From a virus: a stretch of 64,000 nucleotides of DNA. Below are positions 1 through 64,000 of the stretch, one piece after another. The notes below the pieces were generated by a model. That model made no database searches. It saw only the letters and a program-made list of their open reading frames with translations, and was not told the DNA's origin. Position numbers and translations under genes: made by a program. Positions within the stretch are counted from its first letter, which is position 1. Each line of letters opens with the position of its first letter. The stretch covers positions 1 through 64,000 of the IMG/VR virus record IMGVR_UViG_3300035564_000075. One strand, 5' to 3'.

Positions 1-21
1 CCAATCTCCCCATGAAAAATC

Positions 22-31
22 GTGATATAAT
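22..31 (+). promoter_or_regulatory. extended -10 promoter element upstream of tRNA array
   Basis: GTGATATAAT (TGnTATAAT). Confidence 0.5.
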
Positions 32-85
32 TGTAGTGGTTATGAGCCTGCTCTACTTGCACTTTAACAACTGAAATGCCAACTA

Positions 86-158
86 GCCTTTGAAGCACAT
101 TTGGATGTGCGCCCGTTCCGTAAACGGGAGGTAGTCCGTTCGAATCGGATCATTGGCT
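86..158 (+). tRNA. tRNA-Thr(CGT)
   Basis: anticodon arm cccgt-tcCGTaa-acggg; GTTCGAAT T-loop; two U.U mismatches in acceptor; C33, A8. Confidence 0.8.
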
Positions 159-235
159 CATAGTTTCTTGCATCTATAAAATGCAAGTGGTGGACTCTCC
201 CATGAGCATCAAATTTATGCCCAATTTGGTGTCTT

Positions 236-574
236 ATGTACCAATGTGATTGGTGTGGAGAATTCTTTGATCGTAGAAGGCATGGAAAGAAATCTGTATT
301 CGTTTTTTGTTCAAGAGTATGCAAGGAAAAAGCCCAGTCCATAGAAGGTGGAGACAAGTTCTCTTCCATGCGACCTCATCATTATGGAAATGGGAATTAT
401 CAATACAGACGAAGGGCATTTAGACATTATGGTGCAAAGTGCAATAGATGTGGATATTCCGAAAATGTGAAAGCCTTGCAGGTGCATCACAAAGATGGAA
501 ATCATCAGAACGGTCACATTGAAAATCTAGAAGTGCTTTGTGCTAATTGTCACGCAATTGAAACATGGGCCTAA
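236..574 (+). CDS. HNH endonuclease
   Basis: CxxC pairs and LQVHHKDGN...NLEVLCANCH HNH motif. Confidence 0.9.
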   Translation: MYQCDWCGEFFDRRRHGKKSVFVFCSRVCKEKAQSIEGGDKFSSMRPHHYGNGNYQYRRRAFRHYGAKCNRCGYSENVKALQVHHKDGNHQNGHIENLEVLCANCHAIETWA

Positions 575-639
575 GTTGTTGGTGGGTGGCATAATGCTCC
601 TGCAAAGCGTAGGATAGGGTTCAACTCCCTATAGGTCCA
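567..639 (+). tRNA. tRNA-Ala(TGC)
   Basis: acceptor gggccta/taggtcc with G3.U70 Ala identity pair; loop ccTGCaa; overlaps HNH stop. Confidence 0.8.
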
Positions 640-644
640 CCTAT

Positions 645-718
645 GCGGTTCTGTCCATTAGGGACAAGCAATCTTCTCTTGCGGGAAGAGTCTGGTTGAA
701 CACCAGAGAGCCGCACCA
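645..718 (+). tRNA. degenerate tRNA-like gene (TTC-centred loop, encoded CCA)
   Basis: acceptor gcggttc/gagccgc + A-CCA; T arm tctgg-ttgaaca-ccaga; atypical all-pyrimidine loop tcTTCtc. Confidence 0.55.
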
Positions 719-789
719 GCGGGTATGATATATTGGCAGTGTCGTACTCCTCCAAAGTACTGAAAAGGGTTCGATTCCCTTTACCCGCA
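719..789 (+). tRNA. tRNA-Gly(TCC)
   Basis: gcgggta/tacccgc; gtact-ccTCCaa-agtac; C33. Confidence 0.9.
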
Positions 790-794
790 CCTAT

Positions 795-865
795 GGCCGC
801 TAGTCCGACTGGCTAGGAGATCCTCCGCAAAAGGATCGTGATCGGTTCGAATCCGATAGTGGCCT
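795..865 (+). tRNA. tRNA-Cys(GCA)
   Basis: atcct-ccGCAaa-aggat; U73 discriminator; C33. Confidence 0.88.
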
Positions 866-967
866 CTTGAGCTAGGTTTCACTTCCTTTCCCTAGCTCAA
901 TTCGACCTCCTTTCTAAAAGTGGATGGGGTGGTTACATTGCCCTCAGTGTTTGGCCCCATCCACCAT

Positions 968-1039
968 GCCTCTGTAACTCAATGGCAGAGTAATCGCCCC
1001 TTAAGCGAGAAGTTGACGGTTCAAGTCCGTCCAGTGGCA
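968..1039 (+). tRNA. tRNA-Lys(CTT)
   Basis: tcgc-ccCTTaa-gcga; C33. Confidence 0.88.
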
Positions 1040-1140
1040 CTAACCGTTGGTCTCCATCGTGAATGGGCGGGAGACATCTGGAGGGGCACGCCGCGGAGTG
1101 CAGCCAAGCCCCTGAATAAATCTGCATCCCCCATTCATAT

Positions 1141-1213
1141 GCTTCTCTAGCTCAATGGATAGAGTAGCCGCCCTCTAAGCGGTTGGTTCAGGGTCCGAGT
1201 CCCTGGAGGAGCG
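1141..1213 (+). tRNA. tRNA-Arg(TCT)
   Basis: gccgc-ccTCTaa-gcggt; T-loop GTCCGA; C33, C55. Confidence 0.9.
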
Positions 1214-1337
1214 CCTATGGAAAGAGTCTGGGTAGCACCCTTGACCGTCTGGTATCAGATAGACTGAAGAGCACTTCTTCCTTTCCTGCGTCACCTGCTA
1301 TAAGTGGTGAGACCTGGGCGACGCGTTCGCTACCAAT

Positions 1338-1413
1338 GCTTCTGTAGCTCAACGGTCAGAGCGCTTGTCCTACACACAAGATGTTGGTGGTTCGAATCCA
1401 CTCAGATGCACCA
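1338..1413 (+). tRNA. tRNA-Val(TAC)
   Basis: cttgt-ccTACac-acaag; encoded CCA; C33. Confidence 0.9.
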
Positions 1414-1487
1414 AGGAATAATCAGGCTTACTAAATATCATAATATGGCAACGTTCTGAATACGTTGCGCCCATGGTTATTCCACGC

Positions 1488-1559
1488 TGCGCGGTAGAGT
1501 ACTGGTAACTCAGAGGTCCCATAAACCTCGGTATGTGGGTTCGAATCCCACCCTCGCAA
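1488..1559 (+). tRNA. tRNA-Met(CAT)
   Basis: gaggt-ccCATaa-acctc; initiator-like 5' end but no GGG/CCC anticodon stem; C33. Confidence 0.85.
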
Positions 1560-1564
1560 CCTTT

Positions 1565-1648
1565 GCCCTCCTGCTGGAATTGGTAGACAAGGACGCCCTA
1601 AAAGCGTTCGCCTTAATCGGCGTGAGGGTCCGAGTCCCTCGGTGGGCA
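1565..1648 (+). tRNA. tRNA-Leu(TAA)
   Basis: long variable arm; gacgc-ccTAAaa-gcgtt; C33, C55. Confidence 0.9.
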
Positions 1649-1716
1649 CCTGGAGGCAAGAATGATACTTGCAATCCTGTTCTGGACAATCTGTATACTA
1701 TTTGATAGGAGATCAT

Positions 1717-2715
1717 ATGGGAACAAAAAAGATAGAACATCTCGTGAATCATATCGTATTGGTGCTTGATGGTAGTGGCAGTATGAGAGGACAGCCAGTT
1801 GAAGCGGTTGTCGATCGTGAAATAGATAACCTGAAACAACGTTCTGTGGATCTGAATCAGGAAACTCGCATCTCCATCTATCTCTTCAATACCAAGGTTG
1901 AGAATCTTGTCTTTGACATGGATGTAATGAGATTCAAGACTCTGCGTGGTCTTTATGATGCAGATGGGCAAACTGCCCTAATTGATGCAACCATGAAGGG
2001 TCTTGGAGACCACCAGCACATTCCGGAACTATACGATGACCATGCTTTTCTTGCTTATGTCATCACTGATGGTCAAGAGAATGCAAGTGTACACAGATCT
2101 GGTGAACTTGCAACCATGATCGAGAACCTTCCGGATAACTGGACTGTAGCATGTTTGGTTCCAGATGCAAATGGTGAATACGAAGCCAAGAAGTTTGGTT
2201 TTCCTGCTGGCTCAATCGCCAAATGGGATACTCATTCTGCAAAGGGCTTCGAGGAAGTTGGAAAGCAGTTCACTACTGTAACCAGCAACTACATGACCAT
2301 GCGTGCCTCTGGTGTGAGATCCACAAAGGGTCTATTCACTCTTGACTCTAAGGGATTGCACAAGTCTGACCTGAAACCAATCGATTTCAGTTACCAGATC
2401 TACAACATTCTGCATGATGGCAGAATTGACGAAGCTGTAGAGGATCTTACTGGTCGCAGATATGTTCCTGGCAGCACTTTCTATCAACCAATGAAAGCTG
2501 TGAAGATTCAGGACTACAAAGAGATCCTTGTGCAGAATGTGAAGAGTGGAATTGTTTATAGCGGAGAGAATATCCGTCAGTTGCTTGGATTGCCTTCCCA
2601 GACCGTGGAAGTGAATCCTGGACAGCATAAAGACTGGAAGATCTTCGTGCAAAGTACATCCTTGAACCGCAAACTGTTTGCGGGAACTCAGATCCTAGTG
2701 AGGATGGACTACTAA
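1717..2715 (+). CDS. von Willebrand factor type A (vWA) domain protein
   Basis: MIDAS motif LDGSGSM, T-AL, ITDGQEN; AGGAG RBS before ATG at 1717. Confidence 0.85.
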   Translation: MGTKKIEHLVNHIVLVLDGSGSMRGQPVEAVVDREIDNLKQRSVDLNQETRISIYLFNTKVENLVFDMDVMRFKTLRGLYDADGQTALIDATMKGLGDHQHIPELYDDHAFLAYVITDGQENASVHRSGELATMIENLPDNWTVACLVPDANGEYEAKKFGFPAGSIAKWDTHSAKGFEEVGKQFTTVTSNYMTMRASGVRSTKGLFTLDSKGLHKSDLKPIDFSYQIYNILHDGRIDEAVEDLTGRRYVPGSTFYQPMKAVKIQDYKEILVQNVKSGIVYSGENIRQLLGLPSQTVEVNPGQHKDWKIFVQSTSLNRKLFAGTQILVRMDY

Positions 2716-2791
2716 TTTACGATAACGCGCCGCAGGTAAGCGGCTAGTGCCGACCGCATGAAATAGAAACGGACTTACCTCCGTAGGCCAT

Positions 2792-2873
2792 CGCAATGTG
2801 GTGGAACTGGTAGACACACCTGCCCTAGGAGCAGACGACTACGGTCGTGGAGGTTCGAGTCCTCTCATTGCGA
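2792..2873 (+). tRNA. tRNA-Leu(TAG)
   Basis: ctgc-ccTAGga-gcag; variable arm; C33. Confidence 0.9.
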
Positions 2874-2952
2874 CAAACCCAATAAACGGGGACTGTTTGT
2901 AGGCTTCATAGTAACGGCCAGTGCACTGGTGTCGTAGCGTAGAAACCCTCAT

Positions 2953-3025
2953 CGCTCCGTAGCTCAATTGGCAGAGCAACAGACTTTTAATCTGGAGGTT
3001 GGGAGATCGTTGCTCCCCGAGGCGA
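2953..3025 (+). tRNA. tRNA-Lys(TTT)
   Basis: caga-ctTTTaa-tctg; atypical T-loop atcgttg. Confidence 0.85.
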
Positions 3026-3029
3026 CAAT

Positions 3030-3113
3030 GGAGTGCTGGCGTAACGGCTATCGCAGTGGTTCGCTAAACCACCCAACCGCAAGGTTGTCCGAGTCCGAAT
3101 CTCGGGCGCTCCG
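3030..3113 (+). tRNA. tRNA-Ser(GCT)
   Basis: gtggt-tcGCTaa-accac; long variable arm; C33, C55. Confidence 0.9.
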
Positions 3114-3118
3114 CCTAT

Positions 3119-3191
3119 GCTGGTGAAGCACATTCGGATGTGTGCCTTCTTGGTAAGAAGGTGGCAGTGAGTTCGAATCTCACCACTAGCT
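3119..3191 (+). tRNA. tRNA-Thr(GGT)
   Basis: ccttc-ttGGTaa-gaagg; A8. Confidence 0.9.
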
Positions 3192-3251
3192 CTCTGACGG
3201 TGCAAGGTCCACCCCAAGCCCTTGCCGATCCCAAGGGGTCCGTCAGCCCAC

Positions 3252-3325
3252 GCCGACAAAGCTCATATTGGATGAGCAAGCGCCCTGTAAGCGCAAGGTA
3301 GAGAGTTCGAATCTCTCTGTTGGCT
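3252..3325 (+). tRNA. tRNA-Thr(TGT)
   Basis: gcgc-ccTGTaa-gcgc; C33, A8. Confidence 0.88.
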
Positions 3326-3329
3326 CTAT

Positions 3330-3413
3330 GGAAGCGTGGGGTAATGGCTATCCCTCCTGTCCTGAAAACAGACCAGCCGCAAGGCTGTGCGCGTTCGAGT
3401 CGCGCCGCTTCCG
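3330..3413 (+). tRNA. tRNA-Ser(TGA)
   Basis: ctgt-ccTGAaa-acag; long variable arm; C33. Confidence 0.9.
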
Positions 3414-3580
3414 CCTTGGGCATATTTGCTCCTGATGCATGCTGTTGGAGATTTGCCCAGAATAGGGTGGCACCTACCCCGTAGTCTCTTGGTGTAGTAG
3501 CAGCTAGCTCTGCTTACTGCCAGGGTAAGGCTTAGATGAAAGTGGCGTTCTACTCCCCGAGGAGAGGCTCGGGCTAAACT

Positions 3581-3653
3581 GCCCCTGTAGCTCAATGGAT
3601 TAGAGCACTGGTCCACGGAACCAGTAATCCGAGTTCGAGTCTCGGTAGAGGCG
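3581..3653 (+). tRNA. tRNA-Arg(ACG)
   Basis: ctggt-ccACGga-accag; C33. Confidence 0.9.
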
Positions 3654-3711
3654 CTAGCTCATGTACCATGTGTACAAGGAGTAACGGAATTCCTACTAGG
3701 AATTCCAGCTT

Positions 3712-3794
3712 GCAGATGTGACGGAACCGGCATACGTGTCTGCCTCAAAACCAGATGTGCGATGCACACGGGAGTTCGAATCTCCCCATCTGCA
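3712..3794 (+). tRNA. tRNA-Leu(CAA)
   Basis: loop ctCAAaa; variable arm; acceptor gcagatg/catctgc. Confidence 0.9.
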
Positions 3795-3798
3795 CTAT

Positions 3799-3879
3799 GC
3801 GTGGGTTGGACAGGTGGTGAGTCCCCCTGACTGTAGATCAGGAGCCTCGGCTGTGGGAGTTCGATTCTCTCCTCACGCA
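3799..3879 (+). tRNA. tRNA-Tyr(GTA)
   Basis: cctga-ctGTAga-tcagg. Confidence 0.9.
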
Positions 3880-3969
3880 CAATCGGCAATGGCAAAAGTG
3901 AGTTCCTAATTCTGGCGGTAAGGATAACGCTCTACGGTCCTGGGAAAACCTATCACTCCATTGCCGTAT

Positions 3970-4042
3970 GCGCCTGTAGCTCAACGGACTGAGCAAGTGT
4001 TTCCTAAACACTAGGTTATGGGTTCAAATCCCATCAGACGCT
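3970..4042 (+). tRNA. tRNA-Arg(CCT)
   Basis: agtgt-ttCCTaa-acact. Confidence 0.9.
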
Positions 4043-4081
4043 CTTGGCATGCTGGACCTGAAATCCAGCCTCTGCCAACTT

Positions 4082-4159
4082 CCTCCGGTATGTCTCAATG
4101 GTTAGAGCAACTGTCTTATGAGCAGCGAGTTGGAGGTTCGACTCCTCCACGGAGGACCA
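4082..4159 (+). tRNA. tRNA-Ile(TAT)
   Basis: ctgt-ctTATga-gcag; T arm ggagg-ttcgact-cctcc; encoded CCA. Confidence 0.75.
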
Positions 4160-4812
4160 TGCTAAAGTATTTGATTTGTTCCGTACAGAGAAGCGGAAGC
4201 AACTTGCTGTGTGATTACTTGAAGAATACGAATGTCCTAGGAAATCCATTAGAGATGTTCAATCCACAAGGACCTAATGAGGGCTTCTACTTCACAGATG
4301 ATCATATAAGGCACATGATAGAAACAGATTCGCATGATGGTATTTTTGGTGCGAAAGTGATGTTCGATCAGGTAGTGTCTTATATAGGAACAAGAAGTTT
4401 CAATAGAATGTTTCATCATTCGAGGTTCGTCTTCATTCGAAGACAGGATAAGGTAGAACAAGCAATATCATTGTCCAGGGCAATGCAAACAGGAAGTTGG
4501 ATGGGCACACAAGAACCAACAATAGTTCCTGAATACAAATTCTGGCACATTCTCACCTGTCAGTATCTGATATATATGCAGGAAAGAGGATGGACACGTT
4601 TCTTTGAAGAGTATAAAGTTCCACATATAACAGTATGGTATGAGGACCTGCAACAAAACCCAGATGAGCAGTTGAATATAGTTACCTCATATATTCTATC
4701 AACAAAGACGAGTCTTAGCGCAGTAACAGATATGAAAATACAGCGCGATTCGCTAACAGAGATGTGGAAAGAACAGTTCAGCAAGGATCTAACAGAGAAG
4801 ATAAAAATATGA
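4159..4812 (+). CDS. Stf0-family (PAPS-dependent) sulfotransferase
   Basis: YLICSVQRSGSNLL P-loop, RRQDKVEQAISL motif, YEDL; probable start at MLKY (4159). Confidence 0.8.
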   Translation: MLKYLICSVQRSGSNLLCDYLKNTNVLGNPLEMFNPQGPNEGFYFTDDHIRHMIETDSHDGIFGAKVMFDQVVSYIGTRSFNRMFHHSRFVFIRRQDKVEQAISLSRAMQTGSWMGTQEPTIVPEYKFWHILTCQYLIYMQERGWTRFFEEYKVPHITVWYEDLQQNPDEQLNIVTSYILSTKTSLSAVTDMKIQRDSLTEMWKEQFSKDLTEKIKI

Positions 4813-5000
4813 TCATAAAACGTGTAAAAGCAATTTTAGCATATGTCTTTGGAAGGATTTTCATCTTCTTCTGGGTAATGTGCGCCAAGATGGATTTTTC
4901 GTCTGCTTTCAATACCTTGACTAGCATGGCAGACAATCTTAGAAGGATGGAACAACAACAAGACATACAAGAAAATTATAATAAGGTCATGCGGGAATAG
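4809..5000 (+). CDS. small membrane-associated hypothetical protein
   Basis: ATGA overlap with sulfotransferase stop; hydrophobic N-terminal segment; stop inside tRNA-Gly. Confidence 0.55.
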   Translation: MIIKRVKAILAYVFGRIFIFFWVMCAKMDFSSAFNTLTSMADNLRRMEQQQDIQENYNKVMRE

Positions 5001-5063
5001 CTCAATCGGTGGAGCGTCTTTCTGCCAAGAAGAAGGTTGCGAGTCCGAGTCTCGCTTTCCGCA
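4991..5063 (+). tRNA. tRNA-Gly(GCC)
   Basis: tcttt-ctGCCaa-gaaga; C55. Confidence 0.9.
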
Positions 5064-5067
5064 CTAT

Positions 5068-5140
5068 GCTGGACTGGCGCAATGGTCAGCGCAATCGTCT
5101 GATAAGCGATAGGTTCTCCGTCCAAGTCGGAGGTTCAGCA
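5068..5140 (+). tRNA. tRNA-Ile(GAT)
   Basis: atcgt-ctGATaa-gcgat; C55. Confidence 0.9.
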
Positions 5141-5250
5141 CTATGCTGGTAGTGGCTAATAAATGTGAGTGAGTCTTCAATGCAAGAAGATTCCGCCACG
5201 AGGGTGATCCTGCAGCGCACAGGCCCAACATTCCGCCCTCACCAGCACAT

Positions 5251-5322
5251 GCAACCGTAGTCCAGCGGTTAAGACGGTGGCCCCTCAAGCCTCCGACCCG
5301 AGTTCGATCCTCGGCGGTTGCA
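5251..5322 (+). tRNA. tRNA-Glu(CTC)
   Basis: ggc-ccCTCaa-gcc; acceptor gcaaccg/cggttgc; C33. Confidence 0.88.
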
Positions 5323-5337
5323 CCTAGGAGAGCAAAC

Positions 5338-5487
5338 ATGTTCAGATGTAGATCCTGTTCTGCTGATTGTTTTGGTATGTCGCACGATCATGGCAAGTTT
5401 GGTTGTATCTATTGCCATTGTAGAAAGACAGAAGAACAGGTCGAACTGGAAGGAGAGCCTCCAAGTTCGTATGCCCTTGTCGTCTAG
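5338..5487 (+). CDS. 49-aa Cys/His-rich putative zinc-binding protein (not in ORF track)
   Basis: AGGAG RBS; MFRCRSCSADCFGMSHDHGKFGCIYCHCRKTEEQVELEGEPPSSYALVV*. Confidence 0.6.
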   Translation: MFRCRSCSADCFGMSHDHGKFGCIYCHCRKTEEQVELEGEPPSSYALVV

Positions 5488-5544
5488 CGGCCAGGACGTA
5501 AGCCTTTCAAGCTTGCAAGCAGAGTTCGAGTCTCTGCAAGGGCA
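5473..5544 (+). tRNA. tRNA-Glu(TTC)
   Basis: taagc-ctTTCaa-gcttg. Confidence 0.9.
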
Positions 5545-5548
5545 CTAT

Positions 5549-5620
5549 TCACGAGTACCATAATGGAAGTGGGCACGACTGTTAATCGTGTACGTGGTGG
5601 TCCGACTCCACCCTCGTGAG
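5549..5620 (+). tRNA. tRNA-Asn(GTT)
   Basis: cacga-ctGTTaa-tcgtg; C55. Confidence 0.9.
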
Positions 5621-5624
5621 CTAT

Positions 5625-5697
5625 GGGATCATGGTCTAACGGCCCATGACGCTTCCCTGTCAAGGAAGTAGTGAGAGTTCGACCCTCTCTGGTCCCG
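5625..5697 (+). tRNA. tRNA-Asp(GTC)
   Basis: cttcc-ctGTCaa-ggaag. Confidence 0.9.
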
Positions 5698-5701
5698 CCT
5701 T

Positions 5702-5711
5702 GTGGTATAAT
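5702..5711 (+). promoter_or_regulatory. internal extended -10 promoter in tRNA array
   Basis: GTGGTATAAT ending 8 nt before tRNA-Trp. Confidence 0.55.
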
Positions 5712-5719
5712 GTACGTAT

Positions 5720-5791
5720 AGGTTGTTCGTCCAACGGCCAGGATAAGCGTCCCCAAAACGTTTGATGGGAGTTCGAATCTCTCACGACCTG
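5720..5791 (+). tRNA. tRNA-Trp(CCA)
   Basis: agcgt-ccCCAaa-acgtt; C33. Confidence 0.88.
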
Positions 5792-5801
5792 CCTTTCTTA
5801 T

Positions 5802-5875
5802 CTGGGATTAGCTCAGTCCGGTAGAGCACTGCGCCTGGGACGCAGGGGCCACAGGTCCAAATCCTGTATCTCAGA
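5802..5875 (+). tRNA. tRNA-Pro(TGG)
   Basis: ctgcg-ccTGGga-cgcag; C33, C55. Confidence 0.9.
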
Positions 5876-5879
5876 CTAT

Positions 5880-5951
5880 TGCCCCCTCATCTAACGGTAA
5901 GGATGGCTGGCCTTGAACCAGAGCATCGAGGTTCGAATCCTTGGGAGGCAG
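5880..5951 (+). tRNA. tRNA-Gln(TTG)
   Basis: ctgg-ccTTGaa-ccag; U1-A72; C33. Confidence 0.88.
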
Positions 5952-6004
5952 CTAGCTTGTCCTGCAGGCAAGCATGGACTAGACATCAACAGTGTCTAGT
6001 TTAT

Positions 6005-6076
6005 TGTCCCCTCGTCTAACGGTTAGGACCCCTGCCCCTGGAGCAGGGTATCGTAGTTCGAATCTACGGGAGACAG
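6005..6076 (+). tRNA. tRNA-Gln(CTG)
   Basis: cctgc-ccCTGga-gcagg; C33. Confidence 0.9.
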
Positions 6077-6081
6077 CCTTT

Positions 6082-6154
6082 GCCGCTTTAGCTCAGTTGG
6101 TAGAGCGCATGCCCGAAGAGCATGGCGTCGGCAGTCCGATTCTGTCAGGCGGCA
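6082..6154 (+). tRNA. tRNA-Phe(GAA)
   Basis: catgc-ccGAAga-gcatg; C33, C55. Confidence 0.9.
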
Positions 6155-6174
6155 CACGAATAATAGAGGAAAAT

Positions 6175-6357
6175 ATGAACTGTCCAAATTGTGGTAGAGT
6201 GATTTATGGTTTTTGGAAATATCCGGTAAGCTTGGCATGCAGTTGGAAATGCTTTCGTAGGCTTATTGCAGAAGGCAAGATCCCCAGAATAACCCCAGAA
6301 CGAAGTTATGAAGAACTTGGCATTTCAGCACCCAATAAGAAGGAAGAAAATTCCTAA
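6175..6357 (+). CDS. small zinc-finger protein
   Basis: GAGG RBS; MNCPNCG...ACSWKC. Confidence 0.65.
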   Translation: MNCPNCGRVIYGFWKYPVSLACSWKCFRRLIAEGKIPRITPERSYEELGISAPNKKEENS

Positions 6358-6368
6358 TAGGAAACTAT

Positions 6369-7088
6369 ATGGACATAGCAAATCATACTTGTGCTGTTTG
6401 TAAACACCCATACACGCATCAACTTTATAGCCTTCCTGGACGAGATCCAAATATGTGGGCAGAGATGTATCTCTGCCCTATTTGTTATTCCTTGACTCCG
6501 GACTATGGCACCGTTCTATCAAAAGAGCAGGCCGATGCAGATATGATTGCATCATTCCCTACTCAGGACTGGGTAAAGAATAGAGATGCACTTATGGGAC
6601 TTGTGAAGTTCTATGAAGGGGAAATCAACAGGAACGAACTGGTTGGAGAGGTTGGTGGCGGTCCTGGGTGTTTAGCATCTGCACTTATCAATAGTGGATA
6701 TGACTATATTGGTAGTGAACCTACTCCACTTTGTGAACGAGCCAAGAAGGTCTTTGGCATTCCCGATAATAGGTATATGCAGACAGACTATAATGGCTTC
6801 TTTATGATGACAGAGGGACAGAAGTTTGGAACTATCTTTATGTGGCATGTTCTGGAGCATGTGCAAGATCCCATGGAGCTACTTACTAAGACTTATGATT
6901 CCCTGCTTCCTGGCGGCAAGATTATTGCAGAGATTCCATTGCCAATTCCAGCATATATCTTTCCGGATCATCTCTCCTTCTTTTCGAAGCCAACACTCTT
7001 ATACATAAAGAGCACGATCGGTTTTTCTGAACATATCACAAGAGAAGTCAAGGACTGGAACTATATGTCCTTCATAATGAGGAAATAA
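6369..7088 (+). CDS. class I SAM-dependent methyltransferase with N-terminal zinc ribbon
   Basis: EVGGGPG motif I; WHVLEHVQDP; LLPGG; CxxC pairs. Confidence 0.85.
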   Translation: MDIANHTCAVCKHPYTHQLYSLPGRDPNMWAEMYLCPICYSLTPDYGTVLSKEQADADMIASFPTQDWVKNRDALMGLVKFYEGEINRNELVGEVGGGPGCLASALINSGYDYIGSEPTPLCERAKKVFGIPDNRYMQTDYNGFFMMTEGQKFGTIFMWHVLEHVQDPMELLTKTYDSLLPGGKIIAEIPLPIPAYIFPDHLSFFSKPTLLYIKSTIGFSEHITREVKDWNYMSFIMRK

Positions 7089-7089
7089 T

Positions 7090-7749
7090 ATGCCAGAAAA
7101 AGATGCGGTACTGATACAGCAAAGTTGGCATGGCAGGAACGATGTCAGATGGCCTGGATTGAACAATCTAGGCATGATTGCATTGACGGAAGATAGGAAT
7201 AGGAAGTACTGCCAACTCCACGACATGGATTACTGGTGTGTAAAGGAAACCATCACGGATCTCCCTATGGATGAAAAGACTTGGGAGAGGGTAGAACTGA
7301 TAAAGAAAGCACTTGCTCAAGGATACCAGAAAGTCATCTGGTTGGATGTAGATACTGTCATAAAGAAACCTGAATACGATCTTCGTGATGCATGCATACG
7401 AATTGGCATGTGCTATGATACTGAGTTTGAACTGAAGCACTACAATTGTGGTGCGATGTACTTTGACAATATACCATCCACACGCAAGTTTGTGGATGAA
7501 TGGAACTATGTTCCTGGTGCCTTTTGGGGAGGACACTATTGGCATGAACAGTCTATTCTGAATAAGAATATGCCGCAATATCCAGACACTTTCTACAGAC
7601 TTCCCAATAAGTGGAATGCCTATATTGGCACTCCATGCGCAGAAGATGATATAATAGTGAAAGCATGGCATGGTTATTTCCCAGGCAATGACAAAATTAC
7701 AGCAATGAAAGCCTGTCTTGCAGGACTTTCTGATATAGAGGGAGCATGA
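7090..7749 (+). CDS. GT-A glycosyltransferase (GT34/MNN10-like)
   Basis: IWLDVD DxD motif; YNCG; HEQS. Confidence 0.75.
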   Translation: MPEKDAVLIQQSWHGRNDVRWPGLNNLGMIALTEDRNRKYCQLHDMDYWCVKETITDLPMDEKTWERVELIKKALAQGYQKVIWLDVDTVIKKPEYDLRDACIRIGMCYDTEFELKHYNCGAMYFDNIPSTRKFVDEWNYVPGAFWGGHYWHEQSILNKNMPQYPDTFYRLPNKWNAYIGTPCAEDDIIVKAWHGYFPGNDKITAMKACLAGLSDIEGA

Positions 7750-9131
7750 ACTCGTGGGATCTATTCGACACGCTTATTGGAAGATGGTATGGGGACCCAA
7801 TCAGTATATTTTTTGAGGTAGAAAGGCGCGCAGACTTCCCTGGATTCGTCAAAATCAGGCGGGATTCTGAATTGGAGCTCTATCCACTTGGCAAAAATGT
7901 CACTTTGGATGACATCTACCTAAATTTTCAGAAGAAAACGGGCGTTACTGACGAAAAAATGAAGGAATTGATGGCTCTTGAGCTTGAAATGGAGCTTTTG
8001 ATGTCATTTCCTATCACCAAGAACTCAAAAAGAGTGCAAAAAGGCGATATTGTTGTCTCCGACATGTATTTGCCAAAGGATTTCATGGAGACACTGCTGG
8101 AAAAGAATGGAATTGGACCAGTAAGTGATATTTATGTAGCCTCTGGTGGTAAGGGAAGTGGAAATATATGGCCGACTGTCCATCAGAAGTTCCGCCCCGA
8201 GATCCATACTGGTGATAATAAGTGGTCCGACTGCGATATGCCACGCAGACGTGGAATTCGCACCGCCTGCTATGAGGATGTCAAGAGTGAAGGCGAAACT
8301 TTGCTGGAAAAGGATGGATTCCAGAGAATAGCAAACCTATCAAGGGTATTACGTTTGTCTTGCCCATATACTAATTCATCTGAAAGACTGGTATGGGATG
8401 AACAAGCTACAATAAACATTCCGATCCTGATCCTGGTATCTCTTTACATACCACTTATCTATAGCGGCAAGCGCGTGCTGATGTCCACCAGAGATTGTAA
8501 CAATCTCCTGAACATCTTTCCGCTTATAGTTCCAAATATGAAGGCAGAAGAGTTCTTCACTTCTAGGAAGTGCTACTGGTCAGGTAGTCAAGAATACATG
8601 TCGTATGCACGTTACAAACTTGGCATTGATGATCCATTGATAGTTGATTTCCATGGAAGCGGCAACAGTCTTGATCACTTCTTCGGACAATTCAGCAAGT
8701 ATCCTAAGTGCTTTACGATCGTACAGACTAGACCGAGAGGAGTTCCTCCAATGCTGTGGAGAAAGTACATAGTCGATCGCACATTTGAAGACATGTTCGC
8801 ATTGCGAGATGGGATCATGTGGGAGATAGAGAATGCAAATCTGGACGAGGTTGGTAGTGTCATGGATGTTCGCAATGGCGTGCCTATTAGGGCACCACTA
8901 CGTTACAAAACAGATATGGTCAAGGTACAACATGCTGCAGTTGCTGCTGCAGTCGATCTACTGAAGAAAGGATTCGATATTCATCCTGTGGTAGAGTCAA
9001 AGGCTGGCATAGAGAGCACTGTAACATCTTTGCTGAAGATCCTGGGACATAACGGCGCTGCGATTCTCAAGACTGGTGTGCCTGATATAAATGACTGGCC
9101 TGGGTCTGTACTTTTGAAAGATATAAAGTGA
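7746..9131 (+). CDS. HAD-superfamily hydrolase (polysaccharide-biosynthesis type)
   Basis: SWDLFDTL motif I; VSDMY; HTGDN..SD. Confidence 0.8.
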   Translation: MNSWDLFDTLIGRWYGDPISIFFEVERRADFPGFVKIRRDSELELYPLGKNVTLDDIYLNFQKKTGVTDEKMKELMALELEMELLMSFPITKNSKRVQKGDIVVSDMYLPKDFMETLLEKNGIGPVSDIYVASGGKGSGNIWPTVHQKFRPEIHTGDNKWSDCDMPRRRGIRTACYEDVKSEGETLLEKDGFQRIANLSRVLRLSCPYTNSSERLVWDEQATINIPILILVSLYIPLIYSGKRVLMSTRDCNNLLNIFPLIVPNMKAEEFFTSRKCYWSGSQEYMSYARYKLGIDDPLIVDFHGSGNSLDHFFGQFSKYPKCFTIVQTRPRGVPPMLWRKYIVDRTFEDMFALRDGIMWEIENANLDEVGSVMDVRNGVPIRAPLRYKTDMVKVQHAAVAAAVDLLKKGFDIHPVVESKAGIESTVTSLLKILGHNGAAILKTGVPDINDWPGSVLLKDIK

Positions 9132-9137
9132 TATAAT
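9128..9137 (+). promoter_or_regulatory. extended -10 promoter
   Basis: GTGATATAAT, identical to 22-31. Confidence 0.5.
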
Positions 9138-9156
9138 CAAGCATTGGAGAGCAGAT

Positions 9157-9360
9157 ATGGACATAAAGGATATTAGAGAAAAGAAAATTGAACTTGAGCG
9201 CAATCTTGAGATAGAGATAACCAAACTCTTGTCTCAATTCACCAAGGAAACCGAGATAAGCATCTCCGGTATTCGTGCGTCAATGAATACCATGAGAACT
9301 TATGGAAATAAGGATGTTGATTACATTGTCGAAGTATTTACCGACGTTAATTGGTCATAG
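9157..9360 (+). CDS. hypothetical protein
   Basis: GGAG RBS; 67-aa ORF. Confidence 0.7.
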   Translation: MDIKDIREKKIELERNLEIEITKLLSQFTKETEISISGIRASMNTMRTYGNKDVDYIVEVFTDVNWS

Positions 9361-9368
9361 GAGCTATT

Positions 9369-9833
9369 ATGAATGGGAATCCTGAAGTAATCGATCGTTT
9401 GAACTTTCTTCTCAAGTCTGAACTGGCTGCAATCAATCAATATGTGGTGCATGCGCAGATGGATGAGATCTACGGCTATGATAAACTGTCAGAGTACGTG
9501 ATGAAGCGTGCCAAAGACGAAATGAAGCACGCAGAAATGCTTATTGAGCGTATGCTCTTCCTTAGAGGTATGCCAATTGTGAGCATCCTAGATCCTATCT
9601 TTGTTGGACAGGATGTTGAGACACAATTGAATAATGATCACTCTTCCGAAGAGACTGCCATCAAGAACTACAATGAAGCTATCCGTCTATGCACAAATCT
9701 TGAGGATGTGGGCACTGAAGAAATTCTAGAAGACATCCTGGAAGATGAAGAGCGCCATATTCGTGAGATTGAAGAGAAGCAGTATCATATAGCGCAGATG
9801 GGCATTGCGAACTTCCTGTCTCTACAGGCATAG
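9369..9833 (+). CDS. bfr: bacterioferritin
   Basis: ELAAINQY, DEMKH (E51/M52/H54), EERH ferroxidase ligands; AGGAG RBS before ATG 9369. Confidence 0.92.
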   Translation: MNGNPEVIDRLNFLLKSELAAINQYVVHAQMDEIYGYDKLSEYVMKRAKDEMKHAEMLIERMLFLRGMPIVSILDPIFVGQDVETQLNNDHSSEETAIKNYNEAIRLCTNLEDVGTEEILEDILEDEERHIREIEEKQYHIAQMGIANFLSLQA

Positions 9834-9834
9834 T

Positions 9835-10053
9835 ATGAAAACCAAAGATTTCTATGCTACTAGCATGTCTGCTTCCACAAGAACCTTTAGTGACTACAAA
9901 GGCGTAGACGAAAGTAAGACATTATGCACATACTGTCTACTAAGACAGCAATGTGAGATATTCAATGCGAATAGAGCACTGCAAAATGAGTTCAATATCA
10001 GAACCCAGATTGTAGAGTGCCCACGCATGATAGAGGACCCAAATTATGAATAG
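9835..10053 (+). CDS. small Cys-containing hypothetical protein
   Basis: CTYC...C...CP; tightly packed with neighbours. Confidence 0.6.
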   Translation: MKTKDFYATSMSASTRTFSDYKGVDESKTLCTYCLLRQQCEIFNANRALQNEFNIRTQIVECPRMIEDPNYE

Positions 10054-10996
10054 AATCATTCTTTTGAAAGACGAGTTTCCGGAAGCAGACAAGATAACTA
10101 GTCTACCAGACAATGTTACAGTGTTTGATATGTTTGCGGTAGAGCCACCTGATGCACCAGAGATAACTTCTGTACTTGCCATCCACAATGCCTATCCGGA
10201 AAGAGAATTGGCTGCAATTGTTGGTGTAAAGCCGCGTGATCCAGTTGCTTACATATCACGCATGGTAAATACCTCACTATTCTCTCAGATCATAGTGAGA
10301 GTGACTGACTTCCCGAGAACATCTGCTGCAACCATTCAGGATTTCCGTGGAATGGGCTTCAAGAGTGTGAAGATCGGGATTATGGCACCCATTGACAAGC
10401 TGATCGATGAGGATTCTGCTGCAAGGCGAATCTTTGCCGCCATGGGACTGTCCAATGCGTTTCTTGTCCCAAGTTTCCGTTATATCCCAACCAAAGAGGA
10501 TCATTCACGAATTCTGACTGCACTTCTGCAACTTCGTGAGTCCATGCGTGGAGTTTCCATCGTTCCAAGCATTTCTTTGGTTCCTGGAGACAGTGAACCC
10601 GCAGAAAGCGTTCAGGACTTCTATAAGAAGACACTTTTGCCAATTACGGATGGATTGCTGATCCTTTCTTACAAAACCATCCAAAACAACCAAATCTATA
10701 ATGCACTTATCGGTATGGAGGATGAAATGCCAAAAAAGACCAAAACTGCTGTTGTAACTCCCGTTGATGAGCCTATTGTTGCTCAGGGAACCGTAAATGT
10801 CGATACTTTGTCTAAAAGAAGCAGGCCATCACTTCAGGCGACTGTTCTTGCAGAAAAAGGTCGTCTTCACATGGGCGACACCGTAAAATTCGTTCAAATT
10901 GTCCGTCCATTGCCAGATCTTATTTTCGGTCGCTCTCCGGATGGATTCTGGGCTGTAATCAAGAGTGGTAGTGCAGATTATATCAAGCTAGACTAA
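10046..10996 (+). CDS. hypothetical protein, possible C-terminal SH3-like domain
   Basis: 316-aa ORF; C-terminal beta-rich segment after a Lys/Pro linker. Confidence 0.55.
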   Translation: MNRIILLKDEFPEADKITSLPDNVTVFDMFAVEPPDAPEITSVLAIHNAYPERELAAIVGVKPRDPVAYISRMVNTSLFSQIIVRVTDFPRTSAATIQDFRGMGFKSVKIGIMAPIDKLIDEDSAARRIFAAMGLSNAFLVPSFRYIPTKEDHSRILTALLQLRESMRGVSIVPSISLVPGDSEPAESVQDFYKKTLLPITDGLLILSYKTIQNNQIYNALIGMEDEMPKKTKTAVVTPVDEPIVAQGTVNVDTLSKRSRPSLQATVLAEKGRLHMGDTVKFVQIVRPLPDLIFGRSPDGFWAVIKSGSADYIKLD

Positions 10997-11018
10997 AACT
11001 GAAACCAAGAGGTATAAA

Positions 11019-11309
11019 ATGACCAGAACTCTACTATCTAAGAACAAAGACATAACACCAGAGGACAGCCGTGAAGTTGATAATGATGGAATGGTCAAAC
11101 TAATGCGTGCACGTGGCTTTGTGCAGGCTGCTATCGAAGCAGACAACATGCGCTTGATCTACATCTTCCCAAGAAAGGAAACTCAGCCATTGCTGGATGA
11201 GATACTTGCAAATAAGCCAATTATGATCGAATGGCAGAAGTATCGTGATGCAGAGGAAGAGTGGAAGACAACCCTATCCATTCTGAAGGAAATGCGTGGC
11301 AGGAAGTAA
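11019..11309 (+). CDS. hypothetical protein upstream of terminase
   Basis: GAGG RBS; overlaps terminase start. Confidence 0.65.
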   Translation: MTRTLLSKNKDITPEDSREVDNDGMVKLMRARGFVQAAIEADNMRLIYIFPRKETQPLLDEILANKPIMIEWQKYRDAEEEWKTTLSILKEMRGRK

Positions 11310-12996
11310 GATCTATGTGATGACGCCTGCCGAAATAGAGATATTGAAAGCAGGTGCATCCGATCCAACCATCATACTTGATTACTTCTCTCGTCGGCCA
11401 GGGCAAGACCATGGCTGGCGCTTTGACTACAACTTTACCGAAGAAGGTAAGTGGCAGAAGGAGATGTGTCAAGCATCCCAGACCTTCATCGTCTGTATTG
11501 CCGGTATTGCTACTGGCAAAACGGTCGGTGTTGGTATGGCCGCTGTTACCCATGCCATTCTCACTCCAGATTTCAAGTTCCTGAATGTGGCACGTGAAGC
11601 ATGGCAGTCACAACTGATGTACAACGCCATCCTGGAACATGCCGCAGGCACATTGCTTGAGAAACTGATCGTTGCCTCTCCTAGAAGGCCCTATCCCATG
11701 ATTGTCATTGAGTATATTGTCAATGGCATTCATATCAGATCTACTTTGGAGTTCATGTCCATAGGAGAGAAAGAAGATGCTGCAAATATATTTTCATGGC
11801 GTGGTGACTGGATCAATATTGATGAAGCTGGCCGACTTGACGACCTTGGTACGATTGTTGCGAACCTTTCAACACGTGGAACTGGTGCTACACCAGGGGG
11901 AAGGTCATATCTGGGTAGGATCTCGCTTACCACGAACCCATGGGACAATCCAGACCTATGGATTCTCTTCGACATGGCAGCGGCTGATCCGGAAAATTCG
12001 CTTGCGCTTAACATTGATACGTCTTCTAATAAGAATACTACTCAGAAACAGATCGACCAAATCATAAAGATCAACCGCATGGTGCTTGGCTCTGGAGATG
12101 TCAACAGATTCCTAACAGGAAAGCGTCCAGAGGGCAAAGGTACTTACTTCCCGAAGAATGTAGTGGATTCTTGTACATCCAGAATACTATCTACTCCAAT
12201 TGCCAATGGCATGAATGAAGGGACCCCTGAATATGAACTTCAGATCATGGGACAGTTGGGTGCATACTACTTCAAGACCCCAAGACAGAATGATAGGTTG
12301 TATTTCCTATTAGGAGATCCTGGTACTGGTGCTCCTCCAGCGCGTAATGCATTTGTAGTACAAGTCTGGGATGTAACTGATTCTGGTGAAGGCAAACCTG
12401 CATTGCTGGTGGCACAGCACTGGGGCAATGGTGGTGGACAGATAGAACCATTTGTAGAGCAGGTGATTGATTGGATAAAGTATTACAAGCCCATCTTCGC
12501 TGGTGTAGATTCTACTGGTCCACAGAAGAACACTGCTGAAATTGTTTCTCTGGATAGGATCTATGGCAAGGGTTATTCGGTAAGTGCGCTAACCCCCATG
12601 GACTTCTCCGGAGGCAAGCGTATTTCTTATTTGGGTTCTTTGCGTATAATACTAGAAGCAGGGCTAATGCTATGGCCTAGTATATGCACAGGAATCGGGA
12701 GTCAATTAAAAAACTATGATCCAGTCGTGGATAGGAATCCAAACTCAAAACTTCCGCAGGATCTTGTCGCAACTATGGCAATGGCTGCGCGTGCGATTCA
12801 TGGTCACTACGGCATCCTTGGTAAGGAAGGAAGCGATAATGACGCAGGACAAGGCACTGAGATTGTCAACCCTCGCAGATTTGATCGAAGCGAAGGTACA
12901 ACTTGGTCCGGTCGTTCCCAGAGAGACAATGCGGGACGCTCGGAGTATGACCCGAGAGCGGCGTCTGAGGAGATAGAAAGACGCATCAGATCCTAA
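11296..12996 (+). CDS. terL: terminase large subunit
   Basis: Walker A AGIATGKT, Walker B INIDEAG, TTNP coupling motif, RNase H-like GDPG..D; precedes portal. Confidence 0.88.
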   Translation: MAGSKIYVMTPAEIEILKAGASDPTIILDYFSRRPGQDHGWRFDYNFTEEGKWQKEMCQASQTFIVCIAGIATGKTVGVGMAAVTHAILTPDFKFLNVAREAWQSQLMYNAILEHAAGTLLEKLIVASPRRPYPMIVIEYIVNGIHIRSTLEFMSIGEKEDAANIFSWRGDWINIDEAGRLDDLGTIVANLSTRGTGATPGGRSYLGRISLTTNPWDNPDLWILFDMAAADPENSLALNIDTSSNKNTTQKQIDQIIKINRMVLGSGDVNRFLTGKRPEGKGTYFPKNVVDSCTSRILSTPIANGMNEGTPEYELQIMGQLGAYYFKTPRQNDRLYFLLGDPGTGAPPARNAFVVQVWDVTDSGEGKPALLVAQHWGNGGGQIEPFVEQVIDWIKYYKPIFAGVDSTGPQKNTAEIVSLDRIYGKGYSVSALTPMDFSGGKRISYLGSLRIILEAGLMLWPSICTGIGSQLKNYDPVVDRNPNSKLPQDLVATMAMAARAIHGHYGILGKEGSDNDAGQGTEIVNPRRFDRSEGTTWSGRSQRDNAGRSEYDPRAASEEIERRIRS

Positions 12997-13055
12997 TAGG
13001 AATCCGTATTTCGCCTGAAAAGTGTAGTATAATAGTGTAGTTCCAAAAATATCAT

Positions 13056-13095
13056 AATAGACTATATGGAGACTTCCGTATAGTCTATTTTTGTT
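13056..13095 (+). terminator. intrinsic terminator-like hairpin between a -10 box (13028-13033) and portal start
   Basis: aatagactatatgga-gact-tccgtatagtctatt followed by T-run. Confidence 0.6.
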
Positions 13096-13110
13096 AGTTT
13101 ACAGGGAATT

Positions 13111-14865
13111 ATGTTCAATTCGCTTGGAAACACCGTTGATAGTTCTCTAAAAGTAGTTGTTGACATCATTTCTCCGTTTTCGCTGTCCAACCTGCCGAAC
13201 TTTCCCTATATTAGGTACATGGCGCAGTTGGATGCCTATCGAGAACTGGAGTCATGGTATCTTGGCACAATTCTGAATGTTGAAGTCCTGGACAAGGCTT
13301 CTGGCAAGAAGTTCGATCGTTATCCCCTAAAGATAAATCCTATTAGAAATACGTGTGAACTTCATGCAACCACGCTGATGGGTAAGCCAGCTAGTAGTAT
13401 TCAAGATGGTGGCGCACCGATCAGTTTTGTGTGCCAGCCCAACACTCCAGATGAACAGAAGGCCAGGATAGAGGCAGCACTCAAGCAAGTATGGATTGAT
13501 AACCAAGGTTCCGCCCTATTCGCATCCAACGCACTCATATCACAGTATCTTGGCGGTTGTGTATTTGAGGCAATGTGGTTGCCAGAGGATCAGAGAATCA
13601 GGATCACCAATCCCAACCCTAAGGAGTTCATTGGAATTCCCGATGGTGCTGATTACTGGCATTTGCGTGAGGCATGGGTAGTAAAGGAACTGAACCGTAT
13701 TGACCTTATTCAGTATGGTTTCGATCCAGACTTGAAGGACAACAGATGGCATTATATTGAGCACTGGACCCCTGAAGATTATGGCGCATCCATAAATGCA
13801 AAGCCACTTCAGGTAGGTGGTGAGCTAACTCAGGGAGACAATCCTTTCAAGCTGGTACCGTTTGTTTATATTCCACATATCAGAAACTGGTCATTTTATG
13901 GCGATGCCGTAATTACAGATTCTGTGCGTGGCTTGATCCGTGAGCTCAACTTGCGTTGGGCAGACATTGGTGATGCTGTATCTGAAGATGCACATGGTTA
14001 TATCTTCATTCGTAACGTGCGTCAGCAGATCAAACTGGAGAACGTTGGTGATGGTAGACCGCTGTACAACCTGGGAAGCACTACTGGCATTGGTAGCAAT
14101 GAAGCGAATCCAGAGATGATAGCGGTAAAGCCAACCTTTGCATCTGATGTGATGATCAAACTTGGCGATAAGCTGTATGAACTGTATCGCCACGAAGTAC
14201 ATCACCCTGCAGTTGCAGATGGTCAAGATGAAGGATCTCAGCGCTCTGCACAGACTATCTCCACTAGGATGAGTCCTTTGACTGACCACATTGAGATGGA
14301 GCGTATGTTCTGGACAGCAGGACTACAGCGCTTCTCACACATCTTGCTTGTTATGATGGAAGAGAAGGGACTGTATGGAATCAAGAAAGGCGATTCTAAC
14401 ATTACAGTCAGCCTACAGTGGCAACCAATGCTTGGCAAGGATCGTACACAGCTTGTAGCTGAAGTTGTACAGCGTGCCGGTGTCAATCTCGGTTCTATGG
14501 AACTTCTACTCAAGATTCTTGGTGATGTTGAGAATCCTGAAGAGGAAGTTGAGAAGATCATGGAAGAGATGCAGAGGATGAATGCCATCAACATGCCTTT
14601 CCAGCAACCTGGAGAGGGTGACGACAATGGCGACAATTCGGATGACAAAAGTGGCAAAGGTGGTAAACCATCCAAGGCCATTCAGCCAAAGACGCCACGC
14701 AACTTCAAGAAGTTAGCTCCCAAAGCAAAGCCAGGAGAGCAAACAACCGGATCAGGAGAACCAGACCAGATGAAACCAGCCCATGTGCAAGACACAACGG
14801 GCATGGGGGGCGGTGGATATGGCCTAGTTGGTACTGATATGGGTCCTGGGCAAACAGGAGTATAA
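13111..14865 (+). CDS. portal protein
   Basis: position after terL; NPFKLVPFVYIP segment typical of SPP1-like portals; disordered C-tail. Confidence 0.8.
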   Translation: MFNSLGNTVDSSLKVVVDIISPFSLSNLPNFPYIRYMAQLDAYRELESWYLGTILNVEVLDKASGKKFDRYPLKINPIRNTCELHATTLMGKPASSIQDGGAPISFVCQPNTPDEQKARIEAALKQVWIDNQGSALFASNALISQYLGGCVFEAMWLPEDQRIRITNPNPKEFIGIPDGADYWHLREAWVVKELNRIDLIQYGFDPDLKDNRWHYIEHWTPEDYGASINAKPLQVGGELTQGDNPFKLVPFVYIPHIRNWSFYGDAVITDSVRGLIRELNLRWADIGDAVSEDAHGYIFIRNVRQQIKLENVGDGRPLYNLGSTTGIGSNEANPEMIAVKPTFASDVMIKLGDKLYELYRHEVHHPAVADGQDEGSQRSAQTISTRMSPLTDHIEMERMFWTAGLQRFSHILLVMMEEKGLYGIKKGDSNITVSLQWQPMLGKDRTQLVAEVVQRAGVNLGSMELLLKILGDVENPEEEVEKIMEEMQRMNAINMPFQQPGEGDDNGDNSDDKSGKGGKPSKAIQPKTPRNFKKLAPKAKPGEQTTGSGEPDQMKPAHVQDTTGMGGGGYGLVGTDMGPGQTGV

Positions 14866-14867
14866 CC

Positions 14868-15089
14868 ATGGCAGCGAAAGTTGACAAAGGCGATCGTGAG
14901 AAATACTCTGCGACAGACGATGGCCGTTTCCCAATCAAGAACAAGTCGCAGGCTAGAAGTGCCCTACGCCTTCGTGGGAAGGCTGGCAGTAAAGAAGCTC
15001 GTCGTGCAATTATCCGTCGCGCAGCTAAGTTCCTACCGGCAGCGGCCCACGCCGCAATGGTAGAGGACAAGAAAGCTGGTAAAGTCTAA
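14868..15089 (+). CDS. small basic head-region protein
   Basis: GRFPI...ARSALR motif; AGGAG RBS. Confidence 0.6.
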   Translation: MAAKVDKGDREKYSATDDGRFPIKNKSQARSALRLRGKAGSKEARRAIIRRAAKFLPAAAHAAMVEDKKAGKV

Positions 15090-15103
15090 ATAGGAGATTC
15101 AAC

Positions 15104-15823
15104 ATGTTTGACAATAAACGCATGTCCCCTGGTGGTACCTCTGGCGGCAACTTTGGAAACGAAGGAACCAATGGAGCAGGAAACCAGCAGGACCCAGATT
15201 ACAAGAAACTATATGAAGAACTGCTAAAGAAATCAGAAAAGCTGATCGACCCTAGTGATTACGATGTGTCGAAAGACAAGCGTTACACTGGATTGATGCA
15301 GACCCTGCAGAAAACGCAGGATGATAAGAAGGCGATAGCAGACCAGTTTGATGACCTACAGACACAGTTCAAGACTGTCAAGAGTGAACATGAAAGCGCC
15401 ACCCAATCAGTATCAACGCTTCAATCACAAATTGATGCGCTCGAAATAGAGAAGGAAACCCTTTCAGTAAAAAGCGCTCGTGCCGATCTTATTATGAAGG
15501 AATTCCCACAGCTTGCTGGATTTGAGGCTGATGGACTTCTTCCAGAGACTGGTCCCGATGAAGGAGAAGAGGCACTCAAGAAATTGTTTACTTCATTCTC
15601 TGCAAAGCTTGGTTCTGTCAAAGAACAGGCCAAGACTGACTTCGGAAAAGGTGGTCTGCCAGGAAGCGCTGGTGCCGGTGGAGAAAACAACACAAACAAG
15701 ACAGCTACCGCAAAGGTAGAGTACGATCTTGCCGTTGCTGCTTCTCTTAAGGGCGATCAGACCGAATATCGTAAGCACTACGATAACTACTTGAACCTGT
15801 CAAAACCGACAGGACAAGCATAA
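15104..15823 (+). CDS. capsid scaffolding protein
   Basis: coiled coil, Gly-rich linker, immediately upstream of capsid gene. Confidence 0.7.
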   Translation: MFDNKRMSPGGTSGGNFGNEGTNGAGNQQDPDYKKLYEELLKKSEKLIDPSDYDVSKDKRYTGLMQTLQKTQDDKKAIADQFDDLQTQFKTVKSEHESATQSVSTLQSQIDALEIEKETLSVKSARADLIMKEFPQLAGFEADGLLPETGPDEGEEALKKLFTSFSAKLGSVKEQAKTDFGKGGLPGSAGAGGENNTNKTATAKVEYDLAVAASLKGDQTEYRKHYDNYLNLSKPTGQA

Positions 15824-15844
15824 CATTAATCATGGAGAGCAATT

Positions 15845-17272
15845 ATGGCTTTTGAAGATTTTTATAACATGAACCCAGTTGCAGTAATTGACCAGAACCT
15901 CTGGACTGACAAAGTACCCGAGATTCTGATGCAGTTCCAAACTGGTCCGAGCATCTATACCCCCCTTATCGATTGGATGGATAGATCTCAGCAGACTGGT
16001 GCACAATTCAGCCAGTTCTTCGAGGTATTGGAAGGTGATGTGAACTTTGACGAGATTGCAATCACCGCCGAATACATTCCTCAACCCGCAGGGGTTGATT
16101 CCAGAATGCGTCAGCTAACCGTAGCACGTTACGGCGATAAGGTACAGCTACACGAGAGCGAGAACATCTTCCAGATGTGGCGCGCAAGTGGTGGTCGTGA
16201 TTGGCGTCCTTTGCTACGTGGTGTTCTGGGCAATAACGTAAAGCGCAAGATCGAACTCCTAAGCCGCAATGCCTATCTGCGTGGCCCTAAGAACTACTGG
16301 ACCTTTGCAAATGGCAAGACCTGCTTCCAGGATCTTGGTGAGAATGACACCTTCGCTCTTGATGCTGTAAACGCATGGAACCTACGTCTTGGTAACTTGG
16401 GTAGCCCCGTTATTCCTGGTGTTGAAGCGACCGTCAAGTTGGCTATGCTTCCTCCTGGTGCTATCTATGACTTCTTCGCTACTCTAGCGAATGCAAGCAA
16501 GAACGAAGCTTCTATGTGGCGTGATAGCTTCATCTATGGTGGTGAGCGTCTTCGTTACGAAATTGGTATGTTCAAGAACGTCCGTTTCGTGGAGCACCCG
16601 AACGATCACTATGGTGTGAACAACGCTGTGCTATATAACGCCGGTAAGGTGTTCTATCAGTATGGTGTTTCTGCAGCTATCAATGCTGGTGATGGTGCTC
16701 CTGATCCTACAACCAGTTCCGTAGATGGTACTTGGTATGTTGGTCAGAAGGGTGCTACGCACTTTGTTCAGTTGAGCGCAGATCCTACCGGACTTGCTCT
16801 CAACGATATGGTATCTATCCATATTGCAAAGCAGAGTGATAGCACATACTTCGACACTGATGCTCCTGATTTCCTAGCAGGAACCACCATTGTTCGTCGT
16901 GTCATCGCAATCGACCACACCAACTATCGTGTTAGCTTCGATCGTCCTATTATGTCACCGTTCACTACTTCATTCTCCGGAACTCCTAAGACCTCTGGTG
17001 GCCCTGCCACGATCTATGCATTCGTGACCTCAGGACAGCACATTGGTTTTGGTCTGGTACTTGGTAGCCGTGGTGGTATCATGGGCAACGTGAACCGTCC
17101 TCTACGCTTCTACGAACCACGTCCTGTGGATGATTTCGATAGCGTATGGCGCTATGTCTGGGACATTGTGGCCGGATACAACATCTGGGAACCACACATG
17201 TTCGAGTCTCACTTCTTTGCTGTAAGCCTACCTAAGCCTGGTGGTGTTATTAGCCCCGCTTCTGTTAGCTAA
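15845..17272 (+). CDS. major capsid protein
   Basis: position; YEIGMFKNVRFVE segment typical of HK97-fold capsids. Confidence 0.8.
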   Translation: MAFEDFYNMNPVAVIDQNLWTDKVPEILMQFQTGPSIYTPLIDWMDRSQQTGAQFSQFFEVLEGDVNFDEIAITAEYIPQPAGVDSRMRQLTVARYGDKVQLHESENIFQMWRASGGRDWRPLLRGVLGNNVKRKIELLSRNAYLRGPKNYWTFANGKTCFQDLGENDTFALDAVNAWNLRLGNLGSPVIPGVEATVKLAMLPPGAIYDFFATLANASKNEASMWRDSFIYGGERLRYEIGMFKNVRFVEHPNDHYGVNNAVLYNAGKVFYQYGVSAAINAGDGAPDPTTSSVDGTWYVGQKGATHFVQLSADPTGLALNDMVSIHIAKQSDSTYFDTDAPDFLAGTTIVRRVIAIDHTNYRVSFDRPIMSPFTTSFSGTPKTSGGPATIYAFVTSGQHIGFGLVLGSRGGIMGNVNRPLRFYEPRPVDDFDSVWRYVWDIVAGYNIWEPHMFESHFFAVSLPKPGGVISPASVS

Positions 17273-17299
17273 TATGGTTGATCGTGCAGTGAGGACAGC

Positions 17300-17989
17300 A
17301 TGGACTATGCTACGCTGAAGGAAAGAATAGTTAGAGTATTGGGAGATAATGTAACTGGAGGATCGGTCGTAAGTGGCCCCTCTACACCAGTTGCAGGTAC
17401 CCTATATACTGCCGAACTTCTTGCTGATGGCGTGAATGCTGCCCTCATTGCACTAACCACAAGGCAATGGAAAAACTCATTCGTTGACGTTGCAGGAGAT
17501 GCTACAACCTATACTGCTGATGTCCCCGATGGTTTGTTAGAGATTGAAGGTATCTACGATGAGTATTACAAGCAGTTTGTCCCACGTGTGAACTTCCTAG
17601 TGAATGGCACACAATTCAATACCTGGGTCAACTCTTGGTATATCTCACCCACTGGAACTATAAGGTTCCTGAATGCAATAAAGGCTGGCGTGCGCATCTT
17701 TTACAGCACTTATTGGACAGTACCCTCAGACGATGATGACGATTTGGAGACACCAAACTTCTGTGACAATGCTCTGGTTTATTACGCTGCGTCACACTGT
17801 GCTCTTTCTAAGGCCAGTCAGTCAGCATCTATCCGCCAATTCAATACTAAAGTAGATTCCGGTACTCCCGAGCAGAATCCTCTCGAACAAATGTCCATTC
17901 AGTTTATCAAGAGATTTGAGAGAGAGATGTCTATTATGCCGATGATGTTTCACAACAATGTAGAAGCCCGTACAGGAGCGTCACGCTAA
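17300..17989 (+). CDS. head-tail adaptor protein
   Basis: position; P...ALVYYAA motif. Confidence 0.65.
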   Translation: MDYATLKERIVRVLGDNVTGGSVVSGPSTPVAGTLYTAELLADGVNAALIALTTRQWKNSFVDVAGDATTYTADVPDGLLEIEGIYDEYYKQFVPRVNFLVNGTQFNTWVNSWYISPTGTIRFLNAIKAGVRIFYSTYWTVPSDDDDDLETPNFCDNALVYYAASHCALSKASQSASIRQFNTKVDSGTPEQNPLEQMSIQFIKRFEREMSIMPMMFHNNVEARTGASR

Positions 17990-18528
17990 TGGCACAAATT
18001 ATCAACATGATTCTTGACACAGTTGTTACGTCTTTGCAGAAGACCATGGCAGACGACATTGAAGACCTCAACACAAAGGCGACACTTGTCAAAAAAGGAC
18101 TTTTACAAGTAAACAAGATCCAGAACTATATCGAGATTGGAGTGATTGGCGGTAATCACGAAGATCCTGAGTATAAGGATGGGATTGTTACCCTTGCACG
18201 CTTGCCAGATATGGCAATGACGATTCCTGCAAGGGAAATAGGTGGAACACAGGTATGGCAGAGGCGCTTTATGGCTATGTTGGAGATTTACTACATTCTC
18301 CAGCAACACACCGAAACTGAAGCCTTTAGATATGCCTATGAAGTACTGGGAAGACTGATGAGCAATATCGAGACAATCGATGTTGCAGGACAGACAGATG
18401 ACTTTGGAGAGACTTCAATAAGCCACCCCTACGTTTATGAAGACACATTCTTTGAAAGTGGTGGCCCCCCACAGAGTTATATCTTTCGTGGAAGTATAGG
18501 ATTTACAGTATTTACTGAACGTCCGTAA
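17989..18528 (+). CDS. neck/tail terminator protein
   Basis: position before tail tube; size. Confidence 0.5.
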   Translation: MAQIINMILDTVVTSLQKTMADDIEDLNTKATLVKKGLLQVNKIQNYIEIGVIGGNHEDPEYKDGIVTLARLPDMAMTIPAREIGGTQVWQRRFMAMLEIYYILQQHTETEAFRYAYEVLGRLMSNIETIDVAGQTDDFGETSISHPYVYEDTFFESGGPPQSYIFRGSIGFTVFTERP

Positions 18529-18552
18529 GATTCGTTATTATAGGAGGCTTTA

Positions 18553-19647
18553 ATGGCCGTTACTGCTCAAGCAGGTATCATTGGTTTTGGTCCACAGGCT
18601 GCAAAAGGTTCACCTGCCCTTTCCATCTATCGTCACCGCGCTACTATGGTTGACATTGATGTTGCAGACGATGTGCGCGAAGGCCCACCAGAAGTTGGTG
18701 GACTGGCTGTGCCTACATTCCCTTATAAGGGTGGTCCCGTTGTGGCGGGAGGCTTTACCATCCAACCCCGCCTGGAAGATACTCTAGGATGGTTGCTATA
18801 CGGTATCATGGGTGCTACTAGCACTACCCCTGATGCAGAAAGTGGCGCTTATCTAAACTCATTCAAACTTGCAACCGATTCTGGTTATGTACCGTGGATG
18901 ACAATCCGCAAGTACGTTCCTCAGAATAACGGCGATCCCGAGACTGATATGGGACAGCAATTCAACGACTGCAAGCTAGTTGGCATGACTATGACTCTGC
19001 CGAATGATGGCCCTATCTCTTCTCGTGTCGATGCAATTGGTCGTACCTTTGATCTAGTTCCTTATCCGTTTAGCCTAACATCTGGTCCTAGTGGATCTCC
19101 TGGTGCTGTAGATGGCCCATGGGAATGGGCTAATACAATGGAACCATGGCACTCTATTCCAGTTGGTGTTCAGACTGGTGGTTTCATTAAGATCGGCGGT
19201 GACACTCTTCCAGTAGTTGCCGCACAGGTTGGTTTCCAGAACGTGCCTCTTGACCTACGTCAGGAGCGTGTGTATGGCGACCCATTCCTTGAGGATGTTA
19301 CTGTCGTTCAGCGTCGTTTGACCTTCGACCTCACTGTAAAGTATACCAACCCAGAACTGTACAAGTTGGTTCTGACTGGTACCAAGACAGGCACTGAATG
19401 GAGTGGACAACCACACACTGGCGCTCTGGATATTATGGCTATCTCAGCTAGCAAGATGACTGGCCTACTCAACCCATGGAGTCTGGAGATTACGAGCGAT
19501 GAAGTTATGATGACGCAGGTGGGTGGTATCACACTTGCTGGTAATCAGGCTATCTTGCTTCGTTTCTCTGGCGTTGCTCTTGAAGCAACCAACTATGCTA
19601 CGTTTATCTTGAAGAATAAGGTAAATGGGTATACTTGGCCTGCATAA
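18553..19647 (+). CDS. major tail tube protein
   Basis: beta-rich 364 aa; AGGAGG RBS; followed by hairpin and chaperone genes. Confidence 0.75.
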   Translation: MAVTAQAGIIGFGPQAAKGSPALSIYRHRATMVDIDVADDVREGPPEVGGLAVPTFPYKGGPVVAGGFTIQPRLEDTLGWLLYGIMGATSTTPDAESGAYLNSFKLATDSGYVPWMTIRKYVPQNNGDPETDMGQQFNDCKLVGMTMTLPNDGPISSRVDAIGRTFDLVPYPFSLTSGPSGSPGAVDGPWEWANTMEPWHSIPVGVQTGGFIKIGGDTLPVVAAQVGFQNVPLDLRQERVYGDPFLEDVTVVQRRLTFDLTVKYTNPELYKLVLTGTKTGTEWSGQPHTGALDIMAISASKMTGLLNPWSLEITSDEVMMTQVGGITLAGNQAILLRFSGVALEATNYATFILKNKVNGYTWPA

Positions 19648-19655
19648 ACCCAATA

Positions 19656-19679
19656 GGAGGGGTGTGAAAGCACCCCTCC
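19656..19679 (+). terminator. stem-loop after tail tube gene
   Basis: ggaggggtg-tgaaag-cacccctcc. Confidence 0.6.
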
Positions 19680-19704
19680 ACAATTCCTAATAGGAGAACA
19701 TAAC

Positions 19705-20136
19705 ATGTCTTTCAAACTATCCACACCCCTTGTTACAGAATTTTCCCTTGCCGAAGTTGACAAGAAGATGGGACTGGAGGAATCTCCGGACCCAACCATG
19801 ATCACCATCAGGCAGGCTGCAACGGGAGAGAACGAGGAAAGGAACAACCTATTTTCCCGTTTTCAAAGAGAGTACACTCCTGATACAGTAAAAGTAACGC
19901 AGGACATCAGCTTCGATGCCGTTAGAAGGAAAGAGGTTTTCTTGACTCTGGCAGCATGCAATATTATGGATGTTGATGGCAGGCCCCTATTTGTATTCAA
20001 GGACGGTCGTCTGCAAGATGAGAAATTGTTTACTAAGGCTTGGTCAAAACTGCCCCCTCTGTATGCAGAAGCTATTCACGAAAAAGTACTCGAAGTGAAT
20101 GTAATGTGGAAGGCAGATGTGGGGGAAGGCTCCTAA
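19705..20136 (+). CDS. tail assembly chaperone (G)
   Basis: between tube and tape measure; slippery GGGGGAA at 20121-20127. Confidence 0.75.
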   Translation: MSFKLSTPLVTEFSLAEVDKKMGLEESPDPTMITIRQAATGENEERNNLFSRFQREYTPDTVKVTQDISFDAVRRKEVFLTLAACNIMDVDGRPLFVFKDGRLQDEKLFTKAWSKLPPLYAEAIHEKVLEVNVMWKADVGEGS

Positions 20137-20420
20137 TAGAGAAATTAGACAAATTGAGAACTGCGCTTCAGAACTACTTTGGCATGCTGAATGAGATCAA
20201 GAATAAACTCAAGCCAGAGACAGTCTACGAGAAGCCCGATGTTCTTGAGATTATAGAAATTTGTAGAGACATGGGTATACCTAGGGTGGACGCAGATTAC
20301 GAGCACCAGCCATATATCTGGACGCTCGAATTCCGCACAGCTATCCAGGAAGAGGCGCTATGGAAGAACCTGAATGCCATGGCTGCACAAAGTGGAGCGT
20401 CAACCAATGCCTCCGTATAA
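20121..20420 (+). CDS. tail assembly chaperone -1 frameshift extension (GT)
   Basis: open -1 frame (ORF 20040..20420) continuing from the slippery site. Confidence 0.7.
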   Translation, partial: GGRLLIEKLDKLRTALQNYFGMLNEIKNKLKPETVYEKPDVLEIIEICRDMGIPRVDADYEHQPYIWTLEFRTAIQEEALWKNLNAMAAQSGASTNASV

Positions 20421-23400
20421 GATTACTGATCTTGCAGGGCTGCTATCTGGCCCAAGTTATGGCCTACGTGTTTCGAAGAGTGAGCAAGAAGATGGTACAA
20501 CCCGTATCACTGTTTGGCAACCTAATAGGCCAGCAAAAAAGCTAACGTTAGATGTTCGCTCTTCCGAAGGGGGTGCATTCGGAGGAGTTTTTGAGATACT
20601 CAATAAGAGTAAGCGCACCGCCTATGTAGAAGCCCCATTACTTCAGGCAGAAGTAAGTGAAGGAGAAGAGACTAAGTTTGCCGGTTCTAGCTCTATGCAG
20701 ATGCTTGCACAGAGAATTTGGACATCCTTCGAGCGCGCCTCAGGACAAGTTGGTGCCACTCCACATTCTGTATTCTGGAGTTCCGTAGTAAGGGGAAACG
20801 AGGAAGTTCAGCCTGCTACTGCACTTGGTTGGCATGCCAATGAGTTGGCACAGAACATCACACGTGGTCAGATACGCTTCAATGTCAATGCAATGGGCAA
20901 ACCTCTATATCCTAGTGATGTAGAGCAAGTCCAGAGAGACCTGATGTCTCAAATCAGGTATGGCAAGAATCAGATTATGGGTCCTGGCAACCAGCATGAT
21001 CAGGGCGTTGGTGCAACCTTTGGTGAACTGGGACGTGGTGGATATGTGCAGAAGGGCGGGTTCCTAATTCCTATCACACAGATAACCAGAACTACTGCAG
21101 AGGGAACTGAATGGTTCCTACCAGGAACTGCAGAAAGTGCCGCAAAGTCTCTTCGTAGAATTGGTACATTGCCTCCAGAAGCACTTCCTTATACTAAGGG
21201 AGTGGGTCCAAATAACGTCTATCAGCAAATGCAAGCAACCCCTGCAACCGGACAGGGAGCAGGCTATGCGCTATTGAATATGATCCATCCTGGTGAAACT
21301 CAGGCACGTACTGCGCCTGTAGGCAACCTTTGGGTATCTGGTGTTAGTGGTATCCCTGGTGGTGGACTAGAGCCTTCTAATGCATGGAGACCATCTGCAT
21401 GGGGAAACACCACGGTTGAGGATCTCGATCTTCCTATTAGGAATATTGGAGAGGCCACTGCTGAAAACTTCCCGTTCAAGTTCCGCAATGTAGTAGGAAA
21501 GAACTATGAACCTGGGGAAGGTTCTCCTATCGTTGGTACATACAATGTTGGCGGAAGTGAAAGGAACCTAACTCTACGTCCAGTAGAGAGTGCTCCACTA
21601 TCTCCTTTGTCACAAGTTGTGCTTGTTCCATCATGGAAGAATCCAGTAACTGGTGAATTCCTTGCAACCAAGAAGAGGGGTGCGGTAGCAGTATCTGATG
21701 CAGAGGTACTGGCTGTATCTCAAAGATCTGGTTTGCCAGCACAGAGAGTAGAGGGTTATACCTCTCTGGCGTTGTCTGTTACCAGTCTATACAGAACTGC
21801 ACAGAAAACTGGTGGTACTATCAAGGCACTTGGCGTTCCTACTGGCATGGAACAGTATGTCCATGTAGGTGGACAGAAGGTACCGATCGATTTGGTTACT
21901 GGTGAACTGAAGTCATCTCTTGCCATCACGCAGGACTTTATGGCTTCTCGTTCTCGTTCTCAGGTACTGATGATGCTTGAGGATTACACCAAGAGAACCA
22001 GTGTTTCCGGTGGTCAAGAATTGGTAGAGTACTACAAGAAAGAGTTTATGTCTGGTAAGAGACCTGCTACTATGGAGGAACTTGCCTCTCAACTTAGCAT
22101 TTATGGCGAAGGACAGACTGAAGAGATCAGCAGACTGCAGAGATGGAAGTCATCTCTGACTGACATGAATACTGTCTTCAACATGAGCGAACTAAGCAAG
22201 GAAGAGTTGAGGATTCATGGTACAACCAATGCATCTAATCTTTCTACCTACATAGACCAAAGAATTTCTACTGTTCGTGACTCTGCATTCTCTGGTAATG
22301 GTATGCAACTTGGTAGTGAGATCTTCAAGAATACAGTTCTTGCAGAGAGTGATGCAGAGAGAGCTATGAAGCGCTATGGCGGCTTCTTGACACCAGAGGG
22401 TAACGAGATAGTCCATGGTGCCATGCATCCAGAGTCTATCAAGTGGGCAATCCAGGCTGCAATGGCAACTGGAATGACACAATCACAGGCAACAAAAGAT
22501 GTCAAGAGAAGGTTCACGTTTCAAGATCCTTCTGGCAATCCTATAACACTTCAGCAAGCTATCAAGCTTGGCGAGAGTGGTAAACTTCCTATTGCCTTTG
22601 AGCATCCAGAAAGAAGAAGTGTAGTTCTGATGGGACAGCCTCTTCCAAGAATGATGGAATGGGCTTCAAGGCAGACAAGAATTGGTTATGAGACTGGTAC
22701 ATATCTGTCTTCTATGTTTCCAAAATTCATGTCAGGTATTGGTGCGAACACACGTGAATCTCACAAAATGAGAGGCATGGAAGGACCCGAGCGTGAAGTA
22801 GATGCTTATGTAAAGTGGTCACTCACTCTTGCAAAGCAGAATGAGCAGTATCCTGATATTACTAAGCTAGGAAAGGGAAGGGAATATACAGGAAAGGAAG
22901 AGACTGCTGCGGCTATGACCGTTGCAGAAGACTTGCTTGTAAAATCTGCTTCAGATCTTGCCGAAACTAGAAACAATCCCGATGCAACTCCAGAGATGAT
23001 CAATCAAATGGAGGATGCATATCAATATCGCAAGTCCAACTTCATGGAAATAAGACAGAAGCTGGATATGCCGCCTGAAATGCCGCTTATGCCAGAGAAG
23101 TATCAGGAAGTAAGCGAATCCAATATGAGTAATATTGGTTCCTGGCTATCTTCCCCAGAGGGACAGCAGGCAAGTGACGAAACCAAGCTAGACTTCATTC
23201 GCTCTACTATTGGAGAGGGAGAGGGACCCCTATTCTATGGTCATATCAAGGATGGCAAACTCGTTTCTGGCCCTGGACATCTAATTCCACGCCCTGAACT
23301 TATCAAGGAACTGCAGTACAACGACAAGATCACTGGAGAGTCAATTGGTAACATCTCTGCTCTCTATACTGGAATCTTTTCTGGTAAGTCTGGACCCGAG

Positions 23401-26400
23401 AGACTATTCAACATCCTAAAGGATCGTCTAGGCGCAAAGAGCGAGGCTTACAAGAATGCATGGGGCTTCAAGACTCCATCTGGTTGGGGTGGTAGATTTG
23501 GAAACCTAGAGGCTCTTGCACCAGATGAAATCTATCTGCCTCCAAGTGAGCGCAAGAGAATGCTTCGTCAGATGGGATTCAGGGGACAGAAGCTATCCAA
23601 GGCCATGCTGCAACTTGAGAAGATGGGTGATGTACAGGGAATCGGATTCCGTATTCCTGTAGGTTCACGCGGCCAGCAGATGATGGCAATGAGACTTGTT
23701 ACAGAAAGGACTCTGCGCGAGAGACTTGGCAGTGCTGTAAATCGTGGTGCGTTACTTGGACAATTGAAGCAGACTACTGGTATGTCCTTTGTCAGCAAGC
23801 AGTTCGCTGCCGTTGGTAAGGGTGACTTCGATGCAGACTTTATGATGTCTTTGTTCGGTTTGGCTAGGGACAAGGATGATAATCTCGTCAAGACCGATAC
23901 CACCGAACTGGGTGCAATTCAGATAAAGACCAGTGAGGATGCTGTAGGGCTTCTTCGTAAGATGGGATTGAATGTAGAGGAAGACATTCCAAAGGAGTCT
24001 CTGGATACTATCAAGGAAGTTCTTGATAAACCAGGATTCCACTCTGCACAAGAGGTTATGGAAGCCTTCTTCAAGCTAGGCGTTTCAGAGACTGGTCGTG
24101 GCACTACCTACAACATCCAGCGTATCTTCACGCCTTTCATGCAGATGGCAGGCTTCAAGACAAAGCAAGTTGATGCAGTTACCTCTGCAATGCAGAAGAT
24201 CTACAGTGCCGCATTGGACAACTGGAATGTAAAGAACAAGCGTGAGCTATTGGGCGACACGCTTACTTCCGCTATCTCTACTGCAGAGATCCGTATGGGA
24301 GATAGTGGTCCATATCTGCACCTGGGAACGCGTATTCCTAAGAAGGGTTCTCCTGGAAACATTGGTTACAACTTTGCGCCCGAGCAACTTGTTCAGGGTG
24401 GCGTAAAGAATCTCATGCTGGAACTTGCACGCAGAGCCAACACTCCTCTTGAGGTTGTTGGAAAGAATGGCGAAATTACCAAGGAATATCAGTGGACTGC
24501 AGAATCTGTAGCACAGCTATTCACTGGTCCTGGCAAGAGCTCTAAGGCGCTAAAGGCAAAACTAGAAGCTGCTGGACTTGGCAACTTCTATGGTCCTCTT
24601 GCTGAAGAGATCAACTCTAAGTTCGAGGGTGCAAAAGATCACGAAGATACCATAAGAATCAGCAATGAATTTATGATGACACCGATCGTGGGCTCTACTC
24701 TTACTTCTGCATTGGTACGTGCTAATGGAGATCCAGATGCAGAGTATGCTGCTGCTGAATTCTTCCGTAAGTCAGGTTACTCTGGCAAGCTGATCAAGGC
24801 TTCTGCAACTCTTGCTCGTATTCAATTGGGCAAGGCAGATGTCTCTGCCGATGAGATCTTCGATGCTCTAAAGGTAATGCCAAAGGGTGTTGATAGAGAG
24901 TCACTTGTTCAGGTTGCCATTCAGCGTGGTATTAGAGTGCCAAAGTATCAGGGCAAGGAAGGCGCTCCAGATCCTAAGAGACAGGTGGAAGCTGCATTTG
25001 AGAGAGCAGTTCCACAACAGGGTGTCCTAGCCACTGGTGCTGCTGCCAGAAGAGGCAGGGGCGGAATGAGTCCCGTAGAGCGTGCAGTAGTTGAGAGTGC
25101 TACTCAAATTGCTCCTGGTGTTGGTAGAAGGGCGGGACTTATCCCAGATCCTGATGCCATTCTGGAGAGGAATATAGACGATGTATCAATGGGAGAGGCT
25201 GACAGACTATTGGGTGCTGCTGTATCAAGTGCTCCTAGAGTTCTGTCTGCTTTGGGCGGCAAAGATACTGGACTATATAGCAGAATCCAGGCCGCTGTAT
25301 CTGCTGCTACAGGTGTTGGCGTTGGTGATCTTGGTTCAAGATTCGGCAATCAACTAGCCGAGCAGATTGGTGGTGCTTCTTCTACTCCCGAGAATCTTGA
25401 GAAGTTCGTGCGCGCATTGGGCGCAGGTGACTTCGACAAGATCAAGGAAGTTCAGAAGGGTGTATCTGCATCCAGAATTGGTGCCTATGTTGCTCCTAGA
25501 GCATCAGCTAAGATGAACATGGCTGCTGTAACTGCACTGAACGCCAGTGGTCAGGCTGCACAGATTGCAGGCATTGGTGATATGAATGCAGTTGAAAGAG
25601 AAGTGGGTAAGCAAGCGCAGGAAGTAACAATATCCCCTGAAGCGCAGAAGGCTGCAAAGCTAGAGACACTGTACAATAACTGGATTGCCATGACTGATAA
25701 GCATGGCAAGATTATGGAGAAGTACCAACCCGCCTTTGATAAGATGGTACATGATTTTGGAGAAGTTGGTAAAGACTTCGAAAAAATGAGCAAGGGCGAA
25801 AAGAGGGGCGTGGTTGGTGGCTTCGCTGCACAGCGTGAGGAAGATGCCAAGTCTGAACAAGCTGCTGCAAGACAGGCTGCTCAGGGAAGAATCGCTGCTG
25901 GTGGCGGAACTGGTACACCAGAAGATATAGCCCTTGCTGCTAGTGGTGGTGACGAGGGCGGTAGTACTCCTGGAAGAAGAATCGCTTCAACCTTCCGCAA
26001 GCTATTAGGCGGTTGGGGCCTAATGTACATGAAGGATATTGCTGGCTACGTGACTGGTGGTGTTGGTTGGGGACAGGGCGAAGCAGAGCAGTATCGTGGT
26101 GCACAGGCTGGCGTGATTGGCAAGCAAGTTGGAATGACTTCTCCATACCAGTCATACGCACAACGTACTGCCACCATGATGGGTCTTGCGGGAAGTGATG
26201 TAAACGCAAAGCAATATCTGGATAGAATACAGGCACAGAACCAAGCAATTCAGCTTGGCTTTGGTGGTCTATCTGCTGGTGTGGCTGGTGCGGCTGGTTA
26301 CTCATTCATTGCGCAAAGTGGTGCACTTGGAGCAGGTCTTGCATCAGAAGCAAGTATTGGTGCAGTTGCTCCTATACTTGGATTGGCAATCGGTGCTGGT

Positions 26401-29013
26401 GCAGTTGCTGCCAATGTTATTGGTAGGGCATCCGATACACAAGGTACTGGTTATGGTCTTTCTAAGGCAACTTCCTTTGGTAGCGCACTTGCTAACATAG
26501 GATCGATTGCCGCAAACAAGATACAGGACAAAACTCAAAAGGCTCAAAGTAATCAATCAGCAATTGATTACACAATAGCAAGAGACATTGTTACCAGTGG
26601 TGGAAGGGTGGCGCAGTTTGCTGGTGGTTCACCAGATGCTGTAAAGGCTGCTTCTCTTGCTACAATATTCTCTGAGCAATATGGACTTGATGCACAGAGT
26701 GCTGCACAGGTGGCCGCATTCTATGTTCAAAATCCTAATATGACGATGAACGCTACTTCTGTAAAAGCACTTGCTGCTAATTATAGCTATGGCGGAAATA
26801 TGGAGGCCATATCAGGTGGTGCCGTTGTAAATTCCGGTTTCAGTGGTAAGCAAGCACAAGATATAGCGCAGAGGGGTATGCAGACACTGGCCGGTGGACA
26901 AAAGATATTCAACGGTGTAACATCCTATGATGTTGCAACGGGCAAGCCTATATCTGGTGACAGGTATTCAACGCCAACCGTGTATAAGCAACTAGAGCAA
27001 GAGGCAATTGCTGGTGGACAGAAGTTCCTTGGTCAGGTTCCTGGTGGTCAGTATCTGCAATATGGTGCACAGGGAGCTACACCAGCCAATGGAATGAATA
27101 TCGTTGCACAGAACCAATATGCACAACAAGCATTTGGTCTAACTCCATATCAGCAACAGGCTATGATGACATCTGGTACTTTTACTGATCAGTTGAGAAA
27201 CTATGGCTGGAAGGGTTCACAGCTTGACGTAAAAGATATGATGGCTGCAGGACAGATCACACAGGCGCAGTCTTATAGGTATGCTCTACAGGCACAGTAT
27301 GGATCACAACTTCTTGGTGGTATGGCTTCTGGAAATCCACTAACATGGTCATCCGTAGCCAGGGCCTCTGGACAGGCTGGCATACCATCTTATGGTGGCT
27401 TGCAGACTACATGGGGACAGAATGTATCAAGTCAGTATCTTGGATTCACTGACATCAATCCTACAACGGGTGCCCCTACTGGACAGGCATGGGGAACCAG
27501 TTCTCTTGCCATGTATGGTACTCCTGCTCCAGCAGTAGCGCAACAGATTTGGAATAGGTTGCCACAACCAAACGAAAGAGGGATTGGTGTAAATGCTGGA
27601 CAAGGATTTACTTTAGGACAGGCACAAGCTGCTTATGGTAAGTATGGTGGTGGCGCAATCAACGCCATGACGAACGGCTTCAATGTCAATGGTACTACTT
27701 ACTATGGACAGCAAGGATTGCAGGGTTTCCAGAATCAGCAATCTTATGACTTCTCTATGGCTTCTGCTGGCTTGGCAATGACAGGCGCAAAGGCAAGTTT
27801 GGCATTTGCAACTGGTATTGGTATCAACAAGTACAACAATATCAATCCTCAGACCGGACAGTACTTCAACATAGGCGCACAGAGCTATGGCTTCGATGCT
27901 GGTAAGTATGGATCATACCAATCAGTAGGTGGTGGTATGTGGGGCATTGAGGATGCACAGCGCTATCTTGGATATGCACAGCAACAGGCTAGCTTTGGCT
28001 TCCAGCAGAAAGGAATGAATTTGCAGGCTACGCAGTTTGGACAGACGATGGGATTGCAGTGGCAAGGCATGCAACTAAGTAGACAACAGGGTACAGAGGA
28101 ATATCAGTTCCAGTCTGGTCTAGCTGCACATCAGTTTGGTTTTGGACAGACGATGTTCAGAGAGCAGGCAAGATTTACTTCTGGCCGTGAGCGTCGCCTG
28201 GAAGAGATGCAGAACAAGGAAAATGTTACCGTCTATGGAATGGAAAAGAATCAGAGAGACAAGGAATTCGCATTCCAGAAAGAGAGATGGAAGCTAGAAG
28301 AGCAACAGCACAAGTTGCAGATCCAGCAGTTTGCAGAGACTAAGAAACTACAGCAAGAAGAGTTGGATGCCAACCGCAAGTTCTGGGAAGAAGGCAAGAA
28401 GCTCTCCGAGGCGGCTGTACAACTACAGCGTGCTGAGTTCATTGAGAACAACAAACTACAGCAACAGTCTGCTGCACTTCAGGCTGCACAAGCACAAGCA
28501 ACCAAGCAGATGGCCGATGTTATGATTCCATACACCAAGTATAGTGGTGATGTAAGTGGTATGCTGGACAGCATGAACGCAACTACCCTTCCAGACATGA
28601 TAGCCTATTTGACAAATGTAAACTCTGGAATGATAACCTTCATCTCAAATCTAGCTACAGTTCAGGCATTACTAGGTGGTGGCTGGCAAGGACCTCTTCC
28701 TGGAGAAGGACAGCATGCTACTGGTGGTTCTCTTGGCCCTGGTGTTTCTTCCGTTGGTGAGGCTGGTTGGGAGTTCGCCGTTGGTAATCAGATTATCCCA
28801 CATGCAACATCCGTAGGACTATATAATGCTGGTATGCGTCCTGGCATGAGTTTTGCACAGGGCACCAATAAGATCAACGAGTATATGGATAGGGCAATGC
28901 TTCCATTCAGTGGAGGCGGTGGTTCTAAGCCGATGCAAGTCAATGTATACGTTGGTAATGAACTGTTGCAGTCCTTTATTATTGACGCAGTTAGCAAGGA
29001 TCTAAACAACTAA
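20407..29013 (+). CDS. tape measure protein with N-terminal two-barrel RNA polymerase domain (putative virion RNAP)
   Basis: tape-measure position and C-terminal HATGG..VGEAGWE motif; N-half has QKTGGTIK, PIDLV, RIG, GGR, RIP, GDFDAD in RNAP order; start 20407 has GGAG RBS. Confidence 0.8.
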   Translation: MPPYKITDLAGLLSGPSYGLRVSKSEQEDGTTRITVWQPNRPAKKLTLDVRSSEGGAFGGVFEILNKSKRTAYVEAPLLQAEVSEGEETKFAGSSSMQMLAQRIWTSFERASGQVGATPHSVFWSSVVRGNEEVQPATALGWHANELAQNITRGQIRFNVNAMGKPLYPSDVEQVQRDLMSQIRYGKNQIMGPGNQHDQGVGATFGELGRGGYVQKGGFLIPITQITRTTAEGTEWFLPGTAESAAKSLRRIGTLPPEALPYTKGVGPNNVYQQMQATPATGQGAGYALLNMIHPGETQARTAPVGNLWVSGVSGIPGGGLEPSNAWRPSAWGNTTVEDLDLPIRNIGEATAENFPFKFRNVVGKNYEPGEGSPIVGTYNVGGSERNLTLRPVESAPLSPLSQVVLVPSWKNPVTGEFLATKKRGAVAVSDAEVLAVSQRSGLPAQRVEGYTSLALSVTSLYRTAQKTGGTIKALGVPTGMEQYVHVGGQKVPIDLVTGELKSSLAITQDFMASRSRSQVLMMLEDYTKRTSVSGGQELVEYYKKEFMSGKRPATMEELASQLSIYGEGQTEEISRLQRWKSSLTDMNTVFNMSELSKEELRIHGTTNASNLSTYIDQRISTVRDSAFSGNGMQLGSEIFKNTVLAESDAERAMKRYGGFLTPEGNEIVHGAMHPESIKWAIQAAMATGMTQSQATKDVKRRFTFQDPSGNPITLQQAIKLGESGKLPIAFEHPERRSVVLMGQPLPRMMEWASRQTRIGYETGTYLSSMFPKFMSGIGANTRESHKMRGMEGPEREVDAYVKWSLTLAKQNEQYPDITKLGKGREYTGKEETAAAMTVAEDLLVKSASDLAETRNNPDATPEMINQMEDAYQYRKSNFMEIRQKLDMPPEMPLMPEKYQEVSESNMSNIGSWLSSPEGQQASDETKLDFIRSTIGEGEGPLFYGHIKDGKLVSGPGHLIPRPELIKELQYNDKITGESIGNISALYTGIFSGKSGPERLFNILKDRLGAKSEAYKNAWGFKTPSGWGGRFGNLEALAPDEIYLPPSERKRMLRQMGFRGQKLSKAMLQLEKMGDVQGIGFRIPVGSRGQQMMAMRLVTERTLRERLGSAVNRGALLGQLKQTTGMSFVSKQFAAVGKGDFDADFMMSLFGLARDKDDNLVKTDTTELGAIQIKTSEDAVGLLRKMGLNVEEDIPKESLDTIKEVLDKPGFHSAQEVMEAFFKLGVSETGRGTTYNIQRIFTPFMQMAGFKTKQVDAVTSAMQKIYSAALDNWNVKNKRELLGDTLTSAISTAEIRMGDSGPYLHLGTRIPKKGSPGNIGYNFAPEQLVQGGVKNLMLELARRANTPLEVVGKNGEITKEYQWTAESVAQLFTGPGKSSKALKAKLEAAGLGNFYGPLAEEINSKFEGAKDHEDTIRISNEFMMTPIVGSTLTSALVRANGDPDAEYAAAEFFRKSGYSGKLIKASATLARIQLGKADVSADEIFDALKVMPKGVDRESLVQVAIQRGIRVPKYQGKEGAPDPKRQVEAAFERAVPQQGVLATGAAARRGRGGMSPVERAVVESATQIAPGVGRRAGLIPDPDAILERNIDDVSMGEADRLLGAAVSSAPRVLSALGGKDTGLYSRIQAAVSAATGVGVGDLGSRFGNQLAEQIGGASSTPENLEKFVRALGAGDFDKIKEVQKGVSASRIGAYVAPRASAKMNMAAVTALNASGQAAQIAGIGDMNAVEREVGKQAQEVTISPEAQKAAKLETLYNNWIAMTDKHGKIMEKYQPAFDKMVHDFGEVGKDFEKMSKGEKRGVVGGFAAQREEDAKSEQAAARQAAQGRIAAGGGTGTPEDIALAASGGDEGGSTPGRRIASTFRKLLGGWGLMYMKDIAGYVTGGVGWGQGEAEQYRGAQAGVIGKQVGMTSPYQSYAQRTATMMGLAGSDVNAKQYLDRIQAQNQAIQLGFGGLSAGVAGAAGYSFIAQSGALGAGLASEASIGAVAPILGLAIGAGAVAANVIGRASDTQGTGYGLSKATSFGSALANIGSIAANKIQDKTQKAQSNQSAIDYTIARDIVTSGGRVAQFAGGSPDAVKAASLATIFSEQYGLDAQSAAQVAAFYVQNPNMTMNATSVKALAANYSYGGNMEAISGGAVVNSGFSGKQAQDIAQRGMQTLAGGQKIFNGVTSYDVATGKPISGDRYSTPTVYKQLEQEAIAGGQKFLGQVPGGQYLQYGAQGATPANGMNIVAQNQYAQQAFGLTPYQQQAMMTSGTFTDQLRNYGWKGSQLDVKDMMAAGQITQAQSYRYALQAQYGSQLLGGMASGNPLTWSSVARASGQAGIPSYGGLQTTWGQNVSSQYLGFTDINPTTGAPTGQAWGTSSLAMYGTPAPAVAQQIWNRLPQPNERGIGVNAGQGFTLGQAQAAYGKYGGGAINAMTNGFNVNGTTYYGQQGLQGFQNQQSYDFSMASAGLAMTGAKASLAFATGIGINKYNNINPQTGQYFNIGAQSYGFDAGKYGSYQSVGGGMWGIEDAQRYLGYAQQQASFGFQQKGMNLQATQFGQTMGLQWQGMQLSRQQGTEEYQFQSGLAAHQFGFGQTMFREQARFTSGRERRLEEMQNKENVTVYGMEKNQRDKEFAFQKERWKLEEQQHKLQIQQFAETKKLQQEELDANRKFWEEGKKLSEAAVQLQRAEFIENNKLQQQSAALQAAQAQATKQMADVMIPYTKYSGDVSGMLDSMNATTLPDMIAYLTNVNSGMITFISNLATVQALLGGGWQGPLPGEGQHATGGSLGPGVSSVGEAGWEFAVGNQIIPHATSVGLYNAGMRPGMSFAQGTNKINEYMDRAMLPFSGGGGSKPMQVNVYVGNELLQSFIIDAVSKDLNN

Positions 29014-29462
29014 TGACAACATACAGTTACTTCACTCTTACTACAATGAACCGTGGTGCATCTGGTCCAACTACTACCAAGAAATTCAGGGTAGTAGATG
29101 GTGGCTATGCTCCCTATCTTGAGAAAGCAGAGAACATGGATGTTACGGTAGAGGGCAAGCTGGATATTTCACAAGGTGCCGTTCATAAAGCCTACGATTT
29201 CATTGTCAAGGTTTATCAGGAAGATCCAAGTGGTGATTCCAGCTATGCAACCTATGCCGACTTAGAGACATTTTTCAGGTATAATAAACCATTGGGCTCT
29301 CCTTCAAACATGTTCTACATGACTGACCACTATGGTGAACATAGCTATGTCAAGTTTGGTGGGCAATTGAAACAACAACCCGCTACTGTGTTTCTTGAAG
29401 GAAAGAATGCAATTTACTTCATTCAAATTTCTCTGAAAGTACTGGATCAGGTTGACATATGA
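29013..29462 (+). CDS. distal tail protein-like
   Basis: directly after tape measure; 149 aa. Confidence 0.55.
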   Translation: MTTYSYFTLTTMNRGASGPTTTKKFRVVDGGYAPYLEKAENMDVTVEGKLDISQGAVHKAYDFIVKVYQEDPSGDSSYATYADLETFFRYNKPLGSPSNMFYMTDHYGEHSYVKFGGQLKQQPATVFLEGKNAIYFIQISLKVLDQVDI

Positions 29463-32400
29463 GAACAGTTTCTGATGCAATCACCAATGTAATCACCAAA
29501 GAAACGATGTACAAGGTGTTGCCTAGAATCACTGCTTACAAATCACGTGTATATTTTGAGAATGCAGACCTAGACGACCACGCTCCTTCGTTGCCTTTAC
29601 ACTCTGGACAGATAGTTCTTCCAGAGGCTGTTACCCTATCTGCTACAGCCCACAAAGCCATAACAGTTGTTGTCAACACTGGAGTTATCAAGTTTCTGAT
29701 TGAGGGAGACTCTTCTCCACTCACTCCACTTATTAGCAGTTCTCCGATCGTTGCAGATTACTTGAGCAGACCTGCATGGTATGGCAATAAGCTATATTAC
29801 AGCAATGGCAGTGGCTGGCTTGAAACCACCATTGATACAGATAAGGTAGTCGCAAGGAACACTGCATGCGCAAGTGCACCTTCTGTATGGTTGGATGGTG
29901 GTGTTGCCGCTGTACACATGGTAGGAGATGGACAGGCCATCTATGTGTATATCGAAGATGGAAGAGTCAACTTTGGCTATATTGATTCTAACAAGGATTA
30001 CCACGATTGCCCAGGACACATCTTCGATCCAGTATGTGTTTTGGATGCAACCGTAGATGCTGGACTAATACATTATTCTACTGCCGCAAAAGTAGGTAAC
30101 AAGATCTTTGCATACTTCAGCAGGTACGATGGTGCCGTGGTGGGTGTTTACTATCAGACTGAAGACGGTATCAATGGAAGCTGGTCAGACTTCTTCGTTG
30201 CAATTCCAGAGGATCTAAGCGCATTCGACCTAACAAATGCTATAAGCGTCGATGGCAATGTTTTCCTAATAGGAAGATTCTATAGGAAGGATCAGTTTTC
30301 TGCCGATGCAGTATACACCTTGCTTCTACAATCTCCAGATGGCATGACCTTCAATATGGATAGAAGGTCTCTTGTCACTACCATTGACGATCGCTTTGAA
30401 GTATTCTATGATAGCACTACCAAAGAAGTGGGATTCATTGCCAAGAACAAGTCATATCGTTCAACTGCTCCATTCTGGATGATAGGTGAAGATGCAGAAA
30501 GCATAACCATTGACATGGATTCTGTGTCTGGTTCTGTTACTTCTGGTTGGGCTGTGAAGCTGAAGTCTGGAGAAGAGGAATACTTTGCTAATGAATTGGT
30601 AGCAGAGGGAAACTTTGCCGATCTATACCTTGGTGTCGAGACAGGTGTTGCTGGAGATGAAGACGATCCTGGCTTTGAGTTTGTACACTATCACCAATGC
30701 GTTATAGAAAGTGTAGAGAAAGGTTGGGCCGATGGTGTTAGGGAGATGCAGATAAAATTACTACCTGCGGCTCTCTGGCAAACACAGTCTATGACACATC
30801 CCTTCTATATGGAATGGCAGGGCAAGCAGTATTTGCAAGCCAAGATCCTGACCCTAGACAATTTGTATGCTGCCAGCGATAGTAATGGACAGCTATGGTC
30901 GCTATCACAGGACTTCTGGCAGGCAAGCAATCCAAAGGCTTATGCGGTACAGACACATGCTGGACAACAAACAACTGATACATGGGCCGATGATCTCGTA
31001 GATTCTGCACTTGCTGTATCTTATCCCGAGTTCGGTTCTTCTGCAACCTACCAGATGAATATCTATGGCTGGTCTAGGGCTGGTATCCCTTCTTGCAACC
31101 CCAATGAGGCCGATTCTACCCCTACTTCCACCCCTAATGATAAGTTCTATGGATTATTGCTGGTAGAAGACTTGGATGGTGTTGAACATACGATCGTAAC
31201 AACGGATGGAGAACTTGCATCTAACCCAGGCTTCCCTATTGGAGACACATCACACACAAATCCTCCTCAGACATGGTTTGGTGCTGGCGTTAGGGCTGGT
31301 TCCTATCCTGTTTCTTATAACCTGAGCCGTTCAACGCATAGCATCTTGCCAGGATGGAAGATAAAGAAACTAGGAGTAAGGGTTGTCTCAGATCCTGCCA
31401 ATGCCACGCACAGCACCACCTATTATCTTGAACGTGTGGATATGCCAAGGATTACCGTTGCATACTCTACAACGAGTAGTGTTGGTTTCGATGCGGTTAC
31501 AGTTCCTAATACTGTATTCACCACGCAGAAAGGTGTTGCACAGATCCTGTTCTCTGTATCGCCTTACTCTACTTGGAACTTCGAGTTGAGTGGTAGGTTT
31601 ACCTACATAGGACCATACTCTTATGTCGGCTTGATAGGACTGGCTACCGACAAAGACAACTTTGTAGTTGGATATGTGAGATCTGGCTATCTTGGACTTG
31701 CCAGAGTCAACCAAGGAATCCGCACTACCATTCAGGAAGTGCCTCTTGCAGAACTGATAGAAGCAACCCATGTGGACGGAAGCAATCTCATCCACGATGG
31801 ATTGACAGTTGATGTTCGCTTCTGGCACAAAGATGGCAACTTTGGTGTTGAGTACAAACTGCCAAGCACAGTTGATTGGCCTCTAAGGGGTAGTCAGCTT
31901 ACTCATACATGGGAAACCGCAGATGGCGTTATTGCCTATGAAGTTCCAGTTCCTACGCTAGAAGAAACTGGCATGAGTACAGATAGCACTGGTTCTTATG
32001 TCTACCATGTAGGAATCTATGCGATCATCGATCCACCTAAGTTCCGTACAACCGGATTCCGTTCATCTGGTAGTATTGCACCTACGAAGCCATGCGATAT
32101 AGATCCTTTCTCTGGATATTCTCAGCTATACAGGTTTCCACACACAGGTAAGGTATCCTGCGATGATATAGTTTACAACTTTAGCTCAAAAGATGTCTCA
32201 CTTTCGGGCGTAAGTGGATCATCTGGTGGCTATGGCAAGAATCCATACGACTACGATCCCGATACCCTAACAGGACAGTACCTGCCAAAGGCCAGGGGTC
32301 CTTATCTCATCTACAATATCCAGGACTGGGCTTGCTGCAACAAGGATCTTGTTGGTGGCTATCACTTTACTGGTACGCATGCTATTGAGTTCTCTGACTT

Positions 32401-32896
32401 CGCATGGCTATCCTATGATCCAGGATCTTACATGATGTCATCTGCACAGGTGTACAGATATAGGACTCTGGCAACCTCAGATGGCATAGCGTGGGAAGCT
32501 GGTGCCGCATTCTGGATGCCATGGATCACCACCAATAACAAGAAAGTGATGCAGATGGAAAGAATAAGAGTCTACACAGAGGGCGATGTCGTCATCAATC
32601 AGGATGTTGGCTCTGGAGATGTGAAGAAGGTGTGGTTGACAGATGCGCTCAAGGGTTTGTCTCTCGAAACTGCCAGAGATGATGAAGTCACACACGATGA
32701 AGGTACATTTGTCTATCTGCACAGTGGAGACAAGGTTATCATCACAAACTTCATGGGTGTTAGCGGAGATCCGGACAATACCGTAGAAGGACTTCTTGCC
32801 AAACTATGTATTATCTCAGGTACACAGGCATCCTTCCCTGGAGACACAACGCCTGCAAACATTACCCTTGCAAGTGGTGAAGAGGTAACAGTATGA
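29459..32896 (+). CDS. large minor tail / baseplate protein
   Basis: 1145 aa beta-rich, ATGA-coupled in tail operon. Confidence 0.65.
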   Translation: MRTVSDAITNVITKETMYKVLPRITAYKSRVYFENADLDDHAPSLPLHSGQIVLPEAVTLSATAHKAITVVVNTGVIKFLIEGDSSPLTPLISSSPIVADYLSRPAWYGNKLYYSNGSGWLETTIDTDKVVARNTACASAPSVWLDGGVAAVHMVGDGQAIYVYIEDGRVNFGYIDSNKDYHDCPGHIFDPVCVLDATVDAGLIHYSTAAKVGNKIFAYFSRYDGAVVGVYYQTEDGINGSWSDFFVAIPEDLSAFDLTNAISVDGNVFLIGRFYRKDQFSADAVYTLLLQSPDGMTFNMDRRSLVTTIDDRFEVFYDSTTKEVGFIAKNKSYRSTAPFWMIGEDAESITIDMDSVSGSVTSGWAVKLKSGEEEYFANELVAEGNFADLYLGVETGVAGDEDDPGFEFVHYHQCVIESVEKGWADGVREMQIKLLPAALWQTQSMTHPFYMEWQGKQYLQAKILTLDNLYAASDSNGQLWSLSQDFWQASNPKAYAVQTHAGQQTTDTWADDLVDSALAVSYPEFGSSATYQMNIYGWSRAGIPSCNPNEADSTPTSTPNDKFYGLLLVEDLDGVEHTIVTTDGELASNPGFPIGDTSHTNPPQTWFGAGVRAGSYPVSYNLSRSTHSILPGWKIKKLGVRVVSDPANATHSTTYYLERVDMPRITVAYSTTSSVGFDAVTVPNTVFTTQKGVAQILFSVSPYSTWNFELSGRFTYIGPYSYVGLIGLATDKDNFVVGYVRSGYLGLARVNQGIRTTIQEVPLAELIEATHVDGSNLIHDGLTVDVRFWHKDGNFGVEYKLPSTVDWPLRGSQLTHTWETADGVIAYEVPVPTLEETGMSTDSTGSYVYHVGIYAIIDPPKFRTTGFRSSGSIAPTKPCDIDPFSGYSQLYRFPHTGKVSCDDIVYNFSSKDVSLSGVSGSSGGYGKNPYDYDPDTLTGQYLPKARGPYLIYNIQDWACCNKDLVGGYHFTGTHAIEFSDFAWLSYDPGSYMMSSAQVYRYRTLATSDGIAWEAGAAFWMPWITTNNKKVMQMERIRVYTEGDVVINQDVGSGDVKKVWLTDALKGLSLETARDDEVTHDEGTFVYLHSGDKVIITNFMGVSGDPDNTVEGLLAKLCIISGTQASFPGDTTPANITLASGEEVTV

Positions 32897-33864
32897 CCAC
32901 AAAAAAGGGCGCTGTCTCACTAAGATTTACATATACACCCAGTGATAGTGCTTATCTTCTGGTAAAGACATCCATCATTGGCATACCTGCCTATGAGCTA
33001 GATAGTTTTGGCTATCATCTTCTTGACATCAAGATTGTATCTGATTCAGATGGAAATGACAGGTATTTTTGGATCTCTACACTGCTGAATAGCACACCAG
33101 TTGATACAAGCGTTTTCCTGTTCTACAATATTCCAACTGCTCAACCGATCGATGTATGGATATATCTATTTGACACCAATGTATCTGTCTACTTCAATGG
33201 CAATTGGGTTTATTCTTATGTGATGGCCTTCTCTGACTATCTATCCTACACACCTACTATTTCAATCAAGGCGGTAGGTGGCAGTATTGCGCTATCCAAC
33301 ATTCGCAGAGAGGAAATACCTGATCAACGTGATGCAGTGTATGTTGACTACGAATCAACTGGAGACAATGCCATCCAGTCTATCTATCAGCAACGTCCAG
33401 TTCTAACATCTCCTGATGTGGAGAATATTATGAACTTTACCTATGGCGCTACATTGGATGAAGTGCCTTCGAACTTTGTAAGGCAATACAGCTTGGGAGA
33501 AGTAGTGCCAAGTGACCTGTCATCTGATGGACTGGTGTACTACTATGACGTTGCTATCTCAGTTTCTGCAGAAGTTGCCAAGGAAGTTGGCTTTATCACC
33601 AGACTATACCGCTTGTCTGAATTGAATAGTGGTGGACAAGAGGCAACCAATAGGATTCAGAAGATTGCATTGGGACACAGACATCCTGTACAACTGGTTC
33701 AGCGACTAGATCCAAGGTTGCAACTGTTCGATCGCATCATAATAGACCTTGTTGTATCTGGAACTGAAACACACATCACTGATGATATAATTGTTGAAGA
33801 TATTGACATAAGTACTGTCAATGGAAAATACGCCTCAACGATTACAGGAAGAAGGACTACATAA
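32893..33864 (+). CDS. minor tail / hub protein
   Basis: C-terminal DPRLQLFDRI..VEDI segment of hub type. Confidence 0.55.
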   Translation: MTTKKGAVSLRFTYTPSDSAYLLVKTSIIGIPAYELDSFGYHLLDIKIVSDSDGNDRYFWISTLLNSTPVDTSVFLFYNIPTAQPIDVWIYLFDTNVSVYFNGNWVYSYVMAFSDYLSYTPTISIKAVGGSIALSNIRREEIPDQRDAVYVDYESTGDNAIQSIYQQRPVLTSPDVENIMNFTYGATLDEVPSNFVRQYSLGEVVPSDLSSDGLVYYYDVAISVSAEVAKEVGFITRLYRLSELNSGGQEATNRIQKIALGHRHPVQLVQRLDPRLQLFDRIIIDLVVSGTETHITDDIIVEDIDISTVNGKYASTITGRRTT

Positions 33865-36800
33865 TGTCAAAACTTGCTGGAAAGATGGTGAAGTTCGGAA
33901 AGCAGAAGCAGATCCCCGCAAAGATTATCGATGTGCTGGGACCGCTTTGTTCTGTCAAGCTATCTGGTAATGGAGAGAAGCTGACAGGGCTCTCCTATGT
34001 TGGACCTACACCAGTCAAGGGACAGAAAGTTATTGTAAACTACCAGACAGGCACTCCATTTGTGCAGACTGGTAGCACATATGCTGCTGCCGAATATTCA
34101 GCACCTGCTACACCATCACCTTCAACATATGCAGATGGCACCGATCGTTCTGTCTTTGGTTCAGTACATCTTGATAAGAACGGTATGGGTGTATGGAATG
34201 ATGACATTCCAACTGGACAGATCTCTACAGATGGAGACTCCTTCTTTGGCTCTAACCTGGACTATGCAGACAACACATCTCTTTCTATCTTCACCAATGC
34301 ACAGTCTTACAATGGTGAGTCAATGGGTGCTGGCGACCTCCTAGTAGGAAGCAACTCATCTGGTTTCGCTAACGTATTCTGGGATGCATCTGCAAAACAA
34401 TTGAAGTTCCGTGGTGGCACTACGGTTCAGGCATATGTTGCCACCGATGGTACGATCGTAGCTGGTGGTGGAAACGTAGTATTGAGCACCACTGGTATCT
34501 CTGCATCTGCAGGAACTATTGGTGGCTGGACACTTGGTGCTAACTCTCTCTCTGCAACTGGTGCAGTGATCAGTGCGGCAGTACCATCTATCGCTCTAGG
34601 TGGTGCAGGCTATCGTACTGGAACGGGATTCTGGGTAGGAAAGGATGTAGATTCTGTCTTCAAGTTCTTTATTGGAGATTCTGTCATTGCACATAAGCAG
34701 TATATGTACTTTGATGGAGTAAACCTTGTCATTACTGGTACATACTCTGGAGAAATGGACATCTCTGGAGTTACTTCAAACACGTTTACTATCAACAGTG
34801 ATCTTACTGATGCAACTGCTCAACTTATCTTTGGCAGAACAACAGGCGGAAACGCTTCTATCGGTTATGATGGAAATGTCCTTACATCCGATAAGACTAT
34901 CAATATTGCTACCCTAAACGAGGGCGTTTATTATACCCTACAATTGGGCTCAAGCGATGGGACCTATGTTGTTTCCTATGCTGATGATGCTCTCAATAAT
35001 CTTTGGGTAGGTGGTAACGTAACAACCGTCTACGGAGATTCAGAACTAAGCCTTCAGAGTGCTGCACAGATCACTCTGTATGGTACATCGGTTTATGCTG
35101 GAGAGGGAACACCCTTCAACCTATGGGATGATATTATCGTAGGTGATTATGTGTTTTTTGTGGATGTATCTCAGGGAAATGTTGGCTTCAACACTGAACC
35201 AGATCCACAGTTTGTAGTTGATATTGGCGGTAATGCAAGAGTGCAAGGATACCTATCTGCAAAGATGGCTATGACCGTCAAGGATGTCTTGATGATCTGC
35301 CACTTCGATGGTCATGAACCATATGCGATCGATTTCAGTGGAGATCCTGGTGGTCATCGTGGACAAGTTGCTACCGTAGTTGGTGGAGTGCAGTATCGCC
35401 CTGGCAAGTTCTACAAAGCTGTGCAATTGGCTGAAGCAACTACCAATCTGGTACCAAATCCTAACTTGGGAACTAATACAACTGGTTGGCAATGGCAGGT
35501 CAATGCACAGGGTAGTGGTTATGGTCGTATCACCAATGAGCAGGTACTATATGGAAATACCTGCGGTAAGGCTGTTTGCTCTGGAACTGGTAGTCGTGCA
35601 GTAGGAACTAACGGATACTGGACAAGACCCGCTGGTGCAGACGTCACTATATCAATCTATGTAAAGCCTCTCACCCACCCAATTCTATATACTATGGTAG
35701 CCTTCTCTGATAACTGGGCACAAAATCAGGGAAGCTCACCTGTAACTGTACCTGTTGGTGAATGGACAAGACTTACTCTTTCTATTTCCAATGCTACGTT
35801 GAATACTTGGCATAATGGTGGACTGGATCTGACCTTCTTCCTGATCGACAATAATGATGGAGTAGCTGAAACATGGCTCTTTGGTGCCGCGCAGATGGAA
35901 GCTGGCATGCACGCTACTCCATATCAGCCTTCAGACCTACTTGAAACTAACCATCGTGATGCCAGTCATCTACAGTACTCTCCTGAAGGCAATATCAATC
36001 TGGATGCTGGTTCTTTCGGCATGACCTATTACAACTTTGGATACCTAAATGACTATCCTTTGGGCTTGTATGTTGTTATCGATAGCAACAACTATATCGC
36101 ACAGTATTTCAATGCAGTTTCTGGTGGAACTCCCTATGTCTACGTCAATTCTGGAGGATCTGGAGTCGTTGCAGGAGAATATGCCCCTCTAAGTATTGGT
36201 TGGCACCAACTTATCGCTACTTGGAAAACTGGAGAGCTATTACTCTATATAGATGGAGAATTGGTTAGCAATGCAGTTTACACGCGTCCTGTTGGTACTC
36301 CATCTATCATGTACCTTGGTTATGGAAATGCCAATGTCTTAATAGACGACTTCTTTACCGTTGATCGTGTCATGGAACCCGATGAGATTCGTGCAGTATA
36401 TGACAGCGATGCACCTATCTTTGCAGAAACTTCTGTATCTGCTTGGCGTAGTTCTCGCCACTATGTCTGGATGGATGATGAGGGCCTTTGGGCTCAACAT
36501 CCAGATGGATCAAATGTATTTGCCATTTCAACCTCAGATGGTAAAAGCTACTCTGGCGGAACAATGGATTGGGGCGATCTACTAATTGGTACTGAAGTAT
36601 CCGGTATATACTGGGACTACTCTGAAGCCAAAATACAGATGTGGGAAGCTCAGCTTTCGCTATCCGGAGAAACGGGTAGCATTTCAATCGGTGACGATCC
36701 TCCTGTGTCCTGTGTTGATGGTACAGGTTTGTGGATAGACAAAGATGGTATCTATGGTCTAAGCAAGACAGGTGCAGTAACAACCCTTGAAGCTAAATTT

Positions 36801-37964
36801 GACGCTATAACTGGCAAGATCATGGCTGGTAGCGGAGTGGTGGTCATGGATAGCAATGGTATAACCATAACACCCGCAATATCCGAGAATGCCTATACCA
36901 ATGGTTATAAGTTTATAAACACACTTGATTATCTGGAGGGATTGTTCTCTTATTCTGCCAGCGACTTGGGCGTAACATGGACATATCTTACTCTTGAGAA
37001 TTCCTCTCCGTATAGCGATTCGACTTACACTTATACAGACGTAGTTGCAGCAGGTGATGCAGCAGGTATTGTTGTTATTGAGGCAAATGATACTGCTGGA
37101 GACACACCTGCTAGACTTCCTGGAGCAGGCATTGCTAAGATAGTCTTGGTAGGAGATAGAGATAGCGATGGATCATACATTGATTTTCAAATCAGTGTTG
37201 CCAATGTGCCAGGAGACTCTATAGCCACAATATTTCCAACAGGACCCGTATTCAATGGTGGTAAAATTGGCACAATTGACTTTACGGTTAGCACCCTTAA
37301 TTATGATGCCATCTTTGTAGATTCCAGTGCCAATAGTATTGAAATCATGCACAATGCGGCAGGATATATTGGTTTCTTTGCAAAAGATCCAGTAGTCCAG
37401 CCTATTGCCACTACCGATCTTGGTACAGTCCTCTCTGACCTGGGTTTGCGTGCGGCTGGTACGGCATACCCCATTACCACATCTGGTGCCATCAGCATGA
37501 CCGGATCTACGATCGCACTTTCCAAGATTACTACCTATAACACGATTGCTACCGCAAATAATGGTGTCGCTTCTGAAATATACTCAAATACTTGGACTAG
37601 TCAAACTGCGGCAATTGGCGCTACTACACTATATGCAGTACCTGCCAGTGGTGGTGGTTATTATCGAGTTACGTGGTTTGCTACCGTTACTACTGCCTCT
37701 TCTGGTGGTACTCCATCAAGCACTCTAGGTGGATCAACCGGATTCCAATTGAAATACACCGTAGGTGGAGTAGTCAAAACTACAACTCCTGTAGCAGTTA
37801 CTTCGATGACCTCTACCACGAACAACACTGCCACTGCCGCTGTGTCTGGTGTTCAAGCATGTTACTGTGATGCCAGCACCAACCTGCAATTCCTATTCGG
37901 ATATACTTCTGCTGGTACATCTCCAATGCAGTATCGGATCAGCGTCATTGTAGAAAAACTGTAA
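33864..37964 (+). CDS. tail fiber / receptor-binding protein with LamG-like and carbohydrate-binding-like modules
   Basis: Gly/Thr-rich segments (GTIGGWT), HFDG..GKF..TTNLVPNP, WHQLIATW..LYIDG. Confidence 0.75.
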   Translation: MSKLAGKMVKFGKQKQIPAKIIDVLGPLCSVKLSGNGEKLTGLSYVGPTPVKGQKVIVNYQTGTPFVQTGSTYAAAEYSAPATPSPSTYADGTDRSVFGSVHLDKNGMGVWNDDIPTGQISTDGDSFFGSNLDYADNTSLSIFTNAQSYNGESMGAGDLLVGSNSSGFANVFWDASAKQLKFRGGTTVQAYVATDGTIVAGGGNVVLSTTGISASAGTIGGWTLGANSLSATGAVISAAVPSIALGGAGYRTGTGFWVGKDVDSVFKFFIGDSVIAHKQYMYFDGVNLVITGTYSGEMDISGVTSNTFTINSDLTDATAQLIFGRTTGGNASIGYDGNVLTSDKTINIATLNEGVYYTLQLGSSDGTYVVSYADDALNNLWVGGNVTTVYGDSELSLQSAAQITLYGTSVYAGEGTPFNLWDDIIVGDYVFFVDVSQGNVGFNTEPDPQFVVDIGGNARVQGYLSAKMAMTVKDVLMICHFDGHEPYAIDFSGDPGGHRGQVATVVGGVQYRPGKFYKAVQLAEATTNLVPNPNLGTNTTGWQWQVNAQGSGYGRITNEQVLYGNTCGKAVCSGTGSRAVGTNGYWTRPAGADVTISIYVKPLTHPILYTMVAFSDNWAQNQGSSPVTVPVGEWTRLTLSISNATLNTWHNGGLDLTFFLIDNNDGVAETWLFGAAQMEAGMHATPYQPSDLLETNHRDASHLQYSPEGNINLDAGSFGMTYYNFGYLNDYPLGLYVVIDSNNYIAQYFNAVSGGTPYVYVNSGGSGVVAGEYAPLSIGWHQLIATWKTGELLLYIDGELVSNAVYTRPVGTPSIMYLGYGNANVLIDDFFTVDRVMEPDEIRAVYDSDAPIFAETSVSAWRSSRHYVWMDDEGLWAQHPDGSNVFAISTSDGKSYSGGTMDWGDLLIGTEVSGIYWDYSEAKIQMWEAQLSLSGETGSISIGDDPPVSCVDGTGLWIDKDGIYGLSKTGAVTTLEAKFDAITGKIMAGSGVVVMDSNGITITPAISENAYTNGYKFINTLDYLEGLFSYSASDLGVTWTYLTLENSSPYSDSTYTYTDVVAAGDAAGIVVIEANDTAGDTPARLPGAGIAKIVLVGDRDSDGSYIDFQISVANVPGDSIATIFPTGPVFNGGKIGTIDFTVSTLNYDAIFVDSSANSIEIMHNAAGYIGFFAKDPVVQPIATTDLGTVLSDLGLRAAGTAYPITTSGAISMTGSTIALSKITTYNTIATANNGVASEIYSNTWTSQTAAIGATTLYAVPASGGGYYRVTWFATVTTASSGGTPSSTLGGSTGFQLKYTVGGVVKTTTPVAVTSMTSTTNNTATAAVSGVQACYCDASTNLQFLFGYTSAGTSPMQYRISVIVEKL

Positions 37965-37994
37965 TCAGTGTTATAATATCAACGAGGAGCTAAT

Positions 37995-38393
37995 ATGAAG
38001 AATCTCTCAATCTCAATTCCAACACGTTTTGGCATCGATGGTACTGTTTGGCAGGTTGTGCAGACCAATATTGACTGGAATCGTCGCACAGCGCACGTGG
38101 TTGTGTATGGTTGGGCTACCGAAGATACTACTGCAAAGCCTATCGATCAACGTGTCTTTTCTTATGGTCCGAAGGACTTCCCGTTTGATGACTATGCAGC
38201 CATTATTGACACTTGCAATGCTCTTATCATGGCAGAGGCACCAGTAACAGCAAAGCCATCTGAATTCGCAAAGGCAGTTGTTACTGATGCGGTTGTGCCA
38301 GAAAAGCCAGTAAAGGCAATTCCCCCAGGTGGAGAATCTTTTGTATCAGTTGCAGCAGCAGAAGCCATGAAGAAATCTAAGCCTGCTAAATAG
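37995..38393 (+). CDS. hypothetical protein (possible fiber chaperone)
   Basis: GAGGAG RBS; TGTTATAAT upstream. Confidence 0.55.
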   Translation: MKNLSISIPTRFGIDGTVWQVVQTNIDWNRRTAHVVVYGWATEDTTAKPIDQRVFSYGPKDFPFDDYAAIIDTCNALIMAEAPVTAKPSEFAKAVVTDAVVPEKPVKAIPPGGESFVSVAAAEAMKKSKPAK

Positions 38394-38402
38394 GAGAAAC
38401 AT

Positions 38403-39485
38403 ATGCTAATCAACGATCCCGTACTTGGATTTGACGTATCATTGTGGACCCCCGTTATCAAGACGAACGAACTTGAGGACGGTGGTGTGAAAACCGTAGT
38501 AGTTGGCATCTATTCTGCCATTGATTCTACCGGAAAGAAGGTTCTAGATCCTACCAGTAGAGCACAACTTACAGCAGTTGCTAAGAGTTCCATGGTTCTT
38601 CAGGCATATTATTGGGATGACATCACCCTTACTGGTGAATCTCAGATGGCATGGCTACAATCTACCCTAAAGGCAGAAGGATTCCCTATTCGCTGGATGT
38701 GGTTGGATGATGAGCAGTGGTGGACAAACTGGGGTTCCTGGATGCTTGCAAAGCAGAACCAGATCCCATGGAGTTCTGTACCCTATGGCTCTTCTTTCAA
38801 TATCTCCGGTCACTTTGGCAATACTGCAAGTATACTGTACAAGCTGACCAACCAGATGGGGGTGTATACCAATAATGGCTTTGTCTCATCTTGGGCCTCA
38901 GGCATGAATTCATGGCTATCTCTCTATCCATCATGGATTCCATACTATGCACACCAGCCTAGTCAGGCAACGATCCTTACTTGGCAACAGGTAAAGGATC
39001 AATGGATGCCTACCTATGACCCTGGAAGGGCACCAGGACAGATCGCCAGCTTTGTCTATGGACACCAGTTCACTGGTGACGTTATGCTTCTCCCAGGTGC
39101 CTATGGCAAGTATGGCGCATACTCTCCAGCAGATGTGAATGTATTCTCTGCGGCATTCCTGAACAAGATCCGCAACAATCCAGCACTCTTTACTGGTGGT
39201 GTTACCCCTCCTCCAGTTGTAGTACCTCCAGTTGTAGTGACTCCAACCATTCCTTCGGTCAAGTACCATACCGTTTACCCAGTGAATGTGCGTGATTCCT
39301 TCTTGCAAAGCAGCACATTACTTGGTATAATGGAGACAAATACTCATATTCTGGTTGACAAGGATGGTGGCACTGCACCCAATGTGTATCATCACTTCCT
39401 TGGTAAGAACCAGGACCCACAGGGAAGTGTCAAGTTCCCGAATGGTGGTTATGTGTATGCACAGTACTGCCATATAGATTCCTAA
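38403..39485 (+). CDS. endolysin, GH25-like muramidase with C-terminal SH3-like domain
   Basis: GFDVS, WLDDE (DxE), GVYT, HQFT, DVN; PV-rich linker. Confidence 0.8.
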   Translation: MLINDPVLGFDVSLWTPVIKTNELEDGGVKTVVVGIYSAIDSTGKKVLDPTSRAQLTAVAKSSMVLQAYYWDDITLTGESQMAWLQSTLKAEGFPIRWMWLDDEQWWTNWGSWMLAKQNQIPWSSVPYGSSFNISGHFGNTASILYKLTNQMGVYTNNGFVSSWASGMNSWLSLYPSWIPYYAHQPSQATILTWQQVKDQWMPTYDPGRAPGQIASFVYGHQFTGDVMLLPGAYGKYGAYSPADVNVFSAAFLNKIRNNPALFTGGVTPPPVVVPPVVVTPTIPSVKYHTVYPVNVRDSFLQSSTLLGIMETNTHILVDKDGGTAPNVYHHFLGKNQDPQGSVKFPNGGYVYAQYCHIDS

Positions 39486-39498
39486 TAGGAGAATACAA

Positions 39499-39948
39499 AT
39501 GAAACTCAGAATTTTCGATGCCGCTGCTCTGTTCACTGCACTTTCTTCCTTTGCTATTGAGAACAAAGTTCCTTTCTGGATGGCACATACACTGAATAGA
39601 AACCTAAAAGCACTGGCATCCAATGTCGATCTAAAGTCATACGAAGAAGGCCGCATCAAGCTAATTCAGGAAACATTTGGTACTCCAGATGCCAGCGGAA
39701 ACCTTAGTGTTCCACCTGGAAAAAAGCAAGCCTTTCAGGAAAAGCTGAAACCAGTCGGAGATAAAGAAGTTGAGTTCGATCTTGAGACAATTCCGATTAG
39801 GAATGTACCACCTAGCATAAATATCTCAATGGCAGAGTACCTTGCACTTGAGAAGATCTTCACAGAGGATGTTGCTCCCACAACTACTCCGATCGTGCCT
39901 AAGAAGCGCCATACGCCAGCAAAGAAACCAGTTGCAAAGGGAGAATAG
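39499..39948 (+). CDS. phage hypothetical protein (DUF1617-like)
   Basis: helical; LNRNLKAL..RIKLI pattern. Confidence 0.5.
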   Translation: MKLRIFDAAALFTALSSFAIENKVPFWMAHTLNRNLKALASNVDLKSYEEGRIKLIQETFGTPDASGNLSVPPGKKQAFQEKLKPVGDKEVEFDLETIPIRNVPPSINISMAEYLALEKIFTEDVAPTTTPIVPKKRHTPAKKPVAKGE

Positions 39949-39950
39949 CT

Positions 39951-41060
39951 GTGCGTCTTCATATTATAGGTATGCCACATTCGATAACTACAGAGGCATT
40001 CCAGACCTGCGCTTTCACGCAAAAGGTCTGGAAGTTCTGTAAGATGATGCCCAAGTATGGTTGGGAAATCGTGCACTATGGGGTAGAGGGTGCAGATGTT
40101 CCTACTAGGAAAATAGACTTGGCGACTAGAGCAGAATGGGATGCGGCCTATGGAGATAGAGATCCCTCAGAATTCTATAATAAATCTCCGAACGATTTTG
40201 TGGTAGAATTCAATAGGCGCGCAGTAGAAAGTGTAATGCAGAACTCTGCAGAAGATGATGCAATCTTGTTCCCTTATGGACAACAGGCCATAGCGGAAAG
40301 ACTGACCAACAGAAGGTTGCAGGTAGAGTCTGGAATAGGCTATGAGGCTGTATTTGCACGCTACAAGATATTTGAGAGTCGTGCATGGGCAAACAGGATC
40401 TATGGAGAACTTGGAGTAGAGGATGTACCTCACTTCGATGGTATAATACCTAACTACTTCGATCCAGAGAAGTTGCCGCTGGTCACAAAGAAGGATGACT
40501 ACTTCCTATATATGGGGCGTTTGATACCGAGAAAGGGAGTGGCGATAGCAGCAGAAGTGTGCAGGATTCTCGGTAAAAAACTGGTTGTAGCTGGACAGGG
40601 CTCTTTGAGAACTGCACATATAACAGATGCTAACGTGGAGTTCCTAGGACCAGTAAATGATCCCATACAGAAAGCAGAACTTATAGGTCGTGCGGCAGCA
40701 GTATTCTGCCCAACGCAATACTTCGAACCTTTTGGTGGTGTTGCGGTTGAAGCTATGATGACTGGTACTCCGGTAATATCATCCGATCATGGTGCCTTTC
40801 CCGAGACAATCGTACAGGGAATTACCGGATGGAGATGCCAAGTATATGATGATTACATTCAGGCCGCACAAAGATTAGATGTCTTCGACCCAATGAGAAT
40901 TCATCGCTATGCAGTAAACAATTTCTCCATGGATCGTATATCAAAACTATATGACCTTTACTTCAGGCGATTGCAACTTGCAAACCAACCTGATGGATGG
41001 CTCAAACCAAATGAAGCTAATACTGAAGAAGCATATTGGCATGAGACCATACCAGCTTAG
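39951..41060 (+). CDS. GT-B glycosyltransferase (GT4)
   Basis: GRLIPRKG, EPFGGVAVEAMMTGTPVI. Confidence 0.9.
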   Translation: MRLHIIGMPHSITTEAFQTCAFTQKVWKFCKMMPKYGWEIVHYGVEGADVPTRKIDLATRAEWDAAYGDRDPSEFYNKSPNDFVVEFNRRAVESVMQNSAEDDAILFPYGQQAIAERLTNRRLQVESGIGYEAVFARYKIFESRAWANRIYGELGVEDVPHFDGIIPNYFDPEKLPLVTKKDDYFLYMGRLIPRKGVAIAAEVCRILGKKLVVAGQGSLRTAHITDANVEFLGPVNDPIQKAELIGRAAAVFCPTQYFEPFGGVAVEAMMTGTPVISSDHGAFPETIVQGITGWRCQVYDDYIQAAQRLDVFDPMRIHRYAVNNFSMDRISKLYDLYFRRLQLANQPDGWLKPNEANTEEAYWHETIPA

Positions 41061-41076
41061 ATCCAGGAGATAATTT

Positions 41077-41556
41077 ATGGCACCAGCTAAAATTCTAAAT
41101 AACGCGCTTGAGAAGGCGCAATCAGAAATCAACCCTTATGTTGCAGCAACCCTTGCCACCATCACAGAACGTCTAAATGAAAGTACCAAGGCTCTTGAGC
41201 ACGTAAGTCTAACCGTCTTTGGAAATGGAAAGACAGGTATCAAGGATATAACAGAACAGAATACCAGGGACATCGATCAGATCATCAAGACTCTTCAGCA
41301 GATGAACGAACAACGTTCAGAAGAGCTAAAGGTACGCCAGCACGAGGCCGACTTGCGTGAGCAAGAGAGGCTTACCAGAGAAGATGAAAGGGCGGATCGT
41401 CAAAAGGACATTCGTAACTGGTGGATTGGTGTAGGAATAGCTATTGTGACAGGTTTATTTACTATCATTGCAACAGTAGTTGGGAACATAGACGTTACAA
41501 AGTTGATTGATGCAACTCATCACATCGCAACACTGACTCCAACAATAATTCACTAA
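41077..41556 (+). CDS. coiled-coil protein with C-terminal TM helix (holin/lysis accessory candidate)
   Basis: single hydrophobic segment WWIGVGIAIVTGLFTIIATVV. Confidence 0.55.
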   Translation: MAPAKILNNALEKAQSEINPYVAATLATITERLNESTKALEHVSLTVFGNGKTGIKDITEQNTRDIDQIIKTLQQMNEQRSEELKVRQHEADLREQERLTREDERADRQKDIRNWWIGVGIAIVTGLFTIIATVVGNIDVTKLIDATHHIATLTPTIIH

Positions 41557-41590
41557 AAAAGAAGCCCCACGATTTCTCGTGGGGCTCTTC
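41555..41590. terminator. terminator between convergent transcription units
   Basis: aaaaaa-gaagccccacga-tttc-tcgtggggctcttc; A-run gives a U-tract on the - strand. Confidence 0.75.
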
Positions 41591-41601
41591 ATTACAGTAG
41601 G

Positions 41602-41982
41602 TTATTGGTTTCTAGGATCGTCCAGATTGGTATTCAGCTTACGGTAGCCAGTACCGACGCTTACTGCACCAATTGCAGTGATCAGTTCAATAAGCATATC
41701 CTGCGTGATTGGGAAGTTTGGTGCATAAGCATGCACGAATACAAATGCCAAGCTCACTAGCAAGATATAGAACCTAGGCGCAGATAGAATGTCTATATAG
41801 GACGGAACATTGCCCACGGATGCGCTTGCGATAAAGGCAATCAATGCCACAACTGCGGCAATGACATCACCCTGGCTGAATGGCAACACCGGAAAGAATG
41901 CTTTGATTCCAATGAATACCATTGCCAGCGCAAGTGCAATGACACGTGGGGAAGTAAGGATAGCGTACAATTTTTGGTTCAT
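41602..41982 (-). CDS. four-TM membrane protein with internal duplication (holin-like)
   Basis: two copies of IL-S/T-xPR-hydrophobic-P-x-P-x-x-Q unit. Confidence 0.6.
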   Translation of the reverse strand: MNQKLYAILTSPRVIALALAMVFIGIKAFFPVLPFSQGDVIAAVVALIAFIASASVGNVPSYIDILSAPRFYILLVSLAFVFVHAYAPNFPITQDMLIELITAIGAVSVGTGYRKLNTNLDDPRNQ

Positions 41983-42024
41983 AAGAGTCTCCTAATAGGA
42001 ATGTTGGAACATCGCGATACTATA

Positions 42025-42282
42025 TTATACTACCTTTCTAGCAGGTGTGTCAAAGTGCTCCATGCACTGGACGCAGATTGCAGCAATCTTCCGGATATTC
42101 TCCAGTGCTTCCGTGTCGCTATTGGTATTGGTCCAACGCTCAACGGCTCGGTTGAAGTAAGATTGAATCATAATCATGTACTCACCAACGACATGATTCC
42201 TATAATCTGTGCGAGAGGGCGGTAAATGATCCTGGTAGTCTCTCTCTCCATCAATCAGTTTATAAACCTCAGTTCGTTCCAT
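42025..42282 (-). CDS. MazG-like NTP pyrophosphohydrolase-fold protein
   Basis: ERDYQD...IRKIAAICV helical pattern. Confidence 0.55.
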   Translation of the reverse strand: MERTEVYKLIDGERDYQDHLPPSRTDYRNHVVGEYMIMIQSYFNRAVERWTNTNSDTEALENIRKIAAICVQCMEHFDTPARKVV

Positions 42283-42598
42283 TTTTGCTCTCCTGCGGCT
42301 CGTTCAGAGCCGCTCTCAATATGATTAGGTAGTTGATGGCATCGAGGATGGTATCCTCAATAGTCTCATCTTTTACGTGCACTTCACCAGACTGTATAAT
42401 CTTTCCAATACGCGCAATCTTGTCTGCCAATCTTGTCAATATGCCTACCTCCATAGGAATGCCGAGTTGTTCTACCAATCTGAAGTTGCGTAGTGCATCT
42501 TCATCAGCACCATAGTCGGCGTTCTTTGCTTTGATAATTTCCAGTGCCTTGCTAGTCATAATCCCATGTATCTGAAATAGTTGTTCTGGCTTTATCAT
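42269..42598 (-). CDS. DUF1599/Nmad1-like nucleotide-modification-associated protein
   Basis: KNADYG, RLADKIAR, EDTILDAINY. Confidence 0.75.
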   Translation of the reverse strand: MIKPEQLFQIHGIMTSKALEIIKAKNADYGADEDALRNFRLVEQLGIPMEVGILTRLADKIARIGKIIQSGEVHVKDETIEDTILDAINYLIILRAALNEPQESKNGTN

Positions 42599-42800
42599 AT
42601 CTAATCTCCTACATCCAGCATGGATGCAAAATATATCTTGGCTTCGAACCCCAGTCGCCCTAGGGTTTCCGACAGTTCAATTGCCTTTTTCAGATCAAAA
42701 CGAACTGCCTGTTTGATATTGCTTGTCAATTCGGGAGTGTTGTCCTGGATCTCAAGAAGAAACCCAGGACCACTCTCGATAAAGTAAGTAGGAATCTCCA

Positions 42801-43739
42801 CTAGTTCCTCAACAGTACTTCCTTCTTCTCTTTCTCTAGGTTGCCAACACGTGCTCTGGTGTAGGCACCACAATTACCACAATGGTATGAATCGAAACGG
42901 TTTGCAGGAGTGTAATAGTATCCATCGGCAGTGACGTTTGCAGAACCACAGTTATTGCACACTGGAATAATCTCATCAGTGTACAGTCCAAGGTTCGGAT
43001 GACCTTTCATCCATGGTCGTATGGTCAGATAGATCTCTTCCAGCAACGTGACATCATACTTATTGTACTTCAGCATTTCATCTAGTGCAGCTTTGTCACC
43101 ATTGTCACAGCGTTTCCAAAGATCAAAGTCGGTTTTGATTTTATGGTCACTCAATAGCATCATGGCAAGGAATTCCTGCTTGTTGCTATCGAAGCCAAAG
43201 AGTTTCTTGGCAGTGTCCAGCGTATCTATTACCTGCGATGGCTTAGGTGGATTGAAGCCATGCACTAGGAAGCGTGAGTTCATCTTCTTGATGTCAAAGC
43301 CATTGATATTGTGCCCAATGACTATATCGGAACCATTCATAATCTCCCAAAGACTCTGTGATATTCTGCCATCATCTCTTTCGATGGCTTCTTCTGGAGT
43401 CATTATATCGCTCTTCATCTTGGAACTAAACAGTGTTTTGGCAGACCATGAGAGCATGGCAGTGGGCTCAATGATCTGTCCCACGCTCATGTTTATGTCC
43501 CATGGAGTCCAGACATAGCCAATGATGGGCAATGTTTCAATGTCCAGCAAGGTGATTATGGGGAACCTGCGTTCATCTACAAACTTATCTTGGTGTTTAG
43601 CATACTCTCTTCTAAATGCACTTCGTAGTTCTTCTGGTGTCATGCCGTACTTCTGTGCTAGCTCAGGCCAGAACGGTCTTCCGTCCTGTAGAGCCATCTG
43701 CTTTCGTGCTAGGCAATCCTTGAAGATGTTTGAATTCAT
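42801..43739 (-). CDS. DEDD/RNase H-like 3'-5' exonuclease with C-terminal zinc ribbon
   Basis: LDIET, GHNINGFD, YNKYDV; CNNC..CGNC; AGGAG RBS before 43739. Confidence 0.85.
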   Translation of the reverse strand: MNSNIFKDCLARKQMALQDGRPFWPELAQKYGMTPEELRSAFRREYAKHQDKFVDERRFPIITLLDIETLPIIGYVWTPWDINMSVGQIIEPTAMLSWSAKTLFSSKMKSDIMTPEEAIERDDGRISQSLWEIMNGSDIVIGHNINGFDIKKMNSRFLVHGFNPPKPSQVIDTLDTAKKLFGFDSNKQEFLAMMLLSDHKIKTDFDLWKRCDNGDKAALDEMLKYNKYDVTLLEEIYLTIRPWMKGHPNLGLYTDEIIPVCNNCGSANVTADGYYYTPANRFDSYHCGNCGAYTRARVGNLEKEKKEVLLRN

Positions 43740-43747
43740 GTTTTCTC

Positions 43748-44146
43748 CTAACCAGCTTGTATGTTTAGTAGATAAGCAAAACGGGGATCGTGTACGATAG
43801 GATCTTCGTACCACGTGCCCCATACCAAGATAGCTGGTTTGCTTGGTAGATGCTCAATAATCTCTAGCTGTGATATACTCTGCAATCTGATTATGTCTTC
43901 ATCTACCGACTTGTGCAGGGCGCTAGCTATCTCTTGGAACTCTTCATATGTACCAGTAACAACAAACAGCATGTCCCTATGCATCCATAGGTTGCCAGGG
44001 ACCCAACTGAACATACTACCATCCTTCTTATTCAGGTCAGCGACCAGTGATTCCCATGCATCACACTTGGGATCTGCACAGTGCCTTACTTGCCTGTCAA
44101 ACACTGAATAGACCAGTCTCCAGTCATGTTCATGCATACTCTGCAA
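43748..44146 (-). CDS. hypothetical protein
   Basis: 132-aa ORF in operon. Confidence 0.55.
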   Translation of the reverse strand: MQSMHEHDWRLVYSVFDRQVRHCADPKCDAWESLVADLNKKDGSMFSWVPGNLWMHRDMLFVVTGTYEEFQEIASALHKSVDEDIIRLQSISQLEIIEHLPSKPAILVWGTWYEDPIVHDPRFAYLLNIQAG

Positions 44147-44522
44147 GCCTCTCTCTTATTGCCTTGGTATCAGCCTTAGACAATGTTCTCGAAGCTGGAT
44201 GCGGTGCAGCTATGTATGGATATGGTATTTGATCTAGCCCCGATTGTGCTACCTTGCCACACGCAAGCACCACACTGGGCTTGTGACTGACGATTTCCTT
44301 CAGCATAAACACTGGTTCTGGTGGAAACTTGTCATTGGGATGTGTGCCTACCTGAGTAGTAGATTCTGTAATGTAGACCTCTGCACCATCTGGTATCATT
44401 TCCTTCAGTCGTCTACCAGTTACAGAGCGCCACAACAGTCTCTCCCACACTCTCCTGTTGGTTATCCTATACGGATCTATCCCATTAGGAATGTAGGCAT
44501 TTTGTAGGAAGATAAGTATCAT
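44130..44522 (-). CDS. uracil-DNA glycosylase-like protein
   Basis: TGRRL, VLACGKVA, APHPASR. Confidence 0.65.
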   Translation of the reverse strand: MILIFLQNAYIPNGIDPYRITNRRVWERLLWRSVTGRRLKEMIPDGAEVYITESTTQVGTHPNDKFPPEPVFMLKEIVSHKPSVVLACGKVAQSGLDQIPYPYIAAPHPASRTLSKADTKAIRERLAEYA

Positions 44523-45322
44523 CGTTCCATCTCTTTTCGTAATGCATCCTTGATATAGAAAAGCTTTGTATCTCCCCTTGCCTGTTTACCATCATCAGGA
44601 TTCATTATACGGCTGTAACCAAGACCCTCAAGTTTCTTGATTGCATCATTGCCAAATTTTTTCCAGTCTATGGTTCTTTCTATATCAGGATTGTGATTCA
44701 GTTTTCCTACCTTGAAATGATCTACCCATGGTGCTGTCAGTTCTATCATGTAGAGTGTCTGATTAGGGTCTATGACTGGTTCCATAGATACCCATGTAGG
44801 AATACCCTTGTCATGGAATGCTTTGAGTGTGTCAAAGCGTTCTTGTGGAGAGGCGGCATTGGGTTCCCAACGTTGCGAATCCTTATCAGTAGCGAATACC
44901 AGTGTGATTGCATAGGCATCTTTGGGTCCAAACATATCCAGATCCTTTAGTGCTCTCTTGCCGCCCTTACTTAGGATGGCTACAGAGAAGCCATGCTCAT
45001 GCAATATCCTGATTGTATCATGTGTGTACTGGTAAGCATCTTCTAGTGCCTGATAGGGATCGGTGGTGAAGCATAGATGCACCTGTCCTGTCTTACCAAC
45101 GCTTTGCAAATAGGCAGCTTCTTTCTCCAGCTTGCCTAGGAAGTCAAAGTTGCGCGGTCCGGCATGGGAGAATGCAGTCTTCCTATCTGGTTGTCCCCTC
45201 ATTACTACATCGGGTCCAAAACAGTATAGGCAACCATGCAAACAACCACGGTAGATATTACATGCTAGTGCAGCATATTCTCTTGCAGCCCCCCTGGGCT
45301 CATACAGCAACGTCGTTTCCAT
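44519..45322 (-). CDS. radical SAM protein (spore photoproduct lyase-like family)
   Basis: CLHGCLYC CxxxCxxC; TTDPYQ; SMEP. Confidence 0.85.
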   Translation of the reverse strand: METTLLYEPRGAAREYAALACNIYRGCLHGCLYCFGPDVVMRGQPDRKTAFSHAGPRNFDFLGKLEKEAAYLQSVGKTGQVHLCFTTDPYQALEDAYQYTHDTIRILHEHGFSVAILSKGGKRALKDLDMFGPKDAYAITLVFATDKDSQRWEPNAASPQERFDTLKAFHDKGIPTWVSMEPVIDPNQTLYMIELTAPWVDHFKVGKLNHNPDIERTIDWKKFGNDAIKKLEGLGYSRIMNPDDGKQARGDTKLFYIKDALRKEMER

Positions 45323-45501
45323 CTTGTACTCCTTGAATTCTAGGTTGGCGGTAAATTACTTCCCACAACCATTCATGCTTCTTTCCATTCAACTGCAGAC
45401 CATATTTCTCTTTGATATAGTTATCTATACCTTCTGCTGTTGTTGATTCTGGAAACCATATAGATGGCATTTCTGCGTGTGTGGTGATCTTTATACGCAT
45501 A

Positions 45502-45852
45502 TTACCTCGGGAAGGTCTGTAGGGCGCTCCAGTGGTCGTTCTGCAGCGGATACCAGTCATCTGTGAAGAACATGGTCATAATTATCTCTACTGCACCCTC
45601 TCTGGTCAAGTTGACAGCACGATCGATGTCAGTCTTGCCATCCTGTAAAGCCTTCTGTCTACACTTCAGAATGAAACCATCAGCAATGACATCCATTGTA
45701 GCTCTTGTTTCTGGCGTTAGCGTATTATAGGTATCCATAATCGCCTTTCGCCTCGCTTGCTGATACAGGCTGGAGCTATACTCCATTTCAAGGATTGCAT
45801 TGTGCGCATGAGTGAATGTCTTGCCACGGTGAGCAGCATCTTTAGATCCCAT
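45502..45852 (-). CDS. hypothetical protein
   Basis: GGAG RBS; 116 aa. Confidence 0.6.
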   Translation of the reverse strand: MGSKDAAHRGKTFTHAHNAILEMEYSSSLYQQARRKAIMDTYNTLTPETRATMDVIADGFILKCRQKALQDGKTDIDRAVNLTREGAVEIIMTMFFTDDWYPLQNDHWSALQTFPR

Positions 45853-45866
45853 TTTGTCTCCATAGT

Positions 45867-45892
45867 AGGGGCTGGCCTTTCGACCAGCCCCA
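45867..45892. terminator. GC-rich stem-loop
   Basis: ggggctgg-cctttcga-ccagcccc. Confidence 0.55.
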
Positions 45893-45899
45893 TTTTGAA

Positions 45900-46673
45900 T
45901 TAGCTTGCACCATCAACAATGTGATACCAGCCACGGATAAATTTCTTCACTTCCTCATGGTTTTCGAGCATGTACTTGGGAGCAAACTCATCGCCCATGG
46001 CGGTCTTGATTTGCTCGGGAGTAAACTCACCCTCCAGTTCCTTGACAAGGCGCATCTTACCTTCATGCAAAGAAGGATCTGTAGCAGGTGCCTTAGCTTG
46101 AGCAGGCTTCTGTGTAGCTTCTGCTTTCTTAGCAGGCTCTGCCTTAGTAGCAGGTACAACGGCGGGACCCTCATCGGTTACTTCCTCTCCAGGAGTAGGT
46201 TCGTAACCTGCCAGTTGCATAATCCAAGAGAAACCCAGTCGGAATGCTTTGCCAGTAGCTCGGGTGATTGCCATGGAACGCACTGCATAATCGGCAGCAC
46301 TTGCCCAATGACTTTCCTTGCGAGTGCAGATAGCAGATGAACCACCTATCTTCATGCCATCGCTTGCGCGAATAAGATCCACATAGGCTTCCCAACCACC
46401 CTCTATGGGGAGTACACGGTTCTCTACTGGCAAGATGCCCAACATAGCACCCAGTGTATTCCAGCCTTCCACGAATACATACTTCTTTTCCTTGATTTGC
46501 TTGAACAGCTTCTTGGTGTCAATGATCTTACCCAACTCGGTTGCTATTGCACTAGCACGTGCTACAATCTCCTGCGGCTTGGTAGGAATAGCACCCAACA
46601 TAACATCATCATGTACCAAAACAATCTCACCCTCAACGTGCTCAACAGGGGTACCAGTCTCAGCAATACTCAT
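45900..46673 (-). CDS. single-strand annealing recombinase (Rad52/ERF-like superfamily)
   Basis: YVFVEGW, SMAITRATGKAFR, PTPGEE followed by disordered linker. Confidence 0.65.
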   Translation of the reverse strand: MSIAETGTPVEHVEGEIVLVHDDVMLGAIPTKPQEIVARASAIATELGKIIDTKKLFKQIKEKKYVFVEGWNTLGAMLGILPVENRVLPIEGGWEAYVDLIRASDGMKIGGSSAICTRKESHWASAADYAVRSMAITRATGKAFRLGFSWIMQLAGYEPTPGEEVTDEGPAVVPATKAEPAKKAEATQKPAQAKAPATDPSLHEGKMRLVKELEGEFTPEQIKTAMGDEFAPKYMLENHEEVKKFIRGWYHIVDGAS

Positions 46674-46674
46674 T

Positions 46675-47124
46675 TTATATCTCCTTTAGGCCAAGGGCCT
46701 CGAATCTCTGAAGTGCTTCTTTGCCAACTGTAGGCCAGATAGCAGACATCCTTTGCAACCAATTGTGTACAGGTTCATACCTTTCCCATCCGACTAAATA
46801 TGTTGCGGCTTGCCTAAAGGCTTCATCCCCACCAATGCCACCAGTATGTTTGCATGTCAGTGTATTGTGATGCCTTATCACGCAATTATATCTGGAGTTT
46901 ATCAAGTCACCATCACGTAGCCCTCTTACATGCCCCTTACTGATAAGAGCTTCATGCATATCTGCATCAGCCATAAGAACTGGCATTCCACAGAATGGAC
47001 ACAGTGGTGCAAATGCACGCACTTCTGGTTTATAGACAGAGCGAGTGCCGTATATGTCACTCTTTAAGAGTTGTCGAGAGTTCACGGATAAGCCCATCAG
47101 ACTTGCCTCCTTGGATCTGGTCAA
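46675..47124 (-). CDS. HNH/NinG-like nuclease
   Basis: CPFCG..DMHE..NC..H..C.H. Confidence 0.5.
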   Translation of the reverse strand: MTRSKEASLMGLSVNSRQLLKSDIYGTRSVYKPEVRAFAPLCPFCGMPVLMADADMHEALISKGHVRGLRDGDLINSRYNCVIRHHNTLTCKHTGGIGGDEAFRQAATYLVGWERYEPVHNWLQRMSAIWPTVGKEALQRFEALGLKEI

Positions 47125-47351
47125 TTATCACACTAACCTGCTTTTTTGTCAACTGTTTTGAGCTACCAATATCCTTGCCAGATAGCACTCTCAGGATACC
47201 TATTCTCAGATAACGCATAGTCTTGGTCTTGTTCTTCGCAAGCACCAGCATAGGAGCAAGCGCATCACCAATAAGCATGTTCATCAAGAGAAGCTGTTTG
47301 TCAGACGGTTCTTGGAATCTGTCATCTCCTGCTGATAGCCTTCGTATAGCT

Positions 47352-47621
47352 TCAATCAGTTGCTGAAGTCTCAGGGATCTCATAGTCTAGACTCCTTAGT
47401 TTGTCTAATCCCTTCTCGGTAAGTCTCCAATAACCCTTCTTGTTCTTGGTTATTGGCTCAATAAAACCTTTATTACGCACCAGCACCAGACCTTGCTGGA
47501 CAGTACCGATAGACTTCCCCAGTCTATCAGCCATCTGTCTGTAGCTAAGTCCCTCATATAGAGACCACATTAGCTCTTCATCACGCCTTGCATCCTCCTT
47601 GATCCTGATTTGAACGGTCAT
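47352..47621 (-). CDS. winged-helix DNA-binding protein
   Basis: SYRQMADRLGKSIGTVQQGL..KGFI..LTEKG. Confidence 0.75.
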   Translation of the reverse strand: MTVQIRIKEDARRDEELMWSLYEGLSYRQMADRLGKSIGTVQQGLVLVRNKGFIEPITKNKKGYWRLTEKGLDKLRSLDYEIPETSATD

Positions 47622-47985
47622 AGTTTCTCCTACTGCACCTTGCCTCTTCCGAGTAAGGCCAGTTGTTGGATTCTAGTTTCATGGTTGATTACACCTTGCA
47701 CACGCAGTTCTTCGATCGTGTGCGCCCAGACAACTTCTCCAGGCAATACCGATAGCGCAGCACTATACTCGGGGCTATCCAGAGCACCCACTACGCCATA
47801 CATAGTGAAGAGATTGACACCATTTACCAGAGTGCGCATCATAACCCAACTGATTTCACTATCTTTAGGAAAGTTTGTTTCTGGCATATGTAGCATTTTA
47901 CCTGCTTTCTGATGAATCTGCAAGCCCCAGTCTATGAGCCTGCTGGATATGTTCACAAGTTTCATACCAATAAAAGTCTTGAACA

Positions 47986-48555
47986 TTATCTGTCCTTGGG
48001 AAGGTGCCTAAGCTGTCCCATCGATCGGGCAATAGCTATCTTTGATTTGAAGAACTCCGTTAGGTTTTCCTCTACGTGTAAGGCTGTTGCAAGTATACCA
48101 GCACCATTCACTCTATTGAACTTGAAGTCAGGATTTACTTGTTTCGCATCTGGATGCTGTGTAGCATTGTAAAGCTGGAATATCTTGGCACGTAGGAATA
48201 CTTCAGCAGGATCGTTTCTGGTGGAATCTTCCATCGTGAACATTGGATACACCTGCTGTACATACTGGAACACAGCGCCCATAGGATGGGTTGCAAAGCC
48301 AATGGCAGTAATGATTGCCGCCCTTGCATCATCCAGATTGTCAGTAGCAGTAAAGGCAAAGGATGCTTTGATTGCACCCTGTGTACCCTTGGGGCGTATC
48401 ATCCACTTACATGCAAAATTAGGTGGTTGAGAAAGTTCTACGTGAATCTCAATCTTGTCATACTCCAGCTTGATAAAATCAAGACAGTCCTTTACAACCT
48501 GCTCTATCTTATCTTCATAGGGTTTCAAGTCAATAATCGTTTCACCGTCACTCAT
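47986..48555 (-). CDS. hypothetical protein
   Basis: 189-aa ORF, GAGG RBS. Confidence 0.6.
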   Translation of the reverse strand: MSDGETIIDLKPYEDKIEQVVKDCLDFIKLEYDKIEIHVELSQPPNFACKWMIRPKGTQGAIKASFAFTATDNLDDARAAIITAIGFATHPMGAVFQYVQQVYPMFTMEDSTRNDPAEVFLRAKIFQLYNATQHPDAKQVNPDFKFNRVNGAGILATALHVEENLTEFFKSKIAIARSMGQLRHLPKDR

Positions 48556-48556
48556 A

Positions 48557-48949
48557 TTAGCCTCGCTTCATCTTCTTTGTTTGTACTAGATAAATAATCG
48601 CTTGTTCAAGTAGTTCAATATCATCATGGAAATTTCCCAGTCCAACATTGCAGTTGTGACAAAGCAAGCCCCTAATGATTCCATCCTCATGGTTATGATC
48701 TACAAATAGATGTTCTCTAGATTCAATTTGATGCTCTCCACATATTGCACACCTTCCTTCTTGTTCTTCAAAAAGTCTGTTATATTCTTCTGAAGAAATT
48801 CCATATGTACCTTTAAGATACCTTTCTCTATTTCTGTCTGGGGTACGAGATTTATTGTTCCATCTCTTGAATCTATCTTTGTTCTCCTTATAATATCTTC
48901 TTGCATTTACTCTTCTCTTTGCAAGAACTTCTTCATGTGTTTGCCTCAT
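48557..48949 (-). CDS. endonuclease VII-family protein
   Basis: QEGRCAICG..VDHNH..IRGLLCHNCNVGLG. Confidence 0.9.
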   Translation of the reverse strand: MRQTHEEVLAKRRVNARRYYKENKDRFKRWNNKSRTPDRNRERYLKGTYGISSEEYNRLFEEQEGRCAICGEHQIESREHLFVDHNHEDGIIRGLLCHNCNVGLGNFHDDIELLEQAIIYLVQTKKMKRG

Positions 48950-48957
48950 AATAACTC

Positions 48958-49857
48958 CTATTGACGCAATTCAGGTTGAGTATTTCTAATTGCTTCGTCT
49001 TCTTTAGAGGTTCCAATTAAGCTCAGATCCAGGATAGGCATGTCTTTGATAAGGGAATGCGCACCATTGAATGCAAGGGTGATTGTCTGTCCACCTACCC
49101 ATACACGACCAGGAAGAATGTGAATGTCGATAGAGCCTTCCACTTCTTCCTTACGAACATGGTCTACTGTAGGTACAATTTCCAATGCACCATCGCAATC
49201 TTTATATACAGTTCTACTGCCATGCGCCTTACCCTGCTCGTTCATCTGGTAAACCACGATGAATGTGCGCTTCTTACCGGCATTGGCAGCAGCGTTTCTG
49301 CCAGCAATAAACTTTCTGGAGATAGACTCCAGCCTTGTAGATTCATTGATTTGCCTAGAGTTATCAGTCATCAGTTGCAAGTAATCGATGATGGTAAATC
49401 TGGCATCGTCTTCATTGGCCTTGGCAATTATCTGGTCAGCAGTGTTTACCGCATCTTCAATCCAAAGGTCAGTACTGCGTAGCATCTTCTGGCTTTGTTC
49501 CAAGTCCTTGAATTGTGGTTCATATAGTGACAAGTCTCTAATCATTGTGCGGTCTGCCAGCTTAGTACCATGCACCAATGCTCTGGTGCCCATGCTAGCC
49601 TTGATTTCTTCCAGTTGGAAGTAATCAGTTCTGCCATGGGTACCCAGTACCATAGCCAAGTGCATAGCAAAGGTGGTCTTAGCAGACTTGTGGGGTCCAC
49701 CTATTACATAATAGGCATTGTCCAGTATGCCACCAATGCGACGATCGAGGTCCCGAAGGTTGGTCTTGATAGGACGATATTCTTCAGGGTGCTCCATCTG
49801 CCTCTTCCAGAGTTCTATATTCTGTGCAGCGATTTCGTCTATTCGTTGGATAGTCAT
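48958..49857 (-). CDS. DnaB-like replicative helicase (ATPase domain only)
   Basis: TNLRDLD, GGPHKSAKT, QLEE, IIDYLQL. Confidence 0.8.
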   Translation of the reverse strand: MTIQRIDEIAAQNIELWKRQMEHPEEYRPIKTNLRDLDRRIGGILDNAYYVIGGPHKSAKTTFAMHLAMVLGTHGRTDYFQLEEIKASMGTRALVHGTKLADRTMIRDLSLYEPQFKDLEQSQKMLRSTDLWIEDAVNTADQIIAKANEDDARFTIIDYLQLMTDNSRQINESTRLESISRKFIAGRNAAANAGKKRTFIVVYQMNEQGKAHGSRTVYKDCDGALEIVPTVDHVRKEEVEGSIDIHILPGRVWVGGQTITLAFNGAHSLIKDMPILDLSLIGTSKEDEAIRNTQPELRQ

Positions 49858-50648
49858 ACGTTTAGAGTCCTTTGTGCATCAGGTAGGCGATAGTCAGCAC
49901 CGTCAACCATAAAGCGTCGGCAGATTGTACGATCACCAATTCGGCTTGCAATTCTTCTTATTGCAATGTCGGGGCTATTGAATACCCCAACATCATTACT
50001 GGTAATCACAGTAGGGAATTCGGCGCTATTGAGATAGCGATTGTCTATTACAGCAGCCAATGCATCTGTACTCATACTGGATTGATGTTCCAACCCCCAG
50101 TCATCCAGTAGTAAGATAGGCACCTTGGACACGAATTCCACATACTCTTCATAGCTACCGTCTTTCAAGCCACCAAACACTCTGGATTGAAAGTCAGCAA
50201 CAGATACATAGAAGGCCATCTTAGGCATAGCAGTTTTGATAGAGCGCAAGATATGTGTCTTGCCAGTACCATTACCACCGAACATAGAGATCCATGTATT
50301 AGGTTGCTTCATCCATCTTTCAATGAAGTCCAACATCTTGGCAAACTCCAACCATTGTGCATCATAGATCTTCTGCCTAGATGGAGTCTTAGATGTGAGT
50401 GGTCCGAGATCCTTTAGATAGGCAGGCTTCAGTGGATATTCATACTGCTTGAAAGATTCTTCTTGCCTATCCATCCATTGTAGAGTAGAGCACAGGCAGT
50501 ACATTCCATTCTCCAGAATCTTCCAACCCTGGCAAATAGGACATACATCTTCGGTAGAAGTGTAATCCAGTTCTATGCCTTTGTATTTCTCTGGAGATGC
50601 CAATCTTTGTAGCACCCAGTAGTTATAGGATAGCATGCGAGATGGCAT
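49854..50648 (-). CDS. DnaC/IstB-like helicase loader
   Basis: GGNGTGKT, LLDDWG, TVITSN, RIASRI; CxxC..CxC. Confidence 0.88.
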   Translation of the reverse strand: MPSRMLSYNYWVLQRLASPEKYKGIELDYTSTEDVCPICQGWKILENGMYCLCSTLQWMDRQEESFKQYEYPLKPAYLKDLGPLTSKTPSRQKIYDAQWLEFAKMLDFIERWMKQPNTWISMFGGNGTGKTHILRSIKTAMPKMAFYVSVADFQSRVFGGLKDGSYEEYVEFVSKVPILLLDDWGLEHQSSMSTDALAAVIDNRYLNSAEFPTVITSNDVGVFNSPDIAIRRIASRIGDRTICRRFMVDGADYRLPDAQRTLNV

Positions 50649-51067
50649 TACTCCTCCGATTCGAATATCTTTTTGAAGTCCATATCAGGTATAGAATTTC
50701 TGCGTTCTTCCAGCCATTGCTTGCGCATCCTGGCAGTAGTATCAATCCTTTTATCGTTGTCCTCAATGAAATGCATCAGGCTTGCAAACCTTACATCTAT
50801 CTGTCTTGCATTCTTCTTGATGGCCCAATCAATGCAGAACTGAATCCATCGCTTGAATAAATAGGACTCTTCAGTTGCGCCTATTGCTTTCTGTTCCAGC
50901 CTATCCCATTCTTCAAACTCTGAACCAACTTTGCGCTGTCCTGCAAAGAACTTCTTACCGCAGGCCATAAGACCTTGTTTCGCCAAGTCGGATTTCGGGA
51001 TAGACCAAGATGGGCGCTTACCCCCAATAACAAACTCTTCATCTGGATCGTAAGAGCCAATTCCCAT
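50648..51067 (-). CDS. hypothetical protein (replication initiator region)
   Basis: stop/start coupled to loader; GGAG RBS. Confidence 0.55.
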   Translation of the reverse strand: MGIGSYDPDEEFVIGGKRPSWSIPKSDLAKQGLMACGKKFFAGQRKVGSEFEEWDRLEQKAIGATEESYLFKRWIQFCIDWAIKKNARQIDVRFASLMHFIEDNDKRIDTTARMRKQWLEERRNSIPDMDFKKIFESEE

Positions 51068-51543
51068 AGGGTTCTCCTTTCTCTAAACTCTTCAAGAGTA
51101 TAACGCAACTTCAACCCCCTGTCAATGTTTCTAAGCATAGACTTTATCGCTCTATCAGATGGACGTAGGTCACGCAGTATACCACCTTCATATGGTTCGG
51201 GATCTTCCTGCGTGAGCATGACATCGTAGCTCATCTGGTCTTTAGGAATGTGCCAACGATAGTGTCTCTTTCCTACTAGGAAAGTCATAGAGATTAGGTA
51301 GTTGGTGGAGTAGATTCCACTCCAGCCACATCTATCACAACCTTCGCCATCGCAACTCCAGCACTCATTCGTCTGCACGTGCTCTACCACATACTTGGAG
51401 TAGCCATGCTGGTAGAGATAGCGCATTAGTTGCTCTTTCAGATCATAGACTTCTTCTTTATCAGGCAGGAAACCAGTACGAACTATGTTGTTCAGCACGA
51501 ACATGTCTTGTGCCATTGAAGCAAGGGTGAGTGGTATTCTCAT
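50881..51543 (-). CDS. hypothetical protein with CxxCxGxG..CxxC zinc motif
   Basis: CWSCDGEGCDRCG; 3' end overlaps the next gene. Confidence 0.55.
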   Translation of the reverse strand: MRIPLTLASMAQDMFVLNNIVRTGFLPDKEEVYDLKEQLMRYLYQHGYSKYVVEHVQTNECWSCDGEGCDRCGWSGIYSTNYLISMTFLVGKRHYRWHIPKDQMSYDVMLTQEDPEPYEGGILRDLRPSDRAIKSMLRNIDRGLKLRYTLEEFRERRTLWELALTIQMKSLLLGVSAHLGLSRNPTWRNKVLWPAVRSSLQDSAKLVQSLKNGIGWNRKQ

Positions 51544-51971
51544 AGTCCTGGCTGGAAAGAGATTGAAAATTCTCTATTCCCTTTGCCGTACTCATCACAG
51601 TTCCAGGTTACAAGCCACCAACCCAACCAGATAGAACAGATATGGGAACACAGATCAACTTGCCAGATCAATGGATACTTCCAGAATTTCTTCATGGTTC
51701 CAATCCTAATAGCTTCTGTTGTTTCTGTACAAACTCTGCCAGTCTTACCATGAATATCTTTGCCTTTGCTTCTTCCCCTTCAGGAAATGGGAACTCAAGA
51801 GATACATACGGCCATGTTCTTGAGCCACCAAACGCTTCAGGACCACTGCCATTATACTTATTCGATATTACTATCTGTATGGCATTTCCAAATACAGCTT
51901 TGCCACATATCCCACGACGAATCAGTTCCTCTTCGCCTCTGAGATGGTCTAATGTCCACTTCTTATCCATA

Positions 51972-52298
51972 TCAGCAATCCATTGGATCGAAGTCTACGC
52001 ATTTATCACAACCACCATCACATGGATCGGGAGGTCTACATTCTTCTGGCTTGATATAACCATTGTCCCTTGCCCATTTATCCAGCGCTTCACGTGGTGC
52101 AAGTTCTTCTACGGGAGGATTGCATACTGGGCAACATTCTACATGACATGGATTGTCACAGTCGCATGCAACGTTATCTATAAAAGGTAATCCCTTCTTC
52201 TCTCTAGCATGGTTCGGACAAGTTTTATCGTGGAAGAAGTGTATTTCATCTGAATCAGTTTCAATGCGCTTGTGGCAAATAACACATTTGGTATACAC
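51972..52298 (-). CDS. Cys-rich hypothetical protein
   Basis: numerous Cys in 108 aa. Confidence 0.55.
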   Translation of the reverse strand: MYTKCVICHKRIETDSDEIHFFHDKTCPNHAREKKGLPFIDNVACDCDNPCHVECCPVCNPPVEELAPREALDKWARDNGYIKPEECRPPDPCDGGCDKCVDFDPMDC

Positions 52299-52535
52299 CT
52301 TAGACTCCTAACCCAGTATCGATGTAGTATAGTATGCCAGTCCATCCATGCTCCCCCTCATCGACTGACATATCATAAGCCTTGATGCCAAAAGTAGACA
52401 GGCGTGAAGCTTCATGTCGTAGGCGCGTCATGGCTTCATACTGATCTTTGCCAGAGACTTCTTTAGATTTCTCGTTCACATTCTTTGGAACTCTTGTTGT
52501 GTCCATATTAGCTCCTTGGGGTATTTAGTATACAC

Positions 52536-53102
52536 CTATTCCTTTTCACTGTCAATCCATATCTGTTGTCGTAACCATTCTGTTGCACCGCTGAATCCTA
52601 CCACTCTGGTTCCGGTTGTGGGATTAGTCCATGTTGCTCTATTCCATGGCTGGTCAAAGATAAGGCCAAAGCCTGGAAAGCTGGATATATTGTGCAGGCC
52701 ATCATCTATCAGTATGTCAGCACGAATCAGGCTCTTGTCACTTGCCTCTACATAATCGTACTTCGGCTTTTCTATACCAGCAAAGAAGTCATTCCGCATA
52801 AGCCATTCATACTTGGCACCAGCTTCTTTATAGACACTGGTAACAAACACAACACGGTATCCAGAGGCACGCGCAAAGTCAACGAACTTCTTTGCGCCAA
52901 TCTCTGGCAATACATGATCGTATAGACTGGGAATCAGGTACTCAAATATACATGTACCACATTCAGGTTTCATAAACTTCTCGATGTTCCAGGAAGTAAT
53001 GTCCTCTGTTTTCAGATGATCACCATAGTCCAGATTGTATAATGCAAGCCATCTATCTATTGTCTTTGCCACTGTACCGTCAACATCCATCGCTATAATC
53101 AT
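52536..53102 (-). CDS. 5'(3')-deoxyribonucleotidase (NT5C, HAD)
   Basis: IAMDVDGTV, FVTS, K, ILIDD, PWN; AGGAG RBS. Confidence 0.88.
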   Translation of the reverse strand: MIIAMDVDGTVAKTIDRWLALYNLDYGDHLKTEDITSWNIEKFMKPECGTCIFEYLIPSLYDHVLPEIGAKKFVDFARASGYRVVFVTSVYKEAGAKYEWLMRNDFFAGIEKPKYDYVEASDKSLIRADILIDDGLHNISSFPGFGLIFDQPWNRATWTNPTTGTRVVGFSGATEWLRQQIWIDSEKE

Positions 53103-53112
53103 TATGTATCTC

Positions 53113-54156
53113 CTATTGGTATTCGCTCCAGAGAATCTTGCCACTCCATCTGGGTAGCTTGAACATTTCTACAATCCATTTCCTGTCTTTGTGCTCTTTG
53201 ATAATGTAATCATCTATCTTCTCGGGCAGCTTGATGATGCGCAAATCCCTTTGTGCAAATACAGATACGACGCGGTTGATAGCATACTTCTTGCCATCCT
53301 CGAATGCGTCTGGATCTGGGATATACAGGATGTGCTTTGCGGTAATGCCACCAAGAAGGTCTAGGCTTGGAGTCATTGGCAGGCCATACACCTGAATGTT
53401 CACGTTAGAGGCGGTAATGAAAGTCACCATGGCTTTCTTATCACCTTCTGCCAGGATAGCCCAATCGCCTTTGTTCAAGAGTTTACGGTTGGCAATGAAC
53501 ACACCTTCGCCAGTACCACGATACTCTTGACGATAGCGAATGCCATCCTCTCCAGGTTGCATAAGACGGTGCTTGATATTGATTACCTTGCCATCTAGGT
53601 CACAGATAGGAAAAGTCAGAGTGTTACTCTTGAAGCTAACATACTGCTCATTGCCATTCTGTCTCCAGAATACATGTCCTAGGCTTGCGCCTAGACGCCA
53701 ATATGTAAACCATTCTTCCGCCTTTTCTACTGGCATTCCCAGAGATTCAGCCCAGACTTTCTTGGCACCACTATGCCACATGAGATACTTGTGATAGTCC
53801 TCCCACTTCTTTTCAGTGCGTACCACGTTCCTTGCGCGCTGAACAGCCTTGGCATGCTCTGCAATGGCTCTAAGCCTTTCAGCTTCCAGCTTTGCAACAA
53901 GAGCAGGATCTGGCTTGGACTCCTTTGCAGGAGTCCATTTCCAGCCGCAATGTCTGCACCAAGCTAATGGTTTGCCTGTCTTGCGTGACTTCGGCCATAG
54001 CCGTAGTCGATCAGGCCACTCACCATTCTGATGAACCACACCACCACATTGAGGACAAGAGCCTGCCCACTCGAAGCCATGTACAACTTCATGTGCCCAG
54101 TGAACTTGGTCAGCAATTCCTTCAAATTCGATAGGTAGCAATGCACGTTGTCGCAT
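53113..54156 (-). CDS. DNA primase (zinc finger + TOPRIM)
   Basis: CPQCG..WCRHC; AEGDKKA; PDPD. Confidence 0.8.
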   Translation of the reverse strand: MRQRALLPIEFEGIADQVHWAHEVVHGFEWAGSCPQCGGVVHQNGEWPDRLRLWPKSRKTGKPLAWCRHCGWKWTPAKESKPDPALVAKLEAERLRAIAEHAKAVQRARNVVRTEKKWEDYHKYLMWHSGAKKVWAESLGMPVEKAEEWFTYWRLGASLGHVFWRQNGNEQYVSFKSNTLTFPICDLDGKVINIKHRLMQPGEDGIRYRQEYRGTGEGVFIANRKLLNKGDWAILAEGDKKAMVTFITASNVNIQVYGLPMTPSLDLLGGITAKHILYIPDPDAFEDGKKYAINRVVSVFAQRDLRIIKLPEKIDDYIIKEHKDRKWIVEMFKLPRWSGKILWSEYQ

Positions 54157-54271
54157 TTTTCCTTCTTTCCTAATAGGAGTTTTCGATACTCTTCATCTTC
54201 TTGCATCCAGTGAGCCCAACGCCATTGAGTCTGTTCGGGAGACTCTTCATAACCATCATAGATGGGTTCCA

Positions 54272-54570
54272 TTACTCTTCCTTATACCCTTCTAGGTCTG
54301 TCAACCTAAGAACCTCATGTAACAATCTAGTAAACTCTTCAGACTTATAACGTGATTCCTTTGCACCACCGTCGATTGCATTCAAGTGCTTGCCAGTAGT
54401 AGGACCCCAGATATTCTCTCTGACATGCAACTTGCCAGCATATCTAAATGCCACAATGGTCTTGTAGGAATAGTACAGGGTTATCCCCTTATCTCCCCAG
54501 TCTTCCTGTCGTGCATTGGCATTATCTGAACGGTAGTAGTAACATACAGTCGGGAGATTCATTTTTGTTC
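54272..54570 (-). CDS. phage hypothetical protein
   Basis: YYSYKTIVAF..WGPTTGKHLN motif common in phage proteins; start approximate. Confidence 0.55.
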
Positions 54571-54712
54571 CTCTACGAATATAGTACCATCGTTGAGCCA
54601 AACGTAATGTTCATGGTTTGCATCGCATCTCCAGTAGCCACAGAACCACTTCTCGGGTCCCATGGGCAAAAGCCCATGATCACAGTCTGGACATAGTTTA
54701 CCATCAAGATAC

Positions 54713-55180
54713 CTACCTGTCAATGGACGCTGGAAGGTTAGTTCTTTCTTTTGCTTCATCAATGTCCTCCTGCGTAATAAGGATTTCGTCTGCCAGAAAA
54801 CACGATTGTCCTTTACCATCTGGATGTTTTGGACGAACATGACCACGCACTTTACAATGGACAACATATCTATTCTCGGTAATCCTGAACATGCGACTGA
54901 AGAATGCTTCCGCATCTTCTCTGGTATATAGAAAGTGCCATCCTGATTGATACTCTTGTCCATGACTGCCATCAGTAACCATCTTTATGTCAGCCTTGTT
55001 CCATGTTCCTAATAGGAAACTGCGACTACCATCAGTACCATGAAACAAGGATCTCACGTAGCCATACTTGATTTCTACAATCCTATAGCCATCACGTTCT
55101 GCATTCCATGGCATCATGGGCACAGTGAAATGAGTCTTGTGAATCTTATTCTCATCCCAGGGTTGCGGTTTATCATCCAC
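54713..55180 (-). CDS. hypothetical protein, distant relative of the GYKVV family
   Basis: GYRIV..GWHF..A..C..ADEI. Confidence 0.5.
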   Translation of the reverse strand: MDDKPQPWDENKIHKTHFTVPMMPWNAERDGYRIVEIKYGYVRSLFHGTDGSRSFLLGTWNKADIKMVTDGSHGQEYQSGWHFLYTREDAEAFFSRMFRITENRYVVHCKVRGHVRPKHPDGKGQSCFLADEILITQEDIDEAKERTNLPASIDR

Positions 55181-55680
55181 GTGTCACCTTATATCCAGCA
55201 GATTCAAGATACTTTTTCATCTCTTCAATTGCCACTACCCGATCATTGATTACTATGCCAGCACGCTCTATGACAGTTCCCCTTTTGCCAAGGGCGTCAA
55301 AGAACACACTGTTCGATCCCCAAATCCTTATACCAGTGATTTCCCAGTCACCATTTCTTCCAGTTGCCAATCCAATAGTTTTTCTAGGTAAGGTTGTCAT
55401 TGCAAACCCCAATCTATTATGTCATTCTCCATAACAGAATCCAGTGCAGGACTAAGCCACCAGTTGCACAGATCTTCCAGATGTTGAGAATGTGCACTGA
55501 AGGTTATATCATAACCACCAGTTTTACAATGTACAATCTTCAGCTTGGAACGCGGATCATACATATCATAACCATCAAGTTGATCATCGCCAGCACCACA
55601 CGATAGAATTACTCCATCCCTAAGTTCACCCATTAGGTCTTCAGTCAATGCTGGTGCATGGAATTTCAAGAATACTCTCT

Positions 55681-56169
55681 TCATTCTTGTTCTCCTTTCT
55701 TAGCTTTCTGCTGGTTGATAGGCAGTATATCAGGATCTGGCTTGCCAAGGAATTCAGCACCTATGGGTCTTGCCATCAGCACCTGCAAGAATGACTGTGC
55801 AAACAGTTCGTCCCAGTGAGTGTATACTATGCCCTGCAATTCATTGACATCTGCAATCTTCTGGTTCTTATCCAGATTGAATACTGCACTACGCATGAAC
55901 ATGAACAAGCTGGCAAACTCATAGACACTACCACCCTGTAGAGTATTGGGTTTCAGGTCGTTAGCACCACTGACTTTATCTTCACCAGCAGCAACTAGAC
56001 TCTTCCATACCTGCGGAATGAGAATGCCAAAGGCATCCTCGATTGACGCATCAGACTTGCTCAATATGTGGGAGGCTACTATCCTCAATCCCTCCGCCAT
56101 CGATGGGACTAGGTAGTATCCTTTCGCCAACAGATATAGATGTCTCAGTGGATTTAGTGTTTCGGACAC
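55681..56169 (-). CDS. hypothetical protein
   Basis: 162-aa ORF, GGAG RBS. Confidence 0.55.
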   Translation of the reverse strand: MSETLNPLRHLYLLAKGYYLVPSMAEGLRIVASHILSKSDASIEDAFGILIPQVWKSLVAAGEDKVSGANDLKPNTLQGGSVYEFASLFMFMRSAVFNLDKNQKIADVNELQGIVYTHWDELFAQSFLQVLMARPIGAEFLGKPDPDILPINQQKAKKGEQE

Positions 56170-56340
56170 GGTATATCTCCCTTATAACTTCCATTCTGCG
56201 TAACACCCAAGGCTTACAGGTGGCACACAGTTTATCTGCATGCTCTTTCTTTTGAGGGAAAGGAATCTGCAGAAGGTGAGTGCGAATCTTTGCACCTAAC
56301 TGTTCATTCTCTACAATCAGTTCACTAAGTTTGCTCATAG

Positions 56341-56706
56341 CTAATCTTCATCCCAATCTTCGTCATCGTCATCTTCATCAATATCACAGCCACAACGCCA
56401 ATCATCATCGTCCTCTTCCGGATCATCATCATCACCAAAGAGAGCTTTCTCTTCATCTTCATCCTGGTCGTCTTCGTCATCCAGGCGTTCCCACTGTAAC
56501 AATCCCACTGCAACTGCATCAGTCATTACAGATGGGTCCTTGTGAAGATTCCAGAATGTCTCTACTGCCTCTTCCCAGATTTCTCCCTCGGTATATTCAT
56601 CCTCACTAGTATCAGGAAGATGGATATGGACAGTTTCCTCATCCCAAATCTTATGATCGCCAGCGTGACACACAGCCAAATCGACCTTGTAAAATCGCTC
56701 AGTCAT
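56341..56706 (-). CDS. highly acidic protein
   Basis: Asp/Glu-dominated C-terminal half. Confidence 0.65.
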   Translation of the reverse strand: MTERFYKVDLAVCHAGDHKIWDEETVHIHLPDTSEDEYTEGEIWEEAVETFWNLHKDPSVMTDAVAVGLLQWERLDDEDDQDEDEEKALFGDDDDPEEDDDDWRCGCDIDEDDDDEDWDED

Positions 56707-56849
56707 GTTTTTCCTCCGGAGGATATTTCTCTATGCGTTCCCAATACTTGTCTTCGGGGACATCTAATTCAAAGTTCTCGTCTATACTTTTCAGTTCATA
56801 GATTGTTTTGCACTCATCACATTGCCATACAGAACCTTCCCCAACAAGG

Positions 56850-57413
56850 TCAATTGAAGGGGGCTGACATTTGTGTGGCAGTGGTACTCGTTTCAGGAAC
56901 ATCTTGTGCCTCTTTCTCAATAAGGGATAGAAGTGAATGGGCTTCTGGCAGTTTCCATCCACCAGTAATACGAATCAGTTCCCATGGATGATAGTCGTCT
57001 GTCAAGCGCTGGATTCCCACTGATTTCTTACCAGCCAGTCCAGCAAGTACCTCTAAGGATTTCCAAGTGGCCCAATCAATCAACCATACCTGTCTCTTCA
57101 TAGTACCCACGGTACCCACGGCAAGATAGCCTTTCCCCTTGGCTTCCTGCCATGCATTGAGCCATTTCCTCTGCACATCCTTTATCTCTGCGAAGGCAAG
57201 AGACTTCTCACGATTGAGATTCACTGCCTTAGCTTCAATAACAGAACCAGCATGCAGAGGATTCAGATTGATTAGATCCGGCCTGCCTTGTTCGAAGTTC
57301 ACCACAGGCTTATGACAGTACTGACAAATCATGGCATCCCGAGCGTGGATGGGCCATAGCCCATAACGCTTGAGCATTTGGTAGACTTCTCTACGAATAT
57401 CACTTTCTTCCAT
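56850..57413 (-). CDS. PD-(D/E)XK nuclease, Holliday junction resolvase-like
   Basis: E..GRPDL..IEAK..Q motif set. Confidence 0.75.
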   Translation of the reverse strand: MEESDIRREVYQMLKRYGLWPIHARDAMICQYCHKPVVNFEQGRPDLINLNPLHAGSVIEAKAVNLNREKSLAFAEIKDVQRKWLNAWQEAKGKGYLAVGTVGTMKRQVWLIDWATWKSLEVLAGLAGKKSVGIQRLTDDYHPWELIRITGGWKLPEAHSLLSLIEKEAQDVPETSTTATQMSAPFN

Positions 57414-58590
57414 TTTCAAACTCCTTCCAATATCTTTCTACAGTTTGTTTGTGGTCATAGTCGCTTATAAACACGGATGCCATGCCATATTTATAAGTTC
57501 TTTCCAAAAGCAACTTCATCGATGGAGTTGGATGAGGAGAACCCACAAATGGCACTATGGTTTCTTCCTTATAGTCATCCAGAACCCAACCATTATCAGC
57601 CGCTACCAATCTGGGATCAGGATCGAAATGATTTAGAGCATATTGTGATGCCTTCCATGCAGTTTTCCAATCAGGTGCATCTACATCTACCCAATGCGTT
57701 GCACGATAAACTCGTACAGGAAACAAACGATAGATAGGCATTACAGTATCTCCTCTATCTCATGCTTTTTGAGATACTCCATCGTCTTGACCTTCCAGTT
57801 ATCCACTTCAGTCCAGTGCGGTAAAGTTCCACCAATACCAGGATCTAGAATCAGAACCCGCACAACTTCGGGGGAAGTCTTCCAATAGGTGGAGTGTATA
57901 CCAAAAGGCTTTTTCGCGTGATGAAGCTGTACACGGTTGCCATCATTACTTACCCATATCTTGAGTGTTTCAGCAGTATAAACAGGCAAGGAAAGAGTAT
58001 TCATCCATACACCGTTCTGCTCTTCGATATAGTGCTCGATCGTCTGGATTACGTCAACACGTGGTTTCTTATCCATTGTGCTCCTCCACAAACTCTAACC
58101 AGCTTTCATGCCAGTTCCAGTTATGAGTAAAGGCTTCAACATAGTGACTGATATACCAACCAGAGTATCCTTCCAATGGTTCTACTTCAATCTCTCTGCC
58201 TATCAGCTTTGCCATGTCTTCAGTGAAGTCGTCATCAAGACCATCAATATCTGCAGTAGTGCCAATCGGTATGTTCTTGACTATGGCTTTCATTATTGAC
58301 CTTTCAGAAAGTCGTTGACATCTGCAATGGTTGCTTTATCACGCATCTGAATCAACTTGGCTTTGAGAAGAATAATAGTCTCTTCAACACCATCCTCTTG
58401 TTTCTTCGCCTCACCCATCATTCGTTCTGTTGTTGTCTTGAATGAATCCTTATCTTCAGAAGGACCAGACAATACTGCCATCATTACTGAACCAAGCAAT
58501 GCATCAGAAGTAAACTTGGTCTTATAAGCATCCAGAGCAAGCATCAAAGTATCAATATCAGAATTGGTTAGTGGACTTGTCGTTGACATC

Positions 58591-59676
58591 TTATATCTCC
58601 TTTACAAAAGGACTCTTCTTAGTGGCTTGTTCAATTTCTGCAATCATGGCTATCGGATCACTGATACTAAATTGCACCATGTTGGTCAAGGCACTTTGAA
58701 TTGCACGTTCCAGAGTCTGTGGTACTATCATTACAAAGATGTTACCACCTGGGATGGCAGTCATTTGCCCATCATAGATTGTAAACTCGGGTTGTTTTGT
58801 CAGAACAGTTCTAACTGTCTTGTCAGCAGGATTGCTACTCCATGGCTTGACGGTTTCATCAGGAATTACTGCAAGGATAGCCGCAAAAGTGTCATTGAAT
58901 TTCTTTTGTGCCTTCTCCTTCTCCCCTGGTATCTGATCCTGAAGTTTATCAATTTGATCAACTAAGTCGTCATACTTCTCGGCTACAGTCTCGTAGTCGG
59001 GAGTGTCATGCATTCCCATGCCATCAAGTTTGTCCAGCTTGTCGTTCAGTCCGTCCCGTTCCACCCTTTTCTCCTTCAGTTGCTTGTCTAGACCAGTTGT
59101 AGTTGCAACCAGTTCATCAGCAGCATGGCGAATAAAGGGAATTGCGGCTCTTGTCCTAGACCAGTTATCTTCGATGGCAAGCACATCTTCAACACTCCAT
59201 CCAACTGCTTTCATTTGGGTAAGCATCGGGAAGAAGTCTTCCAGCAAGAATTTGATGTCATTGAGTTCCCCGCCTCTATCACGAATTCCAGCATCTACCA
59301 GAAATTCGATGACAGTCTCATATTCACCAAAATGATAGGCACCAGTCTGTTTGACTTTCCACGCTAGAAACGCAAAAGCACGATCGAAGGCTTCACTCTT
59401 CTTTCTAGCATGAATCACGGCAGACATCAGAGACTTTGCCATCTCACGTGTGCGAACAAGCATTTCTGAAGGATCTGGAATTGGACGACCAGCAATTTCT
59501 GCTTCCTTTACGGCTTTCAGGTGCTCACTCCAGAATACAGCAGAGTACAAGTCTTTTGCAATATCTTTCTCCATGCCAGGATAGTCCTCGGTCATCCAGC
59601 GTGGTACATCCTTGATAGGCGGCTCTGGAATCTCCCACTGCTCCATATCTGCGGTCATTGTGCTTAGATCAAACAT
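58591..59676 (-). CDS. coiled-coil hypothetical protein
   Basis: 361-aa ORF, AGGAG RBS. Confidence 0.7.
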   Translation of the reverse strand: MFDLSTMTADMEQWEIPEPPIKDVPRWMTEDYPGMEKDIAKDLYSAVFWSEHLKAVKEAEIAGRPIPDPSEMLVRTREMAKSLMSAVIHARKKSEAFDRAFAFLAWKVKQTGAYHFGEYETVIEFLVDAGIRDRGGELNDIKFLLEDFFPMLTQMKAVGWSVEDVLAIEDNWSRTRAAIPFIRHAADELVATTTGLDKQLKEKRVERDGLNDKLDKLDGMGMHDTPDYETVAEKYDDLVDQIDKLQDQIPGEKEKAQKKFNDTFAAILAVIPDETVKPWSSNPADKTVRTVLTKQPEFTIYDGQMTAIPGGNIFVMIVPQTLERAIQSALTNMVQFSISDPIAMIAEIEQATKKSPFVKEI

Positions 59677-59685
59677 ATTGTCTCC

Positions 59686-59865
59686 TTATAAGTCCAGTTC
59701 ATCCAGAACATGCAAATCATGTTCCATGGGAACTGATACCTCATCACCGTCTGGAGTATATCCCACAATCTCACCGTTGTCAATATGATCAACAGTGAAT
59801 GGAACATTTCCATCAGACTCAATAACTATGTCACCTTCATTGGGCAATGCGCCATCCAAGTTCAT
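59686..59865 (-). CDS. 59-aa acidic protein (not in ORF track)
   Basis: TAATG overlap with ParB-like stop; MNLDGALPNEGD...LDELDL*. Confidence 0.6.
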   Translation of the reverse strand: MNLDGALPNEGDIVIESDGNVPFTVDHIDNGEIVGYTPDGDEVSVPMEHDLHVLDELDL

Positions 59866-60647
59866 TATTCCTCCTGTGCAAGAAGTTTGTCAATATGAGC
59901 CTTGCCTCTCATAACAGCTTGTTCTGGATCGCTCGTTATTAGAATCTCACGAATTTCCATTAAATCATCTCGTGTGAAGATCCTGCGTGGATTGCCAGGA
60001 CCCGAGAATGACATAGTTACAGCAGTTGCTTCTGCCTGTGTCAAGCGATGATGTGCCATAACCATGTCCATGGTCAGTTTCTTCTTGGGGCTCTGCTCCA
60101 TCTCGATCTTGCATTCTGCCTGAACTGGCGTAGATAGCTTGCCAACCTCTTTGGCAACATTTACAACCATATTGCCCTGTTGGATAGCAACAAGTGCCCA
60201 GTCCGGAACTCTGGCAAAGTCCATATCCAGCTTTTTCACGTAAGTAACGGAAGTGCCAATAAGTTTCGAAATTACTGTGTAATTCTTTCCCGCTAATAGC
60301 AGCTTTTTCACAGCTTGATAGTCAGAGACAGGATTTGCACTGGATTGAGCATTTTCAACCAGTGTGATCCAACCACCATCCTCTTCATCACCCTTGAGAA
60401 TGCGAACATCAATATTTCCACTGGAACGACCATCTTCTTTCAATTGTCGCACTGCTAGCAATCTCCGTCTGCCAGCTTCCAGATGAAATATCCCAAGATC
60501 ATCCATCCTGACTATAATTGGGTTCAGTTGCCGAATTGCCATAGTGTCAACAAAGCCCTTATCAGGTTTTTGCCGATTTATATCACTATTTTTGGGCAAG
60601 CGGTTATCATCACAATCCCATACTTGGTCGTCAACCCATGTAAGCAT
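59865..60647 (-). CDS. ParB-like protein (ParB-N domain + HTH)
   Basis: QLNPIIVR..AGRRRLLA..LVEN; ISKLIGTSVTYV. Confidence 0.8.
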   Translation of the reverse strand: MLTWVDDQVWDCDDNRLPKNSDINRQKPDKGFVDTMAIRQLNPIIVRMDDLGIFHLEAGRRRLLAVRQLKEDGRSSGNIDVRILKGDEEDGGWITLVENAQSSANPVSDYQAVKKLLLAGKNYTVISKLIGTSVTYVKKLDMDFARVPDWALVAIQQGNMVVNVAKEVGKLSTPVQAECKIEMEQSPKKKLTMDMVMAHHRLTQAEATAVTMSFSGPGNPRRIFTRDDLMEIREILITSDPEQAVMRGKAHIDKLLAQEE

Positions 60648-60892
60648 ATTAGCCTCCTCTTACGCTATTTTTGAACTCGGATAGCATTTCACCAACCATA
60701 TTCAGCACACCAGATAATGCTTCTGCTTCTTCTGCCGAAAACTCATATGAAACTTTAGATTTGCTTCCATCTGCAAAAGCAAGTTCCAGAGTCATATCTG
60801 GAGAGGCAAGCAAGTCAAGTTGTTTTTTCAGCAAGCCAACATCAACGCCATCTATACATAACCGTTGCAGCTTATTTGCCACTTTTGTCTCC

Positions 60893-61687
60893 CTATAGGC
60901 TAACAATCTTTACAACTTGCAAACGTTCATCCAGTGATTTGAGTGCATCCAGTGCAGCTTTCTCAGTATGCATCTCTTTATCTTCATAAACACGCCAATA
61001 AGCCATTCTGCCAATTGGCAGTTTGAAGAATGCAGCAGGATAGAATTCGGTACCATCCAGAACCTTTGCACCAGTGTAGGTAAAGGATGGCATAGTTCTC
61101 TTTACTGCATCTGTATCCTTGCCAAGAGGTTCACCATCAACCAGTGCATCATAGAGAATGCGATGGCAAGTGATACCAAAGTCAACATGATTGTCATTAT
61201 GGTCTGGAATGTCTCTAGGACACTTCCTGGCACCTACATTACGCCAATATGGAGTAGGATCTACAATGCCAGCACGAGCATGTACTGCATAGTAGTTACT
61301 CTCTGGTGTAAGCAGATTGAATTGCAATGTGCGTTGCACAAGCTGGTGGAATCCCAGTTTCATCACTTCTTCCAGCCAGTCCATAGGATTAGGATAGTTC
61401 TCTGCACCAATCCAATCCCACATATCATAAACTTGCTTTCCTTCCTTGTTGAAAACAGGAAATATGTCCGTCTTAATAGTTTCAAGATTCAGTGCATGTG
61501 TATATCTTGGCCGAAGATCCATACCCTGTCGTGATATATCAAAATTGTCAGTAAGTGGAATGGTGGGACAAATTGCAAATGCCCATACTGGCATTCCCGC
61601 AACTTCACCCTTTTCGTCTACATCAACTACGATATAGGCTTTTCCAGGTTGTGGCATTCCACAACCACGTGGCAGGATTCTATTCAC
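60893..61687 (-). CDS. hypothetical protein
   Basis: long ORF; GTG start after AAAGGA. Confidence 0.6.
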   Translation of the reverse strand: MNRILPRGCGMPQPGKAYIVVDVDEKGEVAGMPVWAFAICPTIPLTDNFDISRQGMDLRPRYTHALNLETIKTDIFPVFNKEGKQVYDMWDWIGAENYPNPMDWLEEVMKLGFHQLVQRTLQFNLLTPESNYYAVHARAGIVDPTPYWRNVGARKCPRDIPDHNDNHVDFGITCHRILYDALVDGEPLGKDTDAVKRTMPSFTYTGAKVLDGTEFYPAAFFKLPIGRMAYWRVYEDKEMHTEKAALDALKSLDERLQVVKIVSL

Positions 61688-62057
61688 GTTGCTTCCTTTC
61701 TCTTTTGAAGGGAATCTTCTCAATCAATTTCACTTTCTTGGCAAGATGAGTTCCTTTTGGAAGTTCTGCTAGAAGCTTGGAGTATGAACGTGGCGTCCAT
61801 ATCTTCACTCCATCACTGGGTACATACTCACACATGTATATTGCAACATGGTAAGTTCTGCCCACATAATCCCTCTTGAGAAATACCCTAGCAGCCTCTT
61901 TAGACGAGAACACACAAAGAGGACCAAAATTATACATTGGCACCGTCCATCTATTGATATGGTATTTATGCAGGCCAATCATTGTGTATGAGGTTTTACT
62001 TCCATTCACTTCACTGACAACCTTATATCCATATTTAGTCTTTTCTTTTGTGCTCAT
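61680..62057 (-). CDS. GYKVV-family paralog 1
   Basis: GYKVV..GPLCVF..CEYVPS..LPKGT..AKKV. Confidence 0.75.
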   Translation of the reverse strand: MSTKEKTKYGYKVVSEVNGSKTSYTMIGLHKYHINRWTVPMYNFGPLCVFSSKEAARVFLKRDYVGRTYHVAIYMCEYVPSDGVKIWTPRSYSKLLAELPKGTHLAKKVKLIEKIPFKRERKQRE

Positions 62058-62441
62058 TTACCACTTCCTTACTAGCTCAATGAGTTTTACTTTCTTGGCA
62101 AGTTTCGTTGTATACGGCAAAAGAAGCATTGGCATAGTAGTTGGGTATGGATAGTTTGCCTTTGATGGCGTCCATACAGCTAACTCCGGAGATGGCACAT
62201 ACTCACACAGGTATAGTTCTCCTTCGCCAAACTTGAAGCTATCTGCTTGGTTTATCATAAACAGATAGGCTTCTGAAGAATCACTAAAAACGCATAGAGG
62301 TCCACATTTTCGTCTGGGATATACCCATTCATTTACCTTGTATTCAACAATGCTTCTGGGATACCTACCATAGATAATGATAGACATTCTCTTGTCACCC
62401 ACAACTCTTACTACCTTGTAACCCTGCAAAGTCTTAGCCAC
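62058..62441 (-). CDS. GYKVV-family paralog 2
   Basis: same motif set. Confidence 0.75.
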   Translation of the reverse strand: MAKTLQGYKVVRVVGDKRMSIIIYGRYPRSIVEYKVNEWVYPRRKCGPLCVFSDSSEAYLFMINQADSFKFGEGELYLCEYVPSPELAVWTPSKANYPYPTTMPMLLLPYTTKLAKKVKLIELVRKW

Positions 62442-62811
62442 GAACGCTCAACCTTTCTGGTGTCCCATATATCTTGACACATTCTGCTGTTTTGGTGCCA
62501 ATGGGTAACATTCCCTTTGAAAACGTAGTATCACCATCCCATAAACTGGAATCGCAAGATGGTACATACTCACATTCGAAAACATACATATTTGTTCTCT
62601 CGGGATTATATCCAACTTGTTCATACTTCCAGAATTCATACAGTTCATAAAGACTTTCGAATACACACAATGGTCCAAAAGTTGATCCATGAGTGACAAA
62701 CTCGTCCGGACGGTACACAACTTCTGCGCCTTTGCCTATATTCTCCAGCATAGAATAGTATTGTCCATTCCAATAACGTACTATCTTATAACCCTTTTGT
62801 GTCTGGGACAT
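62434..62811 (-). CDS. GYKVV-family paralog 3
   Basis: same motif set. Confidence 0.75.
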   Translation of the reverse strand: MSQTQKGYKIVRYWNGQYYSMLENIGKGAEVVYRPDEFVTHGSTFGPLCVFESLYELYEFWKYEQVGYNPERTNMYVFECEYVPSCDSSLWDGDTTFSKGMLPIGTKTAECVKIYGTPERLSVRG

Positions 62812-63020
62812 TCTCTATCTTTCCTTCCTCTGCAAGATATTGAATCTGAAACTTGATTTCATCAATCAAAGCAACATCACCAAGTGCATCCTTTACAGCT
62901 TCTGCGATAGTATTGAGATCTTTTTTGGACATGCGCTTATATCCGTAATCAACAACATCGGCAAAGTCTACTGTGAACGTAACCGTCATCTTCTTAGAAC
63001 TTTGTGCTTGTTTGCTCATA

Positions 63021-63437
63021 CTACCTCATCATAGTTATTCTAGCTTCCATTGTGTCCATTCTTTTGTAAAGTTGTGTGATAATCACCACTTTAGCAAGAT
63101 AGGTGCCATAGGGTAGAATATTCTTTGGCGTTCTATCATATCCAATTGAAATTCCATCATCAGCAACATAAATAGCTCTTGCATAAGATGGAATAAATCT
63201 ACACGTATAGATTTCTCCAATCTTATCACCATGACTTGTTGACTTTAATTCTCCTAGTAGGAAGTCAAATGCTCTCTTATAGTTGCCAAACACACATATA
63301 GGGCCGCAATTCTTCTGTGGAAGAGTGGGTTCCCACAACTTATACTCAAGCATTCCCTGAGGTCTGTCTTCTATAAAAGACACCCTCTTATCTCCTTTGA
63401 CAAGAACAACCTTGTAGCCAAACTTGTAATCGTTCAT
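63021..63437 (-). CDS. GYKVV-family paralog 4
   Basis: GYKVV..GPICVF..CRFIPS..LPYGT..AKVV. Confidence 0.75.
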   Translation of the reverse strand: MNDYKFGYKVVLVKGDKRVSFIEDRPQGMLEYKLWEPTLPQKNCGPICVFGNYKRAFDFLLGELKSTSHGDKIGEIYTCRFIPSYARAIYVADDGISIGYDRTPKNILPYGTYLAKVVIITQLYKRMDTMEARITMMR

Positions 63438-63976
63438 TCTTTCCTTTCTGGCTTATAACCTGTGGTGTCCAACCATGTCTTGTCTATCATCATGCTAGCA
63501 ATATGCTTGGAATAGACAGGTACATTCAATATCTCTGCAGCCACTGCTATGGCAACATCATGGTTGAAAAACCAACTGTCGGTAACTGCATCAGTATTAC
63601 GTTGCACAATCCCGATTATCTTGGCACCCCACGATCGTAGAACAAAGGTATGTCGCAGATCGTGCCAACGCCCAGGCTTGGTATTTCCTTCAGGACCATA
63701 CCAGATGTCTACTGTACCATAGAGATTGAGTAGGCAGTATACAGCTTGTGGATGGTCATCATACTCCTTTAGAGCCTCAAAGTTGGGCGAGGAATATAAA
63801 CCGCAGGTGCAATCCTTACCGATCGTACCAGTGAAACCAGGATTGCATTTCTCACACTCTGCAATCATCCTACGGTCAGCAGACCAGAGAAACTCTTGTC
63901 TACCATATCTCACTACTGGTGAACTGAATGCTTTCTTGTCAAGATCCAGCACCAGGATCTTCATGCTTAGTAACAT
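63434..63976 (-). CDS. hypothetical protein
   Basis: 180-aa ORF, CTCGLYS motif. Confidence 0.6.
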   Translation of the reverse strand: MLLSMKILVLDLDKKAFSSPVVRYGRQEFLWSADRRMIAECEKCNPGFTGTIGKDCTCGLYSSPNFEALKEYDDHPQAVYCLLNLYGTVDIWYGPEGNTKPGRWHDLRHTFVLRSWGAKIIGIVQRNTDAVTDSWFFNHDVAIAVAAEILNVPVYSKHIASMMIDKTWLDTTGYKPERKE

Positions 63977-64000
63977 ATTACTCCATTTCCCAACGGAAAC

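What the first reader, a model, noticed from the sequence alone, without database searches (positions are those of the whole stretch)
86..6154. Systematic U33-to-C substitution in 20 of 31 canonical tRNAs
Seen: C directly 5' of the anticodon in Thr-CGT, Ala, Gly-TCC, Cys, Lys-CTT, Arg-TCT, Val, Met, Leu-TAA, Leu-TAG, Ser-GCT, Thr-TGT, Ser-TGA, Arg-ACG, Glu-CTC, Trp, Pro, Gln-TTG, Gln-CTG and Phe. Established: U33 is near-invariant (anticodon U-turn). The three queuosine-type tRNAs here (Tyr, Asn, Asp) all keep U33, matching the U33-G34-U35 requirement of tRNA-guanine transglycosylase, so the pattern does not look like random decay. Inference: either array-wide escape from host anticodon nucleases, or genomic C restored by C-to-U editing (analogous to C8 editing in Methanopyrus kandleri). 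I recognised no deaminase in this window.
Basis: partly seen in the sequence, partly recalled or inferred. Interest (0 to 1): 0.8.

Follow-up and report, generated by a model that had tools for sequence, protein, structure and literature searches.

The report
Phage tRNAs lacking both U-turn uridines
An uncultured 84.6-kb phage carries a full set of 32 tRNA genes, 20 with C instead of the near-universal U before the anticodon and 9 with C instead of the equally conserved U in the T-loop, most likely to escape host enzymes that cut tRNA at those uridines.

Summary
Twenty of the 31 tRNA genes at 86-6155 have C at position 33. That is 20 of 32 in the whole 84,630-bp virus record, because tRNA-His straddles the record's ends. 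Infernal alignments and 5-bp anticodon stems confirm the numbering.

I found a second replacement. The T-loop uridine U55, the tRNA's other U-turn base, is C in 9 of 32. In all, 24 of 32 tRNAs lack at least one U-turn uridine, while G53, C56 and C61 are kept in 30 of 30 and T54 and A58 in 29 of 30.

In my survey of 1,292 distinct phage tRNAs, C33 occurs in 3.1% and C55 in 0.5%. No other array with 10 or more tRNAs exceeds 4 of 17. Forty cellular tRNAs had neither change.

No deaminase was found, so C-to-U editing is unsupported.

My best reading (confidence 0.45, inferred) is that these are working tRNAs selected to escape a tRNA nuclease that reads the U-turn uridines. The published Schlafen nuclease CbCash (PMC13462974) cuts at exactly these two sites and is blocked by U55 substitution. 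The host and the nuclease are unidentified.

The queuosine argument holds within this genome (p=0.014) but not across phages. This scan has noted C33 or C55 phage tRNAs on other DNA before; this array is the most extreme I measured.

The parts
1..12 (+). 3' end of tRNA-His(GTG). The gene is at 84444-84519 of the record and runs through the 123-bp end repeat. U33, C55.
86..159 (+). tRNA-Thr(CGT), C33 at 118, U55
   Evidence: Rfam 39.2 bits
567..641 (+). tRNA-Ala(TGC), C33 at 600, U55, G3:U70 kept; weak Rfam match
   Evidence: Rfam 17.3 bits, below cut-off
719..791 (+). tRNA-Gly(TCC), C33 at 750
795..866 (+). tRNA-Cys(GCA), C33 at 826; ARAGORN only
   Evidence: no Rfam match
968..1040 (+). tRNA-Lys(CTT), C33 at 999
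1141..1215 (+). tRNA-Arg(TCT), C33 at 1173 and C55 at 1195
1338..1413 (+). tRNA-Val(TAC), C33 at 1370
   Evidence: 64.4 bits
1488..1561 (+). tRNA-Met(CAT), C33 at 1519
1565..1650 (+). tRNA-Leu(TAA), C33 at 1598 and C55 at 1630; ARAGORN only
   Evidence: no Rfam match
2792..2874 (+). tRNA-Leu(TAG), C33 at 2825
   Evidence: a run X1 contig piece at 2802-2952 shows no other letters
2953..3026 (+). tRNA-Lys(TTT), U33; T-loop reads A54..T58 instead of T54..A58
3030..3115 (+). tRNA-Ser(GCT), C33 at 3062 and C55 at 3095; ARAGORN only
   Evidence: no Rfam match
3119..3192 (+). tRNA-Thr(GGT), U33, U55; 92% identical to the Thr-GGT of relative L135, which has C55
3252..3325 (+). tRNA-Thr(TGT), C33 at 3285; found by Rfam only
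3330..3415 (+). tRNA-Ser(TGA), C33 at 3362
3581..3654 (+). tRNA-Arg(ACG), C33 at 3614
   Evidence: a run X1 contig piece at 3545-3695 shows no other letters
3712..3795 (+). tRNA-Leu(CAA), U33, U55
3799..3880 (+). tRNA-Tyr(GTA), U33, U55
3970..4043 (+). tRNA-Arg(CCT), U33, U55
4083..4159 (+). tRNA-Ile(TAT), U33, U55; lowest Rfam score of those that pass (32.5 bits)
4991..5064 (+). tRNA-Gly(GCC), U33, C55 at 5045
5068..5141 (+). tRNA-Ile(GAT), U33, C55 at 5122
5251..5324 (+). tRNA-Glu(CTC), C33 at 5283
5473..5545 (+). tRNA-Glu(TTC), U33, U55
5549..5621 (+). tRNA-Asn(GTT), U33, C55 at 5602
5625..5699 (+). tRNA-Asp(GTC), U33, U55
5720..5793 (+). tRNA-Trp(CCA), C33 at 5752
5802..5876 (+). tRNA-Pro(TGG), C33 at 5835 and C55 at 5857
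5880..5951 (+). tRNA-Gln(TTG), C33 at 5912; found by Rfam only
6005..6078 (+). tRNA-Gln(CTG), C33 at 6037
6082..6155 (+). tRNA-Phe(GAA), C33 at 6114 and C55 at 6136

Best explanation
These are working phage tRNAs. Together they form a complete decoding set for all 20 amino acids. The uridines that make the two U-turns of tRNA, U33 in the anticodon loop and U55 in the T-loop, have been replaced by cytidine under selection. A pyrimidine still fits the fold, but the tRNA is no longer recognised or cut by a host (or rival-element) tRNA nuclease that reads those uridines. When such a nuclease is switched on during infection and destroys the host tRNAs, the phage's own tRNAs keep translation going.

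Shown: the substitutions, their position-specificity, their always being U-to-C, their rarity elsewhere, and the integrity of the rest of the tRNAs.

Inferred: that they are selected, that they resist cleavage, and which kind of nuclease is involved. The closest published match is the Schlafen-type CbCash, which cuts 5' of U55 in the T-loop and at the equivalent site of anticodon loops.
For: 1. Position-specific and directional. There is C at position 33 in 20 of 32 tRNAs and at position 55 in 9 of 32, and never A or G. Other invariant T-arm positions are kept: G53, C56 and C61 in 30 of 30, T54 and A58 in 29 of 30.

2. Independent genes. Pairwise identity among the phage's tRNAs is at most 73%, so the Cs are not copies of one mutated gene.

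3. Extreme outlier. In 119 IMG/VR tRNA-array loci (1,624 tRNAs, 1,188 distinct), C33 occurs in 69 (38 distinct). The highest fractions among the 101 loci with 5 or more tRNAs are 2 of 5 and then 4 of 17. With seven more loci added (1,292 distinct), C33 is 3.1% and C55 is 0.5%. The binomial P is about 1e-22 for C33 and about 1e-13 for C55. Forty distinct cellular tRNAs had neither change.

4. The tRNAs look functional. 28 of 32 pass Rfam's cut-off. All 30 that ARAGORN folds have 17-25 standard pairs. The Ala identity pair G3:U70 is kept. The set covers all 20 amino acids. Met, Trp, Phe, Gln, Pro, Ala, Val and Cys codons are served only by C33 tRNAs within the phage's own set.

5. The nearest relative found shows a weaker form of the same trait. 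L135 (62% identical in the vWA gene embedded in the array) has 1 C33 and 2 C55 among 13 tRNAs. Its Thr-GGT is 92% identical to this phage's and differs at position 55.

6. A published nuclease has the matching specificity. CbCash cleaves tRNAs mainly in the T-loop 5' of U55 and also in anticodon loops. Single U54 or U55 substitutions abolish cleavage. [quoted passage not shown] Other tRNases also cut between T and Psi in the T-loop or in anticodon loops (PMC9086364, passages).

7. C33 should carry a cost. E. coli TsaBCDE does not make t6A on a U33C tRNA (PMC8887486, passages), and 6 of the 12 ANN-reading tRNAs here have C33. Keeping a costly change argues for a benefit.

8. The general idea that phage tRNAs carry loop substitutions that defeat host tRNases is in print (PMC10264068, Results read; PMC11464382, passages).
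Against: The host is unknown, and no nuclease has been tied to this phage.

CbCash's main site is the T-loop, yet 22 of 32 tRNAs here keep T54-T55-C56. Seven tRNAs are unchanged in both loops: Thr-GGT, Leu-CAA, Tyr, Arg-CCT, Ile-TAT, Glu-TTC and Asp. A CbCash-like enzyme alone would therefore still stop translation.

CbCash's anticodon-loop sites have C after the U. C33 is not clearly enriched among C34 tRNAs here (6 of 8, against 14 of 24 for the rest).

No close relative with an array was found, so conservation of C33 over time (direct evidence of selection) could not be shown.

Four C33 genes fail Rfam's cut-off.

Expression is untested.
Confidence: 0.45

Rival explanations
1. Tolerated drift. 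In this phage-host pair the U-turn uridines are under weak constraint, because C can take the same place. U-to-C transitions have then accumulated without any benefit.
For: C33 occurs at about 3% and C55 at about 0.5% in phage tRNAs generally, so both are tolerated. Natural C55 tRNA-Gly is charged normally in Lactiplantibacillus plantarum (PMC10464925, passage). Changes only to C are what a transition bias plus a need for a pyrimidine would give. Which tRNAs are changed shows no link to codon usage.
Against: Other invariant positions are strictly kept. Drift therefore has to be confined to two positions, in 24 separate genes, at 20 and 50 times the phage background. Relatives that share the array-embedded gene keep U33 in 46 of 47 and 12 of 13 tRNAs. 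C33 blocks t6A formation by the E. coli enzyme, so it is unlikely to be free of cost.
Confidence: 0.2
2. Self-immunity. The phage itself makes a tRNA nuclease or tRNA-modifying toxin that reads the U-turn uridines and destroys host tRNAs. Its own C33/C55 tRNAs are spared and replace them.
For: The phage carries a complete decoding set of 32 tRNAs for all 20 amino acids, which is what a replacement strategy would need. More than half of its ORFs have no family match.
Against: No RNase, HEPN, Schlafen, PIN or colicin-type family was recognised in the 112 ORFs scanned. Seven tRNAs, including the only Tyr and Asp tRNAs, keep both uridines and would be destroyed too.
Confidence: 0.1
3. Avoidance of host modification enzymes. 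C33 and C55 keep the phage tRNAs from being modified (t6A37, Psi55, others). The result is a differently decorated, phage-specific tRNA pool.
For: C33 is an anti-determinant for E. coli TsaBCDE (PMC8887486). C55 cannot become pseudouridine. The four tRNAs that need the U33-G34-U35 determinant for queuosine all keep U33 (the determinant is as stated for the eukaryotic enzyme in PMC8136771).
Against: No advantage of lacking t6A or Psi55 is known. ANN-reading tRNAs are split 6 with C33 and 6 with U33, so t6A avoidance is not consistent. In other phages the queuosine-type Asn tRNA is the commonest C33 tRNA.
Confidence: 0.1
4. C-to-U editing. The genes encode C, but a deaminase restores U33 and U55 in the RNA. 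This would resemble C8-to-U8 editing in Methanopyrus kandleri (that system is recalled, not checked here).
For: Systematic genomic C at invariant-U positions in most tRNAs of a genome is exactly the M. kandleri pattern (recalled). Both sites are the second base of a 7-nt loop on a 5-bp stem, so one enzyme could in principle read both.
Against: A six-frame search of the whole record gave no match to PF00383 at E<=1. None of 112 ORFs matched a deaminase family. The only HxE..PC motif lies in a 108-aa cysteine-rich ORF that has no family match and only 11 residues after the motif. Twelve tRNAs keep U33 and 23 keep U55, so editing is not needed for function.
Confidence: 0.06
5. Non-translational RNAs. 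The C33 genes are decoys or decaying pseudogenes, not working tRNAs.
For: Four C33 genes fail Rfam's cut-off. U33 is described as almost invariant in elongator tRNAs (PMC5041475, passages).
Against: 16 of the 20 C33 genes score 39-64 bits. All have intact cloverleaves, T-arms and 7-nt loops. Eight amino acids are served only by C33 tRNAs in the phage set. Decay would not hit one position only, and always as U-to-C.
Confidence: 0.05

Closest known systems
Nuclease-insensitive phage tRNAs: the hypothesis of van den Berg et al. 2023 (PMC10264068), phage T5 tRNA-Lys against PARIS AriB (PMC11464382), and T5 tRNA-Tyr against retron-Eco7 PtuAB (PMC11555353, search listing only)
   Same: These are phage-encoded tRNAs that differ from cellular ones at bases in or near the anticodon loop. 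They are proposed or shown to escape host tRNases and so keep translation going.
   Different: The published cases are single tRNA species with idiosyncratic changes against tRNA-specific nucleases. Here one and the same change (U to C) at two universally conserved positions affects 24 of 32 tRNAs. Position 33 is not mentioned in PMC10264068 or PMC11464382.
Substrate rule of CbCash, the CRISPR-associated Schlafen tRNase of a Chloroflexi bacterium (PMC13462974)
   Same: It acts broadly on tRNAs and reads the U-turn in both the T-loop (it cuts 5' of U55) and the anticodon loop. U54 or U55 substitutions abolish cleavage. These are the two positions changed in this phage.
   Different: It is a candidate attacker, not a relative of the finding. 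No link to this phage's host is shown. Its preferred T-loop site is left intact in 22 of 32 tRNAs here.
C33 in cytoplasmic initiator tRNA-Met of multicellular eukaryotes (PMC5041475, PMC8887486)
   Same: A natural, functional tRNA with C at position 33. C33 changes recognition by the t6A machinery.
   Different: That is one specialised initiator tRNA in eukaryotes. Here it is 20 elongator-type tRNAs in a phage of bacteria.
Natural C55 in Lactiplantibacillus plantarum tRNA-Gly (PMC10464925)
   Same: A working bacterial tRNA with C in place of U55.
   Different: That is one tRNA family of a bacterium, with no link to defence. Here it is 9 tRNAs of 9 different specificities.
C8-to-U8 editing of Methanopyrus kandleri tRNAs by CDAT8 (recalled; no paper read)
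   Same: Genome-wide C at an invariant-U position of tRNA genes.
   Different: That system has a dedicated deaminase. None was found in this phage, and many of its tRNAs keep the U.

Membership tests
Canonical tRNA (Rfam RF00005) | Cloverleaf scoring at or above the 29-bit gathering cut-off | tested here: met
   28 of 32 pass. Ala scores 17.3 bits, and Cys, Leu-TAA and Ser-GCT give no hit. ARAGORN folds all four with 20-25 standard pairs.
Canonical tRNA (Rfam RF00005) | U at position 33 (anticodon-loop U-turn) | tested here: not met
   C in 20 of 32
Canonical tRNA (Rfam RF00005) | U at position 55 (T-loop U-turn, becomes pseudouridine) | tested here: not met
   C in 9 of 32
Canonical tRNA (Rfam RF00005) | Other invariant T-arm bases G53, T54, C56, A58 and C61 | tested here: met
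   30, 29, 30, 29 and 30 of the 30 ARAGORN-folded tRNAs. The exception at 54 and 58 is Lys-TTT.
Nuclease-evading phage tRNAs | Encoded by a phage | tested here: met
   Complete virus record with terminase and portal genes
Nuclease-evading phage tRNAs | Differs from the host's tRNA at the nuclease's recognition or cleavage site | tested here: inconclusive
   The host is unknown. Forty tRNAs of five cellular genomes all have U33 and U55. The changed sites coincide with CbCash cleavage determinants.
Nuclease-evading phage tRNAs | Resists cleavage and rescues infection | not testable with these tools
   Needs cleavage assays and infection experiments
Edited tRNAs (CDAT8 type) | Genomic C at an invariant-U position in many tRNA genes | tested here: met
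Edited tRNAs (CDAT8 type) | A cytidine deaminase encoded alongside | tested here: not met
   No PF00383 match in six frames. No deaminase family in 112 ORFs. About 20 large structural ORFs were not scanned with Pfam.
Edited tRNAs (CDAT8 type) | U in the mature RNA | not testable with these tools
   No RNA run holds this sequence
Queuosine-type tRNAs (TGT substrates) | U33-G34-U35 in a 7-nt loop | tested here: met
   Tyr, Asn, Asp and His all read CTGTN

The most novel reading that the evidence does not exclude
The Cs are not the final state. An unrecognised enzyme of the phage or its host, not a classical zinc deaminase, converts C33 and C55 to U or a U-like base after transcription. The phage tRNAs would then be made in a nuclease-proof or inactive form and matured on demand. 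That would be a programmed tRNA-editing system in a virus.
Probability: 0.06. Interest if true: 0.9.

Novelty: new variant of a known kind. Interest (0 to 1): 0.72.

Why it matters
U33 and U55 are among the most conserved bases in biology, and each forms one of the two sharp turns of tRNA. A natural, complete decoding set in which most members do without them says two things. First, bacterial ribosomes, synthetases and processing enzymes can work with 'C-turn' tRNAs. Second, some strong pressure favours them.

The recently described Schlafen-type tRNases read exactly these uridines, and their authors state that it is open whether phage tRNAs are targeted. This array supplies 24 ready-made natural test substrates, with 8 internal controls, for that question.

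It would also extend the idea of nuclease-proof phage tRNAs from single tRNAs and specific anticodon nucleases to a generic shield against broad tRNases. Finally, it offers design rules for tRNAs that resist such enzymes.

Tried and rejected
Close relatives. Megablast of 1-6500 and tblastn of the terminase against 50,697 isolated-phage records gave no match. The sulfotransferase and the 461-aa ORF gave no relative in IMG/VR. The terminase gave one 4.6-kb fragment.

An alignment of 27 of the 120 listed terminase homologues gave 44 loci, none with a tRNA within 10 kb. Of five whole records searched, one is a distant relative (terminase 32% identical) with an array of 33 tRNAs, 2 of them C33. Three others carry a single tRNA each.

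A pattern from the unusual Thr D-arm found nothing in IMG/VR. I therefore could not test whether C33 is conserved over time.

Host. The phage ferritin's best matches are Anaerolineae and other Chloroflexota at 52-57% identity, but other phyla follow at 51-55%, so this is a weak hint only. A 20-kb stretch searched against 401 Chloroflexota genomes gave no exact spacer-like hit. The best hits were 25-36 nt at 86-96% identity.

RNA evidence. No RNA holder was listed. The one DNA run, X1 (a freshwater metagenome holding 0.10 of the words), gave short contigs. Some cover C33 sites without any difference. One contig from a less similar tRNA-Leu shows an indel at 1598. The run may be the source sample, so it is not independent.

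Cas13a as attacker. LshCas13a prefers tRNAs with UUU, UUC, UUG and UGU anticodons (PMC11042736, passages). Here Lys-UUU and Glu-UUC keep U33, so the fit is poor.

Restriction-site avoidance. Eight T-loops still contain TTCGAA.

Queuosine genes in the phage. The radical-SAM ORF at 44519-45322 matches PA0069/photolyase-like families, not QueE.

Genes beside the array. The ORFs near the array (methyltransferase, glycosyltransferase-like ORF, sulfotransferase, and a 461-aa protein like those associated with HAD hydrolases and glycosyltransferases) look like a sugar-modification cassette. They do not look like tRNA enzymes.

In print. Full-text searches found no paper describing C33 or C55 in phage tRNAs. 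The term sets were C33+U33+phage+tRNA, U33C, U33+bacteriophage+anticodon loop+tRNA genes, U55C, and phage tRNAs/T-loop/U-turn. Supplementary tables of PMC10264068 and PMC13462974 may list such cases.

Papers not held: PMC1369777 (Ashraf 1999) and PMC1370187 (Nonekowski and Garcia 2001). I saw their titles only in reference lists.

The cellular baseline is small: 40 tRNAs from 5 genomes. It is also biased toward the best Rfam scores.

Full report
WHAT THE WINDOW IS

The window is bases 1-64000 of an IMG/VR virus record of 84,630 bp, estimated complete. The last 123 bases repeat the first 123. The record has a large terminase (11296-12996), a portal (13111-14865), a long structural block on the + strand and early genes on the - strand.

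It has no relative among 50,697 isolated-phage records, by DNA or by terminase protein. Terminase relatives of 42-84% identity do exist in metagenomes.

THE OBSERVATION

ARAGORN finds 29 tRNA genes at 86-6155. Rfam adds Thr-TGT (3252-3325) and Gln-TTG (5880-5951).

A 32nd gene, His-GTG, lies at 84444-84519 and runs through the end repeat into window bases 1-12. The array is therefore one continuous block.

I extracted the anticodon loops. Each loop has 7 bases and is closed by a 5-bp stem.

Infernal alignments to RF00005 place the C in the second loop column, opposite the consensus U, with top posterior probability. This holds for all six C33 tRNAs whose alignments were printed. The numbering is therefore right.

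One caveat applies. 28 of 32 genes reach Rfam's 29-bit cut-off. Ala scores 17.3 bits, and Cys, Leu-TAA and Ser-GCT give no hit even at E<=10 in short stretches. All four are C33 genes, and two of them also have C55. ARAGORN still folds them into cloverleaves with 20-25 standard pairs, and Ala keeps its G3:U70 pair. Leaving them out gives 16 of 28.

A SECOND REPLACED URIDINE

I parsed ARAGORN's structures for all invariant positions. T-loop position 55 is U in nearly all tRNAs; it is converted to pseudouridine and forms the tRNA's second U-turn. Here it is C in 9 of 32 genes:
- Arg-TCT, Leu-TAA, Ser-GCT, Pro and Phe, which also have C33;
- Gly-GCC, Ile-GAT, Asn and His, which keep U33.

The coordinates are 1195, 1630, 3095, 5045, 5122, 5602, 5857, 6136 and 84498. 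The Infernal alignment of Arg-TCT shows the same thing.

So 24 of 32 tRNAs lack at least one U-turn uridine. C55 is distributed independently of C33 (p=0.70). Lys-TTT has a different T-loop change, A54 with T58.

By contrast, G53, C56 and C61 are kept in 30 of 30 genes and T54 and A58 in 29 of 30. Every change at 33 and 55 is to C, never to a purine.

HOW UNUSUAL THIS IS

Small sample of related and unrelated phages. Phage arrays that share the vWA-like gene embedded in this array (49-62% identical), plus records reached through the terminase, gave 113 tRNAs with 4 C33.

Larger, nearly unbiased sample. I scanned IMG/VR for a tRNA-Phe-like loop that allowed either pyrimidine at position 33, next to a standard T-arm. 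These hold 1,624 tRNAs (1,188 distinct sequences). C33 occurs in 69 (38 distinct), G in 10 and A in 3.

Among the 101 loci with at least 5 tRNAs, the highest C33 fractions are 2 of 5 and then 4 of 17.

Pooled with seven earlier loci (1,292 distinct tRNAs), C33 is 3.1% and C55 is 0.5%. Of the 7 C55 cases, 2 are in L135.

Against these rates, 20 of 32 has P about 1e-22 and 9 of 32 has P about 1e-13.

Cellular sample. Forty distinct tRNAs from five cellular genomes (Chloroflexota, a spirochaete, a planctomycete) all have U33 and U55. This sample is small and made of the best-scoring tRNAs.

The literature calls U33 'almost invariant', with eukaryotic initiator tRNA and a Candida tRNA-Ser as the exceptional cases (PMC5041475, passages). 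It calls C55 'unique' (PMC10464925, passage).

NOT A COPYING ARTEFACT

The phage's tRNAs are at most 73% identical to each other. The Cs are therefore not copies of one mutated gene.

Contigs of a public run reproduce several C33 tRNAs without difference. That run may be the source sample.

RELATIVES

No close relative with an array could be found (see Tried and rejected). The nearest is L135, a metagenome contig whose vWA-like gene is 62% identical. It has 13 tRNAs, 1 with C33 (Val-TAC, which also has C55) and 2 with C55.

Its Thr-GGT is 92% identical to this phage's and differs at position 55. The trait is thus present in weaker form in the nearest lineage and has gone much further here.

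EDITING

The whole record has no match to the cytidine/dCMP deaminase family in six frames at E<=1. The same search rang in 13 of 14 control genomes.

Pfam scans of 112 ORFs found no deaminase, RNA ligase, RNase or tRNA-modifying enzyme. These were 7 ORFs near the array, 50 of 115 aa or more from the non-structural part of the genome, and 57 smaller ones, with two counted twice. About 20 large ORFs of the structural block were not scanned with Pfam.

A motif search gave one hit, a 108-aa cysteine-rich ORF (51972-52298, - strand). It has no family match and too little sequence after the motif for a deaminase fold.

Editing is therefore unsupported, though an unknown enzyme cannot be excluded.

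WHICH tRNAs KEEP U33

More generally, U33 is kept in 7 of 10 tRNAs with G34 but only 5 of 21 with a pyrimidine at 34 (p=0.02). Without the four GUN tRNAs the G34 effect is not significant (3 of 6, p=0.31).

The queuosine explanation is not general. In the survey Asn-GTT is the commonest C33 tRNA (6 of 53 distinct), and one Tyr-GTA has it.

Codon usage shows no difference between codons read by C33 and by U33 tRNAs. Eight amino acids are served only by C33 tRNAs in the phage set.

MECHANISM

The pattern has four features: two positions, both the second base of a 7-nt loop on a 5-bp stem, both U-turn uridines, both changed only to the other pyrimidine. That points to something that reads the uridine of tRNA U-turns.

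A nuclease of exactly that kind was published in 2026. CbCash is a Schlafen-domain effector of a Chloroflexi type III CRISPR system. The paper (PMC13462974; abstract, passages and Discussion read) reports that:
- it cleaves 28 E. coli tRNAs, mainly in the T-loop immediately 5' of U55;
- it also cleaves anticodon loops at a site followed by UC;
- it loses activity on single U54 or U55 substitutions;
- in the cryo-EM structure it holds the anticodon loop and the T-loop in two equivalent pockets.

Other broad tRNases cut between T and Psi of the T-loop or in anticodon loops (PMC9086364). The general idea that phage tRNAs carry loop changes that defeat host tRNases is established as a hypothesis and in two T5 cases (PMC10264068; PMC11464382).

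I therefore read this array as a generic shield against such enzymes.

This is an inference, and it has weak points:
- The host is unknown. The ferritin hint toward Chloroflexota is weak, and no spacer-like match was found.
- 22 of 32 T-loops keep the UUC motif.
- Seven tRNAs are unchanged in both loops.
- C33 is not clearly enriched among tRNAs with C34.

A nuclease that favours the anticodon-loop U-turn, or several enzymes acting together, would fit better than CbCash itself.

C33 probably has a price. The E. coli t6A enzyme does not modify a U33C tRNA (PMC8887486), and six ANN-reading tRNAs here have C33. That argues against pure drift.

COMPARISON AND NOVELTY

The kind of thing, phage tRNAs altered to escape tRNA-targeting defence, is known. 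The variant is not in print, as far as five full-text searches show. What is new is the same U-to-C change at both universally conserved U-turn positions across most of a complete tRNA set.

Earlier notes of this scan report C33 or C55 in other uncultured phages at lower fractions. I found C55 here before reading those notes, and I measured the background rates myself. One note's mention of T-loop-cutting defence nucleases led me to search for and read the CbCash paper.

VERDICT

The nuclease-escape reading is favoured at 0.45. Editing is unsupported at 0.06. The finding is a new variant of a known kind, of high interest because it makes an open question directly testable.

Noticed in passing
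window 1669-2715 (+); also L001:3353-4330, L003:6001-6981, L135:3425-4405, L136:104-1126, L142:844-1251: A 348-aa vWA-like protein (phrog_26613, E 1.5e-80; weak Pfam VWA hits) sits inside tRNA arrays, flanked directly by tRNA genes, in at least six different phages or contigs. Its constant place among tRNAs suggests a tRNA-related role. It is not specific to C33 arrays.
   Followed up: partly
window 2953-3026: The T-loop of tRNA-Lys(TTT) reads A54..T58 in place of the universal T54..A58 pair. The swap also removes the UUC motif.
   Followed up: no
window 86-159, 567-641, 795-866, 3119-3192, 4083-4159: Position 8 is A instead of U in 5 of 30 tRNAs (Thr-CGT, Ala, Cys, Thr-GGT, Ile-TAT), against 4.8% in the phage survey. 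ARAGORN's D-arm parse is uncertain for some of them.
   Followed up: no
window 4168-4812, 6369-7088, 7090-7749, 7746-9131: A Stf0-type sulfotransferase lies inside the tRNA array. Just after the array come a class I methyltransferase, a weakly glycosyltransferase-like ORF and a 461-aa protein whose Atlas neighbours are HAD-hydrolase and glycosyltransferase fusion proteins. Together they look like a sugar-modification cassette.
   Followed up: partly
window 236-574: An ORF with an HNH-type motif lies between tRNA-Thr(CGT) and tRNA-Ala. It is probably a homing endonuclease inserted in the array. I read the motif by eye from the translation and did not scan it against families.
   Followed up: no
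window 6082-6155 and 3799-3880; also Phe tRNAs of L001, L003, L049, L050, L135: The phage tRNA-Phe and tRNA-Tyr have G37, where E. coli has a modified A37 (recalled). G37 in tRNA-Phe recurs in all five related arrays examined.
   Followed up: no
window 1-123 and record 84508-84630: The 123-bp 'direct terminal repeat' cuts through tRNA-His and tRNA-Thr(CGT). It looks like the overlap of a circular or circularly permuted assembly and not like a physical genome end.
   Followed up: partly
L001:5769-5844, L003:9527-9603: Two distant phages that share the vWA-like gene carry a tRNA with anticodon CTA (amber suppressor type). ARAGORN labels it Pyl.
   Followed up: no
L207, L217, L229, L235, L242, L245, L251, L261: A group of IMG/VR phage arrays repeatedly has C33 in Asn-GTT (two copies in seven of the eight loci, one in L251) and in Ser-AGA. 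So in other phages it is a queuosine-type tRNA that loses U33.
   Followed up: partly
L185, L250: Several tRNAs (Ser, Met, His) of one phage lineage have G at position 55 (T-loop GTGCAAGTC). This is a different rewrite of the T-loop.
   Followed up: no
window 56345-56481: A stretch of about 135 nt gives weak DNA matches (68-75% identity over 78-147 nt, and shorter matches at up to 96%) in 12 of the 401 Chloroflexota genomes searched. Unexplained; it may be a conserved or low-complexity gene segment.
   Followed up: no
window 44519-45322 (-): A radical-SAM protein of the PA0069 / spore-photoproduct-lyase-like kind lies next to a weakly UDG-like ORF (44130-44522). This suggests DNA repair or DNA modification. 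A small ORF elsewhere matches DUF1599 ('nucleotide modification associated').
   Followed up: partly

Follow-up and report, generated by a model that had tools for sequence, protein, structure and literature searches.

The palindrome TCCTANTAGGA, an 11- to 13-letter word counting its flanks, which recurs at a mean distance of ~4 kb along the phage genome studied here, very probably provides double-stranded DNA docking sites for a dimeric phage protein. The comparative result is new: each related lineage has its own version of the palindrome. An orphan 260-aa protein of the ParB/Noc/KorB type (59865..60647, minus strand) is the leading candidate for the dimeric protein that reads the sites, an assignment that is plausible but falls short of probable. 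The complete proposal, in which docking sites drift together with a homodimeric phage protein and the ParB-like protein is that reader, is put forward equally tentatively. The window, i.e., the whole stretch of DNA that was analysed, comprises bases 1–64,000 of an IMG/VR virus record of 84,630 bp, which carries a 123-bp terminal repeat. The source is an uncultured ~85-kb tailed phage.

Enrichment and placement of the palindrome

Exact matching recovered 15 perfect copies of TCCTANTAGGA in the 64-kb window, the same 15 that had been reported in the first-pass annotation, whereas 100 dinucleotide-preserving shuffles yielded a mean of 0.05 copies and a maximum of 1, with none reaching 15. Allowing up to one mismatch adds 8 sites in the window (23 in total vs. 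1.79 expected), and these near matches include TCCTAACAGGA at 12110 and TCCTAGCAGGA at 16872, the latter previously placed at ~16871. The full 84,630-bp record holds 22 perfect copies against 0.07–0.15 expected over the backgrounds used, and the enrichment persists under Markov models of order 1–4 (0.07–0.13). It likewise persists in a codon-preserving shuffle, in which codons were permuted synonymously within 124 ORFs: 12 intragenic copies were observed, compared with a mean of 0.21 and a maximum of 2 in 1000 shuffles, none of which reached 12. The proposed pyrimidine/purine flanks and the free centre also hold, with a 5′ pyrimidine at 21 of the 22 sites (14/15 in the window), a 3′ purine at 21 of 22 (15/15 in the window), and all four bases represented at the centre (A 10, T 6, C 3, G 3).

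Copies are located both between and within genes. The copy at 3691..3701 occupies the spacer between tRNA-Arg(acg) (3581–3654) and tRNA-Leu(caa) (3712–3795), where the dyad reaches 21 bp. The six copies previously assigned to gene junctions each lie at a stop codon or near a start codon. Copy 6352..6362 is 6 nt 5′ of the ATG at 6369 of a class I methyltransferase-like ORF, and its right half also serves as a Shine-Dalgarno (SD)-like AGGA; 12991..13001 includes the terminase stop codon; and 19685..19695 falls in the gap 3′ of the tail-tube gene (18553..19647, plus strand; precomputed Pfam PF18906 on its cluster), 5 nt 3′ of a GC-rich hairpin (19656–19679) and 9 nt 5′ of the ATG at 19705. Copy 39480..39490 overlaps the stop of ORF 38403–39485, 8 nt 5′ of the ATG at 39499, and 54168..54178 is 11 nt 5′ of the ATG at 54156 of minus-strand ORF 53113–54156. 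The remaining junction copy, 41990..42000, lies in the 5′ leader of minus-strand ORF 41602–41982, 7 nt 5′ of its ATG at 41982; a perfect sigma70-type promoter (42053–42024) has its −10 box ~24 nt upstream of this copy. Outside the window, site 79197 directly follows the −10 box of a strong sigma70-like promoter.

Within genes, 12305..12315 (large terminase gene), 30264..30274 (1145-aa tail ORF), and 34339..34349 (1366-aa tail ORF) are read in the frames F-L-L-G, F-L-I-G, and L-L-V-G, while 21432..21442 (2879-aa ORF) and 40100..40110 (glycosyltransferase ORF 39951–41060) are read as P-I-R and P-T-R. The 2879-aa ORF is positioned where a tape measure gene is expected. Copies 51271..51281, 55007..55017, and 63252..63262 fall within the minus-strand ORFs 50881–51543, 54713–55180, and 63021–63437, respectively. 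Among nine intragenic copies checked, six follow (F/L)-L-x-G and three P-x-R, in agreement with the two reading frames described earlier. The 22 sites split into 12 intragenic and 10 junction copies, figures that are approximate because ORFs were called by crude longest-ORF selection; with 7% of the sequence non-coding by these calls, 10 of 22 sites at junctions corresponds to a binomial p of 8e-7.

Palindromes of related lineages

Each of the 12 related viral records that were examined has an over-represented palindrome of its own, built on the same plan; examples are TCCAA-S-TTGGA, TTCCAATTGGAA, CTCCAC-NNN-GTGGAG, and TTCGCA-N-TGCGAA. The commonest palindrome of each record was taken as its lineage word and occurs in 3 to 22 copies, compared with 0.01–0.36 expected from half-site frequencies; because words were picked as the most frequent palindrome, the records with 3–4 copies (G013, G014) are weak. 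The tail-tube gene served as the marker for collecting relatives and for defining a gap with the same place but a different word, and in 6 of the 12 records the own word is present within the ≤130-nt gap 3′ of this gene. Words track the tail-tube tree, on which 11 word groups require 10 changes, the minimum, whereas shuffled words needed 16.8 changes on average, and not one of 200 shuffles got down to 10. The studied phage (G000) branches within a clade of TCCAA-word phages that has 98/97 support, and TCCTA-N-TAGGA accordingly looks derived through a symmetric T/A swap. No GenBank phage matches to the tube, capsid, and 2879-aa proteins were found; the only genome-collection match is a 9-kb contig binned as Magnetococcales.

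From lineage to lineage the words change symmetrically, which together with the copies in two frames supports the earlier view that selection acts on the DNA. The accompanying proposal of sites for a dimeric protein gains from the same symmetric change and from the C/G-only, strand-neutral centre of the TCCAA-S-TTGGA lineages: C or G occupies the centre at every site in G005 (13/13), G007 (9/9), and L008 (5/5), and on the coding strand of G005 and G007 combined G (13) and C (9) are about equal, with no strand preference. In G010, all 8 sites have a 3-nt centre that forms a palindrome of its own (R-S-Y), and the centre spacing varies by lineage between 0, 1, 2, and 3 bp. Most relatives have more than half of their sites within genes (8/9 in G007, ~10/15 in G008). 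Site 12305, the sole intragenic site comparable with a close relative (L005), is kept there with only the free centre base altered (T to C); all three of its constrained codons are retained, against a background in which 41% of the codons for identical residues differ, a result that is not significant (p ~0.2). Site 12991 is absent at the equivalent L005 position, where ~550 bp are inserted.

Simulation of the spacing coefficient (CV) revealed that sites in the TCC-word records are spaced more evenly than random, the simulated fractions at or below the observed CV in the seven records being 0.05, 0.002, 0.218, 0.001, 0.21, 0.105, and 0.244 (Fisher-combined p = 3e-5). The sites of G008 are clustered, not evenly spaced (CV 1.10).

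Candidate readers and competing explanations

In the ParB-like protein an N-terminal CTPase-fold domain, which bears the motifs AGRRR and ENAQ, precedes an HTH domain; the protein matches PHROG 1033 (E 2.9e-9) and aligns to Noc through the GxRR and ENxQ motifs. Best Foldseek matches to its AF2 model (pLDDT 79) are Noc, ParB, Spo0J, and KorB (E 1.6e-6 to 5e-5), with the Noc structures 7nfu and 7ng0 as the best PDB matches; the KorB chains 8qa9_B (rank 14) and 8qa8_A (rank 19) stand below Noc, ParB, and Spo0J in the list, and the alignment to 8qa9_B spans 222 columns. In the manner of KorB on RK2 and of Noc, the dimer would recognise the palindrome via its HTH domains and then close into a CTP-dependent clamp. 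Such a clamp could slide or spread from sites ~4 kb apart and so mark the whole phage chromosome, the specificity of the reader presumably drifting together with its sites, and sites abutting promoters or 5′ leaders (41990, 79197) may additionally confer local transcription control.

Homologues of the ParB-like protein are present in G006, G007, and G009. In G008, a complete record (terminal repeats, CheckV 100%) with 15 copies of its word, an unfiltered search with the family profile to E 50 detected no ParB homologue, there was no Pfam ParB_N match, and no homologue turned up among 10 neighbouring ORFs scanned. Either the reader is not ParB, or G008 employs a different one. Of the readers originally suggested, the ParB-like protein is real, with its ParB/Noc/KorB fold and GxRR and ENxQ motifs, and ranks as the best candidate, although it is missing from G008. 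The half-site TCCAA is common to G006 and G007, whose ParB recognition-helix segments match at 9/18 positions, including 7 of the final 9, against 40% identity overall, an agreement of helix and word that is confounded by relatedness and rests on four genomes. The differing centre spacing (0–3 bp) is awkward for a rigid dimer. No palindrome copy lies close to the ParB-like gene, the nearest being 55007 and 63252. A 276-aa protein encoded nearby (60893..61723, minus strand; predicted model pLDDT 30.8) is present in G006, G007, and G009 and absent from G008, and given this proximity and shared pattern it may be a module partner of the ParB-like protein.

Other roles suggested at the outset fared less well. 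Neither a ParA-type ATPase (ParA, AAA_31) nor an integrase above cut-off was found in any of the five genomes, and the absence of ParA makes a parS-like partition role unlikely. The winged-helix protein at 47352–47621 scores below the Pfam cut-off and appears in <2/5 relatives in iterated searches, which makes it a poor candidate for a family-wide trait. A stoperator-like reading fails on symmetry and orientation, and the premise of a virion RNA polymerase found no support, the 2879-aa ORF having no Pfam or PHROG match.

That the sites instead serve as operators of an ordinary dimeric HTH regulator, for example a timing switch or a global repressor, is unlikely but has a concrete candidate in HTH-160, a 160-aa HTH protein encoded outside the window (G000 66400–66882, opposite strand). 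Its family occurs in all four near-complete relatives (G006, G007, G008, G009) and thus covers the ParB-less G008; its N-terminal HTH (Pfam HTH_28 E 7.7e-4 and HTH_23 E 2.8e-3, both below cut-off) precedes a long helical part; and both the strong promoters adjoining 41990 and 79197 and the junction excess would suit an operator. However, intragenic sites predominate in most relatives, the even spacing is unexpected for gene-specific operators, and across seven other records 0 of 14 strong promoter-like sequences have a site ≤40 nt downstream. HTH-160 itself differs greatly between G006 and G007 in the recognition-helix region despite their same half-site, and its only PHROG match is ‘terminase small subunit’ (E 0.0012). 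Recognition or cleavage by a phage nuclease, producing programmed nicks, recombination hot spots, or resolution sites, is improbable, even with two candidates that occur in 4/4 near-complete relatives, G008 included, and keep certain columns: a family-wide HNH-like protein (46675–47124; CxxC, D-x-H-E, N, H) and a PD-(D/E)XK/VRR-NUC-like protein (56850–57419; D, D, E-x-K; Pfam VRR_NUC E 9.9e-4, below cut-off). Enzymes of the dimeric PD-(D/E)XK type recognise palindromes, and restriction enzymes related to them tolerate a centre of 0 or 1 base. Double-strand cuts every ~4 kb would nevertheless break up the phage’s own genome, the HNH and PD-(D/E)XK families ordinarily serve in packaging and junction resolution, and the even spacing and strong positive selection for sites would be left unexplained. 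Deletions between repeat copies, which would favour a nuclease, are reported for Cluster O phages (PMC4351075).

The element might also act as a short RNA or single-stranded DNA hairpin, for instance as an SD-sequestering stem or as a terminator tip that an RNA-binding protein recognises. Its right half, (T)AGGA(G/A), fits the SD context of many phage genes, 7 or 8 of the 22 copies lie 5–12 nt 5′ of a start codon, several lineages have CCTCC...GGAGG arms, copies 3691, 68364 (outside the window), and 17402 of G011 sit at the tip of longer dyads, and a centre of 0–3 nt is natural for a loop. This is still decidedly improbable: the stems would be just 4–5 bp, positions 5 and 7 (A...T) are always complementary though they would be loop bases, and the C/G-only centre without strand bias fits duplex DNA and not a loop. 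Moreover, about half of the copies are intragenic in two frames, the G008 and G012 words contain no SD-like sequence, and compensatory, non-identical stems have not been seen among the copies so far; the SD link may be passive because a half-site pre-exists at every TAGGAG-type ribosome site. A link of the sites with restriction-modification or a host factor, as a methylation target or as the site of a host protein, is very improbable. A change of host could underlie the change of word from one lineage to the next, and palindromes of odd length with an N or S centre look like type II target sites, but one would expect avoidance of restriction targets, not ~100-fold enrichment. No DNA methyltransferase was found in the phage, where the only methyltransferase match, 6369–7088, is a class I SAM enzyme of generic type with sugar and sulfate transferases around it.

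Known systems with dispersed sites

For docking sites read by a ParB-like protein, Noc offers the best sequence and fold match. It reads many dispersed palindromes on the Bacillus chromosome and tethers DNA to the membrane via an N-terminal amphipathic helix, thereby blocking division; the phage protein would resemble it as a partner-less ParB paralogue with many dispersed palindromes. The IncP plasmid RK2, for its part, carries 12 OB copies. These operators are bound by KorB, which has the ParB fold and a CTP switch motif (PMC11790492), as does the phage protein; the OB core given there is a 13-bp odd palindrome with a C/G centre like the sites here, and in both cases sites are dispersed over a ~60–85 kb genome, some at promoters and many far from them. 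RK2, in contrast, additionally encodes the ParA-type IncC and KorA, which locks the clamp, whereas the search for ParA was negative here and a KorA-like partner is not known, the phage has no sign of plasmid or lysogenic life, and its protein, known from sequence and model, is only ~19–20% identical to KorB.

Among published cases, the 17-bp dyad repeat TGTTCGG-NNN-CCGAACA of Cluster O mycobacteriophages (Cresawn et al. 2015, PMC4351075) comes closest; it is present in 34 copies in Corndog and is accompanied by the ParB-like gp90 without ParA or integrase. Both systems combine invariant inverted-repeat arms with a free centre, in tens of copies over a siphovirus genome, about one third to one half of them intragenic and the others in short gaps; the centre is unoriented relative to transcription and most copies lie away from promoters. 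A ParB-like protein is encoded in both, with no ParA or integrase found, and methyl- and glycosyl-transferase genes occur among the structural genes. The phages have no sequence relationship, however, and the word here is shorter (11–13 bp vs. 17 bp). Five Cluster O phages share one word by that account, whereas the 12 records here have ~11 words with centres of 0–3, and even spacing sets the present sites apart from the repeat as described there.

Cluster A stoperators and Cluster K start-associated sequences, as presented in the same text (PMC4351075), are similarly short repeats with many genome copies, some in short gaps or just 5′ of start codons. Stoperators, however, are asymmetric, oriented with transcription, and found in temperate phages with an immunity repressor, and start-associated sequences are tied to start codons, whereas the word here is a perfect palindrome with half of its copies inside genes.

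A palindrome dispersed through the phage genome

The palindrome TCCTANTAGGA occurs 15 times in the window against an expectation of 0.05 from dinucleotide-preserving shuffles, none of 100 of which reached 15, and all 15 perfect copies claimed by the first-pass annotation were found exactly in their places. Allowing one mismatch adds eight sites (23 in total versus 1.79 expected in the window), and the whole 84,630-bp IMG/VR record, which carries a 123-bp terminal repeat and of which the window covers bases 1-64000, holds 22 perfect copies. This word tops all 5-N-5 patterns of the genome by a wide margin, the next unrelated pattern reaching 6 copies. At 21 of the 22 sites the 5′ flanking base is a pyrimidine, and at 21 of 22 the 3′ flanking base is a purine; the centre base is A in 10 copies, T in 6, C in 3, and G in 3. 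The enrichment does not vanish under a codon or Markov background, as the annotation had allowed that it might: Markov models of order 1 to 4 predict 0.07–0.13 copies rather than 22, and 1000 synonymous-codon shuffles of 124 ORFs gave a mean of 0.21 and a maximum of 2 intragenic copies where 12 are observed. Taken together, the dinucleotide, one-mismatch, Markov, and codon-shuffle tests rule out chance, composition, and codon usage as the source of the copies. The two reading frames reported for the intragenic copies were likewise recovered, with (F/L)-L-x-G at six and P-x-R at three of the nine copies checked.

Ten of the 22 copies lie at gene junctions or gaps, compared with 7% of the genome being non-coding (binomial p = 8e-7 on crude ORF calls). 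Strong Shine-Dalgarno sequences, TAGGAG in many cases, and sigma70-type promoters are in use in this phage, and seven to eight copies sit 5–12 nt 5′ of a start codon, so that the right half of the word doubles as a ribosome-binding site. This association may be passive, since TAGGAG-type ribosome sites each already hold half a word and gaps tolerate change. Two of the ten strong promoter-like sequences of the genome adjoin copies: the copy at 41990 lies in the leader behind a perfect TTGACA-N17/16-TATAAT promoter (42053-42024, minus strand) that drives the last minus-strand gene (41602-41982), and the copy at 79197, outside the window, directly follows a −10 box. A second perfect promoter of this type (84403-84430, plus strand, also outside the window) aims into the tRNA array across the record end. 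Promoter adjacency does not generalise across the relatives, in which the majority of copies are intragenic and none of 14 strong promoter-like sequences in seven other records has a site within 40 nt downstream. The suggestion that the sites are signals for a virion RNA polymerase found no support as a promoter role, given that no polymerase was detected, that the 2879-aa ORF matches no family, and that the word is a perfect palindrome and often intragenic.

Words of the related phages

Alignment of the tail-tube protein retrieved 59 loci from IMG/VR, and 11 related records were examined in full (G005 to G015, of which G006 to G009 are near-complete), making 12 with the phage under study (G000). 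In all 12, the top palindrome has the same build, with half-site frequencies predicting 0.01–0.36 copies per record. G000 carries YTCCTA-N-TAGGAR (22 copies in 84.6 kb), and TCCAA-S-TTGGA (TCCAASTTGGA) is found in G005 (13 copies, 50.6 kb) and G007 (9 copies, 82.9 kb). G006 has TTCCAATTGGAA (13–14 copies, 88.7 kb), and G008, a complete record, has a word of a different class, (G)TTCGCA-N-TGCGAA(C), as duplex TTCGCANTGCGAA (15 copies, 83.5 kb). CTCCAC-NNN-GTGGAG is shared by G009 (6 copies, 82.2 kb), G010 (8 copies, 52.8 kb), and G015 (5 copies, 31.6 kb); CTCCAA-NN-TTGGAG occurs in G011 (10 copies, 37.0 kb), CTCGCATGCGAG in G012 (5 copies, 25.8 kb), TTCCGG-NN-CCGGAA in G013 (3 copies, 30.3 kb), and TAGTT-N-AACTA in G014 (4 copies, 39.7 kb). 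The cases with 3 and 4 copies are weak, as the word of each record was chosen as its most frequent one; by our arithmetic, some palindrome would reach at least three copies by chance in a 20–30-kb record with a probability of the order of 0.01.

The G000 word was absent from the five records first tested, save the closest relative, L005. Mapped onto a 24-row tree of the tube protein, the words (11 groups) require 10 changes, the minimum possible; in 200 shuffles the mean was 16.8, and this minimum was never reached. Apart from G000, the members of the supported clade (98/97) in which it nests carry TCCAA words, so the G000 word looks to have come about by a symmetric exchange at positions 4 and 8, and the G006 word by loss of the centre base. 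A search for close relatives suited to a synonymous-decay test yielded just L005, a 4.6-kb contig, and a terminase metagenome scan added none; conservation of the single intragenic site shared with L005 was not significant. Between the terminase and portal genes, L005 (1156-1702) has about 550 bases more than the window (12961-13111), and these fall where the window carries its copy at 12991.

The tail-tube gene is followed on its 3′ side by a GC-rich hairpin and then by the ribosome site of the next gene, and 6 of the 12 full records have their own word in this gap of at most 130 nt (G000 19685, G005 20520, G008 42554, G010 33601, G011 17402, and G015 8165). Further loci (L019, L021, L030, L037/38, L039/40, and L052) have other words in the same gap. 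With a site density of about one per 4–6 kb, this occupancy is far above chance, and it may partly reflect one of the few roomy gaps. Copies in records with TCC words are also spaced more evenly than random (Fisher-combined p = 3e-5). The share of simulations whose CV of gaps did not exceed the observed one was 0.05 for G000, 0.002 for G006, 0.001 for G005, 0.218 for G007, 0.21 for G010, 0.105 for G011, and 0.244 for G009. G008 is the exception, its sites being clustered (CV 1.10), with five copies within 8.5 kb (59118-67647) and one 26-kb stretch free of copies; this genome also encodes a GIY-YIG/NUMOD3 homing-type endonuclease. The initial observation is confirmed, and the comparison with relatives extends it to a family-wide, co-evolving trait.

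Putative docking sites and candidate readers

The sites very probably serve a dimeric phage protein, here called the reader, as places to dock on duplex DNA. The centre is C or G at all 13 sites of G005, all 9 of G007, and all 5 of L008, with coding-strand centre bases about equal in G005 and G007 by our count (13 G, 9 C). The three-base centre of G010 reads R-S-Y at 8/8 sites, positions 5 and 7 of the word are invariably complementary, and within one genome the copies are identical, with no compensatory variation. These centre rules, the 5/7 complementarity, and the identity of copies point to a symmetric dimer bound to duplex DNA rather than to a hairpin in RNA or single-stranded DNA. The hairpin reading gains some weight from a few copies that form the tip of a longer dyad (3691, 68364, and G011 17402) and from CCTCC...GGAGG arms in several lineages. 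The sites do not look like intrinsic terminators or RNA hairpins, for which a stable stem of variable sequence, compensatory changes among copies, and a T-run behind the stem would be expected: they share one common sequence with arms of 5–6 bp and a 1-nt centre, mostly without a T-run. A role as DNA methyltransferase target was not supported either, the sole methyltransferase being a generic class I enzyme. The proposed likeness to stoperators did not hold: those of Cluster A mycobacteriophages are described as asymmetric and transcription-oriented, in temperate phages with an immunity repressor and an integrase (PMC4351075), unlike the G000 site, a perfect palindrome in a phage that, like its four near-complete relatives, has no tyrosine integrase above cut-off (0/5).

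Among possible readers, the ParB-like protein (59865-60647) is the best candidate, at somewhat short of an even chance. It matches PHROG 1033 'ParB-like partition protein' (E 2.9e-9) and has an N-terminal ParB_N-type domain with a GxxR arginine patch and an ENxxR box; its stretches AGRRRLLAV and VENAQS line up with the GxRR and ENxQ motifs of Noc, and G59, R60, R62, E98, and N99 do not vary among 10 homologues. Pfam ParB_N is not reached by the protein itself, and PF02195 is found on two cluster homologues. In the AF2 model (pLDDT 79), a central HTH domain comes after this one, and the top-ranking PDB matches are the two-domain structures of Noc, ParB, Spo0J, and KorB (E 1.6e-6 to 5e-5 over 185–222 columns), with TM-scores of 0.28–0.50, as expected when domains differ in relative position. 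CTP binding, clamp closure, and sequence-specific loading at a palindromic site are putative properties of this protein. A ParABS partition system is unlikely, no ParA/Soj-type ATPase being found in five genomes with Pfam AAA_31, the sole ParA-type model used, which matched 14/14 control genomes.

The first-pass proposal of binding sites for a dimeric protein is supported as to the dimer; for ParB, one of several readers that it named, the difficulty lies with G008. The protein is encoded in four of the five near-complete genomes (G000, G006, G007, and G009), whereas the complete G008, with its 15 copies, yielded no homologue by the family profile with filters off, by Pfam ParB_N, or in a scan of 10 neighbouring ORFs; this is the main obstacle to ParB as reader. 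The ParB HTH segments of G006 and G007, which have a common half-site, match at 9/18 positions and other pairs at 1–7 of 17–18, an agreement that is suggestive but, among four genomes, confounded by kinship. An IMG/VR search found no ParB-bearing loci beyond G006 and G007, and the protein collection contains eight homologues, on contigs of 1.3–4.1 kb. A 276-aa neighbour of the gene has the same presence pattern as ParB, and its model, at pLDDT 30.8, gave no usable fold.

Alternative candidates are the non-structural proteins found in all four near-complete relatives, namely the DnaB-like and DnaC-like proteins, SSB, an HNH-like 149-aa protein, a VRR-NUC-like 189-aa protein, a 361-aa protein, and HTH-160, a 160-aa HTH protein. 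The HNH-like protein (46675-47124), with conserved CxxC, D-x-H-E, N, and H columns, and the PD-(D/E)XK/VRR-NUC-like protein (56850-57419) are kept across the family. The 361-aa protein next to ParB (58591-59676), kept in G006 to G009, has no Pfam or PHROG match, no PDB profile match below E 0.5, and a TM of 0.33 or less in the ESM Atlas with a low-confidence model. HTH-160 (G000 66400-66882, L013:2400-2882, outside the window) is encoded on the other strand from the adjacent genes, both in G000 and in each of the four near-complete relatives. Its gene looks like that of a leaderless regulator, with no Shine-Dalgarno sequence and an ATG about 10 nt past a TATAAT box, itself overlapping a divergent promoter; the protein has a weak PHROG match to terminase small subunit, and G006 and G007 diverge strongly in its recognition region. 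The winged-helix/HTH 89-aa protein (47352-47621) put forward in the first pass proved a weak candidate, falling below the Pfam cut-off and occurring in fewer than two of five relatives.

Parallels, possible role, and genome context

Dispersed dyad repeats of phage genomes were described in 2015 at the latest (Cluster O), with neither function nor reader assigned. In a literature search of main texts, such repeats were reported or explained in the Cluster O mycobacteriophage paper (PMC4351075) only. These phages have a 17-bp dyad repeat in 34 invariant copies, of which 14 lie between genes, 10 near 5′ ends, and 10 within genes; the copies show no orientation and are seldom found at promoters. 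The authors of that paper suggest that a dimeric protein binds the repeat and consider a part in transcription doubtful, and the phages encode a ParB-like gp90 and have no parAB system and no integrase (PMC4351075). With these repeats, the G000 sites share invariant inverted arms around a free centre, copy numbers in the tens, a spread over both genes and gaps, and the lack of transcriptional orientation. KorB of RK2 is a ParB-fold CTP clamp which, after loading at a 13-bp palindrome, reaches distant promoters by sliding (PMC11790492). The favoured mechanism is that the reader would load at the sites in a KorB/Noc-like manner and then spread, with some local transcription effects.

It is a long shot that orphan ParB-type clamps and even, lineage-private palindromes form a general phage 'chromosome-marking' system by which a lineage tags its own DNA. 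Such a system would coat or tag this DNA from loading sites every few kilobases, and might set it apart from the DNA of the host or of rival phages, protect it from defence systems or nucleases, or help to order replication and packaging. Rapid drift of the word would keep co-infecting relatives from cross-reacting, as in plasmid incompatibility, and lineages of the G008 type would have taken up a different reader. This uncultured family offers a natural experiment, with about 11 words and centre lengths from 0 to 3 on one conserved genome plan, a shared site position, the ParB fold in four of five near-complete genomes, and one ParB-less contrast genome. If the pairing of ParB and word is true, the CTP-dependent ParB/KorB/Noc clamp mechanism would extend to virulent phages and give a handle on the role of whole-genome marking during infection. 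If it fails, a specific reader and some 10–20 sites per genome would still shift specificity jointly over short evolutionary distances.

The source genome is that of a tailed phage, with 29 tRNA genes (86-6155), a large terminase (11296-12996), a portal (13111-14865), a tail-tube protein (18553-19647, PF18906 precomputed on its cluster), and, in tape-measure position after the tube and chaperone-like genes, a 2879-aa ORF (20374-29013) with no Pfam or PHROG match. A minus-strand arm encodes the DnaB-like and DnaC-like proteins, SSB, and the ParB-like protein. No relative was found among 50,697 GenBank phage records for four queries, and the sole match in a genome collection was L090, a 9-kb contig assigned by binning to an uncultured Magnetococcales MAG, which gives a very weak hint of the host range. 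Several long 'ORFs' at 86-6155 overlap tRNAs and are probably not genes. Auxiliary genes encode a Stf0-type sulfotransferase (4018-4812), a class I SAM methyltransferase (6369-7088), a weak glycosyltransferase match (7090-7749), a ferritin-like protein (9351-9833), a GT4 glycosyltransferase (39951-41060), and a radical SAM protein (44519-45322), a set that recalls the methyl- and glycosyltransferases among the Cluster O structural genes. The 5′ end of the Stf0 ORF overlaps two tRNAs and its Pfam match starts at residue 51, so the true start is probably further downstream.

Follow-up and report, generated by a model that had tools for sequence, protein, structure and literature searches.

The first half of a phage tape measure protein very probably holds a highly diverged relative of the cellular RNA polymerase core

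What does the first half of the giant protein encoded in the tape-measure slot of this uncultured, metagenomic phage do? A preliminary description had proposed that it hides a single-chain, two-barrel RNA polymerase (RNAP) with a DFDAD variant of the catalytic motif. We examined a 64,000-nucleotide window (positions 1 to 64,000 of IMG/VR record IMGVR_UViG_3300035564_000075) and, where stated, the complete phage genome of 84,630 bp. The core of that proposal is supported by the conservation of the Asp triad and by two structural models: the first half of the tape measure very probably holds a highly diverged relative of the cellular RNAP core, and the gene slot, the conservation and the β'-like fold give good support for a two-barrel polymerase module fused to the tape measure.

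The longest form of the ORF begins at ATG 20374 and encodes 2879 residues, and a second ATG at 20407 gives 2868. A GGAG Shine-Dalgarno sequence precedes ATG 20407, which is the likely and the more plausible true start, as had been proposed. Residue numbers here count from ATG 20374 throughout. Every motif string in the preliminary description lies exactly where it had been placed: AQKTGGTIKALG (aa 476–487; Lys codons 21805 and 21823), GQKVPIDLV (aa 500–508), RQTRIGYE (aa 766–773), GFKTPSGWGGRF (aa 1031–1042, starting at nt 23464), LAPDEIYLP (aa 1048–1056), GFRIP (aa 1091–1095; Arg codon 23650) and DFDAD (aa 1151–1155), the last being the only DxDxD in the 2879-aa protein. The division of the gene is given in Table 1.

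Table 1. Features of the tape-measure locus, in window coordinates.
Feature	Position	Strand	Residues and basis
Tail tube gene	18553..19647	+	Pfam Phage_tube_2, E 3.9e-08
Chaperone-position ORF pair	19705..20420	+	ORF 19705–20136 and overlapping −1-frame ORF 20040–20420
Giant tape-measure-slot gene	20407..29013	+	One uninterrupted ORF, likewise in relatives of 2700–3500 aa
N-terminal region	20407..21597	+	aa 12–408; conserved in the closer subfamily (consensus lines)
β-rich domain, proposed β-like double-psi barrel	21598..21933	+	aa 409–520; K484 (21823–21825), K513 (21910–21912), predicted strands
Mostly helical inter-barrel connector, ~510–515 aa	21934..23463	+	aa 521–1030; predicted secondary structure
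Long helical hairpin inside the connector	22876–23076	+	aa 835–901; aligns with the β' clamp coiled-coil region
β'-like double-psi barrel (predicted)	23464..23943	+	aa 1031–1190; G-G-R-F (R1041), LAPDEIYLP, R1093-x-P1095 (23650–23658), G-DFDAD loop (23824–23838)
Conserved post-barrel helices	23944..24393	+	aa 1191–1340; G-M-G-x-x-Y-N-x-x-R (~aa 1241–1250), Y-Q-x-x-L-D (D1282, 24217–24219)
Ala/Gly-rich linker, polymerase module to tape-measure part	24394..25995	+	aa 1341–1874; composition in 200-aa windows
Tape-measure part	25996..29013	+	aa 1875–2879; composition, conserved motifs

The assignment to the tape-measure slot, past the tube and a frameshifted chaperone, is borne out by the upstream gene order: terminase and portal genes are followed by a coiled-coil scaffold-like ORF, an ORF of 475 aa, an SU10-type adaptor and the tube. 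Next comes an ORF of 143 aa; a second one of 126 aa, in the −1 frame, overlaps it and stops 14 nt into the tape-measure gene. The two chaperone-position ORFs gave no family matches, and a slippery heptamer of the canonical form was not found. The C-terminal part of the giant protein is tape-measure-like by position, composition, hydrophobic segments and language-model neighbours. After the poorly conserved linker it carries a conserved GGWGLMYM segment (aa 1879), a hydrophobic stretch (aa 1984–2020) followed by a Gly/Ala/Gln-rich middle, a coiled-coil-like RFTSGRERRLEEMQ region near aa 2600, an IGNE motif toward the C-terminus, and the ATGG (aa 2782) and VGEAG (aa 2794) motifs, confirmed at nt 28717–28767. 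The nearest neighbours in the language-model search were tape-measure clusters (scores 0.89–0.90, to be read as a lead only); curated tape-measure families (Pfam TMP_2, PhageMin_Tail and others; PHROGs) gave zero matches.

No sequence method ties the N-terminal module significantly to any known polymerase. The Pfam RNAP families gave nothing for the full-length protein up to an E-value of 1 and nothing for any of 18 family members; PHROGs had no match to the protein, and a tblastn search of 50,697 phage records had none. Searches of the PDB by sequence (phmmer) and by profile (hmmsearch), in a set that included 8h2m and 8h2n, returned nothing. Profile alignment (hhalign) gave a probability of 0.2% against residues 1–1200 of gp96 of the Thermus phage P23-45, nothing against β of E. 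coli (Eco), and against Eco β' only a 14-column GDxDxD stretch (E 0.094).

HMMER recovered 14 relatives, most of them 2700–3500 aa long; those that are short cluster with proteins of 2930–3983 aa. Motif scans of IMG/VR and of metagenomes added further giant ORFs of the same build, bringing the total to ~30, all labelled hypothetical or unnamed; one syntenic contig (L002) has an identical gene order. When giant ORFs were scanned with the tape-measure motif, 18 of 24 had one DxDxD located 765–1675 aa upstream of it, and the remaining six were cut at the N-terminus. Two family subgroups are homologous across aa 960–1308 (hhalign probability 99.7%, E 1.6e-25).

Conservation was counted in a 28-row L-INS-i alignment of the N-terminal halves of the family. 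D1151, D1153, D1155, P1095 and D1282 are invariant (28/28). The homologs thus keep all three Asp of DFDAD, the loss of which had been named as possible refutation, and the Arg of GFRIP is likewise conserved above chance (R1093, 27/28). Y1277 (26/28) and G1243 (25/28) follow, with G-G-R-[YF] and L-x-P-x-E mostly retained as well. In a full-length alignment just eight columns are invariant, the three Asp among them. A lone DxDxD in 2879 residues is by itself unremarkable (~0.4 expected, by a rough estimate), and its weight as evidence comes from its invariance across relatives rather than from its presence.

Two of the earlier motif assignments changed. Of the two lysines assigned to the β-like part, K484 (codon 21823) is present in all 26 rows that cover it, but K478 (codon 21805) varies; the second invariant lysine is instead K513 (TGELK, codon 21910), which the preliminary description lacked and which is also present in 26 of 26 covering rows. 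Both K484 and K513 are kept in 19 of 19 members of the closer subgroup. The proposed equivalence of RQTRIGYE with GQRFGEME does not hold, since RQTRIGYE is not conserved across the family and only E762 nearby is retained (25/27).

This pattern bears on the reading, which we consider quite unlikely, that the region is polymerase-derived but catalytically dead and serves the tape measure as a plug, either structural or DNA-binding. The extreme sequence divergence from every known polymerase would fit such a domain. Catalytic residues get lost in dead domains, however, and in this family, with its mean column identity of 16–23%, conservation is highest at the three Asp, R1093, P1095, K484 and K513.

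Structure prediction, suggested in the preliminary description as one check of its proposal, gave two AlphaFold models built from different alignments (mean pLDDT 63.3 and 63.5; pTM 0.46 and 0.42). In a Foldseek search of the PDB (350,542 chains), the best 50 matches of both models were all RNAP β'-type chains. Residues 1031–1189 superpose on Eco β' 344–495. In the longer alignments, residues 436..802 of model 2 pair with Eco β' 255..499 and residues 539..890 of model 1 with β' 262..493, at rmsd ~9–10 Å. The superposition begins at GFKTPSGWGGRF, with model residue 732 (aa 1031) on β' 344/345, which upholds the earlier equation of this segment with β' GKRVDYSGRS. Confidence is uneven along the models, with pLDDT below 50 for residues 1–44 of model 1 (aa 300–343) and for the catalytic loop of model 2. 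A viral library gave matches that include proteins of crAss-like phages, RNAP subunits of giant viruses and LEF-9, besides three phage proteins with no function given, of which one bears the name 'Minor tail protein'.

Foldseek, the superposition and the Asp triad kept in 28 of 28 rows together argue for a β'-type barrel with an invariant DxDxD loop, as modelled. The motifs stand in the same order as in cellular β' (G1031 to D1151 spans 120 aa, compared with 116 aa from G344 to D460), and in both an upstream helical hairpin occupies the place of the clamp helices, although the hairpin taken alone matches many unrelated hairpins too. The module differs from cellular β/β' in being one chain without any Pfam RNAP domain match, and counterparts of the α and ω subunits or of σ-binding regions did not come to light. 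For the β-like barrel, the two invariant lysines, the β-rich predicted fold and a superposition on QDE-1 in one of the two models lead us to infer its presence; QDE-1 aligns over both barrels (model 1 residues 183/186..888) and appears among the matches listed for model 1 only. Lysine spacing here differs from that of cellular β (K484-16-GQKVPIDLV, compared with K1073-18-GTPVDIV in Eco β). The post-barrel helices are a candidate bridge-helix/trigger-loop region from their sequence, with low pLDDT and no specific superposition.

These results also make it very improbable that no polymerase is present and that chance motifs, a fold artefact of shallow alignments, or an unusual tape-measure extension or other ejected enzyme account for the region: two models from different alignments each placed 50 of 50 Foldseek matches in the same family, and the superposition starts and ends at motifs whose conservation was established independently.

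The single-chain two-barrel polymerases QDE-1 (Neurospora), gp66 of phi14:2 and YonO of SPβ are without sequence similarity to the module, gp66 and YonO being set apart by description. The crAss-like phage protein gp66 is carried in the capsid, and YonO, from a Bacillus prophage, is a non-virion enzyme; a tape-measure fusion is not known for either.

The closest parallel is P23-45 gp96, described as a virion two-barrel RNAP fused N-terminally to the tape measure (PMC10770324; PDB 8H2M, 8H2N), an arrangement that the same account gives for P74-26, G20c and TSP4. Our literature search found a tape-measure-fused virion polymerase in P23-45 and in Thermus phages closely related to it, and no other case. 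Going by the account of gp96, both phages are siphoviruses of ~84 kb whose giant tape measure has the polymerase module N-terminally. Both proteins have a DxDxD motif, which reads DFDGD in gp96 and DFDAD in the present protein, and both escape ordinary sequence searches. In contrast, their sequence relationship is undetectable by hhalign or in the PDB sequence and profile searches, and the gp96 structures are missing from the best 50 PDB matches in all five lists. The connector of gp96 is described as short and disordered (residues 613–679) and its shape as flat and clamp-less, whereas the connector here is long and helical, with a clamp-like hairpin in the predicted model. We infer that the module resembles gp96 in its mode of action, by analogy, and is not a sequence member of the gp96 family.

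P23-45 is also described as having a second, non-virion polymerase, gp64. In the genome studied here a second large, gp64-like polymerase gene appears to be absent, though a small or very diverged one could escape: outside the tail genes no other ORF of the complete genome exceeds 584 aa and none on the minus strand exceeds 460 aa; among the genome ORFs, DxDxD elsewhere is confined to tail genes, the adaptor and an acidic ORF of 121 aa; and PF00623 has no match in the genome, while the control was detected in 14 of 14 genomes. Counting against transcription by the module, the search for promoter motifs that a phage polymerase might use gave no candidate, and perfect σ70 consensus promoters lie at 42024–42053 and at genome positions 84403–84430. 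On account of these promoters the host σ70 polymerase probably serves at least some other promoters.

The mechanism we favour gives one polypeptide two jobs. The C-terminal ~1000 residues would act as an ordinary tape measure, and the N-terminal ~1350 residues would form a diverged single-chain two-barrel polymerase core of the cellular type, running from the β-like barrel (K484, K513) through the connector and its clamp-like hairpin to the β'-like barrel, where the D1151-x-D1153-x-D1155 loop would bind Mg, and on to helices in the bridge-helix position. The module is probably catalytically active, carried in the virion within the tape measure and ejected into the host, where it would transcribe the first phage genes; ejection may come ahead of the DNA or with it. 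Virion delivery and early transcription are proposed by analogy with P23-45, in which gp96 transcribes pre-early genes (PMC10770324).

An active two-barrel nucleotidyl transferase could instead do another job, such as replication priming, QDE-1-like RNA-dependent synthesis or driving a transcription-powered motor that pulls in the genome. The fold evidence is blind to the type of template or product, QDE-1, an RNA/DNA-dependent polymerase, ranks among the best superpositions, and the strong host-type promoters suggest that host polymerase could start transcription unaided. We nevertheless hold such a role to be unlikely: DNA-dependent β' chains head the Foldseek ranking in both models, and gp96, in its published description the sole characterised tape-measure-fused example, is a transcribing enzyme.

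What is new here is a probable gp96-type solution in a family unrelated by sequence. We put forward tentatively that these proteins form a second, separate and widespread lineage of tape-measure-fused RNAPs in uncultured siphoviruses of ~82–89 kb from many environments, closer in structure to cellular β/β' (clamp-like hairpin, long connector) than to gp96 and serving as the phage's only polymerase. In that case, the fusion of a two-barrel polymerase to a tape measure either evolved repeatedly or is of ancient origin. That ~30 giant ORFs of this family were recovered suggests that injected polymerases of the cellular type may be common in environmental long-tailed phages, and their uniform labelling as hypothetical or unnamed implies that standard annotation overlooks such polymerases entirely. 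A compact motif set (K...K, GGR[YF], RxP, GDxDxD, YNxxR, LD) offers a means of finding more. How a ~1350-residue module with a large connector would leave through the tail tube is a mechanical puzzle that the arrangement raises. If these proteins do form such a lineage, long-tailed phages would have a general way of starting, and perhaps powering, genome entry: a membrane-tethered polymerase injected together with the tape measure.

The window is the opening 64 kb of an IMG/VR virus record that is complete at 84,630 bp and has direct repeats of 123 bp at its termini. Plus-strand genes (a tRNA array, glycan enzymes, structural and lysis genes) occupy 0–41.5 kb of the genome, minus-strand genes fill most of 41.6–84.6 kb, and the right-hand 7 kb contains many long intergenic gaps (100–350 bp). 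The assignment of the giant ORF to the tape-measure slot in the preliminary description holds: the ORF follows the tail tube and a chaperone-position ORF pair (see table). Residues are numbered here from ATG 20374; judging from the sequence, ATG 20407, which has GGAG nine bases upstream, is the likelier start. In the chaperone-position pair, the first frame and the −1 frame share 20040–20136. Toward its end the first frame has a single G-rich run, GGGGGAA at 20122–20128, which lacks the canonical XXXYYYZ form of a slippery site.

Late-block genes, consensus promoters and copies of a recurrent 11-mer (window coordinates unless marked genome)
Feature	Position	Strand	Context
Terminase large subunit	11296-12996	+	late block
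Portal	13111-14865	+	after terminase
Coiled-coil scaffold-like ORF		+	after portal
475-aa ORF		+	capsid position, after scaffold-like ORF
SU10-type adaptor		+	after 475-aa ORF
179-aa ORF		+	after SU10-type adaptor
Phage_tube_2 tail tube	18553-19647	+	after 179-aa ORF
143-aa ORF with overlapping 126-aa ORF in −1 frame	19705-20420	+	chaperone position, between tail tube and giant ORF
Giant tape-measure-slot ORF	20374..29013	+	single uninterrupted frame, 2879 aa
Sigma-70 consensus promoter 1	42024-42053	−	
Sigma-70 consensus promoter 2	genome 84403-84430 (locus L043 19773-19800)	+	outside window
TCCTAATAGGA, plus form	6352, 12991, 19685, 20131 (9-mer only), 30264, 39480, 41990, 54168, 55007	+	
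TCCTAATAGGA, minus form	12305, 21432	−	
TCCTAATAGGA, sites beyond window	genome 68364, 75118, 77969, 79197, 81891, 84203		

The C-terminal ~1000 residues of the giant protein are tape-measure-like, with a conserved GGWGLMYM segment, a hydrophobic stretch (aa 1984–2020), a Gly/Ala/Gln-rich middle, a coiled-coil-like region and conserved C-terminal motifs. Curated tape-measure families (Pfam, PHROGs) did not match the giant protein; the language-model neighbors of its C-terminal part are tape-measure clusters (scores 0.89–0.90), a lead only. Two relatives, P0003 (locus L002, about 19700–20150) and P0006, carry a Hint/intein-like insert near their C-termini, immediately ahead of the conserved C-terminal tape-measure motif, that begins CFLAGT or CFVGGT and finishes in HN; the window's protein is without it.

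No sequence method used here puts a name on the N-terminal half. The whole protein had no match in Pfam or PHROGs, in 50,697 phage records (megablast and tblastn) or among PDB sequences, and aa 1–1550 had none in a language-model atlas. A word-indexed protein search returned the query alone, with either the protein or a 15-row profile as query, and a related-locus search with the N-terminal fragment found none. The family profile gave only low-complexity matches to PDB sequences, and hhalign of the family against gp96 (the tape-measure-fused virion polymerase of Thermus phage P23-45), E. coli β' and E. coli β gave nothing significant.

HMMER, with aa 300–1499 as the query against 1.84 billion representatives, detected 14 relatives (E 1e-69 to 6e-05), mostly 2700–3500 aa long and, where named, all labelled 'hypothetical protein'. 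The matches fall in two blocks, aa about 303–598 and about 1004–1400. Three matches were short; their cluster mates are 2930, 3983 and 3754 aa long, and the three are therefore fragments or splits. Long contigs bearing relatives measure 82–89 kb, and the P0003 contig is syntenic with the window's phage. For the wider family, IMG/VR and metagenome contigs were scanned for the back-translated tape-measure motif GG[FW]G[LM]MYM, which yielded 24 motif-holding ORFs of at least 500 aa (L002 included). One DxDxD lies 765–1675 aa upstream of the tape-measure motif in 18 of the 24; the N-terminus of the other six is cut by the locus end, hence these are uninformative on DxDxD. An HMM of the closer subfamily (N-terminal 1450 aa) recognizes only 8/24 recovered giant ORFs. 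The closer group (20 rows) aligned with the distant group (8 rows) by hhalign over aa 960–1308 (probability 99.7%, E 1.6e-25), and homology of the β'-like region therefore extends to the entire set; for the β-like region, it is the L-INS-i alignment that suggests homology in the distant group. In the window's phage, as in every full-length relative, a single ORF encodes both the putative polymerase module and the tape measure. In the relative P0004, a ~300-residue insertion (residues about 640–960) follows the β-like barrel; by eye, its pattern D...E-x-K...Q-x-x-x-Y recalls PD-(D/E)xK (RecB/Cas4-type) nucleases.

The best-conserved positions of the giant protein are catalytic-type residues. 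In the full-length alignment of 15 rows, no more than eight columns are invariant (G988, G1068, P1095, D1151, D1153, D1155, D1282 and G1309). A second alignment (L-INS-i) comprised 28 N-terminal halves. Its rows exclude L002 and L008, which duplicate P0003 and P0008, and L014, which shares its record with L042; L010, L018 and L021, truncated at the N-terminus, and six loci that are cut ahead of the region are likewise excluded. There, D1151, D1153, D1155, P1095 and D1282 are present in 28/28 rows, R1093 in 27/28, and K484 and K513 in all 26 covering rows (19/19 in the closer group), with G-G-R-[YF] (R1041) and L-x-P-x-E mostly retained. The polymerase-like motif strings of the preliminary description were all found where it had placed them, and its reading of DFDAD as the counterpart of the cellular NADFDGD motif is supported by the three conserved Asp, this being the sole DxDxD in the protein. 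Two of its proposals fell: K478, one of its two lysines, varies across relatives, and RQTRIGYE, taken as a counterpart motif, is not conserved, only the nearby E762 being retained (25/27). With the catalytic-type residues kept to this extent, we regard a dead polymerase domain as quite improbable.

Structure prediction followed by Foldseek was a check proposed at the outset. Model 1 (AlphaFold, aa 300–1499, 15-row alignment) had a pLDDT of 63.3 and a pTM of 0.46; model 2 (aa 400–1340, a different 18-row alignment including the distant group) had 63.5 and 0.42. Against 350,542 PDB chains, the best 50 Foldseek rows for each model were all RNA polymerase β' chains or homologues, among them plastid RpoC1 and the phiKZ and AR9 non-virion polymerases (best E-values 7.7e-4 and 7.9e-4 for the two models; probabilities mostly 0.8–0.99). 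TM-scores were low (about 0.1), as is expected when one domain matches within 1000-residue chains. In VIA-align runs on Foldseek candidates, model 1 residues 732–890 (aa 1031–1189) superpose on E. coli β' 344–495, and model 1 aligns with Pol II 8s52_A with an rmsd of 2.8 across 106 aa; further rows for model 1 include ASFV and Pol IV. Model 2 gave a hairpin plus β' 255–499 with an rmsd of about 10. Against the polymerase reading, the Foldseek-independent VIA search returned mostly one helical hairpin, with RNAP rows numbering 8/50 for model 1 and 0/50 for model 2 (hairpins only). In a viral library, the best three entries were phage proteins without stated function; one of these, from an uncultured siphovirus, bears the name 'Minor tail protein' and aligned over 747 columns. 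Next in the list came proteins of crAss-like phages, RNAP subunits of giant viruses, LEF-9 and ASFV RPB1. Likewise against the polymerase reading, the gp96 structures 8H2M and 8H2N, both in the PDB set searched, and the single-chain polymerases gp66 of phi14:2 (6VR4) and YonO of SPβ appear in none of the PDB best-50 lists, below which similarity is possible. A β'-like fold is predicted twice, and that the N-terminal half is no polymerase at all seems to us very improbable.

The E. coli β' motifs GKRVD (344), YSGRS (349), NRAP (424) and NADFDGD (458) have counterparts in the same order in the window's protein, where G1031 and D1151 are 120 residues apart, compared with 116 between G344 and D460 of E. 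coli β'. Likewise, K484-16-GQKVPIDLV parallels E. coli β K1073-18-GTPVDIV, and K513 may be the counterpart of β R1106. According to PMC10770324, residues 327–1124 of gp96 constitute an active polymerase that carries DFDGD, is joined to the tape measure and transcribes pre-early genes; gp96 has a flat shape and lacks a clamp, and its connector (residues 613–679) is short and disordered. The connector between the putative barrels of the window's protein is about 510 residues long, is predicted to be helical, and in the models holds a hairpin positioned like the β' clamp helices. PDB sequence search, family profile and hhalign detected no sequence relationship between gp96 and the window's family; the window's protein resembles gp96 in concept and, judged by sequence, lies outside the gp96 family.

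In P23-45, the same paper describes a second, non-virion polymerase, gp64, that takes over after gp96. A second large candidate polymerase is absent from the present genome: the minus strand has no ORF > 460 aa, and PF00623 matched nowhere (its control matched in 14/14 genomes); the PF00940 search carries no weight, its control being silent everywhere. Two perfect sigma-70 consensus promoters (TTGACA-N16-18-TATAAT) are present, so the host polymerase serves at least part of the programme. Promoter 2 lies just ahead of the right terminal repeat and is directed out of the genome end, and the left-end tRNA array is therefore readable from it only on circular or concatemeric DNA. The promoter-motif search found no recurrent motif fit as the phage polymerase's own promoter; the sole candidate, a stop-plus-Shine-Dalgarno junction palindrome, was rejected. 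The 11-mer TCCTAATAGGA, a 5-bp inverted repeat around one base, occurs with near variants in about 16 copies in 84.6 kb, against an estimated 0.04 or so expected by chance. Many copies lie at gene junctions, where TAA or TAG ends the preceding gene and AGGA serves as Shine-Dalgarno for the one that follows; some lie within ORFs, one of them in the tape-measure gene. The perfect sigma-70 promoters and the absence of a recurrent own-promoter motif argue against a strict need for the polymerase module. A two-barrel enzyme with a different template or product is, in our estimate, unlikely.

In the literature searched, as represented for citing papers by titles and abstract starts, P23-45 has the only tape-measure-polymerase fusion. 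By analogy with gp96, the giant protein would be incorporated into the tail, and at infection the polymerase module would exit together with the tape measure and, tethered near the membrane, would transcribe the first genes. This would be the same strategy as that of P23-45, in a different, widespread family with a different architecture.
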